Shown here: positions 1 through 38,560 of the stretch, piece after piece | Layout of the letters: each line of letters starts with the position of its first letter | Position numbering within the stretch: position 1 is the first letter of the stretch | Source of the DNA: a virus | Lineage: Duplodnaviria; Caudoviricetes | Virus record (IMG/VR): IMGVR_UViG_3300020044_005777 | Coordinates: 1-38,560 of that record | Strand: one strand, 5' to 3' | Length of the DNA stretch: 38,560 nt | The notes under the pieces: model-generated | What the model saw: only the letters and a program-made list of their open reading frames with translations | Database searches by the model: none | Told to the model about the DNA's origin: nothing | Translations under genes and position numbers: made by a program

Positions 1-2
1 CA

Positions 3-227
3 GAAGCAGAAGTACACCGATTATTCGACATTAAAAAAGGAGACCTAATAAACGCTTTCATTCACTTTTATCAGAAAAATTACAATTGCCGTTATATATC
101 GGCTTATGTGGAAAATAACAGGAATGGAATTTTAGTAATACTGGAAGACAATCAGTTATCGGGTAAGTACAAAAAATCTCACTTTATTCCTGTTTATTTA
201 TTAGAAGGAGTCAAAAAACTTTATTAA
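3..227 (+). CDS. 3' part of hypothetical protein (allele of 36375-36776), truncated by window start
   Basis: Encodes the same peptide EAEVHRLFDIKKGD...GVKKLY*. Confidence 0.85.
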   Translation, partial: EAEVHRLFDIKKGDLINAFIHFYQKNYNCRYISAYVENNRNGILVILEDNQLSGKYKKSHFIPVYLLEGVKKLY

Positions 228-232
228 ATTTG
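225..232 (+). promoter_or_regulatory. Bacteroidota-type -7 promoter element
   Basis: TAAATTTG matches TAnnTTTG, 21 nt before ATG 254; same at 36774-36781. Confidence 0.6.
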
Positions 233-253
233 CAATATCTAAAAAACACGATT

Positions 254-781
254 ATGAGTAACCAAGTAACTGTAAAAAAGTTGCCAACGTTAACCGAATT
301 AGTTAACGACAATGATGCAACGCTAAGAGAAAAAGAGAACGCCTTTATGGTGCTTCTAAACAATGAACCTCCTAAAAGTTGGATTAAAGTACACCCAATG
401 ACTAAAGGTGATTATCTACCAATTGAACGGGTTGAAATGCTTTTAAGCCGAATCTTTGTTAAGTGGTGGGTAGAGGTTAGGCAAATTCAGACGGTAGCTA
501 ATGCTATTGTGGTGACTGTTCGATTGAATGTAATTAACCCTATTACGGGTGAATCTGATTATCAAGATGGGATAGGGGCAGCACCCATACAAACCGATAA
601 AGGAAGTGGTGCTATGGACTTTAATGCGGTAAAAGCCGATGCAGTTATGAAAGCAGCCCCAGCAGCCGAATCCTATGCCATAAAAGATGCAGCCGAAAAG
701 TTTGGTAAATTGTTCGGTAAAGACTTAAACAGAAAAGAAGAAATTAGTTACGAATCATTAATTGCTGACAGATGGAAATAG
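254..781 (+). CDS. Rad52/Sak-family single-strand annealing protein
   Basis: YLPIERVEMLLSRIF..W and AESYAIKDAAEKFGKLFGKDL motifs; paired with an exonuclease; start moved to ATG 254 after AAAAACACGATT. Confidence 0.8.
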   Translation: MSNQVTVKKLPTLTELVNDNDATLREKENAFMVLLNNEPPKSWIKVHPMTKGDYLPIERVEMLLSRIFVKWWVEVRQIQTVANAIVVTVRLNVINPITGESDYQDGIGAAPIQTDKGSGAMDFNAVKADAVMKAAPAAESYAIKDAAEKFGKLFGKDLNRKEEISYESLIADRWK

Positions 782-1413
782 TAGAGCCTTATTCAAAAGA
801 ATGGTACAAAGCCCGTTTAGGCAATGTTACTGCCTCCGAGGTTTGGAAGCTAATGACAGAAGTACGTTCTAAAAAAGAAAAGTTTAGCAAGACTGCTCAA
901 ACCTACATACTTGAAAAAGTGCATGAACGAATTACGGGAATACCAAAAGAATCATTTAATTCTATTGCCACTAGTTGGGGAGTTGAAAATGAATCACTAG
1001 CGATTAGAAACTTTACTAAGCGAACTGGATTAGAAGTATTTCCGTCTAAGTACTACACTCACTCCGATATGCCAAAAGCGGGATGCACTCCAGATGGTGA
1101 GGTTGAAGACGGTGGATTAATAGAGGTTAAATGTCCTTATAATGGGGTCAACCATATTGAGTACTGCACTATGCAGAATGAAGCAGACTTTAAAGAAATG
1201 TGCAAAGAATACTACTGGCAGACACAAATGCAAATGTTAGTAACTGGTAAAACACATTGTTACTTTGTTTCTTTTAACCCACGTATTAACAGTGATATGG
1301 GGCTATTTATTTTAAGAATTAATCAAAACACAGAAGATGCACTTTTGTTAGATTTAAAAATTCAGGATGCCTTGTTTGAGATTGATAAATATTTATCTAT
1401 ATTTGCTAAATAA
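772..1413 (+). CDS. YqaJ / lambda-exonuclease family recombination nuclease
   Basis: EWYKARLGNVTAS, WGVENE, CTPDG, IEVKCP, YYWQTQMQM motifs. Confidence 0.92.
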   Translation: MEIVEPYSKEWYKARLGNVTASEVWKLMTEVRSKKEKFSKTAQTYILEKVHERITGIPKESFNSIATSWGVENESLAIRNFTKRTGLEVFPSKYYTHSDMPKAGCTPDGEVEDGGLIEVKCPYNGVNHIEYCTMQNEADFKEMCKEYYWQTQMQMLVTGKTHCYFVSFNPRINSDMGLFILRINQNTEDALLLDLKIQDALFEIDKYLSIFAK

Positions 1414-1428
1414 TAAAAAACACGACTT

Positions 1429-2556
1429 ATGGAAAACCTAAAACCGATTGCGGAGCAATTATTGTCCGCTATTTCAAATCTACCGCTTAATGAAAAGGTA
1501 GACGCTATTAACTACATTCGTGAACAGATACACGAAGTAAGCCCGTTCGCTTCTGAACCAGTTGATTTTGTCAAATGGGTAATTAACGACAATGTAAAAG
1601 CAAATGACTACAACCCTAACAAGGTTGCCCCGCCTGAAATGGAGTTATTAGAAATATCCATTATGAATGATGGGTATACACAGCCTATTGTTACATTTCC
1701 AGTTGATGGAAAAAGCGAAGTTGTTGATGGCTTTCACCGTTCACGGGTTGGTAAAGAATCTGTACTTGTAAAACAAAGGGTTAAAGGATATTTACCAACT
1801 GTTATAATTCGTAAAGAACAACAAGGCAAAAATGACCGTATCGCCTCAACTATTCGCCACAACAGAGCAAGGGGCAAACATCAAATTGATGCTATGTCCG
1901 AAATTGTTTTGGAACTTAAAAACAGGAATTGGAAAAACGAAAGAATAGCCCGTGAACTTGGAATGGATGAAGAAGAAATATTACGTCTGTGTCAAATTAC
2001 TGGACTTGAGGAATTATTTAAAGACGATGATTTTAGTAAATCATGGGAGGCTTCTGATTCTGTTTCAGAATTTGAAGACTTAACAGATGAAGTGCCTGAC
2101 AACGAAAATTTTAGAACTATAAACACAAGCGACCCCGATAGGATATTTCACACGTTTGATAAATGGGAATGCCATAAGGCTGGGTTCTACGCTTCTACAT
2201 ATCGTAATATGACAGCGGAACAATGCGAACTTGAATACTCTTATTTTTTATCTAATGACGAACGATTCAAAACCGCATTAGAAGGTGTTATAACGGAGTG
2301 GAAACATTCTTGTGAACACTACCTAACCAATAAAGCCATGAACCGAATTGCATGGCTTGGTCAAGCTGCTATGTGTTATGCCACTGGAATACCGTCTAAG
2401 TATTGTGCTGGATTTAACTTACTTACGCCTGAACAACAGGAACGGGCTAATGAGATTGCGCTAGAATACTTAAACGCTTGGATGATTGCTAACAACAGAC
2501 CAACAGTTGAAATGGAAGAGGCTTTATCAATTGGAAGACAAGTAAACATTTACTAA
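1429..2556 (+). CDS. IbrB/YbdM-like ParB/Srx-domain protein with ~170-aa C-terminal extension
   Basis: ANDYNPNKVAPPEMELLEISIMNDGYTQPIV, VVDGFHR, STIRHNRARGKH, ELGMDEEEILRL. Confidence 0.88.
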   Translation: MENLKPIAEQLLSAISNLPLNEKVDAINYIREQIHEVSPFASEPVDFVKWVINDNVKANDYNPNKVAPPEMELLEISIMNDGYTQPIVTFPVDGKSEVVDGFHRSRVGKESVLVKQRVKGYLPTVIIRKEQQGKNDRIASTIRHNRARGKHQIDAMSEIVLELKNRNWKNERIARELGMDEEEILRLCQITGLEELFKDDDFSKSWEASDSVSEFEDLTDEVPDNENFRTINTSDPDRIFHTFDKWECHKAGFYASTYRNMTAEQCELEYSYFLSNDERFKTALEGVITEWKHSCEHYLTNKAMNRIAWLGQAAMCYATGIPSKYCAGFNLLTPEQQERANEIALEYLNAWMIANNRPTVEMEEALSIGRQVNIY

Positions 2557-2557
2557 T

Positions 2558-3769
2558 ATGGCAACAAAAGTATATCAAGATAAAAGCGTATTAGAAGCTG
2601 GTCGTGAACGTGTTTCTAAAACATTCGACAACTTTGAAAAAATCTATATTAGTTTTTCAGGCGGTAAAGACAGTTCGGTAATGTCTCACCTTGTTTTAGC
2701 AGAAGCAAGGAAACGAGGCAGAAAAGTTGGTTTTTTAATCATTGACCTTGAGGCGCAATACAACGATACTATTACTCACATTCACCACATGATTGAAATG
2801 TACAGCGATGTAATTGAATTGCATTGGGTGTGTGCTGAACTTCTTTTGCGTAATGCGGTTAGTAATTACCAACCTCGTTGGATATGTTGGGATAGGGATA
2901 AAAAAGACGTTTGGGTAAGGGATATGCCAATAGAAGCATCGGACTTATCGCAATATGACTTTTACGTTCCTAAAATGGAGTTTGAGGAATTTATGGTACT
3001 ATTTGGCGAATGGTATTCACAAGGTCAAAGATGCGCTGCATTTATTGGCATTCGTGCTGATGAATCTCTACACCGTTACCGTGCAATAGTTAGCCGTAAA
3101 GAGGGATTAATGTTTAATGATTGGAAATGGACTACCCGTGTTAGCTCGAGGCTTTACAACATTTATCCTATTTACGACTGGAAAACAGAGGATATATGGG
3201 TGTTTCATGGCAAATTTAAGCACTTGCCACATAATAAAGTTTACGACAAAATGACTATGGCAGGGGTAAAGTTTAGTCAACAACGACTTTGCCAACCATA
3301 TGGAGACGACCAGCGAAGAGGGCTATGGTTATATCATATCCTTGAACCAATGACATGGTATAAATTAGTAGCACGTGTTAATGGCGTTAATAGTGGCGCA
3401 TTGTATATTCAGGAAACTGGAAATATGACAGGATATGACAAAATATCTAAGCCTGATGGACATACATGGCAAAGTTTTTGCAACCTATTATTAAAAACAA
3501 TGCCTAGTAAAACAAGTAAACATTATCGTGAGCGGTTTCAAAAGTTTATATCTGGGTGGCAGGATAGAGGCTACACTAGTATCCCTGATGAAGCCCCGCA
3601 TGACTTAGAGGTAAAATGCTGGGTTCCTTCATGGAAACGTATGTGCAAGGTTATTCTAAGGAATGATTATTGGTGCAAGGGGTTGGGACAAACACAACCA
3701 AAATCAGAAGCGTACCAAAAGTTTAAAGAAATAAAAGCAAAGCGTAAATTAGCATCTCAAATTCAATAA
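2558..3769 (+). CDS. IbrA/YbdN-like PAPS-reductase-family (PP-loop) protein with DUF3440-type C-terminus
   Basis: SFSGGKDS PP-loop, IDLEAQY, GIRADESLHR, YPIYDWKTEDIW, PSWKRMCKVILRNDYWCKGL. Confidence 0.9.
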   Translation: MATKVYQDKSVLEAGRERVSKTFDNFEKIYISFSGGKDSSVMSHLVLAEARKRGRKVGFLIIDLEAQYNDTITHIHHMIEMYSDVIELHWVCAELLLRNAVSNYQPRWICWDRDKKDVWVRDMPIEASDLSQYDFYVPKMEFEEFMVLFGEWYSQGQRCAAFIGIRADESLHRYRAIVSRKEGLMFNDWKWTTRVSSRLYNIYPIYDWKTEDIWVFHGKFKHLPHNKVYDKMTMAGVKFSQQRLCQPYGDDQRRGLWLYHILEPMTWYKLVARVNGVNSGALYIQETGNMTGYDKISKPDGHTWQSFCNLLLKTMPSKTSKHYRERFQKFISGWQDRGYTSIPDEAPHDLEVKCWVPSWKRMCKVILRNDYWCKGLGQTQPKSEAYQKFKEIKAKRKLASQIQ

Positions 3770-3885
3770 CCATGCACTACAACACAACAGATTTAGACAC
3801 TAAAACGCTACAAAGATTAAACGATTTAAGCGTTAGCCAAGAAGAAAAGATTTACCAGCTATTCCGATTAGTAAAACGTCCGATG
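3765..3885 (+). repeat. Right flank repeat, copy 1 (copy 2 at 38440-38560)
   Basis: 121 nt identical at offset 34675. Confidence 0.97.
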
Positions 3886-4062
3886 GCTTGGTTTGAGGTT
3901 AAACAGTATTTTCCTAATATGAATGAATGCTCGCTTAAAAGAGCCTTAACAGACCTAACTAAAGAAAAGAATTTTAAACTAGCTAGACTAGAAAAGACTT
4001 CTAAAAAGGTTGACCATTACGGGGTAAGTTGTTACCAATATGCGATAAAAATTAATTATTAG
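3772..4062 (+). CDS. Hypothetical protein, possible winged-helix
   Basis: 96-aa ORF, tightly packed; SLKRALTDL helix followed by a beta hairpin. Confidence 0.7.
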   Translation: MHYNTTDLDTKTLQRLNDLSVSQEEKIYQLFRLVKRPMAWFEVKQYFPNMNECSLKRALTDLTKEKNFKLARLEKTSKKVDHYGVSCYQYAIKINY

Positions 4063-4640
4063 TGAAAAAGGTAAAGACTAAGATATGCTCCGTTTGTGAG
4101 AATCCATTTACGCCTACTCACTCAACTACTCAAAAGGTATGTAGTCCTTCTTGTGCTTTAGAATTAGTCCGAAAAAACCCGCCTAAGTCGTTTATTAAAG
4201 AATTAAAGACTAAGGAACGGTTGGCTAATAAAGAAGCAAAGGAAAATACTTTAACGCATTCTGATTGGCTTAATTTGTTTCAAAAGGTATTTAATACTTA
4301 TATACGAATGAGGGATAAAAATAAGCCTTGTATTAGCTGCGACAGACCATTGGCAGGTAAGTTTGATGCTGGACATTTCTACTCTGTAAAGCCTTATTAT
4401 GGTCTAAGATTCCACGAAAATAACGTGCATGGGCAATGTGTTTTCTGTAATCAGCACCAACATGGTAATCAACACGAATATGCTATTAGATTGCCTTTTA
4501 GAATAGGTTACAGAAACTTTAAATGGTTGGAAGAAAATAGACACATGGAGCAGAAATTTACAATACCCGAATTAAAAGAACTAATAAAAACATACAAGGA
4601 CAAGATTAAAGCACTGTCTTTGCAACACGACAATAAATAA
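4062..4640 (+). CDS. ninG: NinG/Rap-family recombination endonuclease
   Basis: N-terminal CxxC..CSxxCA, FNTYIRMRD, CISC, DAGHF, RFHENNVHGQCVFCN. Confidence 0.92.
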   Translation: MKKVKTKICSVCENPFTPTHSTTQKVCSPSCALELVRKNPPKSFIKELKTKERLANKEAKENTLTHSDWLNLFQKVFNTYIRMRDKNKPCISCDRPLAGKFDAGHFYSVKPYYGLRFHENNVHGQCVFCNQHQHGNQHEYAIRLPFRIGYRNFKWLEENRHMEQKFTIPELKELIKTYKDKIKALSLQHDNK

Positions 4641-4711
4641 TATTAGAGGGGGCAGCCTTGCATCTGTTGTAGGGTGGTTTAGTCGTGTTTACCAGCCCCC
4701 TTACTTTTTTC

Positions 4712-4742
4712 TTGACATTGAGTAATTAATTTAGTATATTTG
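4712..4742 (+). promoter_or_regulatory. Promoter for replication genes
   Basis: TTGACA at 4712 and TATATTTG (TAnnTTTG) at 4735-4742. Confidence 0.7.
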
Positions 4743-4780
4743 CATACAAATCCAAAACTCCACAAATGGATAAATTTATT

Positions 4781-4856
4781 AAAGCATTAGGGTGTAACGT
4801 TTCGTTTCTTCGATTCGGGGTTAGTGGAGTTTCCTTGCCCTTTTGCTTTTCTTTTA
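4781..4856 (+). promoter_or_regulatory. Structured leader / attenuator-like stem-loop
   Basis: AAAGCAttAGGGT (4781-4793) pairs with GCCCTttTGCTTT (4837-4849), followed by a T-rich tract. Confidence 0.5.
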
Positions 4857-4877
4857 AAATCAATAAAATCCACATAT

Positions 4878-5081
4878 ATGGCTATACTATCTACACCTAA
4901 ATTCCGTTGCGCCTGTAACGGAGTACTTTTTCACGCTGAAATGATTGATGATAATCATGGAATTGAATATGTAATAACGCATCACAGCGGACGTAAAACA
5001 ACAATAGTTTTAAATCGGAGGGACTTCTATGAATTTACAAAATTCGCCTTACAAATGGTTAACGAGAATCCACGCACATGA
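4878..5081 (+). CDS. Hypothetical protein
   Basis: ORF; ATG 4878 preferred over GTG 4824, which lies inside the hairpin; ATGA overlap with next gene. Confidence 0.65.
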   Translation: MAILSTPKFRCACNGVLFHAEMIDDNHGIEYVITHHSGRKTTIVLNRRDFYEFTKFALQMVNENPRT

Positions 5082-5818
5082 AATACTACCTACACGATTC
5101 GTCCGCTTTTGATGACGAAAAAATAACACAGTTATTTATTAATTTTGGATACGAAGGTTTAGGACTATTCTATACTATGTTAGAAAAGTTTGCCAAACAA
5201 GAAAAGCCGATTAATACTTTGGCTTTAAAACACCAATTGAAGGTGGGAAAAAAGCTAAACAAATGCTGGGACTTTATGGAAGAAATTGGGTTAATTTCAT
5301 CAAGAAATGGTGAAACTTTCAACGAACAATTGCTAAACTTTAGCGGAAAGTACCAAATAGAAAAAGAAAAAAACAAAGAAAGAGTTAGGGAATGGCGTGA
5401 AAGACAGAAGGTTATAAATAATGTAACGGATTACGAACAGATTAGTAACGCTCCTAAAGTAAATGAAAGTAAAGTAAAAGAAAGTAAAGTAAATGATATT
5501 AGTATTGTTTCTGCGAAACCAAAAAAAACAATTGAAGAACGAGTTGAAGATTTTAGACAAGACTGTTTAAGTTTTATCGGAAAATATCCTAATGAAACCT
5601 TAAAGGCTTTTTTTAATCACTGGTCGGAACTAACTCCTGATGGCAAGAAAATGAAAAAGGAAAATCAAAAAACTTGGCAAACTAAAAACAGACTTGTAAC
5701 TTGGTTTAATAATGAGAGCAAGTTTAATCGAGGTTATTCAGCCCCACCCAAACAAACATCAGGTGACAAAACAATGTCAGTACTGGCTAACTTCATTGCT
5801 AAAGTAGATAAAGAGTAA
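5078..5818 (+). CDS. Phage replication initiator (DUF4373/Lin1244-like N-terminus)
   Basis: YYLHDS...DEKI...FGYEGLGLFY N-terminus; KVNESKVKESKVN low-complexity linker; FFNHWSE...TWQTKNRLVTW C-terminus. Confidence 0.78.
   Translation: MKYYLHDSSAFDDEKITQLFINFGYEGLGLFYTMLEKFAKQEKPINTLALKHQLKVGKKLNKCWDFMEEIGLISSRNGETFNEQLLNFSGKYQIEKEKNKERVREWRERQKVINNVTDYEQISNAPKVNESKVKESKVNDISIVSAKPKKTIEERVEDFRQDCLSFIGKYPNETLKAFFNHWSELTPDGKKMKKENQKTWQTKNRLVTWFNNESKFNRGYSAPPKQTSGDKTMSVLANFIAKVDKE
5456..5495 (+). repeat. AAAGT-based short tandem repeats inside initiator gene (candidate origin region)
   Basis: AAAGTAAATG AAAGTAAAGTAAAAG AAAGTAAAGTAAATG; lambdoid origins lie inside the initiator gene. Confidence 0.5.
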
Positions 5819-5829
5819 ATTTAAAAAAC

Positions 5830-6627
5830 ATGGAAACAGGATTAACAACACAAGCACAAAATGAATGGGTAATTGCTAAGATGCAACCCAAGATTAGGGA
5901 TATTGAATTTAAAGACCGCAAAAAAGCGATTGCAGCCTGTTTAGGCGAAGCAATGTTGCTCAATGGTACTTCAACTAATCAAGAGGTATTTGAAGCGATT
6001 GCAGAGGCTTTAATGCAGGATTTTAACACTACTCCTAGATACGCACACATGACAATAGCCGAATTTAGGATTTTTATGCGAAAAGGATTGGCTAATGAAT
6101 ACGGTACTTACAAAAATCAAATGTGCGTTATTAACTACCCTAACGTCATGTTTTGGATTAAAAAAGGATTAGATGATACGGCAAGGTCAGAGGCATTAAG
6201 AAAATCAGAAGAAGAAAAGTTTGTTGCTAAAAAACCATCGGATGAACAAATAAGAGCTGAATTGATTGCATCATGTCACAATACCTACAATGACATGAAG
6301 AACGGTAAAGTGTATCTTAACCTAAAACCGCCATTTGCGCTCTATTACGACTATTTGTTAGAGCGATACGGTATTGAAGTAGAACGTAACGGCAAAGTAG
6401 GTAAGACTTTAATAACCGATTCTAAAGAAAAATCAAGGGTTGACAATGAAGCAATCGAAGATTTTAACGCATACATTCAAGCAGGATTCAAGAAACAAAG
6501 CGATATTACCGACTTCAATACCTATGCGGATAGGATGCTACACAGCCAATCTAGGGTTAACTGTATTAAAAAACACCACGTTATTTACCTATTCAAACAG
6601 CTAATTGAGCAAGGCGAGGAACTTTGA
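5830..6627 (+). CDS. Hypothetical protein, possible replication accessory / helicase loader
   Basis: 265-aa ORF directly after the initiator; function inferred from position only. Confidence 0.6.
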   Translation: METGLTTQAQNEWVIAKMQPKIRDIEFKDRKKAIAACLGEAMLLNGTSTNQEVFEAIAEALMQDFNTTPRYAHMTIAEFRIFMRKGLANEYGTYKNQMCVINYPNVMFWIKKGLDDTARSEALRKSEEEKFVAKKPSDEQIRAELIASCHNTYNDMKNGKVYLNLKPPFALYYDYLLERYGIEVERNGKVGKTLITDSKEKSRVDNEAIEDFNAYIQAGFKKQSDITDFNTYADRMLHSQSRVNCIKKHHVIYLFKQLIEQGEEL

Positions 6628-6644
6628 TTATTAAATTATTCTCT

Positions 6645-6746
6645 TTGATTTTCAGCTAGTTACATAAATTTAACAAAATAAATTTGGAGATTCGTTATTG
6701 TGGTAGTATCTTTACACTATCAAAAAAAAACACGACAATGAAAAAA
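6645..6746 (+). promoter_or_regulatory. Early promoter block, copy 1 (homologous to 35450-35546)
   Basis: TTGATTTTCAGnnAGTTAYRTAAATTT ... TATCTTTACAC ... AAAAACACGAC-ATGAAAAAA shared by both. Confidence 0.7.
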
Positions 6747-6935
6747 GCAACATTAACAATCAGCATCAGTCAGGAAAAAGCAATGTTTAACCCTTCAAAT
6801 GAGGTTAAAGAACATTACACGGTTACATTTAAATACCGAAAAGAATCAGCACTTAACAAGCGAGTGTTTGAATATACCTCGACAGAAACATTTGACCACA
6901 TTGCTAAAGTAGTAGTTTATAATCTTTCAAAGTAA
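6738..6935 (+). CDS. Hypothetical protein
   Basis: ATG after AAAAACACGACA; TAATG coupling to next ORF. Confidence 0.7.
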   Translation: MKKATLTISISQEKAMFNPSNEVKEHYTVTFKYRKESALNKRVFEYTSTETFDHIAKVVVYNLSK

Positions 6936-7378
6936 TGGAAAAATACATTAAATCAGAATCAGGCATCTACTACATGAATTGCGCTAACGGTGGTAGTGTT
7001 GGAGTTGTTTGTTATGGAAATTACGCTTCAATAACAAAGTATAGCGCAGCGACAGCACAAGAATGCGTTAAGACCTACTCGCCATGCACACGTGATGAAT
7101 TTGAAGAAGCCTATAAAACAGCTATCAATCTAATATCAAATGGCGTTAGATTATCCCTAACAGACGAGGAGTTTGTAGAACTTAATTGGTCAGATAACTG
7201 GGAGTTTGAAACTGAAACCGAAAAGGGACAGATTGGCGATAACTACTATGTTGAGCATATACCCGATTCAATATCAGTAACCCGTTTAATTGTTGATGGA
7301 ATTGATTATACGGATAGGTTGACGGATGCGCAATGGCAAAGGGTTCAGGAAATTTACGAAGCTAAATTTGGTGAATAA
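6935..7378 (+). CDS. Hypothetical protein
   Basis: 147-aa ORF in coupled operon. Confidence 0.75.
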   Translation: MEKYIKSESGIYYMNCANGGSVGVVCYGNYASITKYSAATAQECVKTYSPCTRDEFEEAYKTAINLISNGVRLSLTDEEFVELNWSDNWEFETETEKGQIGDNYYVEHIPDSISVTRLIVDGIDYTDRLTDAQWQRVQEIYEAKFGE

Positions 7379-7524
7379 TGGGCAAGTATCAACCACCACC
7401 ATATAAGGTGAAGCGAGATGGTAAATGGGTTACGATAGTACCCGAACTAAGAGATGTGCTTGAAAAGTCTTTTTTTAGAGGAACAGGAAAAGGAAGTAAA
7501 TCAGTTAAATTTAATAAACAATGA
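7378..7524 (+). CDS. Small hypothetical protein (48 aa, not in ORF track)
   Basis: MGKYQPPPYKVKRDGKWV...; TAATG overlap upstream and ATGA overlap downstream. Confidence 0.6.
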   Translation: MGKYQPPPYKVKRDGKWVTIVPELRDVLEKSFFRGTGKGSKSVKFNKQ

Positions 7525-8363
7525 AACACGAACTAACCCCCGAAGTAGTAAAGCAAATAGTTGACTTTGCTAAGAAGTATGAACAAAAAGGTGATTTAGT
7601 AGGAATCCCACTTGAAGTAATTTCAAAGATGCTGCAACGGCAGTATGAACAGACAGGTAAATGGGATGTGGAGGTGTTTGAGAAAGATATAACCGATGAC
7701 GATAGATTTGGAGGTTTTGATTGGGATGATACAATTGAAAAATGGCCGTTTTGGAGTGAAACATTAATTGAGAAAAACTTCACCGATTTCTTCACCCGCT
7801 ACCCTGAACGATTTGAAAGTGAACCAAAATACAGAGATTCATTGGGCTATCCTTTGGAGATTGGGGAGGAGATTTATGTTTCACAAAGTATTAAAAACAC
7901 GCTTATATTCAGATATAAAAATGTTTTTACAGGAATGGTAGGTGAAAAATTTAAAGGTAATTTTTTTACAACGAAATACGCCATTTCAGCAAAAGCCTAC
8001 CAAAGCAATCCATTCGAAGTAATTAAACAAGTTAAGCAATTAGAGCAACCCGAACCACCTAAGCAAGAAGAAAAGCCAACCAAGCCAGTATATGTAACTC
8101 CTTGTGGTACTTTTACAGAGGGAGAGGAAGTGTGTGCTGGTTCAGCAAAACGCATATTTTATAAGTACGATGAAAAATTAGAATACCCATATCTTTGCGT
8201 TGATAACGAATTTGAAAAAAAATACATTAATGGTGATAAATTTAACATCTGTAATTGGTTATCTATATCTAAACTACCCCCTCTCCCCACCATTGAAGAA
8301 GTAGCAAGTAAAGCAGGTATTAGCGTTGAACAGTTGAAAGATATTGTTAAGGAAGGGAAGTGA
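7521..8363 (+). CDS. Hypothetical multi-domain protein
   Basis: 280-aa ORF with Pro/Glu linker (QPEPPKQEEKPTKP). Confidence 0.8.
   Translation: MKHELTPEVVKQIVDFAKKYEQKGDLVGIPLEVISKMLQRQYEQTGKWDVEVFEKDITDDDRFGGFDWDDTIEKWPFWSETLIEKNFTDFFTRYPERFESEPKYRDSLGYPLEIGEEIYVSQSIKNTLIFRYKNVFTGMVGEKFKGNFFTTKYAISAKAYQSNPFEVIKQVKQLEQPEPPKQEEKPTKPVYVTPCGTFTEGEEVCAGSAKRIFYKYDEKLEYPYLCVDNEFEKKYINGDKFNICNWLSISKLPPLPTIEEVASKAGISVEQLKDIVKEGK
8329..8361 (+). repeat. Direct repeat copy 1 (copy 2 at 8629-8661)
   Basis: 33 nt with 3 mismatches at offset 300; ATTGTTAAGGAAGGGAAGT identical. Confidence 0.9.
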
Positions 8364-8431
8364 TTAGGTAATAGTTTTAATGGCGCAATGGTTCTGTTAG
8401 CTTTAGTTTATTTAAAATTTTACCATTAAAT

Positions 8432-8638
8432 ATGCAACATTCAGTAAAAAATATCGGTGATAATTACGAGAAACTTTCAATTATGCGAAAGGACAAATAT
8501 CAATTCAATGCAAATGATTTCTTTCAGTTTGCAAAAGATAATATAAAGAATTATAGCATAATTGAAAGTGGAGATGATTTACTTGTTAGCACTTGGTATA
8601 TCGATTCTTTGATTGAGGATTACCAATCAACAATTTAA
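8432..8638 (+). CDS. Hypothetical protein in 300-bp repeat-flanked segment
   Basis: 68-aa ORF between the direct repeats. Confidence 0.65.
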   Translation: MQHSVKNIGDNYEKLSIMRKDKYQFNANDFFQFAKDNIKNYSIIESGDDLLVSTWYIDSLIEDYQSTI

Positions 8639-8661
8639 AGAAATTGTTAAGGAAGGGAAGT
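8629..8661 (+). repeat. Direct repeat copy 2
   Basis: See 8329-8361. Confidence 0.9.
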
Positions 8662-8682
8662 AAAATTTAATTTGAAAACAAA

Positions 8683-8940
8683 ATGACAGCAACACAATTT
8701 ATTAAAGAAAACTACACATTAACAAATGGTGGAGAAGATTATATATGTAACCACTCAGGACAATTAGTTGGTGCTGAAGATATAGCTGAAGAATATCACA
8801 AGTATAAGTTAAAATTATTGGGTATAGCCGATGTTAGCTGCCAAAGGGAACAGTTACTTGCCTTTGCAGGATGGCTATATGGAAACTTAGACAAAGAAGT
8901 TGAACGAATGATTGTTGATGACTACTTAAAGGTCAAGTAA
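8683..8940 (+). CDS. Hypothetical protein reading through a cassette-like core site
   Basis: 85-aa ORF; IADVS encoded by ATAGCCGAT-GTTAGC. Confidence 0.75.
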   Translation: MTATQFIKENYTLTNGGEDYICNHSGQLVGAEDIAEEYHKYKLKLLGIADVSCQREQLLAFAGWLYGNLDKEVERMIVDDYLKVK

Positions 8941-8951
8941 TTGCTGCCAAC
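8833..8951 (+). mobile_element. Integron-cassette-like unit
   Basis: Starts GTTAGCTGC, ends GCTGCCAAC; CAGTTACTTGCCTTT (8851-8865) pairs with AAAGGTCAAGTAATTG (8928-8943). Confidence 0.55.
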
Positions 8952-9010
8952 TAATTTATATGCGAAACATTACACACAGTAATACATTAACCAATAAAAA
9001 AAGTAAAGAT

Positions 9011-9253
9011 ATGGAACTAAGAAAAGTAAAGTTCAAAAAGTGGATTCCGTCAGAGAGAAAGCTAATGGATGGCAGATATTATACAGTAAGCGATACAAAT
9101 TGCTATGAGGAAGAATACTCGCAAGACGGCTTCTTTCATCAGTGGATTACTCGTGAAGAGGGAGATGGAACAAATATCTTTGCTATTATTGAATTGCCCG
9201 ATGGAACTATTAAAATCGTTCAACCACACGTCATAAAATTTATTAACCAATAA
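9011..9253 (+). CDS. Hypothetical protein
   Basis: MELRKVKF...GFFHQW...AIIELPDGTI; ATG 9011 has an A-rich leader. Confidence 0.75.
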   Translation: MELRKVKFKKWIPSERKLMDGRYYTVSDTNCYEEEYSQDGFFHQWITREEGDGTNIFAIIELPDGTIKIVQPHVIKFINQ

Positions 9254-9277
9254 AACTAACCAGTAACAACAAGTAAG

Positions 9278-9598
9278 ATGAAATTAATAAACATTGCAGA
9301 CCTGAAAAATCCAGAAACAGGCAAAACATATCGGGAAGAAAACAACGCAAAAAGACACAACATTCCATTAGGAACATTGGTTGAAGTTGATTTTGATGAT
9401 AGCTATTTAGAAAGCAAAAAGAAAGGATTAAGGCTTTTTGTAGTTGAACACGACAGGGATTGTGATGGTACTCCCTTATATTCTTTGTCATTTAATAAAA
9501 ATTGGAAACCCGATATGTTTGGCGAACAATTCAAAACATTTGCAAGATGGGCGATAGATACTGGTTATTTAGAAGACAGCTTGAAAGTAGTATCGTAG
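9278..9598 (+). CDS. Hypothetical protein
   Basis: 106-aa ORF, HNIPLGTLVEV...HDRDCDGTPLYSL. Confidence 0.8.
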   Translation: MKLINIADLKNPETGKTYREENNAKRHNIPLGTLVEVDFDDSYLESKKKGLRLFVVEHDRDCDGTPLYSLSFNKNWKPDMFGEQFKTFARWAIDTGYLEDSLKVVS

Positions 9599-9621
9599 AA
9601 ATACACATAACAAACTAACCC

Positions 9622-9867
9622 ATGACCGAAGTAAAAACAATAGGCGACTACATTAACGCTCTCCCTGATGAGATTAGGGAGGTAGTTAGGGTAAAATTTC
9701 ATCAAGAAAATGTGTTTTCAGAATCAGACAAATATCTGAATGCAGGCATACATCCGCTATGGTGGATTGTAGACTTTACTGATAGTGAATGGGAAAATGA
9801 ATGGGAAAACCTTGCAGATACATACACCCTAAAACAGAAAGAAGGTAAATACTACACTAATTGGTAA
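9622..9867 (+). CDS. Hypothetical protein
   Basis: 81-aa ORF. Confidence 0.7.
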   Translation: MTEVKTIGDYINALPDEIREVVRVKFHQENVFSESDKYLNAGIHPLWWIVDFTDSEWENEWENLADTYTLKQKEGKYYTNW

Positions 9868-9870
9868 ATT

Positions 9871-10020
9871 ATGGGAAAACGAGCAGACGGACGAAAAGTA
9901 TATAACTTTGCTTTTTTTATTAAAGACATTCAGGATTTTGATGAAAAACGTAAAAAGAAGTACCCTAATAAAAGCAGGACACAGGTTATTGAATTATTGA
10001 TAAAAAAGTTTAAGACCTAA
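9871..10020 (+). CDS. Small ribbon-helix-helix-like DNA-binding protein (49 aa, not in ORF track)
   Basis: MGKRADGRKVYNFAFFIKDIQDFDEKRKKKYPNKSRTQVIELLIKKFKT: strand, helix, SRT-capped helix as in Arc/CopG. Confidence 0.55.
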   Translation: MGKRADGRKVYNFAFFIKDIQDFDEKRKKKYPNKSRTQVIELLIKKFKT

Positions 10021-10405
10021 TCCACCTAACTAAATAACCTACTAATAAAGCTATTAAGATATAAAGTGCTATGTGCCATTTACTAATCGTTGGTTCGAGA
10101 ATAGTGGTGGTGCATGGTACTTTTATTAAATGGTCAACCTTAATAGTGTCACATTTACCTTCAATAAATACTTTATCCCCAGCTAACTTCACATATTTGA
10201 TTTTAAGCCTATCTTTGGTTAAATATACAGTATCACCTTGTATTGGTTTAAATAGTGTGTCTAATTGAACGGAATTGATTAATAGGGTATCATGTACTAA
10301 TAGGGTATCAACTATCTTACGAGTGCCACATTTAGCCTCTGCACGTTTAAGATAGTAATTGCAGGAGCAAGACGAAAGCAATATTAATAAAGCAATAAAC
10401 CTCAT
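10010..10405 (-). CDS. Unimolecular-spanin-like lipoprotein
   Basis: Lipobox LSSC, beta-rich middle, C-terminal TM helix, in lysis cassette. Confidence 0.7.
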   Translation of the reverse strand: MRFIALLILLSSCSCNYYLKRAEAKCGTRKIVDTLLVHDTLLINSVQLDTLFKPIQGDTVYLTKDRLKIKYVKLAGDKVFIEGKCDTIKVDHLIKVPCTTTILEPTISKWHIALYILIALLVGYLVRWIRS

Positions 10406-10650
10406 TACTGTTTATCCTCCGAATTACCGTTTTTAAATTTAATCACTTGTTCTGCCGTTACAATACCTAGACAAGCTAAAGCAAAGACTAACCAAGCGTA
10501 TAAAGCCTCTAATTGATATTCAGTAGGTATCTTATAAAAGGTTACTACAATAGCACTAATAACACCAGCAAAAGCCGACATTTTACGGGCTGAAAATCCA
10601 TCCTTTGAATTGTCGAATGTGCCTACTAATTTACTCCAAATTTGCTTCAT
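10405..10650 (-). CDS. Holin-like membrane protein
   Basis: 81 aa, two TM helices, charged C-terminus, next to endolysin. Confidence 0.65.
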   Translation of the reverse strand: MKQIWSKLVGTFDNSKDGFSARKMSAFAGVISAIVVTFYKIPTEYQLEALYAWLVFALACLGIVTAEQVIKFKNGNSEDKQ

Positions 10651-10780
10651 ACTTTTTTACTAATATTTCTAAACTATCCCGTTCTTTTGCTACCTTGCAA
10701 AGCTCCTCACAACATTCATGACTAAACCTATTAGAATTAACACAGGAAGTCAATAAGGCGCATATAGCGATTAATCTCAT
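10631..10780 (-). CDS. Small Cys-rich lipoprotein (49 aa, not in ORF track)
   Basis: MRLIAICALLTSC lipobox; ATGA overlap with lysozyme stop. Confidence 0.6.
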   Translation of the reverse strand: MRLIAICALLTSCVNSNRFSHECCEELCKVAKERDSLEILVKKYEANLE

Positions 10781-11235
10781 GCAGTAAAGTATAAGTCAGC
10801 CTCTGCCTTTCTCCTTCTCTCTAATCCAGCTAATTTTGTTTTCCCAGCATAGCACCACTTCATAAATTCATCCCGTATTGTTTTATCATTCGGGTTAACG
10901 TTTAATTTCTTTAATAACGTGGATTGTTTCAATGCTCCTGCACCTAAGTTATAACAGAACGAAACTAGTGCGTTAAATTGATTTTGAGTGATAGTATCAA
11001 TACAAAGCGAATCAACTGATAGTTCAAATGCTTTTACGTCATGCGCTAACATTTGTAACGCAAATTCTTTTGTGATGTGCGGGTCATTCATTGTAACCTT
11101 ATTTCCAGAAGGATAGCGAGTAGAGCCATAGCCAATGGTAGGAACGCCAGCAGGACAGATATAAGGCTTTTCACTAAACCCTTCGAATTGACAAATTAAG
11201 TCAAGACACTTTTGGTCAACCTTTGTAATTTTCAT
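10777..11235 (-). CDS. Endolysin, GH24 lysozyme
   Basis: FEG..PYICPAGVPTIGYGST, QNQFNALVSFCYNLG, GLERRRKAEADLY; start at MKITK. Confidence 0.95.
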   Translation of the reverse strand: MKITKVDQKCLDLICQFEGFSEKPYICPAGVPTIGYGSTRYPSGNKVTMNDPHITKEFALQMLAHDVKAFELSVDSLCIDTITQNQFNALVSFCYNLGAGALKQSTLLKKLNVNPNDKTIRDEFMKWCYAGKTKLAGLERRRKAEADLYFTA

Positions 11236-11558
11236 GCTTTCTTTAATAAATAATTTAATATCAATGTTACGATAGACCAAAGAACCCCGCCAACCAAGCC
11301 ATAGGCAGCGATTTTGCCTTTTGCAAATGCGTTAGCAATCTCCTGCGACTTGATGTAGTCGTCCATTTTTTTTTTTAAATCTTTGACATCCTTGTCAATA
11401 ACCTTCACTTCACCAAACAACCCAATACGACCAGTACCCTCGTCATTATTTAGAAGGAATACAAGCCTATCAACATTACGGTTAGTGTCTTTTACTGCTG
11501 TTTTTAGTTCAGATAATTCTTCCTTTAATGTTTTGATTTCTTTTGTGTCAGGAGCCAT
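11232..11558 (-). CDS. Coiled-coil protein with C-terminal TM helix (holin/XhlA-like)
   Basis: Heptad N-terminus plus one TM segment, immediately upstream of endolysin. Confidence 0.6.
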   Translation of the reverse strand: MAPDTKEIKTLKEELSELKTAVKDTNRNVDRLVFLLNNDEGTGRIGLFGEVKVIDKDVKDLKKKMDDYIKSQEIANAFAKGKIAAYGLVGGVLWSIVTLILNYLLKKA

Positions 11559-11911
11559 ATTTTTGTCTTTATTTCGGGGTAGTAGTAAAGAAGTGAACCA
11601 ACTAGTAATAGTGCTATAAACACCATGTCCGTCCAGTTAAAAATATTAATGTCAAGGATTTTATTAATAATGTCTATTGTAACAATGCCAATGGAAACCA
11701 CGCTAATAACGCTAATTTGCTTAACCTCGTAAAACTTAAAAGGTGATATGTTTGCAACAAAAAGGAATAGAGTGTAAACAGAAATTAGTATCATTCTTAA
11801 CTTCCATGCACTCATTAACCCTTCGGGAGTAGATACGTCAAACATTACATCTGATACCATGTACCCGAAAGAAAATAAGATAATGGAAGCTAAGAGTAGA
11901 TACTTCTTCAT
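11525..11911 (-). CDS. Membrane protein, about 4 TM helices
   Basis: Hydrophobicity pattern; coupled in late operon. Confidence 0.7.
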   Translation of the reverse strand: MKKYLLLASIILFSFGYMVSDVMFDVSTPEGLMSAWKLRMILISVYTLFLFVANISPFKFYEVKQISVISVVSIGIVTIDIINKILDINIFNWTDMVFIALLLVGSLLYYYPEIKTKIWLLTQKKSKH

Positions 11912-12090
11912 TACTTCAATACTGGTGGGTAAGTATGAGTAGGGTTAACCGTGTCTAGTGTGTCCGCAATAGCATCAGTCAGGCTAGTGTTTACGGCTGC
12001 AATTAATTCTTCATTAACGGTCAATCCGTTAACTGTTAGAAATTCGTCAATCTTTGCGTTGATTGCGTTCTTGATGTCTTGTGTTGTCAT
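11911..12090 (-). CDS. Small hypothetical protein (59 aa, not in ORF track)
   Basis: MTTQDIKNAINAKIDEF...; fills the gap exactly with TAATG coupling. Confidence 0.7.
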   Translation of the reverse strand: MTTQDIKNAINAKIDEFLTVNGLTVNEELIAAVNTSLTDAIADTLDTVNPTHTYPPVLK

Positions 12091-12093
12091 TGT

Positions 12094-12324
12094 TTATAGA
12101 TTAAAATTGTCAGGTAGTTTGTCATTAAATGTTTCAGTCGTTGGAACTTCACTCCAATCAATTTGCTTGAATTGGTCAGTATCTTTTAGTGCTTCGTACA
12201 TATTTTCGGCTACGATATATGTGCCATCCTTTTGTTCACGGACAAATGGTGAGAAGTTGATTTCTCCGTGTGAGAACTCACCGATATACTGTGCTTGTGC
12301 CTTTGTTATTTTGAAAAAAATCAT
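12094..12324 (-). CDS. Hypothetical protein, possible fibre accessory
   Basis: 76-aa ORF coupled to the upstream gene. Confidence 0.7.
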   Translation of the reverse strand: MIFFKITKAQAQYIGEFSHGEINFSPFVREQKDGTYIVAENMYEALKDTDQFKQIDWSEVPTTETFNDKLPDNFNL

Positions 12325-13118
12325 ACGTTAAAACCTAATGATGTTGCAAGTGTTTGTACTGCATTGTAAAAAGCCAATTGGCTTAAACTTCCTGAAGAAT
12401 ATCCCATTATTGAATAAACACGGTTATCGGGATAAACAAGTGAGCCGTTTTGGTTTGCCCCTAATCCATAAGCGTTTAAACTAGGTATATTAGTTGAATT
12501 ACTTGAATATACAGAACCAAATAAGCTCCCGTTTAAATATGCACTTTGTTGTGTTGCATTACTTCTATTATTTACAACTAGTCCTTTATCAGTTCCAGTA
12601 TATGTTATTGGAAAAGTAGCTGCATCACTATTTACATATCCATACATTTGACCACTTGCATTAGGGAAAACTAAATGTGCTGACGTTGTTGCCATATCCC
12701 ATGCCCCCATTGCCAAAGTTAATTGCGATGCGCTAGACCGTGTATAATAAAAAAAAGCAGCATCGTTTTTTTGATAATTAACCCCTTGTGTAGCTGCGTT
12801 AAATTGCAAATTCAAATATGATGTAGCTGCATTACCATTATATCCTGAATAGGATGTCCATGTAGGGCTATTAACTTCTGTTATTTGTGTAGAGGTAGGG
12901 TTTACGATAGATACCCTTGCGTGTTGCTGGCTTCCTGCTGCAAATAACCAAAATCTATCTAATTTGCTCCAATTTCCGTCAGCCTTACAAGTTACAATAA
13001 ATTGATTTACTGCATCTTTAAAAGTAGTTGAAGGTGCTGGTGATAATTGTGCAAAGTAAGCCAAAGCATCTGCATCATATCCAGCAGCACCGAATTGATA
13101 TGGATTAATAATAATCAT
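12321..13118 (-). CDS. Putative virion fibre / receptor-binding protein (beta-sandwich-like)
   Basis: IINPYQF N-terminus, S/T/N/G-rich beta pattern, follows fibre gene. Confidence 0.6.
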   Translation of the reverse strand: MIIINPYQFGAAGYDADALAYFAQLSPAPSTTFKDAVNQFIVTCKADGNWSKLDRFWLFAAGSQQHARVSIVNPTSTQITEVNSPTWTSYSGYNGNAATSYLNLQFNAATQGVNYQKNDAAFFYYTRSSASQLTLAMGAWDMATTSAHLVFPNASGQMYGYVNSDAATFPITYTGTDKGLVVNNRSNATQQSAYLNGSLFGSVYSSNSTNIPSLNAYGLGANQNGSLVYPDNRVYSIMGYSSGSLSQLAFYNAVQTLATSLGFNV

Positions 13119-13927
13119 GTACGTGCCACAATTAAAGTTACTTTCAATCCAGTAGGCGCAGTGCCTACTTGGTCAATATCAATAGTAAATTCATCGTCAT
13201 CAGCAATAGAACTAACACTAATAACCGCAGGTGTAGCAGCAGTAGTACTTGTCTTTTCTGAATTATCAATTGTTAGTTTAGTTGATAATACAGTAGTTCC
13301 GTTTTTATTAATGTCAACCGTTAATATTGACCCCGAACCTTGTGCGGTAGTTACCGAAGCCCTAACAGCACTTAAAGTACCTGCAAATGGAATCCTAAAT
13401 GTAGCCTTTGCAGTGCCAGTAGTTAAAGCAGTTGTTTCGTCCGAACAAGCAATAACAAAGTATTCTTTTTTAGCCTCTGTTAGATTGTTTGTTAATTGTG
13501 TTTGAATATTGCTTGTAACGCCATTCAAATGACTAAATTCAGCATTACTAATCTGACCGCCATCTATTTTATTAGCGTTAATCCCAGTAGTTAACATATC
13601 GTCCGTAACTACACCATCATTGATTGTCCATGTAGTCCCTGAACCTGAAACCGTTATATCGCCCTTATCCCCATCCGTAACACCGCCTGAAATAGTAATA
13701 TTACCACTTCCCAATATTGAAGTATTGTTTACGGTTTTAATATTTGTCCCACTAATTAAAGTATCTTGTTTCGCATTTAAAGCAGTTTGTGCCGCATCGG
13801 ATACAGGCAAATTAGCGGGTTTTACTTTCTTCGTAGTCGTACTAGACGTGTCAACAATAGCCAATAAATCATTGTCTTTATCAACCGTTGTTAACTCCGT
13901 TAATTGTGATATTTTTGAATCTGCCAT
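13115..13927 (-). CDS. Tail fibre-like protein
   Basis: MADSKISQLTEL, PVSDAAQTALNAKQDTLISGTNIKTVN, DGDKGDITVSGSG, LNGVTSNIQTQL fibre repeat motifs. Confidence 0.8.
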   Translation of the reverse strand: MADSKISQLTELTTVDKDNDLLAIVDTSSTTTKKVKPANLPVSDAAQTALNAKQDTLISGTNIKTVNNTSILGSGNITISGGVTDGDKGDITVSGSGTTWTINDGVVTDDMLTTGINANKIDGGQISNAEFSHLNGVTSNIQTQLTNNLTEAKKEYFVIACSDETTALTTGTAKATFRIPFAGTLSAVRASVTTAQGSGSILTVDINKNGTTVLSTKLTIDNSEKTSTTAATPAVISVSSIADDDEFTIDIDQVGTAPTGLKVTLIVART

Positions 13928-14430
13928 TATAAATAAATTTTATCTCCGTTTTCCTGCAAAATGAAATCTCCGCTTTCTAATAATAGATAAGCAATTATGT
14001 TTTCAGTCCAGCACGTTGATTTATCGTAGAATTGTGTGAATCCGAACTCCATTACAAACCCGCTTACTTCATCGTTAAATCTATCCTCAAAGTCATCTAA
14101 AGTAGCATCAGACTGTATTGTTATTAATTCATCCCTGCACCAGTCAGCAAATAAAGCATAGACATCTAAAGCCGTGCGTTGTTGGTCACTTAATACATCA
14201 ACTTTATTTTCTTCTCCCTTATTTACAAGGTCTGCAAATACTAGAGCAATTCTAGTGTTTAACTCATTGCCATTAATAGAACTATCTAATAAAGTTCCAG
14301 CCATTAAAGGATAGGTCGGGCTTTCCGACATACCTAAATTATATAGCTGGCCAAAATAGAAGCTATTTAGTCTTGGGTGACTTTCCTGAATCTCCTTTAA
14401 CTTTGCTACTATTTGATTTAATGACTTCAT
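13927..14430 (-). CDS. Putative tail terminator / neck protein
   Basis: 167-aa acidic protein after adaptor; YPL motif, FEDRFNDEVSG; C-terminal LLLESGDFILQENGD. Confidence 0.55.
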   Translation of the reverse strand: MKSLNQIVAKLKEIQESHPRLNSFYFGQLYNLGMSESPTYPLMAGTLLDSSINGNELNTRIALVFADLVNKGEENKVDVLSDQQRTALDVYALFADWCRDELITIQSDATLDDFEDRFNDEVSGFVMEFGFTQFYDKSTCWTENIIAYLLLESGDFILQENGDKIYL

Positions 14431-14481
14431 TCTGTTGCTTTAAAAACTTCTGTAATAACTCAAAGTTTTTTTTGTGAACTT

Positions 14482-15054
14482 TCATTGATATTTACCGATT
14501 CTAATGTCGTTTTCTTGCTTTTCAGTCAACCCAGCATCACCTAAATAAATTGACGTACTGTAATTAGTCCTATTCGGCTTAATATCATCACAGTCCATGT
14601 TATTAAAGTAGTTAGCGTATTTAGTCGGGTCATTACTGTTAACACGTTTAATAAACTTAGTGGTACGCTCTGCAAAAAACTCCGCATCGTTTCTCCATTT
14701 GTCCATCATGAATTTAATTTCATTCAAGTCAGCACTGGTGGAATTTTCAGCATTGTTAACCGCTATGCCTCTATTCATGTATCTATACTTGAAAATAGGG
14801 GTACATTCTAATAAAGTATAATTAACAACCACGTTCATTAAATAGTCATCTAACAATGTTTGATTGTCCGAACTTACTGAACCTGCAATAATCTCATTTT
14901 TAATCTCATTGAATAAGTCAGTACCTAGTAATGGTTTAATGTATTTTTCCTGAACCAGTCGAATAGTTGGAGTGATTAACTTAGCATCCGCATTATCATT
15001 AATAATAGAATACTGCTTTATGTAGTCGGCTGAATATGTTATAAAATCTGCCAT
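14482..15054 (-). CDS. Putative head-tail adaptor
   Basis: Directly after portal; QEKYIKPLLGTDLF, helical. Confidence 0.6.
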   Translation of the reverse strand: MADFITYSADYIKQYSIINDNADAKLITPTIRLVQEKYIKPLLGTDLFNEIKNEIIAGSVSSDNQTLLDDYLMNVVVNYTLLECTPIFKYRYMNRGIAVNNAENSTSADLNEIKFMMDKWRNDAEFFAERTTKFIKRVNSNDPTKYANYFNNMDCDDIKPNRTNYSTSIYLGDAGLTEKQENDIRIGKYQ

Positions 15055-17099
15055 TATTTCTTAACCCTTGTTTTAGTTACTGCTTTCCAAATATGACGGC
15101 AATATGGAGTAGTTTCACCAGTGTTTGGATTAGTGTACCAACCTCCCCTATAAATCCAAGCATCCTGCTTAAATTCGTTAGAAATTGAATCTACTGCATC
15201 ACGTGTCCAAACTTTACCCGAATCCGTAAGACTTAATAATCTTTCGCAAAACGGTCTAGTTTGTTGCGCTCGAGGTACATTAGGACGTGTTACATATTTG
15301 TAAACAGTATAAACCTCAACCTCAACTGGCTTAACGGTTTTATTAATTCCTTCTTCGGTTATAGTAATTCCTGATAATCCTTTAGCAATTAATCCAGCAG
15401 CTAATAACGCATTAATCGCATCGGCAACGTCTTGCTTATCAATTCCCAACTGCTTAGCGATTTTATCTTCACTAGCCGTTGGCTCGCCTTGCAATATGCT
15501 TAGTACTTTATTACGTGTTTCAGAAGCACTAACAAATGATTGGTGAGTAATAAATTCATAGCTATTAGCTGCATTTCCTTTAAACTCAACAAACTCCTCA
15601 TTTACTATTTCATCCTCATTATCATCCTCCGCCAATGCTTCAAACTTTGCCAGTATAGGGTCAATCTCCGAACTAAATCCTAGCATGATTCCAATATCTT
15701 CAACTCCTAAACCAAATCCATTTTTAAGCATCATTTCAGCCTCTTGACGGCTTATTTTACCGCTTTGATAGTTGCGCTTAATACGGTTAATACCTTGCCA
15801 TTGTCTGCCAGTTAAATTCTTCAAATGCTCGTTAACTTGCGCTTGTTGTACTGGCTGTGATTGTATAGATTCAGATTTAGGCTTTAATCCTAATTTAGAA
15901 CGGATTTCATCCTCCGTTAGATACTTAGCCACGTTAGGGTCTAAGAAGTCAACGTCAATCGGTGTAAGTTGGTCAACCTCTAAACCATCCAAGTTCACAT
16001 TTACAACACTACCTAGATATTTAATTTCAGCTAAAATCTTATTTTGTCTAGGTACTGTATAAGTATTTTGTAATTGACGAAAGCTAATATCTAAAGTTGT
16101 TCTATCTGATAATGCGCCCTCTGAACTAATACCAAACAACTGTTTATTAGTAACCTGATGCCCTGTAATAATCTTTTGTTGGTTGGTCTTAGAAATTAAC
16201 TCAAATTGTTTATCTAAGTCACTAGTAGCCAAATTAAGGTACTCCGCACCTTTAGCAGCATTGTCAGGGTCAACAAAGTTAAATATAATACGCCCAGCCT
16301 TTCTAGCACCAGTAAATTTATCGTTAAATAGTTTCTCTAATTTACGCTTCCCGTCTTCTGTTGGCTGCCCGTTAAATAAAGACAGCATCCCTTGTGCTGT
16401 AAATCCTTGCGTAGCTAGAGCGTGTTGAAATTCACTAATAGCCACATCGGTAGCTATATTAATATTAGCTTGTGCATATTCAGGTAATGGGTATGTTTCA
16501 CCATGTACCTCTGCTGCTTCATCAAATTCAGCGTAATAATAAATCTGTGTTCCAGTTCTTACATTCGTGTTAAACGCTGGATAACTTCTAAATGAAGGGT
16601 GTTTTTCGGGATAACTGTTAGGTGTTCCATCCTCCTTCGTCCAAGCATCACAATAGTAAAATGTTGTTTTATCTTTACCTTTACGAACCTTTGAAAATAA
16701 CAATGGGTAAACCTCGAATCCAGTTCCACCAGCATTCCAAATTATCTGCCAAGCAAACCCATTAAATATCTCAAATGACTTAGTAGTACGGTCATAAACA
16801 TAATTCCAATCATTGTAACGATTGGCATTATAAAGAAAGTTTGCAGCCTTAGCAACCTCAACGGTATTACCTTCATTATTTATCTTTAACCCTTTACCGT
16901 ATAGATACTTGCTTTTAGCTTTTACAATAGCACCATGCTCGGGATGGTCTTTATAAAGCGATAATACAAATGATGGATAGTTATTGTCCGCACCATATAA
17001 AATGTAATCCTTGTTCTTTTTCTCTAAAAAGATAGGTGTTACTTGTGTAGCGAATTGAACCGATACTAAATTATCTACTATCTCAACATTATTAGCCAT
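15054..17099 (-). CDS. Portal protein with C-terminal extension (HTH-like and MuF-like segments)
   Basis: YGADNNYP, HGAIVKAK..YLYGKG, YPLPEY, KFTGARKAGR, IITGHQVT..LFGI. Confidence 0.82.
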   Translation of the reverse strand: MANNVEIVDNLVSVQFATQVTPIFLEKKNKDYILYGADNNYPSFVLSLYKDHPEHGAIVKAKSKYLYGKGLKINNEGNTVEVAKAANFLYNANRYNDWNYVYDRTTKSFEIFNGFAWQIIWNAGGTGFEVYPLLFSKVRKGKDKTTFYYCDAWTKEDGTPNSYPEKHPSFRSYPAFNTNVRTGTQIYYYAEFDEAAEVHGETYPLPEYAQANINIATDVAISEFQHALATQGFTAQGMLSLFNGQPTEDGKRKLEKLFNDKFTGARKAGRIIFNFVDPDNAAKGAEYLNLATSDLDKQFELISKTNQQKIITGHQVTNKQLFGISSEGALSDRTTLDISFRQLQNTYTVPRQNKILAEIKYLGSVVNVNLDGLEVDQLTPIDVDFLDPNVAKYLTEDEIRSKLGLKPKSESIQSQPVQQAQVNEHLKNLTGRQWQGINRIKRNYQSGKISRQEAEMMLKNGFGLGVEDIGIMLGFSSEIDPILAKFEALAEDDNEDEIVNEEFVEFKGNAANSYEFITHQSFVSASETRNKVLSILQGEPTASEDKIAKQLGIDKQDVADAINALLAAGLIAKGLSGITITEEGINKTVKPVEVEVYTVYKYVTRPNVPRAQQTRPFCERLLSLTDSGKVWTRDAVDSISNEFKQDAWIYRGGWYTNPNTGETTPYCRHIWKAVTKTRVKK

Positions 17100-17496
17100 T
17101 GTAAATACTTGCTTCTGATACCACAGTTTTATAAGTAGGTACTGAACTTACAGTTAATGGATAGTCATACTTTCCATTTTCCAATTCAGTCAATCCAGTA
17201 GTATCAATGTTTTCAAAATCAAATCCAGTTGCATCAGAAATCTCATAAACCCAGTATTTGCCGTTCCCTTGCTGCAGTTCAATTTCAGCATTTTCAGGAT
17301 TAGGATTACTTGTATTGTTTATTAGAAATACATTGCCGTGTTCGGGATATTGTGACAAGTCAGAACCAGCCAAACAACCTACTTTATTAAAGGTAGTGTC
17401 GTTTTGGAATACAAAAATAATATCAGGATTGGTTAACGTAATTTTCTCGTCAATAGTTACCTCAACAGTATTTTCGCCCGATGCAAAGATTAGCAT
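17092..17496 (-). CDS. Putative structural protein
   Basis: Start moved to MLIFASG (17496), downstream of the terminator. Confidence 0.65.
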   Translation of the reverse strand: MLIFASGENTVEVTIDEKITLTNPDIIFVFQNDTTFNKVGCLAGSDLSQYPEHGNVFLINNTSNPNPENAEIELQQGNGKYWVYEISDATGFDFENIDTTGLTELENGKYDYPLTVSSVPTYKTVVSEASIYNG

Positions 17497-17501
17497 ATAG
17501 T

Positions 17502-17514
17502 AATATATATCAAT
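17502..17514 (-). promoter_or_regulatory. Late-gene upstream motif ATTGATATATATT
   Basis: Variant of motif also at 19711, 20333, 27393. Confidence 0.55.
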
Positions 17515-17530
17515 TACTAGATAGTGGTAC

Positions 17531-17561
17531 AAAAAAGAAAAGCGGGACAAATTGCCCCGCC
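17531..17561 (-). terminator. Intrinsic terminator after major tail gene
   Basis: GCGGGGCAA-T-TTGTCCCGC then TTTTCTTTTTT on - strand. Confidence 0.85.
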
Positions 17562-17583
17562 TATCCACCTATGAGAAACCAAA

Positions 17584-18105
17584 TTACACTACATAAGATG
17601 CTTTAAAGGTAGTCCAAGTAGCCGAAGGGATTTCATTTGCTAGGGTAGTTTCCTGACCCTTAAATACAAGTTCATATCCGTTTCTATCAGCCATTGTAGT
17701 ACCAGTAGGAGCGTTAGATGGGTCTAATGCTAGTCCGTTATTTTGCCCGTAAAGGAACAATTTACCATTAGCTTGTTCAACTACGATAACTACGTTAGTT
17801 TGAGCAATAGCCATGATTTGATAAGCCAAGCTAGATTGTTTTTTGTTCATCATAATGTTAACCGTTTGGTCAACAAATAATGTACCTGCTTGACGATTAC
17901 CAGTTATAACTTCAACCGCATTAGCCACGTTTAGTTCTTGTTCGTAAGTATAGAACTTAGTAGAACCAGCCATTGTAATTGCACTGACAGCACCCGAAGC
18001 AGAAGTAACAGTAACATTACTTAGGTTAGCAATGTAAACTTTTTTAATCCCGCCTTGATTGTCTCTGCAATCATTTGAATAGCCTTGATATATTGCGCAA
18101 GCCAT
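17584..18105 (-). CDS. Major tail (tube) protein
   Basis: MAC...CRDNQGGIKKVY N-terminus, GTTMADRNGYELVFKGQE; follows capsid gene. Confidence 0.65.
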   Translation of the reverse strand: MACAIYQGYSNDCRDNQGGIKKVYIANLSNVTVTSASGAVSAITMAGSTKFYTYEQELNVANAVEVITGNRQAGTLFVDQTVNIMMNKKQSSLAYQIMAIAQTNVVIVVEQANGKLFLYGQNNGLALDPSNAPTGTTMADRNGYELVFKGQETTLANEIPSATWTTFKASYVV

Positions 18106-18120
18106 ATTAGTTATAAGTTT

Positions 18121-18143
18121 AAAAAGGGGGATTTTACTCCCCC
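18121..18143 (-). terminator. Intrinsic terminator after major capsid gene
   Basis: GGGGGA-GTAAAA-TCCCCC-TTTTT on - strand. Confidence 0.85.
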
Positions 18144-18148
18144 GTTAA

Positions 18149-19075
18149 TTATGCAGAAATGTATTTTACGATACGGTCAGGGAAGGCAATTTGAACTCCC
18201 ATCTTCCAAGACTTGTTGTAACGAATTACACGGTCATCTTTAGAAAACCAAAATTCAACTTTTTCTTCTTCCCCTTCAAGGTCAGTACCTACATACATAT
18301 TTTCCTTTTCCATGATGTAGATTTCTTTTTTACCTGAAAGACCATCAACACCAACGAATGGGATTGTAGTACCTTCAACATACAGGGTGTTTTCTGTACC
18401 CATGATGTGGTACATATTGTCTGTAATGTACTTTTGACGAAGTGTTACCAATTCAGCAGTACCAATAAATGCTACCACATCTGATTTAGTGAGCATCCAG
18501 TTTGCAGAAGCAGCAACAGCAGCACCAAGCGATTTAGACACGGTACGTGCGTTAGCTTCTGACCAAGCGGTTGAACCTGATGCACTACAAGCAATTACAC
18601 CTGATGCAGCACCGATAATAGTGCGGTAACCATCAAAATGTTTCAAATATTGGTCGCTTGAACTTGTGCTACCATTCCAAATAGCTTGTTCAATATAAGC
18701 CTTGTCATTGTTTTGCAATTTAGCAACAAATTCAGTTTCAAATGCCAATGATTCGTATTTAGAACCAGCACGAAGTTTTTGTTGTGTTGCCTTTGCTTCC
18801 AATGCTTTTTCGCACCACTCTAGGTCAATTTTAATATTACCTACGGTGATGGTGCGGTTAGTGATGGTAGTAGTACCTGATGCGTTAAACCCGCAAGAAG
18901 AATCTGATTGCCAAACACCACTCATGTTTAACAATTGCAATTTTTCTGCTGACTTAATGCCAGTCTGAATGTTGGGAATCAACGATAGGGTCTGACCTTC
19001 GCTGATTGTAGCGTAAATCAACTGTGTACCATTTTCTTTGGTATAGTTTGATAAGCCTGATACGTCGTATGCCAT
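18149..19075 (-). CDS. Major capsid protein
   Basis: 308 aa after protease and scaffold; IEQAIWNG...FDG, NMYVGTDL; own terminator. Confidence 0.85.
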   Translation of the reverse strand: MAYDVSGLSNYTKENGTQLIYATISEGQTLSLIPNIQTGIKSAEKLQLLNMSGVWQSDSSCGFNASGTTTITNRTITVGNIKIDLEWCEKALEAKATQQKLRAGSKYESLAFETEFVAKLQNNDKAYIEQAIWNGSTSSSDQYLKHFDGYRTIIGAASGVIACSASGSTAWSEANARTVSKSLGAAVAASANWMLTKSDVVAFIGTAELVTLRQKYITDNMYHIMGTENTLYVEGTTIPFVGVDGLSGKKEIYIMEKENMYVGTDLEGEEEKVEFWFSKDDRVIRYNKSWKMGVQIAFPDRIVKYISA

Positions 19076-19088
19076 TTTGTTTTAAATT

Positions 19089-19694
19089 TTAGCGATTAAT
19101 GAATTTTTCCAATCCGTTTTTCTTAGTTTGTTTTACTGGCTCGATTGGGTCGCCAGTTGGGATAGAAGCAAATGCAAGTACAGTTGGTACAAGTTCTTTC
19201 AAAAGGGTATTAGCCTTTGCAAGTTCAGCACTAACAGAACTAAGTTTTACTTCTAATTCTTTTTTGTCTGCTTCTGCTTTTTCAACATGAGCAGTGAATT
19301 GATTTGTCAATCCAGCGATAGCTTGTTCCATTGCGTTAGGTGCAGGAGGTACAACAGGTGCAGGAGGTACGTCAGGTAATGAAATTTCTGTAACCTTAGC
19401 AACGCCATCGGTAACCATTACTGATACCTTAGTGCCATCTGCCAATTCATGCTCACCTTGTGGTGCTGGCATTTCTCCATCGGGAGTAACTACCGTAACG
19501 ATAGACCCCACTGTTAATGTTGGTGTGTCGTACTTAATAACTGTTCCATCCATTAATTTAGATTCACCACCCATTGCAGTTGGAGCAGGGGCGGGAACAG
19601 GAGGAACAGGATTAGCCAACGCATCAAACGCAGTCTTTAACTTACCAAGTTGCTCGGCAGAAAAAGTTTGTTTAATTCTTTCTTGTAAAGTCAT
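19089..19694 (-). CDS. Scaffolding protein
   Basis: Between protease and capsid; PAPQGEHELADG, Pro-rich linkers, coiled coil. Confidence 0.7.
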   Translation of the reverse strand: MTLQERIKQTFSAEQLGKLKTAFDALANPVPPVPAPAPTAMGGESKLMDGTVIKYDTPTLTVGSIVTVVTPDGEMPAPQGEHELADGTKVSVMVTDGVAKVTEISLPDVPPAPVVPPAPNAMEQAIAGLTNQFTAHVEKAEADKKELEVKLSSVSAELAKANTLLKELVPTVLAFASIPTGDPIEPVKQTKKNGLEKFINR

Positions 19695-19710
19695 GTGATG
19701 CTTTTATATC

Positions 19711-19725
19711 AGTATATATCTGAAT
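19711..19725 (-). promoter_or_regulatory. Late-gene upstream motif ATTCAGATATATACT
   Basis: GATATATACT core upstream of scaffold ATG. Confidence 0.55.
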
Positions 19726-19735
19726 GTCTAAAATG

Positions 19736-20329
19736 TTACAAAACCGAATTAATAAGGTCTAATAATTGCGCCATTAGCTTTTCTTCTTCGCTCATTTGTG
19801 CTGGTACTTGATTGAAAAAACCTTCAACTGAAAAACCTTTGAACTGTCCCGTTTTTATAAAGTCGTTCCATATCTCATCATTCTCTACCTTGAACTCACC
19901 AAACCATGAACCATCAGGTATATGCTCAAATCCAATAGGAGGCATTATTCCACGCTCATGATTAATAATAAAGTCAGAGCGCATAAATATGTTAGGAAGC
20001 AACAACATTGATTCGTGCATTGGATTCACGTTCTTCTCATAGGAATTACGGTGAAACTTCTCAACAATCTTTTCAATTGTTGGCTTTTCAAATATTACAT
20101 TGAACTCTCCTTTTACTTCGTCCCTTCGATAAATAGGGGTATCTGCTAACATTAATGCGCCTGATACAATTCTTTTTTCCGTATTGGTTACTTCAAACTT
20201 AAAATGTTTTTGATTGTTAAAAGCAATCCAATCAACTTCGATAGCTGGTTTATCTACAAATGCTACTGCGGTTACTCCCGTTTCATCATTGTCGTTTATT
20301 TCCAACTTATATAGAGGTAGTGTACTCAT
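19736..20329 (-). CDS. Prohead protease (XkdF-like serine protease)
   Basis: VAFVDKPAI, EKRIVSGALMLAD, H, PDGSW, IKTGQFKGFSVEG; start at MSTLP. Confidence 0.85.
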   Translation of the reverse strand: MSTLPLYKLEINDNDETGVTAVAFVDKPAIEVDWIAFNNQKHFKFEVTNTEKRIVSGALMLADTPIYRRDEVKGEFNVIFEKPTIEKIVEKFHRNSYEKNVNPMHESMLLLPNIFMRSDFIINHERGIMPPIGFEHIPDGSWFGEFKVENDEIWNDFIKTGQFKGFSVEGFFNQVPAQMSEEEKLMAQLLDLINSVL

Positions 20330-20332
20330 GTT

Positions 20333-20345
20333 AGTATATATCAAT
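20333..20345 (-). promoter_or_regulatory. Late-gene upstream motif ATTGATATATACT
   Basis: Ends 3 nt before protease ATG; identical 13-mer at 27393-27405. Confidence 0.6.
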
Positions 20346-20362
20346 CAATTATTAATACTTCA

Positions 20363-22087
20363 TTAAGGAAAAGAAGCCTGTTTTTTTAGACGTGCAACCC
20401 TTTTCTGTGTTGAGGTAGCTTGTGTCTCTACAACCTCCGCTTTAACAACAACCTCTTTTCCAGTAACACCACCTTGTGAATTAAGCGTTGTTAGGCTTTG
20501 ATAATTAGGTGCAGTTGAATTAATTTGAGGGGTACTACCACTGCCTTGACCTCCTCCAGTGCTTACTGATGGTGCAGAAGAACCAGCACCTCCACCATCA
20601 AATTGTGTAGCTGCAATCTTAGCTATATTAGCAGCAGCAAGAGCAGCATTTAAACCAGCTAGTATCTGACCAGCAGGTGGAGGAACGGTTAGCGCAGCCT
20701 GAACGGAGCGAATACCATCAATGGTCGCACGGGCAATGCTTAACGCTTTATCAATCTCAAACTGTCTTTTTTTAATCTTTAATTCTTCCTCGCTACCCTT
20801 TTGAACTTTATTAAGTTGGAATGCAAAGAAAGCATCTGATAGCCCTTTAGCAGCATTTAATGACTGGTCTTGAATTTGAAGTTTAGCAGCAGCCAATTCT
20901 TTTTCTAGCTGCATTTCTTTCTCAAGGCGTTCCTTTTGCATTTGAATGCCCTCTTTAAATGCTTCTTCCTCTTTCTTTCTATAATACTCCTCCTCAACAT
21001 CTTTAGCGTGTTGCCTTTTTTCAGTAGCTTCCTGATTAATCTTATCTTGCTCCTCAACCGCTTGTTCAAACTCTTTAATAGATTCTTCGGTTAACTTCTT
21101 TTCATGCTCGGCTTTTTTCTTTGCTTCCTCCTCTGCTTTCTTTCTTGCTTCCTCTGCTTTTTTAGATTGCTCAACACGAAATGAAGCATCGAGAGAAAGA
21201 ATCTCATTATTAGTATCTAATACCTTTTGTACTAATTCATCGTACTCCTTCTGTTCATCCTCACTAAATTTTTTACCAATAGCCCTTTGTTTAGCTAGGC
21301 TATCCATCCTAGAAGCATCCGCATTTAATTTAGCTTTTAATGCTTCACGTTCTAAATTGTAAGTTTCTTTCCCTTGTGCTTTTAATAAATCAATTTCCCG
21401 CTTATACGCTTTTTGTCGTAATTCAGCACCTTGCATGGCTACTTTGGAGTACTTGTCCATCTTATCCGCAAGGTCATCCATAGCGAAGCTAGTTAGCCCC
21501 GTTTGGTCTAGGAAATCCTTTCCTAATTGAACTACAAACGATATTGCCTTACCAGCAGCCTCAAACGCTTTGCCTAAAAAAGCAATTTTATCTTTTAGCG
21601 CATAAGCAGCAACGCCAATGGATATAAGTACCGAAGCAATTAATAATATTGGATTAGCTTTAATAACTTGTCCTAGAATCTTAAATCCATCCGTTAGACC
21701 TGTTAAACTTTTTAACCCTTCTGCAAATGCGGTAGCTGCTTGGACTTTTAATAATACCTTTTGTACGTCCTCTCCTGATTTACCGAATAATGCTGCAGCA
21801 CCCGAGGCAGCCTGAAAGCCACCTGCTAATTTTTGAGCAATATTACTAAATGCTCCGATTTTACCTTCGGGATTAAGGGCGTTAATTGTGTCCCTTAAAT
21901 CGCCAATGTCATCCTTAACCGCACCTAGTTTTTGCAAGGTTTTAGAGTACTCCTCCGTACCTACCTTTGTATTAGATAGCTGTGTTTGAAGTTCTTTAAA
22001 TTCCTTTTTTAACTGTGATAAAGACTTAGCACCATTACCCGATGCGTCAATCTTTGCGTCAAATACTATTTCTTCTTTCTTTGCCAT
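20363..22087 (-). CDS. Tape measure-like protein
   Basis: Ala/Lys/Glu-rich helical, hydrophobic ANPILLIASVLI segment, long coiled coil, AAANIAKIAATQF. Confidence 0.75.
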   Translation of the reverse strand: MAKKEEIVFDAKIDASGNGAKSLSQLKKEFKELQTQLSNTKVGTEEYSKTLQKLGAVKDDIGDLRDTINALNPEGKIGAFSNIAQKLAGGFQAASGAAALFGKSGEDVQKVLLKVQAATAFAEGLKSLTGLTDGFKILGQVIKANPILLIASVLISIGVAAYALKDKIAFLGKAFEAAGKAISFVVQLGKDFLDQTGLTSFAMDDLADKMDKYSKVAMQGAELRQKAYKREIDLLKAQGKETYNLEREALKAKLNADASRMDSLAKQRAIGKKFSEDEQKEYDELVQKVLDTNNEILSLDASFRVEQSKKAEEARKKAEEEAKKKAEHEKKLTEESIKEFEQAVEEQDKINQEATEKRQHAKDVEEEYYRKKEEEAFKEGIQMQKERLEKEMQLEKELAAAKLQIQDQSLNAAKGLSDAFFAFQLNKVQKGSEEELKIKKRQFEIDKALSIARATIDGIRSVQAALTVPPPAGQILAGLNAALAAANIAKIAATQFDGGGAGSSAPSVSTGGGQGSGSTPQINSTAPNYQSLTTLNSQGGVTGKEVVVKAEVVETQATSTQKRVARLKKQASFP

Positions 22088-22530
22088 TACTTAGACCAAA
22101 AGTTTGTGCCATCGAAGTATATATCCTTTGGCGATAAATAAATTATATTAATACTCGAAGTACCATCAATGTCACCGGTATCAGGAACAACGGTAAGCGT
22201 ATTTAATTCAGAGGTTTTAATAACTACTATGTGCTTACTTGTTGAATAAACTGTTAGCGTTATATTGTTTAAACTTGTGTCACAAAAGTAAACAACCGTA
22301 TTAGGGTCTGAAGTTACTATTGTTGTTGTAGTTGTTACTGATAAAGGCTGAACGGCAATAGAAGCAGGTACTGAACAAGACACTTCTGTATTAGAAACCG
22401 TTAACGAATCTCTAATAATTGTTTGACCCGCATTACTTTCGTCATACTCTTTATTCTCAACACCAATTAATTGAATATCAATCGGTGGAGTGGTTACATT
22501 ACTGCATCCTAATAATATTGTTTTAGCCAT
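22087..22530 (-). CDS. Putative tail structural protein
   Basis: Thr/Ser-rich beta protein ending YFDGTNFW. Confidence 0.55.
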   Translation of the reverse strand: MAKTILLGCSNVTTPPIDIQLIGVENKEYDESNAGQTIIRDSLTVSNTEVSCSVPASIAVQPLSVTTTTTIVTSDPNTVVYFCDTSLNNITLTVYSTSKHIVVIKTSELNTLTVVPDTGDIDGTSSINIIYLSPKDIYFDGTNFWSK

Positions 22531-24895
22531 TGCCTGAACTGCTTGTTGTTCCTCCTATATAGTTACTATCTCCTCCAATTATCACTCCTCCACCATAATT
22601 CTGATTATTATATCCTCCACTGCCTCCAATATTATTAGATTGGTTAACGCTATTTTGTGAATTGACGTTAGAATTATTATTAGGCGTGAATGCTATTTGC
22701 GGTGCTAGTTTTAATAATTCAACTGTGCAAGTGGATGGATTTTGCGGGTCATAGTCTTTAATAGCATTGACAAAGTATTTAGTTCCTTCAATCCAAACTG
22801 GATAACGGAAGCTAAACGAGCCAATATCAACCGCATCTAAATAGACCTTCATTATAACTATTTTAGAATCTCTATCAGTAATTTGATAGATAAACTCTGA
22901 CCATCTTTCGTTAAATCGATTGTTGTCCGTGTAAGATTGTGCTGGTAAATTCCAGTAAATTACGTCAGGGATTCCGAAGTTTAAATCTAGTGTAGGATTA
23001 GCTGGGTCATCCACGTGACCGCAAAATGGATAAGTGCTTATAGCTACATTACTTGCATAATCATTGTAGTATAATCTTACTCCACCTACTGATTTTTGAC
23101 CACCAAAATACAATCGTCTAATATTTACCGCTTGTGGTACTCCTTCGGATTTATAGAATCGTGGGGCTACTATTGAGCCAGTCAAAGCTATTGGAGTAGC
23201 ACTAAAGCACAATTCAATCTTTTTCTCATCCTTTAAAAAGTCAGAATTAGTGTCGTACAAATAACGCCCGTACACATACCCGTAACTTTCCTGATATGAT
23301 TTATTATAGTAGTCAGAATCTGACTTATAAGTAAAATGATAGCGTTTTGCTTCTAGTTCACCCATTGGATAAATCTCGATAGGCTCATTAACATCCCGCT
23401 TACCATTCCAATCTTTATAAGTCGATAGAATGAAGTCAGCACGTGGCTCTAATATGTAGCGTTTAGGATTGTCTTTATCAACTTCGATATAAAGGTTTTC
23501 AGCCTTCATAACAGAAGTTAAAAAGTCTAATTGACTAATATTTTGAGGGATTGTGTTATTCATCACAACCATACCACCATAAGGCAAGTAGTTATTTTGA
23601 TAATCAAATGATACAAAAAACTCACTGTTAGGCTGTGTGCTTAATGTCAGAGATGCGCTACCGCTATTTACTGGACTACTAGATACATTTAAAAAAGTAA
23701 GCGTATGCCCCGTGCCAATGTATGAACGGCAACGTAATTTATCACCAGTGTTTAAATTATTAGTCCATTGTGTTACTGGCTCTGGCACGGTCAACTGTGA
23801 TGAACTTGAAATGGTTTGAGTAAATGTACTAATACCAATCATTGTCCATGTTGAACCACCATCTGTACTTTTTTGAATCGTGTTATAAATAACAATAGAC
23901 CCACTTACTTGCGTAGCCGTTGCTGGAAAGGTTACCGCACAATTAATTCGTGAAGTAAATGTTAATGCGTACTTAGCCGTTATTGGACAAGTATAAACCG
24001 AACCGCTAAAGTTTGAGCCAGTGTCGTAATATGGTGAACTTTCATCGTCAAATGTAATAGCACCTAAATCAGCAGAGGCTAAATTCCAAACTCCGCCCGA
24101 ACCAGTTGCAGTAGCCGTGCTTGTTGCAGTTGTAAAGCTAGAATTAATCCCTAAAAATGCCTCCTCTGCCCTTAATGTAGAACGGTCAACCCTTAACGCA
24201 GCTTCATTACAATCAGGTATAATAATTGACTTTTGATAAGTCGAAGAAAGATAATTAGAAGCAATAGAGTAACCCGCATCGCTTACAATTCTATGGATAT
24301 ACTCGTTTTCAAAAATAGCAGGTTTTAAATGCTCCAATACCCACGCATACCCAGAAGGAACACTAACCGTAGGTGTCATTCCATAATCAATAAACGGATA
24401 AACGTACCCGCTACCTAATGTTGGATTGAATAACCCCGAACCGTATGTTAATGTATGGTCTAGGTCGCTAAAATCTAAATCAGTTAAGTATAGATTGGCT
24501 ATATCTAAAAAAAGATTTGAATTACTGCCAACCAAAGCACATTCATACTTCACCGCTACATTAGTGCCGTCATCATTTTTAATGATTTTTAATAATTGTA
24601 AGTCGCCTTTAAATACCTCAATGTCGTTAACGTAATACCAGCATGGTGATTTTAAATTAGCATTGAAGTCTAATGATTCAAGGTTTATTTCATAGGCGTG
24701 TTCAAAGAATCTGTTTACGTCAGCATTTGCAGGTATTGTGATAGTCTTACTGTGGTCTGACTGTATTTTATCAGGCTCACGAACATCAGATACCGCATAA
24801 TTAACCGACACAGGTAATAATTCATCGAATGGGAATGATTCATCGAACTGAACTAAATTATCTCCCGAACTTCTAACGACTAATCTTGACTTCAT
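22523..24895 (-). CDS. Large tail tip / hub-like protein
   Basis: 790 aa; SDHSKTITIPA, YVYPFIDYG, internal beta-rich insertion. Confidence 0.7.
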   Translation of the reverse strand: MKSRLVVRSSGDNLVQFDESFPFDELLPVSVNYAVSDVREPDKIQSDHSKTITIPANADVNRFFEHAYEINLESLDFNANLKSPCWYYVNDIEVFKGDLQLLKIIKNDDGTNVAVKYECALVGSNSNLFLDIANLYLTDLDFSDLDHTLTYGSGLFNPTLGSGYVYPFIDYGMTPTVSVPSGYAWVLEHLKPAIFENEYIHRIVSDAGYSIASNYLSSTYQKSIIIPDCNEAALRVDRSTLRAEEAFLGINSSFTTATSTATATGSGGVWNLASADLGAITFDDESSPYYDTGSNFSGSVYTCPITAKYALTFTSRINCAVTFPATATQVSGSIVIYNTIQKSTDGGSTWTMIGISTFTQTISSSSQLTVPEPVTQWTNNLNTGDKLRCRSYIGTGHTLTFLNVSSSPVNSGSASLTLSTQPNSEFFVSFDYQNNYLPYGGMVVMNNTIPQNISQLDFLTSVMKAENLYIEVDKDNPKRYILEPRADFILSTYKDWNGKRDVNEPIEIYPMGELEAKRYHFTYKSDSDYYNKSYQESYGYVYGRYLYDTNSDFLKDEKKIELCFSATPIALTGSIVAPRFYKSEGVPQAVNIRRLYFGGQKSVGGVRLYYNDYASNVAISTYPFCGHVDDPANPTLDLNFGIPDVIYWNLPAQSYTDNNRFNERWSEFIYQITDRDSKIVIMKVYLDAVDIGSFSFRYPVWIEGTKYFVNAIKDYDPQNPSTCTVELLKLAPQIAFTPNNNSNVNSQNSVNQSNNIGGSGGYNNQNYGGGVIIGGDSNYIGGTTSSSGNG

Positions 24896-26106
24896 ACGGT
24901 TTGATAATGATTAGTGTGAGCGTATCTAAAGCGCATTGTAATCTGACTTAGTTTGTCATTAATCTTCTTTTTAACTTGGTAAGAATCAATAACGGGAATA
25001 ACTGGGACTAAATTTGTTGAACTACCTAAATCTAAATAAGCCAGTGGAGTGGTGGCCATTTGCTTGTATAACTCAAATTGTGCATCGGTTAGCCAATCAG
25101 TGTTCAATGTGAATGATTCTTGACTTTCGGTTATTAAAGCCTTTTCAGTAGGTGTAGTTACGCTATATGTTGCACTTGAACCATAAGTAAATGGAGTACG
25201 CTTATAAGTTGATTGGCTACGGCTTATCTCACTATCTGAACGCTTGGCAAAGTGGCACGTTTCAAATGCTCCCGATTTAGCTAAGAAATGAATTGAATTA
25301 ACCGTGTAGTTGCACTCCTGCTGAATGTAATAGGTTTTAATAATTGAATAAACATAAGTGCCCGGTGTTAATCCTGCGTTTTTATCCTCGACAGTATAAT
25401 AAGAACAGTTGTAAGGGATGATTGGATAAGTCCCCGATACTTCTCCGCTTGTTAATCCATTAAGACCTTTTAACCCTACGTCTATACTCCAATACCTATC
25501 TGAATAAGTACTAAACCCAGTATATCCATTTGCAATCTCGGACGTTCCTAATAGTCCACCTGATGAATCGTAAGTCTTAATCCTAAACGCTTTACAGTCG
25601 TTGTTATTGTAAGACAATAAATAGATAAAGTTAGACCTATCTGGATATGTAAACTCATCCGCAGTATGTGTAAGTAGTTTATGAGTGCTATCGTTATAAA
25701 GGTAATTGGCAGAAGAATAAGAAGGGTACTCCATATAACTTAATACTCCATTCCAAACTATATAATCAATATCAGAACCAGCATGATAAGCACCACCATA
25801 ATACTCGCCAATGTTTACTCTTATCTTTTTAATCCCTGCGTTTTTAAAGAAGTTGTATTGATTGTTAGGTATTGTGTGTCCTGCTCTATCAATGTACGTC
25901 TTGGCGAAGTTCTGTGCGTTAAAATGGCAACGACTATTTACGTCAGCAGAAGCAGTGAATTTAACAAACTCACCACTTTGAACATCCGTACAATAAATAA
26001 TAAACGCAAAGTCTGAATTGCTTGTCTGATTAGAAAAAGCAGTGAAGTATTGCGGTGAGTACGCTGGTGTATAACTAGCTGGTTGTTGTATTACTGATAC
26101 TGACAT
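24892..26106 (-). CDS. Tail protein (distal-tail-like)
   Basis: 404 aa; FLAKSGAFE, FTLNTDWL; upstream of the hub-like gene. Confidence 0.6.
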   Translation of the reverse strand: MSVSVIQQPASYTPAYSPQYFTAFSNQTSNSDFAFIIYCTDVQSGEFVKFTASADVNSRCHFNAQNFAKTYIDRAGHTIPNNQYNFFKNAGIKKIRVNIGEYYGGAYHAGSDIDYIVWNGVLSYMEYPSYSSANYLYNDSTHKLLTHTADEFTYPDRSNFIYLLSYNNNDCKAFRIKTYDSSGGLLGTSEIANGYTGFSTYSDRYWSIDVGLKGLNGLTSGEVSGTYPIIPYNCSYYTVEDKNAGLTPGTYVYSIIKTYYIQQECNYTVNSIHFLAKSGAFETCHFAKRSDSEISRSQSTYKRTPFTYGSSATYSVTTPTEKALITESQESFTLNTDWLTDAQFELYKQMATTPLAYLDLGSSTNLVPVIPVIDSYQVKKKINDKLSQITMRFRYAHTNHYQTV

Positions 26107-26648
26107 TATAACCCTTTAATAATTAAGATAAACTTCTCTCCCATTAACGGGACTAGTTTTTCTTTTAACTTGTTTATGTTTTGTTGATTGATAACTGAAT
26201 TTAAGTAAGGCTTAGGCTTAATCCCTTTAACTGATATTGACCTAGATACCATAAATGACAATTGCTTAGCTGCATTTGTGTAGGTTGGTAGTTTTTTAGA
26301 TTTAGAATACTTCTGAACTACTTTGCGAGGGTCAATGTTATTATTAACCATCCAGTCTGTACCGATTGCACCTGATGGTGGTCTTCTGCTTCCCTTTCTC
26401 CTTCCTTCTTCAATCCACTGCCAATAACTTGCATCTTTGCCATTACGTGATTTAGCGTAAACAGTACATACTACTCCGTTAGACCAAACAGATATATTAT
26501 TTACAAAGTGAAGTGCTGCATCCTGAACTTTAGAGCCACGTTTATTAATAGCCTTATTCATTTCGCTAGTTAGTTCGTCTGCCATATATTTACCCCAGTC
26601 GCTAACCGCTTGTTCTATCTGCCTTTGTATGTCTTTCGATGATGGCAC
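26106..26648 (-). CDS. Tail completion / neck protein (HK97 gp10-like)
   Basis: Basic protein; YWQWIEEGR, SISVKGIKPKPYL. Confidence 0.65.
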   Translation of the reverse strand: MPSSKDIQRQIEQAVSDWGKYMADELTSEMNKAINKRGSKVQDAALHFVNNISVWSNGVVCTVYAKSRNGKDASYWQWIEEGRRKGSRRPPSGAIGTDWMVNNNIDPRKVVQKYSKSKKLPTYTNAAKQLSFMVSRSISVKGIKPKPYLNSVINQQNINKLKEKLVPLMGEKFILIIKGL

Positions 26649-26905
26649 GTTGATTGTCTGCTAAATCCTTCCTAAATGCTAATTCGTTTAAAAATCCTAT
26701 CCAGTTTAAGTTTTCTAAAATGTATTCCTGCTCTGATATTTTACCATCCGTTATTTCGTGGAGTATTGCTTTCCATCCCCAGTATTCAGTGAATCCGCCC
26801 ACTCCATCACTTCCTCCATGTGATTCGTCAGTATCGTGTCCGCCTCCTTCGTAAAGGCGTTTATAACTCGCATCCACCTCTCCAATACGTTGGAGTAAAA
26901 AAAAA
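26602..26905 (-). CDS. -1 frame extension of tail assembly chaperone (T-like segment)
   Basis: Open in -1 frame from the T9 run; FTEYWGW...FLNELAFRKD. Confidence 0.6.
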
Positions 26906-27389
26906 GCGTACCACTAATATCCCCCATCTTTACGTGTTTGAACAATTCAGCATTTTTAGAATGGTTGATTGGGTCGTACTTAAACTTAAACCACTTTAAT
27001 GGCTTATAGATAGAGGCTAAGATTAAATGAGCATTTTGGATGGTTATTTCATCCTGCGTCTTATTCCCGATTGGCTTTAAGAATGTTTTAATATCAATTC
27101 CTTGTGCCGTTGATAAGTCGGTTATGGCTAATGTAGCCTTAAACACTTTGCCTTTAATACCAATATATTTTTTTGGCTTAGTGTTAATGTCGGGATTGGA
27201 TAAGAACTTTAATGAATTAGCGTATTTTATTAATTTATCCGCTGGTAAGTTTTCAATGTCCTCGACTGATTTATTAGACAGTATTGCAAGAATCTTAATC
27301 CATTTATCCTCATCCTTAGAATTTATTAGATTGTAGCATTCCTGATACTGACCTAGTGTAACATCATTGTATGATTTTGGTAATCTCAT
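26751..27389 (-). CDS. Putative tail assembly chaperone (G-like)
   Basis: LPKSYNDVTLGQYQ start; contains CTT TTT TTT TAC slippery site with overlapping -1 ORF. Confidence 0.6.
   Translation of the reverse strand: MRLPKSYNDVTLGQYQECYNLINSKDEDKWIKILAILSNKSVEDIENLPADKLIKYANSLKFLSNPDINTKPKKYIGIKGKVFKATLAITDLSTAQGIDIKTFLKPIGNKTQDEITIQNAHLILASIYKPLKWFKFKYDPINHSKNAELFKHVKMGDISGTLFFYSNVLERWMRVINAFTKEADTILTNHMEEVMEWADSLNTGDGKQYSTK
26897..26905 (-). other. Predicted -1 ribosomal frameshift site
   Basis: T TTT TTT in correct phase, followed by hairpin CTCCAA-CGTA-TTGGAG (26895-26880). Confidence 0.65.
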
Positions 27390-27392
27390 ACA

Positions 27393-27405
27393 AGTATATA
27401 TCAAT
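27393..27405 (-). promoter_or_regulatory. Late-gene upstream motif ATTGATATATACT
   Basis: Ends 3 nt before ATG 27389. Confidence 0.6.
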
Positions 27406-27416
27406 CCGTTAGGCTT

Positions 27417-28595
27417 TTACGCCATGTTATAAACGCCAGTACGTTTAAATAATAGATTGAGTGCTACATACCTTAACGCATCAATAGCGTGGTTATAAGC
27501 ATCTATTGGTATTCCTGTTGACTTGCCCGTATCGTCTTGCAGGTAGCAGTAATTCCTTAGTTCCTTTATTAGATTAGTTGAATCTTCGGTAACATAAATA
27601 GTGTATTCTTGTAATTTAGCAATAGAGGCACGTATTGAATCTTGACCTTTATTTGCGCCAGTAATCGTATATCCTCCTAGCCTTTTTAAATCCGCTATGC
27701 TTTTAGGGTCTGCGCTATCCGCAATAACTGGTACGTGAATAGGTACTCCAACAGATTGCATCCTATTATGAATATCTGAATTTAATAACCCAGTTTCATA
27801 AATTAATTCTTGAACGTATAAACTAGTCCCTTGCTTACAAACTTTAACCAATGCTGTTGGGTCTGCGCTAAAGCCCCAGTCTAGTCCATATCCAATTCTT
27901 TCAGCCCCTTGTGGTATTTCTTTAATAACCTCAAAGTTAAATACTACGCCTTGTAATGAGCCTATTTCCCCATCAATATAGACCTTGCACCAATTAGCCC
28001 AATAACCTTCACGTCCCGACTGCTTCTCTCTATCCGCTTTTAATCTTGCTTGTATAAAGTCATCAACTACATTCGGCGGTAGCCCTTCATTATCTTTGTA
28101 GGTAAGAATTAATAATTCACTATCAGTTTCTTTTAATACCTCCTCGTGCGCCCAAAATGAATCTGTTGGGTTAAAGTCAATATAAATGTCATCGCTTGTA
28201 CGGACTGCTGCTTGGTGATAATCTTGGTACTTTATTCGATTAGCCTCGTTGACGTATAAAATATTTCGCCTTGCCCCGATAACCGAATTAGGAGGAATGA
28301 ACTCGATATAAGAACCATTAGCAAACTTGTACTTTCTATCGGTTGAATTAAAGCGTGATTCATGCCACCTATTGGTAGCCTTCATAATCTTAATAAAGTC
28401 CTTCATTGCCCCCTTTTTTAAATGAGGTACGCTTTCTGACATTACCGTTATTTCAAGGTTTGAATTTTTACAAGCCTTGTCAATTAGAATGGGAATAATC
28501 CCAAATGTCTTCCCAGCACTACTGCCACCTTGAATAACTTTCTTCCTCGCTGTCATTGCGAGAATCTTATTTATTGCAGTAGTTCGGATGAACAT
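27417..28595 (-). CDS. terL: Terminase large subunit (PBSX/SPP1-like)
   Basis: QGGSSAGKT Walker A, LYVNEAN Walker B, DFNP, GLDWGFSADP, DAYNHAIDALRY. Confidence 0.96.
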   Translation of the reverse strand: MFIRTTAINKILAMTARKKVIQGGSSAGKTFGIIPILIDKACKNSNLEITVMSESVPHLKKGAMKDFIKIMKATNRWHESRFNSTDRKYKFANGSYIEFIPPNSVIGARRNILYVNEANRIKYQDYHQAAVRTSDDIYIDFNPTDSFWAHEEVLKETDSELLILTYKDNEGLPPNVVDDFIQARLKADREKQSGREGYWANWCKVYIDGEIGSLQGVVFNFEVIKEIPQGAERIGYGLDWGFSADPTALVKVCKQGTSLYVQELIYETGLLNSDIHNRMQSVGVPIHVPVIADSADPKSIADLKRLGGYTITGANKGQDSIRASIAKLQEYTIYVTEDSTNLIKELRNYCYLQDDTGKSTGIPIDAYNHAIDALRYVALNLLFKRTGVYNMA

Positions 28596-28678
28596 TAATT
28601 AAGTCCGTATGAATAGTAAGCAACTATAAAACCATCTTCTTCTATTATAACCTCCTCAAATATTCCCTCACTTATCAT
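28595..28678 (-). CDS. Possible 27-aa ORF between terminase subunits
   Basis: MISEGIFEEVIIEEDGFIVAYYSYGLN; TAATG coupling to terL. Confidence 0.35.
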   Translation of the reverse strand: MISEGIFEEVIIEEDGFIVAYYSYGLN

Positions 28679-29102
28679 TTTTGTCAGGGAATAAAGGCTG
28701 TTCCATTGATATGTTAACGTCTGACTTTTCAGTTAATCCATTCAATCGTTGTGTTATGGATGGGTTATACATACCCAATAAACCACCAGTTATTTGATTC
28801 TCACGGATTTCTTTTTTAATACGCGAACAGACATTAACGAAGTCACCGTAATATCCTTCCTTATTTGCAAAATATTGCTCAATTACTCCATATCTGTCAT
28901 AGCAGAAGTTTTCAAACCCTTCCATTGTATAAGGAAGTTTAAACGGGTCTGTTACTCTATCTCCATCTTTACCTACATATTGGATTTTTAGCCACTCTTT
29001 AGCTTCTTCTTTTAAATGGGCTTTGTATTCAGCAAATGCTTTATATAGTTCATCGGGGTGTTTGAATATCCTAGTGGGATGAATATTTCCGTTCTTAGCC
29101 AT
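28668..29102 (-). CDS. terS: Terminase small subunit (P22 gp3-like)
   Basis: F..PDELYKAFAEY, PYTMEGF, GMYNPSITQRLNGL; upstream of terL. Confidence 0.85.
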   Translation of the reverse strand: MAKNGNIHPTRIFKHPDELYKAFAEYKAHLKEEAKEWLKIQYVGKDGDRVTDPFKLPYTMEGFENFCYDRYGVIEQYFANKEGYYGDFVNVCSRIKKEIRENQITGGLLGMYNPSITQRLNGLTEKSDVNISMEQPLFPDKNDK

Positions 29103-29208
29103 GTTTGTCTTTTTTAGAGATTAGGTATAATAGTGATATTGCTGCTCCTGTTAATAATAAAGGTGAACCAAAGTCAAGGATTATTTTCCCAAAAATATCT
29201 GCATTCAT
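29095..29208 (-). CDS. Possible 37-aa membrane peptide
   Basis: MNADIFGKIILDFGSPLLLTGAAISLLYLISKKDKHG; overlaps terS start. Confidence 0.4.
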   Translation of the reverse strand: MNADIFGKIILDFGSPLLLTGAAISLLYLISKKDKHG

Positions 29209-29224
29209 ATTCGCTCATAGTTTT

Positions 29225-29404
29225 TTAAATATCAACTTCAACTCCTTCGATTCTGTCGTAAACTTGATAATTTTCGCATATTTTTTTTCTTGTAAGCCTC
29301 TTGCACTCTTCTAGAGTGTCATAAGTAGCTAATACGTCCCAAATACCGCCTTGTGGATAGTAAAAATCAAATCCAAAAACTAAATATCTTTTATGCTTTT
29401 CCAT
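29225..29404 (-). CDS. Small hypothetical protein (59 aa, not in ORF track)
   Basis: MEKHKRYLVFGFDFYYPQGGIWD...; TAATG coupling to upstream gene. Confidence 0.7.
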   Translation of the reverse strand: MEKHKRYLVFGFDFYYPQGGIWDVLATYDTLEECKRLTRKKICENYQVYDRIEGVEVDI

Positions 29405-30738
29405 TAGCTTAGTTTTTTAAATACTCTTATGTGAACTACATTAAACAATTCTTTGAAATGGTCATTAGGTAGTAAACTGTTTACGCCTTGTGTTGTGTCA
29501 TCGTGTCCTCTAAACATTCCATCAGGTAAATTATAATTACAAGCGCAATCGTCTAATACTAAATAACCGCCTTTTTTTACAAAGGTACTAAAATTAATAA
29601 TATCTTGTCTTACTCCATTGTAAGAATGGTCACCATCAATATATATTAGGTCGTATTCTTTTTTCCCTGCTTCTTTAATAATGTCGGGATTGGTTGATAG
29701 TCCGTGTAATATAGTTGGTTGAGGTAGGTTGAACTCATTGTGTATTCTCTTTACGTCTTCTGCGTAATTTGATTCCCAATAGTTTCCTGTTGTATCTAGT
29801 GGGGTAATCCCTGTTACATTTGCTTCGGGGTTAAGCAGTTTAAACAAAGCAAGTGTTTGACCCTTGAATACTCCTATTTCTAATATTTCATTGATTGGTT
29901 GTGAATCGAATATCAGTTTAAACATTGGATAGAAAGCCCGTTCACCGAATCCAAATATGTTTTTTTCAACCCAAAGCCTAAGTTGTAGTTGCTTTATTAG
30001 ACTACTATCGGTTAATAGTTTATTGGTAAGGTTGTCGTTAATATACTTGTGTGATTGTGGTAAGTCTTGCCATGATTGGGTTAATTCTTTTACGTTCTTT
30101 GTGCTTACAATTAAATGCTCATACGCTCCTAGTGGTGTTTGTCCATTTCCGTGAACAAATTGCGCTGAACCATCCGTGTGTGTGTTTATTAGATGGTCGT
30201 TTAATTTGAACTCTGATGGTGAGCAAAAGGCTACTGATTGGAATATATGGCAATCCGTATCTAAATAACATTTGTCCTGATTATTCAGATACAAGTCAGT
30301 CATCCATGTTTGGTCGTTTATATCCTTTTCGGTTATTGGGTTGGCTTCGTATAGTTCAATAAAGGTTTTAGAACTTCCGCAAAACTGACCAGCGTTCACA
30401 TACTTAAATGGGCTGCTTGTTTCGGGATATAACTTGGCTTTCTCTGGATGAGGGTAGCATCCTTTCTCTGCGCTTATTATTAACTTGTTTGAATGAAGCT
30501 TTATTAAATCTAAAGTCTGTTCAGGCTTACCTATTGCAAACGTATCAAAGGCATCTGTAAATACAAAGTATTCGACCTGTGGGTTACTCTTTAAATAGTT
30601 GTACGTCCATTGCTCCTTGCATTCAAGTCCTGTCCAGTTTCCAGTTAAAAACTCTAAATCCCATCCGTAATTACGTGCGGACATTATTAAACGCTCTGCG
30701 CCCTCTTTACGTGATGCTGTGGTGATTAGCTTAATCAT
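29404..30738 (-). CDS. PLOD-type GT-A glycosyltransferase fused to class I SAM methyltransferase
   Basis: FTDAFD, SAEKGCYP, YVNAGQFCG, NDQ, LDTDCHIFQ, VHGNG; then LEIGVFKGQT, IYIDGDHSY, GGYLVLDD. Confidence 0.82.
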   Translation of the reverse strand: MIKLITTASRKEGAERLIMSARNYGWDLEFLTGNWTGLECKEQWTYNYLKSNPQVEYFVFTDAFDTFAIGKPEQTLDLIKLHSNKLIISAEKGCYPHPEKAKLYPETSSPFKYVNAGQFCGSSKTFIELYEANPITEKDINDQTWMTDLYLNNQDKCYLDTDCHIFQSVAFCSPSEFKLNDHLINTHTDGSAQFVHGNGQTPLGAYEHLIVSTKNVKELTQSWQDLPQSHKYINDNLTNKLLTDSSLIKQLQLRLWVEKNIFGFGERAFYPMFKLIFDSQPINEILEIGVFKGQTLALFKLLNPEANVTGITPLDTTGNYWESNYAEDVKRIHNEFNLPQPTILHGLSTNPDIIKEAGKKEYDLIYIDGDHSYNGVRQDIINFSTFVKKGGYLVLDDCACNYNLPDGMFRGHDDTTQGVNSLLPNDHFKELFNVVHIRVFKKLS

Positions 30739-31529
30739 TGGAATGGATTGTAGTAAATTGATTTAGTCCCGTTTAAATACTGGTCAACTATTCTAATAAC
30801 ATTCTGTGTTTGTTCTCCTGAATGCCTTTCCTTCCATCCTTGATAGGGTGTTTTGCCATCGTCTATATGGTCAATCTCAATCTGTGGGAAATGAACGTTT
30901 TTAAATCCTGCTATGTGACTGCGCCAACTTGCTAACACGTCATCGTAACCGTAAAGGCTAGGTTGATATAGATACCCAATTTTATCTAATAACGCACGGT
31001 TGTAAAGTTGACAAGTACCGATGACGTGTTTAACTTTTTCAACCACCAACCACTTCTGTCCTGCTTCTTGTGGCAGCATTATTAATTCTGACTTATAATC
31101 AGGATTAGGGTTGCTTGGTTTTTCCCAGCAATCTTTTCTCTTTAATCCTATAATTCCAATATTCGGGTCACGCTCGATACATTCAACCATTAAATCCAGC
31201 CAGTTAGTAGAGTGTATTACCACATCATCATCCATTTTTAAACAATGCGAATTAGGGTAACGCTCCCAAACTTTATTGATAGCTTCGGCAGTACCTATGT
31301 TAGTGTCATTAAAAATAACATCATGCACTACTCCTAACCGCTTGAACAATCTAATAAAATCAATTGTATTGTCAGTCATTCCGTTTACCGACAACACTAG
31401 CTTATAGTCCTTATTGTCTAACAATTGTGCCATTAGACTAGCTAGGCATTTTTCTAAGCATTCGTCTTTACAATTTTCTTCGGTGCTGTAAACAGCCATC
31501 CCGATAACTACTTTAGGTGAGTTGGTCAT
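30735..31529 (-). CDS. GT2-family glycosyltransferase
   Basis: NIGTAEAIN, KMDDD DxD motif, LLDKIGYL, YGYDD. Confidence 0.88.
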   Translation of the reverse strand: MTNSPKVVIGMAVYSTEENCKDECLEKCLASLMAQLLDNKDYKLVLSVNGMTDNTIDFIRLFKRLGVVHDVIFNDTNIGTAEAINKVWERYPNSHCLKMDDDVVIHSTNWLDLMVECIERDPNIGIIGLKRKDCWEKPSNPNPDYKSELIMLPQEAGQKWLVVEKVKHVIGTCQLYNRALLDKIGYLYQPSLYGYDDVLASWRSHIAGFKNVHFPQIEIDHIDDGKTPYQGWKERHSGEQTQNVIRIVDQYLNGTKSIYYNPFQ

Positions 31530-32634
31530 ATATTTGTTTTCTCTTGGTGGTTAAATTTTGTAGCGAGTAAGGTCTAATATCCCTCGATAAATAATGTGCT
31601 TTCTCTTTAATTATTTCAGGGTTTGATAGGATATATCTTTGCCATCCTTTAAATGATTTTTCGGATAGCAAGAATGAATTTTCCTTTGTAGCCAATGGAG
31701 TATATGGGTTTACTTCTGACACCATTACTGCACACCCTTTAAACCCTGCTTCTAACATTTTTAGATTAGATTTACAATTATTAAACTCTGTGTCTAATAA
31801 AGGAGCAACCGATATATCAAACTCATTGTAAACATTTCCAAACGTATCTATATCCGTTCTCCATATCCTACGGTAACACAAGTCGGTACGCAATTCTTTT
31901 TTAAATTCGTTCATTAAGTCTAAAACGTAATCCATGTGGAATCTTTGTAATGGCTTAAAGTTTCTTGTGAGTAGCTTCTCGTAAGCCACGCTAACGGTAT
32001 GCTTACCTTCATATCCACATAACACGACTTGCCCATGATGATAAAATGCGCTCTCATTAATGCTAAATGCAACATCCGCAGCAATTGAACCGATGTCCTC
32101 CTGATGGGTTGAGCCTTGTGTAAATCCGAATCTAACACGGTCTGAATAAGTACGTTTAGGCTTCCATGTATCATCCGATGTGTCAATACCATTTTCAATA
32201 ACATACACGTTTTTATTAAGCGGCTTAATCTTATCCGCTAATATTGAAGTGGTACAAATGACAAAGTGTGATGCAGCTATTGATTTAACAATTAACGCTG
32301 GTGTGTTATTGTTTTGGTAAGATTCGTAAAGTATGTGGAACTTATCTAAGTGCCAATAATCATCTAAGTCTAATCCAAATTTAATGCCTAATTTATTAAG
32401 CCGTTCTTTGGTTTCGTCAGGTCTGTTAATTACACGACAAAATAGAATTAGATTGAATTTTTTTAATTCATCATCCGACATTTCGTGAATACTATTAGCC
32501 GTTGAATAATCATAATCGGGGTGAAGTTTATTAAGCACATGGTGAGGTTTATACATACGGTGGTATTCAACTGCACCGATAGTGTACTGTGTTTCACTTA
32601 TTAAGTGGATGTGGTGGACTAATAAAACTCTCAT
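31513..32634 (-). CDS. GT-B (GT4-like) glycosyltransferase
   Basis: DLDDYW, VICTTSILA, VYVIENGID, DISVAPL...FNNCKSNLKMLEAG. Confidence 0.85.
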   Translation of the reverse strand: MRVLLVHHIHLISETQYTIGAVEYHRMYKPHHVLNKLHPDYDYSTANSIHEMSDDELKKFNLILFCRVINRPDETKERLNKLGIKFGLDLDDYWHLDKFHILYESYQNNNTPALIVKSIAASHFVICTTSILADKIKPLNKNVYVIENGIDTSDDTWKPKRTYSDRVRFGFTQGSTHQEDIGSIAADVAFSINESAFYHHGQVVLCGYEGKHTVSVAYEKLLTRNFKPLQRFHMDYVLDLMNEFKKELRTDLCYRRIWRTDIDTFGNVYNEFDISVAPLLDTEFNNCKSNLKMLEAGFKGCAVMVSEVNPYTPLATKENSFLLSEKSFKGWQRYILSNPEIIKEKAHYLSRDIRPYSLQNLTTKRKQIYDQLT

Positions 32635-32906
32635 GATTTTGGTTTCCTTCCACGTTTTTTAATTTCTTGTTGCGGTTCTTGCTTTGGAAACGTCATAAAT
32701 ACTGGCTTTCCTAGCAAATTATAAGCATCATTGAACATATTAATAATACACGACTGGCAACCACTTAAAATGTACCTATGTCCATGACTGTTTAATATCT
32801 TTGCAATGGCTATCGCATCATTGCTTCGTGCCTGTGGGATATAAGCATCATTATGTACTAATTCAATCAATGCTCTGTACGGCTCTAAATCGGTTTGTAA
32901 ACTCAT
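32631..32906 (-). CDS. Hypothetical protein with CxxC and basic tail
   Basis: GCQSC; C-terminal KKRGRKPK. Confidence 0.7.
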   Translation of the reverse strand: MSLQTDLEPYRALIELVHNDAYIPQARSNDAIAIAKILNSHGHRYILSGCQSCIINMFNDAYNLLGKPVFMTFPKQEPQQEIKKRGRKPKS

Positions 32907-33184
32907 ATCTTATGGTATAATTTGGTTGCTAACATGGAAATTAATGAACATACACCAGCCATAAATAGATTATTAAGTATAGGATGTTCAAGGTGAGTAA
33001 TTAGGTAAAGCCAAAATGATAGGCACATTTCACAATCAAAGGGCTTTAATCGGTACGGTCTTTTAAATTCAGGCGTAACTTGTTTGTATTTACCCATTAA
33101 AAAAAGAAACTGGGAAACCATTTGAGGAATACCCGATATGTTGGCGAACCATGCGCCAAACGCTGCGATTATTAAGACTTGCAT
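32903..33184 (-). CDS. Small membrane protein with CxxC (DUF1360-like)
   Basis: KPFDCEMCLSFW between hydrophobic segments. Confidence 0.65.
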   Translation of the reverse strand: MQVLIIAAFGAWFANISGIPQMVSQFLFLMGKYKQVTPEFKRPYRLKPFDCEMCLSFWLYLITHLEHPILNNLFMAGVCSLISMLATKLYHKI

Positions 33185-33765
33185 AATTGTTTATTTAGAT
33201 GTGATTTATATTCGTTAAATGAATGTAGTACTACTCTATAAGGGATATTTGATACTTCGGCAAATTTGCGAGGATTCTTAAAGTTGAACATTGATTGATA
33301 AAAAATGTGCGCCCTAAACATTGTTGTTCTATCCATGCTAGTCTTATCCTTCTCCACTTGTTTAATAATGTCGTCTTTAGTTATATGGCTTTCTTCCATT
33401 ATTTCAAGGACAGTATGAGGGTCTAAGTAATCGGGAACGTCTATAACCTCAACATCATCAAACATATCTAAGTTATAAATATTATCCGTTGCATTGTATA
33501 ATGGTGATGTAGAGCCTTTTTCATACTTCTTACACCTACCACGCATTGACCATATATTATGTATTATGCCGTAGCAAAACACCTCTAAATATTTACCCTC
33601 ATAAGCTAAAATCAATCGGTCATCTTTAATATTCAACAGCGATAAAAAAAACTCTTGGTAAAGGTCATCCGCTAAGTCCTGCCGTACCGCAATCTTAATA
33701 CAAATAGACTTGTACTTTAATTGCTTTGAAAGTTCCTCTATTATCTGCCTTGTGTCAATATTCAC
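33172..33765 (-). CDS. Sigma-70/ECF-like transcription factor
   Basis: Region-2-like LADDLYQEFFLSLL; C-terminal HTH-like PRKFAEVSNIPYRVV. Confidence 0.7.
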   Translation of the reverse strand: MNIDTRQIIEELSKQLKYKSICIKIAVRQDLADDLYQEFFLSLLNIKDDRLILAYEGKYLEVFCYGIIHNIWSMRGRCKKYEKGSTSPLYNATDNIYNLDMFDDVEVIDVPDYLDPHTVLEIMEESHITKDDIIKQVEKDKTSMDRTTMFRAHIFYQSMFNFKNPRKFAEVSNIPYRVVLHSFNEYKSHLNKQLCKS

Positions 33766-34115
33766 AAAGATAAAGTATCAACGCTCGATTTAACGGCCCC
33801 TTGAATAGATTTTATTAAATTGCCATCCACAAGTATGGAGTAATAAATTTTACCACCATTGGGATGAACCATTGATATTGTAGCGTATTTAAACTTGGTG
33901 CTTCGGGTATAGTTAGCAGTTGTAATAGGATTAACCGTAATTATTGAATCGCTACCCCACTTTTTATTGCTTAATTCAATAGTGCAATAGTATGAAGCAT
34001 CTTTGATGGTTAGGACTTTATAATCCTTTACTGGAACTGGCTCGGGGTCAGGTGTTGGCTGTACTGTTTCCTTTTTACACGATACAAGTAAAGCGAGTAA
34101 GATTAATTTTTTCAT
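33762..34115 (-). CDS. Lipoprotein
   Basis: MKKLILLALLVSC lipobox, PTPDPEPVP linker, beta domain. Confidence 0.8.
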   Translation of the reverse strand: MKKLILLALLVSCKKETVQPTPDPEPVPVKDYKVLTIKDASYYCTIELSNKKWGSDSIITVNPITTANYTRSTKFKYATISMVHPNGGKIYYSILVDGNLIKSIQGAVKSSVDTLSL

Positions 34116-34190
34116 AGGTTTTTTACAAAGTTGCGTAATTAATTTCTAATAACCAACTAAAAAAAGTTTGATGATTCTAAAAAAGATTAT

Positions 34191-34198
34191 TAGTTTTG
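34191..34198 (+). promoter_or_regulatory. Bacteroidota-type -7 element at start of early arm
   Basis: TAGTTTTG in divergent intergenic region, upstream of the cassette array. Confidence 0.55.
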
Positions 34199-34226
34199 CG
34201 TTGTGATGGAATTAAATAACAAATAA

Positions 34227-34442
34227 ATGATGATAGAAAGCAGTCAGCCCCCATTTTGCAAAACCGATGTTAGCTTTAGTTTGTGGGAATATGGCACTTG
34301 CAATGATATACCCGCCCGAAGACACAAGATTAACAAGAATGTTCAGTTTGTTTTATGGAAAGCAGGTGAGCAAGGGCATAAAGAAGATTATTGGCACAAT
34401 TTCGATATTAGTTGGTGGGATGGCTTTATTCCCACAAATTGA
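34227..34442 (+). CDS. Hypothetical protein reading through a cassette core site
   Basis: QPPFCKTDVS spans GAT-GTTAGC; stop abuts the inverse core. Confidence 0.7.
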   Translation: MMIESSQPPFCKTDVSFSLWEYGTCNDIPARRHKINKNVQFVLWKAGEQGHKEDYWHNFDISWWDGFIPTN

Positions 34443-34568
34443 AGCTAACGTTTTGCACATTGCCAAAAGTGGGGCATTATACCACCAATTTTTAATTGAA
34501 AAACCAAATTTGATATGAGTGTAAAAGCTGATTTGAAAACGATAACACCCACTTTTGGCTATGTGCTG
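34269..34568 (+). mobile_element. Integron-cassette-like unit 1 of array
   Basis: 34269-34291 vs reverse complement of 34427-34449: 21/23 match; followed by attC-like site. Confidence 0.72.
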
Positions 34569-34574
34569 TTAGGT
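34443..34574 (+). repeat. attC-like site (132 bp)
   Basis: AGCTAAC ... GTTAGGT enclosing 18/19 inverted repeat (34455-34473 / 34548-34566) around an AT-rich loop. Confidence 0.75.
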
Positions 34575-34793
34575 GCAGTGCTTCTCATAAATTGAAAAAA
34601 AAAATGAACAAAATATTGATATGTGTATTACTGCAAATCGTTCTTTTTATTCCATTCTATTTGATTTGGAGGAATGATTGCAAAAAAATAGGTAAAGACA
34701 ATTTAGCTGTTAGTTTACAAGAACGATTTTTGTACTGGCTAATATTTTGTCCAATATGGTTGGCAGGTGTTTTGGATTAGCATTGCACCTAAC
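34568..34793 (+). mobile_element. Integron-cassette-like unit 2 of array
   Basis: GTTAGGTGCAGTGC vs GCATTGCACCTAAC: 13/14 inverted match bracketing one ORF. Confidence 0.72.
34604..34780 (+). CDS. Small two-TM membrane protein in cassette 2
   Basis: MNKILICVLLQIVLFIPFYLIW...FLYWLIFCPIWLAGVLD; stop abuts the inverse core. Confidence 0.7.
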   Translation: MNKILICVLLQIVLFIPFYLIWRNDCKKIGKDNLAVSLQERFLYWLIFCPIWLAGVLD

Positions 34794-34866
34794 TTGTAAA
34801 TATGCGAACATACACACCTTACATACTTTTAAAGAATTTTAATAAAAAACCTTAAAAAATATAGAA

Positions 34867-35082
34867 ATGGAAAATTTATCACACAAAGAAAGAGAGCAAA
34901 TCGCTTTAGAAGAATTTAGAAAACAGCCTTTACAAAATATCTGTACTGTTGCGATTATTAAAATAGCAGAAGTAGCTATAAGCACAAATGCAGAAAAAGG
35001 CACATTAGAAACGGCTGCAACTATGAACGGCAAACGTTATAAAATAAAAGCGATTGTTACTTATGAGGAAATCAATCCCTGA
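34867..35082 (+). CDS. Hypothetical protein
   Basis: 71-aa ORF with A-rich leader. Confidence 0.7.
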   Translation: MENLSHKEREQIALEEFRKQPLQNICTVAIIKIAEVAISTNAEKGTLETAATMNGKRYKIKAIVTYEEINP

Positions 35083-35169
35083 CGAAGTAATCGTAAAACA
35101 CGGTAAAGCCACAACAATACACGTCATATAACTGGAATCTATAACACTGTAATCAATTAACCAAAACAT

Positions 35170-35379
35170 ATGGAAACAAAGAAAACAAAAAGAAAGCTAG
35201 ACCTACATACGCTTCAAGTGGGGGAATCAAAAACATTTAAATCAGAAGGTAATCATTTATCACTTCAATCATCACTTTGCGTGAGTGCTAAAAATGTATC
35301 TAAAAAGGTTGAAGGGTTTAAAGTTAAGACAAATGTTAGCGAAGATAAGTCCGAAGTATCAGTAACACGGTTGGCTTAA
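35170..35379 (+). CDS. Small basic putative DNA-binding protein
   Basis: LQVGESKTF...VSVTRL; followed by terminator. Confidence 0.65.
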   Translation: METKKTKRKLDLHTLQVGESKTFKSEGNHLSLQSSLCVSAKNVSKKVEGFKVKTNVSEDKSEVSVTRLA

Positions 35380-35401
35380 TCTGCAGTAATCCAATAGTTA
35401 C

Positions 35402-35424
35402 AGCCCCTTAACTGGGGCTTTTTT
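35402..35424 (+). terminator. Intrinsic terminator
   Basis: AGCCCC-TTAACT-GGGGCT-TTTTT. Confidence 0.88.
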
Positions 35425-35449
35425 ATCCCCATTTATTAAAATTCTGCTA

Positions 35450-35546
35450 TTGATTTTCAGTAAGTTATGTAAATTTCTAAAAAAACACTTGACTTTTGAA
35501 TATCGTTACCCTATCTTTACACCATAAAAAACACGACATGAAAAAA
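35450..35546 (+). promoter_or_regulatory. Early promoter block, copy 2
   Basis: Homologous to 6645-6746; TTGACT at 35489, TATCTTTA at 35512. Confidence 0.7.
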
Positions 35547-35750
35547 CCAGTATCTCACCACGCTTTATTAGCGGTAATTTTTGCCTGTATTACAATTATA
35601 GGCATAGTAATGTTAGGACACGTACTAACAGATACATTTTTAAAACAAGCCTTTATATGGATGATTAACCACCTATTTGTATCATTCATTGTATTGTCTG
35701 TTATTTGCTTTTTAGGTAACTTTATTTTTGATATTGTTAGAAACAAGTAA
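35538..35750 (+). CDS. Small two-TM membrane protein
   Basis: ATG after AAAAACACGAC; two hydrophobic helices. Confidence 0.7.
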   Translation: MKKPVSHHALLAVIFACITIIGIVMLGHVLTDTFLKQAFIWMINHLFVSFIVLSVICFLGNFIFDIVRNK

Positions 35751-35754
35751 CACT

Positions 35755-36054
35755 ATGACCACCTGTAAATCATGCGAATACTCGCAAAGACAAATAGAGA
35801 AACTTCAAAAAGAAATTGAGAGCCTTAATAAAGAGTTAGCGTTACGACAGCCAATTATTACAGAATGGGTGGCTTGTTCGGAGAAATTGCCAACAGTAGA
35901 GCAAAATGGGCAAAAAGTTTTAATTTACAGAATAATGAATGATAGTCAAGCAAGTTTAGCGATTTCGATTCACGAAACTTCAATGGTAAAACATTGTAAT
36001 GTAAATGAAACTTGGTGGACTGAACTTCCTAAGCGCCACCCTTCTCGTAACTAA
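35755..36054 (+). CDS. Coiled coil fused to DUF551-like domain
   Basis: EWVACSEKLP...VLI...WWTELPK; junction at LALRQPII. Confidence 0.72.
   Translation: MTTCKSCEYSQRQIEKLQKEIESLNKELALRQPIITEWVACSEKLPTVEQNGQKVLIYRIMNDSQASLAISIHETSMVKHCNVNETWWTELPKRHPSRN
35857..36051 (+). mobile_element. Degenerate cassette-like unit
   Basis: ATTACAGAATGGGTGGCTT vs AAGCGCCACCCTTCTCGTAAC imperfect inverted repeat ending in AAC. Confidence 0.5.
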
Positions 36055-36091
36055 GTAACCACTACACACTTAATCTTTATCAAAAATTAAA

Positions 36092-36337
36092 ATGTACCTC
36101 AAACAAAAATACGTCATAACGGAAGATAATTACATAATTGTGTTTCCTGAATTAATCCAGCATTCCGAGTTTAAAAAATTCAATCCAATCAGCGCAGGAT
36201 TTATTTCTTTTGGAGTTAACAAACAAGGAAATCCGTCTTGCTCTTGTTACGGAGAAAGCGTTAGTTTGAATCTTAAATCACGAGAAAAAGATACTGACAT
36301 AGCCAAAAAACAACTATCAATGCTTGACGATTATTAA
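36092..36337 (+). CDS. Hypothetical protein
   Basis: IIVFP...H...PISAGF...CYGESVSLNLKSR..D, a small-protein pattern I recognise from other phages. Confidence 0.8.
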   Translation: MYLKQKYVITEDNYIIVFPELIQHSEFKKFNPISAGFISFGVNKQGNPSCSCYGESVSLNLKSREKDTDIAKKQLSMLDDY

Positions 36338-36374
36338 TAAGAATAACCATATTTAACCATTAAAAAAAGATAAA

Positions 36375-36776
36375 ATGATTACAGACAGAATTATTTACGA
36401 ATTAGCCGTACAATATAGTCAGGCTACAACACACGGTGAACGTGCTAGAATCGGGCGTGAAATTGACGTAATGAGAGAAGCAATGTTTAATAACACTAGA
36501 AGGGTATTAGATAGCTTTTTTTACAATTCAGAAGACCGTATCAAAGAAGCAGAAGCAGAGGTACACCGACTATTCGATATTAAAAAAGGAGACCTAATAA
36601 ACGCTTTCATTCACTTTTATCAGAAAAATTACAATTGCCGTTATATATCGGCTTATGTGGAAAATAACAGGAATGGAATTTTAGTGATACTGGAAGATAA
36701 TCAGTTATCGGGTAAGTACAAAAAATCTCACTTTATTCCTGTTTATTTATTAGAAGGTGTCAAAAAACTTTATTAA
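36375..36776 (+). CDS. Hypothetical protein
   Basis: 133 aa; second allele at window start differs only by synonymous changes. Confidence 0.88.
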   Translation: MITDRIIYELAVQYSQATTHGERARIGREIDVMREAMFNNTRRVLDSFFYNSEDRIKEAEAEVHRLFDIKKGDLINAFIHFYQKNYNCRYISAYVENNRNGILVILEDNQLSGKYKKSHFIPVYLLEGVKKLY

Positions 36777-36805
36777 ATTTGCAATATCTAAAAAACACGA
36801 TTATG
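36550..36805 (+). repeat. Left flank repeat, copy 2
   Basis: See 1-256. Confidence 0.97.
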
Positions 36806-37675
36806 GAAAACCAACAACTAACAGTAAAGTCACTATTTAGCCGTGACGATGTAAAAAAGCGTTTTGAGGAAATGCTTGGTAAACGCTCTAATCAATTCAT
36901 TACTTCGGTGCTTCAAATTGCATCAAGTAGCGATTTACTTTCAAAAGCCGACCCCGTTTCGGTTTACAATGCTGCTGCCGTAGCTGCCACCTTAGACCTT
37001 CCGTTAAACAATAATTTAGGCTTCGCTTACATTGTACCGTTTAACACAAAACAAAAGGATGGCTCTTTTAAAACAATGGCTCAATTTCAAATTGGGTACA
37101 AAGGATTCATCCAATTAGCACAAAGGTCGGGACAATTTAAAACAATCGGGGTAACGCCAATTTATGAAGGGCAAATTTCAGAAATGAACCCGTTAACTGG
37201 TTTTAAATTTGATTTCTCTAAAAAAGACTCCGACATTGTACTTGGTTATGCTGCCCATTTTGCCTTAATAAACGGGTTTGAAAAAACCATGTACATGACC
37301 ATTGATGAGGTCAAAAAACACGCTAACAAGTACTCGCAAACCTTTAAAAAAGGCTTCGGGCTATGGAAGGATGAATTTGATTCTATGGCTTGTAAAACGG
37401 TTGTTAAATTACTACTATCGAAGTACGCCCCTTTGTCTATCGAAATGCAACAAGCGGTAATTAATGACCAAGGGATTATTAACGAAAATAACGAGGTTGT
37501 TTATGCCGACCACATAGATGTAACTGTGAACAAAGAAGATGAGCGCATTAGGCTTTTAATCGAAGATTCAAGAAATGCCCGTGAACTTACCGAATCACTA
37601 AAAGGCGTAACACTTACACCCGAATTAACCGAAATGTATAACGCTAAAATGGATGAATTAAATGAAAGCAAGTGA
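36803..37675 (+). CDS. recT: RecT-family single-strand annealing protein
   Basis: AATLDLPLNNNLGFAYIVPF, AQFQIGYKGFIQLAQRSGQF, WKDEFDSMACKTV. Confidence 0.93.
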   Translation: MENQQLTVKSLFSRDDVKKRFEEMLGKRSNQFITSVLQIASSSDLLSKADPVSVYNAAAVAATLDLPLNNNLGFAYIVPFNTKQKDGSFKTMAQFQIGYKGFIQLAQRSGQFKTIGVTPIYEGQISEMNPLTGFKFDFSKKDSDIVLGYAAHFALINGFEKTMYMTIDEVKKHANKYSQTFKKGFGLWKDEFDSMACKTVVKLLLSKYAPLSIEMQQAVINDQGIINENNEVVYADHIDVTVNKEDERIRLLIEDSRNARELTESLKGVTLTPELTEMYNAKMDELNESK

Positions 37676-38444
37676 TATTCGTTTTAGGTGTTCGGGGCTT
37701 GGCAAAATAGTATCGGGTGAACGTGAGGGCAAGGAATTAAGCAAAACCGTTAAGACCAACCTAATTGATATTTATACGTCTGCCGTATATGGTAGGCGTG
37801 AGGAAATAAACTCGAAGTTTTTAGAAAAAGGAAATAAGCGTGAAGAAGATGCAATTACTATGCTTTCGCTTTTTAATAAACGCTTTTATAAAAAGAATGA
37901 CATTCGTCTAACAAACGATTATATTACGGGTGAATGTGACTTGTTTATAGGTGAATCTATTGAGAAAGCCGAGGAAACACACGATATTAAATGCAGTTGG
38001 TCACTACATACATTTAACCGTTCTAAATTCGGTGAACTTAATAGCGACTATAAATGGCAAGGTGTTGGCTATATGTGGCTTACTGGTGCAGAAAAACACA
38101 CGGTTAACTATTGCCTAGTGAATGGAACGGCAGACGCTATAAATGACGAAAAAAGAAGGTTAGCGTATCGGCTTGGGTGCATAGATGCCGACATTGAGCC
38201 ACCTACATACGTTGAAAAGTGTAAGCAAATAGAGATTAACCACATCTTCGATTTACAAGCGTTTATGATGGAAAACCCATATTTCCAATTTCACACCCCG
38301 CCAAGTGAATGGTCTTTCGATATACCAATTAATAAAAGAATACACCAATTCGTTGTTGAAAGAGATGAATCCGAAATTGAATCTTTAAGGCTTAGGATTA
38401 TTAAAGTAATGGACTGGATGCAAAATAACCTTTTTAACAAATAA
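37662..38444 (+). CDS. PD-(D/E)XK recombination exonuclease (YqaJ-like, divergent from 772-1413)
   Basis: FRCSGLG, LEKGNKREE, ITGECD, DIKCSW, YKWQGVGYMWLT. Confidence 0.85.
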   Translation: MKASDIRFRCSGLGKIVSGEREGKELSKTVKTNLIDIYTSAVYGRREEINSKFLEKGNKREEDAITMLSLFNKRFYKKNDIRLTNDYITGECDLFIGESIEKAEETHDIKCSWSLHTFNRSKFGELNSDYKWQGVGYMWLTGAEKHTVNYCLVNGTADAINDEKRRLAYRLGCIDADIEPPTYVEKCKQIEINHIFDLQAFMMENPYFQFHTPPSEWSFDIPINKRIHQFVVERDESEIESLRLRIIKVMDWMQNNLFNK

Positions 38445-38560
38445 CCATGCACTACAACACAACAGATTTAGACACTAAAACGCTACAAAGATTAAACGAT
38501 TTAAGCGTTAGCCAAGAAGAAAAGATTTACCAGCTATTCCGATTAGTAAAACGTCCGATG
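38440..38560 (+). repeat. Right flank repeat, copy 2
   Basis: See 3765-3885. Confidence 0.97.
38447..38560 (+). CDS. 5' part of second copy of 3772-4062 gene, truncated by window end
   Basis: Identical sequence, MHYNTTDLDTK... Confidence 0.85.
   Translation, partial: MHYNTTDLDTKTLQRLNDLSVSQEEKIYQLFRLVKRPM

Follow-up and report, generated by a model that had tools for sequence, protein, structure and literature searches.

Why does a phage with no recombinase gene carry small units that resemble integron cassettes, and why do the ends of those units fall inside open reading frames? We addressed this question in a tailed-virus record (IMGVR_UViG_3300020044_005777, estimated 100% complete); the window is the whole 38,560-nucleotide stretch of that record. 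A first-pass annotation had described five units that start at a GTT-like core, four of them ending in a complementary AAC core and three supplying the C-terminal part of a fusion protein, and had proposed that they are captured through an integron-like system supplied in trans. We think it probable that the units belong to an integron-like cassette system found in Bacteroidota and their phages, that they lie reversed relative to their own genes, and that a Xer-like tyrosine recombinase from outside inserted them into this recombinase-less phage at its two host-type docking sites. The features concerned are as follows.

8376 to 8402, plus strand: stranded right arm with a GTTAGCT core (cassette remnant), matching the arm of an intact hairpin elsewhere at 17/20; no left arm and no closing core.
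8432 to 8638, plus strand: 68-aa ORF behind the 8396 core; its cassette status is weak, and its 59% identical relatives (L345, L346) are not bounded by cores.
8683 to 8832, plus strand: Head A, the first 50 codons of an 85-aa ORF (8683-8940), ending in the right arm; left arm lost.
8833 to 8951, plus strand: Body A, start-less, with self-complementary ends; recurs behind other heads.
8948 to 8967, minus strand: docking site 1, attI-like in sequence, host type, core at 8951.
34167 to 34198, plus strand: promoter-like motif of Bacteroidota type at the expected place of the left arm (pattern scan).
34212 to 34268, plus strand: Head B, a hairpin's right half, in which a 71-aa ORF (34227-34442) starts.
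34269 to 34449, plus strand: Body B, start-less.
34444 to 34574, no strand assigned: complete attC-like hairpin, from folding; predicted plus-strand crossover at the AAC at 34447-34449.
34568 to 34793, plus strand: Body C, with its own ORF (ATG 34604, stop 34780).
34790 to 34809, minus strand: docking site 2, attI-like in sequence, host type, core at 34793.
35755 to 35838, plus strand: Head D, the start (MTTCK...) of a backbone gene whose ORF ends at 36054.
35839 to 36051, plus strand: degenerate arm (35839-35856) and Body D (35857-36051), DUF551-like; no docking site follows.
36779 to 37675, plus strand: RecT-type single-strand annealing protein (PF03837, E 9e-45).

The four closed units (8833-8951, 34269-34449, 34568-34793 and 35857-36051) are found again in other phages, each keeping its ends but set among different neighbours. 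The fifth, at 8396, is a cassette remnant with an arm and a core and no closing core, and its ORF stands outside cassettes in L345 and L346. All three read-throughs reported across a core (IAD|VS, KTD|VS and RQPI|I) are in frame, and the fusions are real. For three of the four cassettes, the front and back halves of the small gene occur in other pairings in related DNA, and re-pairing is seen for each of the four closed bodies and for three heads in the window. Head A is present in 19 other proteins with 18 other bodies, across which 12 residues are invariant in 20 sequences; 6 of the 19 relatives lack the valine at the joint. Homology to L340 and L342 stops at 8836 and 8838, the joint of Head A and Body A, and in L342 and L343 Head A lies behind a left arm. 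These results bear out the expectation that the same N-termini would carry different C-termini, with homology breaking at GTT, the break itself falling after GTTA.

The other parts behave similarly. Body A, which lacks its own start, lies behind another head in L012/L013 (92-93% identical) and L014/L015 (77%); 15 of its 18 protein relatives share one other head and the remaining 3 bear three further heads, and it is in frame behind at least six heads (at least five besides Head A). In L017 and L018, intact hairpins whose loop and arm are 94-97% identical to Head B lead to other bodies, and Body B is 94% identical to the body behind another hairpin in the intact array of L016. One rare arm base at Head B is common to the body relative L016 and absent from the head relatives (1/22 arms), which hints at a crossover inside the arm. 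Body C is 91% identical in L330 and L276, between other hairpins, and homology stops at 34793; the hairpin at 34444-34574 has an 86% identical copy in L163 with different bodies on both sides. Head D is found with five other continuations, DNA homology stopping at 35834-35839, and Body D is 88-89% identical in L019 and L020, where it lies between hairpins; its match to PF04448 (E 4e-4) is under the family cut-off.

There is close to an even chance that the re-paired fusions are by-products, the heads being mere translation starts that drifted into hairpin loops, with new pairs tolerated and unselected and no functional domain shuffling, a reading compatible with the main mechanism. In keeping with it, 75 of the 135 viral bodies carry a start themselves, Head B is just 14 codons long and we found no function for any head or body half, nor any family or fold for the 85-aa fusion (8683-8940). 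The 40 bodies that start in a hairpin use two frames across GTT (24 the valine frame, 15 a second and 1 a third), so swaps between frame classes fall out of frame; the same counts led us to reject a single fixed reading frame. However, Head A spans 50 codons and is conserved across its 18 bodies, and Body A is start-less yet stays in frame behind its various heads. The domain shuffling that had been proposed stands as a pattern, and it may or may not be the purpose of the system.

The direction of the sites had been read the wrong way round. Genes flanking 117 distinct chromosomal sites were co-oriented at 43, reversed at 3 and mixed at 13, with one or both flanks missing at 58, whereas at 81 viral sites they were reversed at 56, co-oriented at none and mixed at 4 (flanks missing at 21). 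Cassette genes in the window are also reversed relative to their sites, unlike integron genes, which are co-oriented and point away from attI. Because the site family reads the opposite way, the inverse core is the GTT that had been taken as the start, and crossover is predicted at the AAC end. To follow linkage we used a test centred on hairpins, as one centred on bodies yielded only 1 informative pair. Of 233 viral hairpin pairs, 25 had a GTT-side body in common and 0 an AAC-side one; these pairs, drawn from 66 hairpins seeded by a single pattern, do not count as independent. What travels is mostly a hairpin together with its downstream body. Where hairpins had an identical interior but different bodies (105 pairs), identity stayed at 0.96-1.00 from −22 to the end of GTTA and dropped to 0.53 one base further on, and same-body pairs had unrelated hairpins in 4 of 11 cases.

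A docking profile built from 22 Bacteroidota chromosomal sites, hand-picked from 37 loci after the window motif was known, ranked the minus-strand AAC ends at 8951 (22.5 bits) and 34793 (20.1 bits) first and second of about 77,080 positions, so the main crossover is predicted at the AAC end. Both scores lie within the leave-one-out range of 13.7-24.7 bits, and 10 shuffles gave 0 such scores; with a profile from one phage clade, the same sites came only 12th and 133rd. The motif AAC|T-N4/5-TATA(T) lies just upstream of the recombinase gene in 36 of 43 distinct phage recombinase loci, and the docking motif ends cassette rows in L021, L024, L045 and, with a weak score, L111. That the ends at 8951 and 34793 are, by sequence, docking-site cores had escaped the first-pass annotation, as had the complete hairpin at 34444-34574. 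We rejected 36051 as a third docking site (rank 757), and a pattern search with the terminal motif returned 91 stretches, mostly chance matches, with 4 real row ends and 0 beside a recombinase.

Not every border falls at a core. In a contig from sequencing run X1, the DNA downstream of docking site 2 is common from 34800 only, behind another cassette end, and the 6-nt spacer next to the core differs; an exchange within the shared motif fits this break better than a cut at AA|C. The left borders at 34212-34223 and 35834-35839 lie away from cores, and several left borders and this one docking-site swap look like products of short-homology recombination, for which RecT is a candidate agent. It is possible, though we consider it rather unlikely, that cassettes and docking sites are relics that arrived as blocks from recombinase-bearing phages or hosts and are now moved only by phage RecT/Rad52-type short-homology recombination, with no site-specific recombination today. 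The phage does carry RecT and Rad52-like genes, four of the five rows lack a left arm, the breaks at 34223, 35838 and 34800 fall within short shared stretches, and the 8396 remnant lies between copies of a 43-nt direct repeat (84%). However, both docking sites score like intact chromosomal ones, the single hairpin still folds well, and across phages the breaks are sharp at both cores, even where hairpins share just 4-5 nt next to GTT. Counting against insertion by an outside recombinase, no recombination event was observed, and neither a circle nor, in a close relative, an empty docking site was found. A head that lacks its left arm is unable to fold, so that its body swaps would need another route or would have come earlier.

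The proposal of integron-like cassettes in a recombinase-less phage was right. A search of the record gave no match to Phage_integrase (PF00589), Resolvase (PF00239) or the L245-type recombinase; a protein search found no recombinase stub in it. The site family occurs in an estimated 1300 or so stored stretches of genome contigs, the listed titles being mostly Bacteroidota, and in 101 viral stretches. A close relative of the recombinase was present in 64 of 201 sampled Bacteroidota genomes, the sites are frequent in phages of these bacteria, and the window hairpin had a match in 1 of 301 (71%). Searching viral contigs with a 17-nt arm pattern gave 11 loci, all unrelated coding matches. Tyrosine recombinases adjoin arrays of the same sites; they are not IntI proper. 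All four adjoining recombinases scored 158-199 bits, under the 265 cut-off of the integron integrase model TIGR02249, and matched it in two stretches; in L245 some 48 residues are missing across the IntI4 insertion (L245 residues 179-214 span 2A3V residues 182-265). By sequence, the associated recombinases are classified as Xer-like and have no IntI insertion. That a host IntI moves the units as ordinary integron cassettes, with crossover at plus-strand G|TT, is very improbable. The core trinucleotides and general layout do agree with it, and the accessible text of Qi et al. (2023; PMC9892861), which treats phage attC sites as IntI substrates, reports recombination by IntI1 at 5 of 6 of them. 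However, the failing site, P12002L_attC1 of a Polaribacter phage, shares the architecture of the present hairpins and is the sole one of this architecture with a published test; linkage and docking sites also indicate the AAC end.

Within the window, the signals differ in strength. The reported coordinates and shared words (CCGATGTTAGCT at 8828 and 34264; GTTAGCTTTAGTTT, 14 nt, at 8396 and 34269) are all present in the sequence, and the GTTRRRY-like starts are strict only at 34568, with GTTAGCT at 8396, 8833 and 34269 and ATTACAG at 35857. The closed units do end in AAC cores complementary to their own starts (8, 12, 13 and 9 of 14 nt); at 10/12 complementarity or better the window has 11 pairs, where 30 shuffles averaged 4.2 and never exceeded 9, and just 2 of the 4 units belong to these pairs, so that on its own this signal is modest. 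An arm scan with 252 right and 254 left arms, taken from loci that had been reached independently of the window units, gave 5 matches of at least 16/20 (8396, 8833, 34269, 34568 and the left arm at 34449) and 0-2 per shuffle in 10 shuffles; 35857 fails the scan, and its relatives L019 and L020 confirm the unit. The plus strand of the hairpin at 34444-34574, the sole complete one found in the window among half-sites, folds at −24.4 kcal/mol (z −4.2, 0/200 shuffles). The pattern TTTG-N20-TAnnTTTG, which we take to be the Bacteroidota-type promoter consensus, has 3 matches in the window. Rfam gave 2 weak window matches, both under the gathering cut-off and neither on a unit, and 8300-9000 and 34200-34830 had no match in 50,697 GenBank phage records. 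No RNA run was among the sequencing runs listed as containing matching DNA, the share in each being small, and run contigs over 7400-10000 left the units there uncovered. Chance inverted repeats in AT-rich DNA, to which the 32 repeated 14-mers within 3.9-36.5 kb and an end complementarity only about 2.6 times the shuffle mean might point, are refuted for practical purposes by the common ends at which relatives break, the docking ranks, and arm, hairpin and docking scans that exceed shuffles.

We compared the system with those described in the accessible parts of the papers cited. Integrons (IntI, attI and attC; class 1 and sedentary chromosomal; PMC8946536) likewise combine, in hosts, a tyrosine recombinase and an adjacent double-stranded docking site with hairpin sites that carry AAC/GTT cores, and have mutually complementary cassette ends and near-identical hairpins on unrelated genes. 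In contrast, the present recombinase is Xer-like without the IntI insertion, the unpaired spacer is 5-6 nt rather than 1-2 nt, the phage cassette genes face the docking site and often start inside the hairpin, and this phage has two docking sites and no enzyme. The element holds no integrase gene, and no cognate recombinase carries the IntI insertion or passes the integron model. The window does have attI-type sites heading its rows, judged from their profile ranks, while of RYYYAAC/GTTRRRY sites it has one complete hairpin, with cores often GTTAGCT and a spacer asymmetry of 5-6/1-2.

attC clusters with no integrase (CALINs) in phages are already published; those in virulent phages (PMC9892861) are likewise attC-like sites in integrase-less phages. 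The window has one complete hairpin rather than at least two close together, and we found docking sites, reversed polarity, a cognate enzyme and read-through fusions in the present system and not in the accessible text of that paper. The gcuF1-blaOXA-28 fusion of a class 1 integron (PMC3375312) also has an ORF across a cassette junction that yields a fusion protein; as described there, it is a single case whose downstream gene has its own start, whereas here start-less bodies need heads and dozens of pairings occur. PeSL cassettes of T4-type phages, for which short-homology recombination has been proposed (PMC2839356), resemble the present units in that short repeated structured elements bound shuffled small genes in hyperplastic regions. 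They are promoter-terminator units, as far as that text describes them, whereas we found recombinase cores, docking sites, a cognate recombinase in related genomes and joints inside ORFs; in a scan for promoters, a promoter-like motif precedes one cassette row only. The literature searched, which covered few subscription papers, contained no description of the present system.

The lack of a recombinase gene, the two copies of a docking sequence that in Bacteroidota lies beside such an enzyme, and the four backwards-facing cassettes, three of them with re-paired halves, suggest that the phage likely relies on an enzyme from outside when it exchanges genes and parts of proteins. A hairpin's plus (mRNA-like) strand would fold and be cut at AA|C, and the cassette would therefore consist of the hairpin and its downstream body, with rows growing at the docking site at their own 3' end. 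Because transcription would enter through the hairpin, its loop could provide a start codon and up to about 50 codons, with translation running on across GTT into a body that has no start. New head-body pairs would be joined, as we propose less firmly, by a further exchange at the GTT core, perhaps by recombination of the other strand or by a step that first attaches a hairpin to a body. Left arms may later have been lost through short-homology recombination, likely of RecT type, which would fix each row's first cassette in position.

More speculatively, and with the odds against it, Bacteroidota phages may exploit a mirror-image, non-IntI integron as a combinatorial protein factory. One recombinase would cut either core, the AAC cut moving whole cassettes and the GTT cut joining any head to any body in frame, and enzyme-less phages would tap the pool via orphan docking sites. 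If so, cutting on the GTT side would provide a specific way in which hairpins become attached to new genes, the step of cassette genesis that has yet to be explained. IntegronFinder 2 is reported, in the accessible text, to find hardly any complete integrons in Bacteroidetes (PMC9024848). Should the model be correct, a large system of gene capture common to hosts and phages would have been overlooked because its enzyme lacks the IntI signature. The sharp joint at the second core offers a direct and cheap test of how hairpins are attached to new genes and how small, uncharacterised phage proteins are assembled from parts.

The first-pass annotation had read five units in this phage, which carries no recombinase, as integron-cassette-like units that begin at a GTT-like core, three of them forming in-frame fusions. 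Its coordinates, the words shared between distant loci and the three reading frames running through a core were all recovered as claimed. The complementary unit ends are also present, but alone they are weak evidence (11 pairs at 10/12 or better vs 4.2 on average over 30 shuffles), and independent tests provide stronger evidence. An arm library from other loci recovered 8396, 8833, 34269, 34568 and 34449 at 16/20 or better, and 10 shuffles gave 0-2 matches each. A complete attC-like hairpin additionally lies between two of the units. The features are as follows, with heads being ORF starts that end in the right arm of a hairpin, and bodies the parts downstream of the GTT core.

8396, plus strand, start of the first unit
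8683-8832 and 8833-8951, plus strand, head and body
34212-34268 and 34269-34449, plus strand, head and body
34444-34574, complete hairpin, plus-strand z -4.2, minus-strand z -2.4
34568-34793, plus strand, body
35857-36051, plus strand, body
8951 and 34793, minus strand, cores of attI-like docking sites 1 and 2

A pattern built from the window's hairpin matched 101 stretches in viral contigs; among genome contigs 126 matches were listed, out of an estimated total of about 1300. With all sites oriented alike, genes in chromosomes ran with the site in 43 cases vs 3 against (117 distinct sites), and in viruses against it in 56 vs 0 with (81 sites); at the remaining sites the flanks were mixed or one or both were absent. 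Some arrays are adjoined by tyrosine recombinases. All four of those tested fell below the integron integrase cut-off, with the model matching in two stretches, and their best solved relatives were archaeal XerA proteins. Relatives (E 1e-60 or better) were present in 64 of 201 sampled genomes of Bacteroidota. The enzyme of L245, a phage with its own recombinase, is missing about 48 residues across the IntI4 insertion region. At 2052-4349, L245 carries this 266-aa recombinase, a docking site and a reversed row, where two successive cassettes have near-identical heads on different bodies.

Arrays beside chromosomal recombinases start with TAT-N5-A|GTT. We built a docking profile from 22 of 37 examined chromosomal loci. 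The core used at each was the first of this kind lying 60-140 nt behind the gene, apart from three chosen by hand; 15 loci, where no core fell within that distance or the layout was different, were excluded. This profile ranked the minus strand at 8951 first and at 34793 second of about 77,080 positions, and no score equal to theirs arose in 10 shuffles. In recombinase-carrying phages, 36 of 43 distinct loci (46 of the 54 examined) have a site of this kind directly upstream of the gene. A profile from that phage clade ranked the window's sites only 12th and 133rd, so the window's sites belong to the host type. Following AAC, the docking sites have T, whereas 254 of 266 viral hairpins have G.

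Body 8833-8951 was found at 92-93% in related loci L012 and L013 behind a different head within an intact hairpin, and at 77% in L014 and L015 behind a third. This body occurs in 18 other proteins; 15 have one head in common, and the other 3 carry three additional heads. Head 8683-8832 occurs in 19 other proteins with 18 distinct bodies, never the window's (0/19), and 13 of the 19 have valine at the joint. In L340 and L342, where the bodies have complementary ends of their own, DNA homology to this head stops at 8836-8838; in L343 and L344 it breaks earlier. The left arm, absent from the window, is kept in L342 and L343. In L017 and L018, head 34212-34268 forms the right half of hairpins leading to other bodies, and body 34269-34449 lies within an intact array in L016. 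Other hairpins flank body 34568-34793 in L330 and L276, and other bodies flank the window's hairpin in L163. L019 and L020 also contain body 35857-36051; the two ends of the window's copy are not those of the relatives, but are still complementary to each other. The ORF behind 8396 is present without cores in L345 and L346, and the 8396 unit is therefore a remnant. A 43-nt direct repeat (84%) on either side of it (8319-8361 and 8619-8661) copies the end of a 280-aa gene and looks like an insertion scar. That gene (7521-8363) is mosaic, with contigs of sequencing runs X4, X6 and X7 skipping or replacing parts at several places.

In integrons, the bottom strand of the site folds and recombines about 1000-fold better than the top (PMC8946536). 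By analogy, the window's plus strand would be the bottom strand, cut at AA|C. A cassette would comprise a hairpin and the body downstream of it, which fits a linkage test on 233 pairs of viral hairpins at 80% or better: 25 pairs had the GTT-side body in common, 0 the AAC-side body and 208 neither. Genes would therefore point towards the docking site, with mRNA entering through the hairpin. For 40 of 135 viral bodies, translation would begin within the hairpin, 24 in one frame, 15 in a second and 1 in a third; this holds for 1 of 37 chromosomal bodies. There is a second joint, at GTT. Among 105 pairs that have the hairpin interior in common but not the body, identity was kept through GTTA and halved at the next base; 4 of 11 same-body pairs had unrelated hairpins. 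We infer that this joint is made by exchange at the other core, the least certain step of this mechanism.

The window's left borders do not coincide with cores. Close relatives diverge at 34223, in a 12-nt stretch where the hairpin loop overlaps the backbone, and again at 35838-35839, ahead of the arm. A contig of run X1 retains the DNA behind docking site 2 with a different cassette end; the 6-nt spacer at this site also differs and matches that of docking site 1. The breaks and the spacer swap fit short-homology recombination. The window is thus a worn example, in which two good docking sites and one hairpin predicted to be live remain, and the first cassettes would be locked because their left arms are lost. 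That the units are relic modules seems to us rather unlikely.

The window is an entire virus record, estimated to be complete. Its minus strand has terminase, portal, capsid-like and lysozyme genes; its plus strand has a lambda-like early arm, in which all five units lie. No tyrosine or serine recombinase was found in the record, which encodes RecT and a Rad52-like protein. The host probably belongs to the Bacteroidota, judging from the site family and one promoter-like motif. The two window ends contain alternative modules between shared flanks (1-265 and 36550-36814 at 97%; 3765-3885 and 38440-38560 at 100%). Module 266-3764 encodes the Rad52-like protein, a YqaJ exonuclease, and ParB-like and PAPS-reductase-like proteins; module 36815-38439 encodes RecT and an exonuclease, and in L021 the position is occupied by a third set of genes. 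Two strain variants of one circular genome may have been joined in this record. At 1429-3769, the ParB-like gene is paired with the PAPS-reductase/DUF3440 gene, which we take to be a possible DNA-modifying pair. Three minus-strand genes precede the terminases (29404-32634), encoding a fusion of a PLOD-type glycosyltransferase with a methyltransferase, a family 2 glycosyltransferase and an unassigned 373-aa protein.

In phages, attC clusters without an integrase have already been described (PMC9892861). One site there, P12002L_attC1, has the same architecture as the hairpins here and was the sole site of six that IntI1 failed to recombine. In Polaribacter phage P12002L (L431, 29248-30848) it lies between two methyltransferase genes, with architecture and orientation to genes as in the window's hairpin; a second hairpin of this type is found near 38880-38935. 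A class 1 integron provides one known cassette fusion (PMC3375312), and PeSL shuffling is the nearest parallel outside integrons (PMC2839356). Excerpts of PMC8618304 and 10.1101/2024.07.02.601686 held nothing on an Xer-like Bacteroidota system, and the literature searched gave no account of that system, the reversed phage form or head-body joints. We conclude that the system is real: it is of integron type but in a new form, distinct from IntI integrons. Capture of cassettes at the docking sites by an outside enzyme is fairly probable, and the chances that functional domain shuffling takes place are about even.
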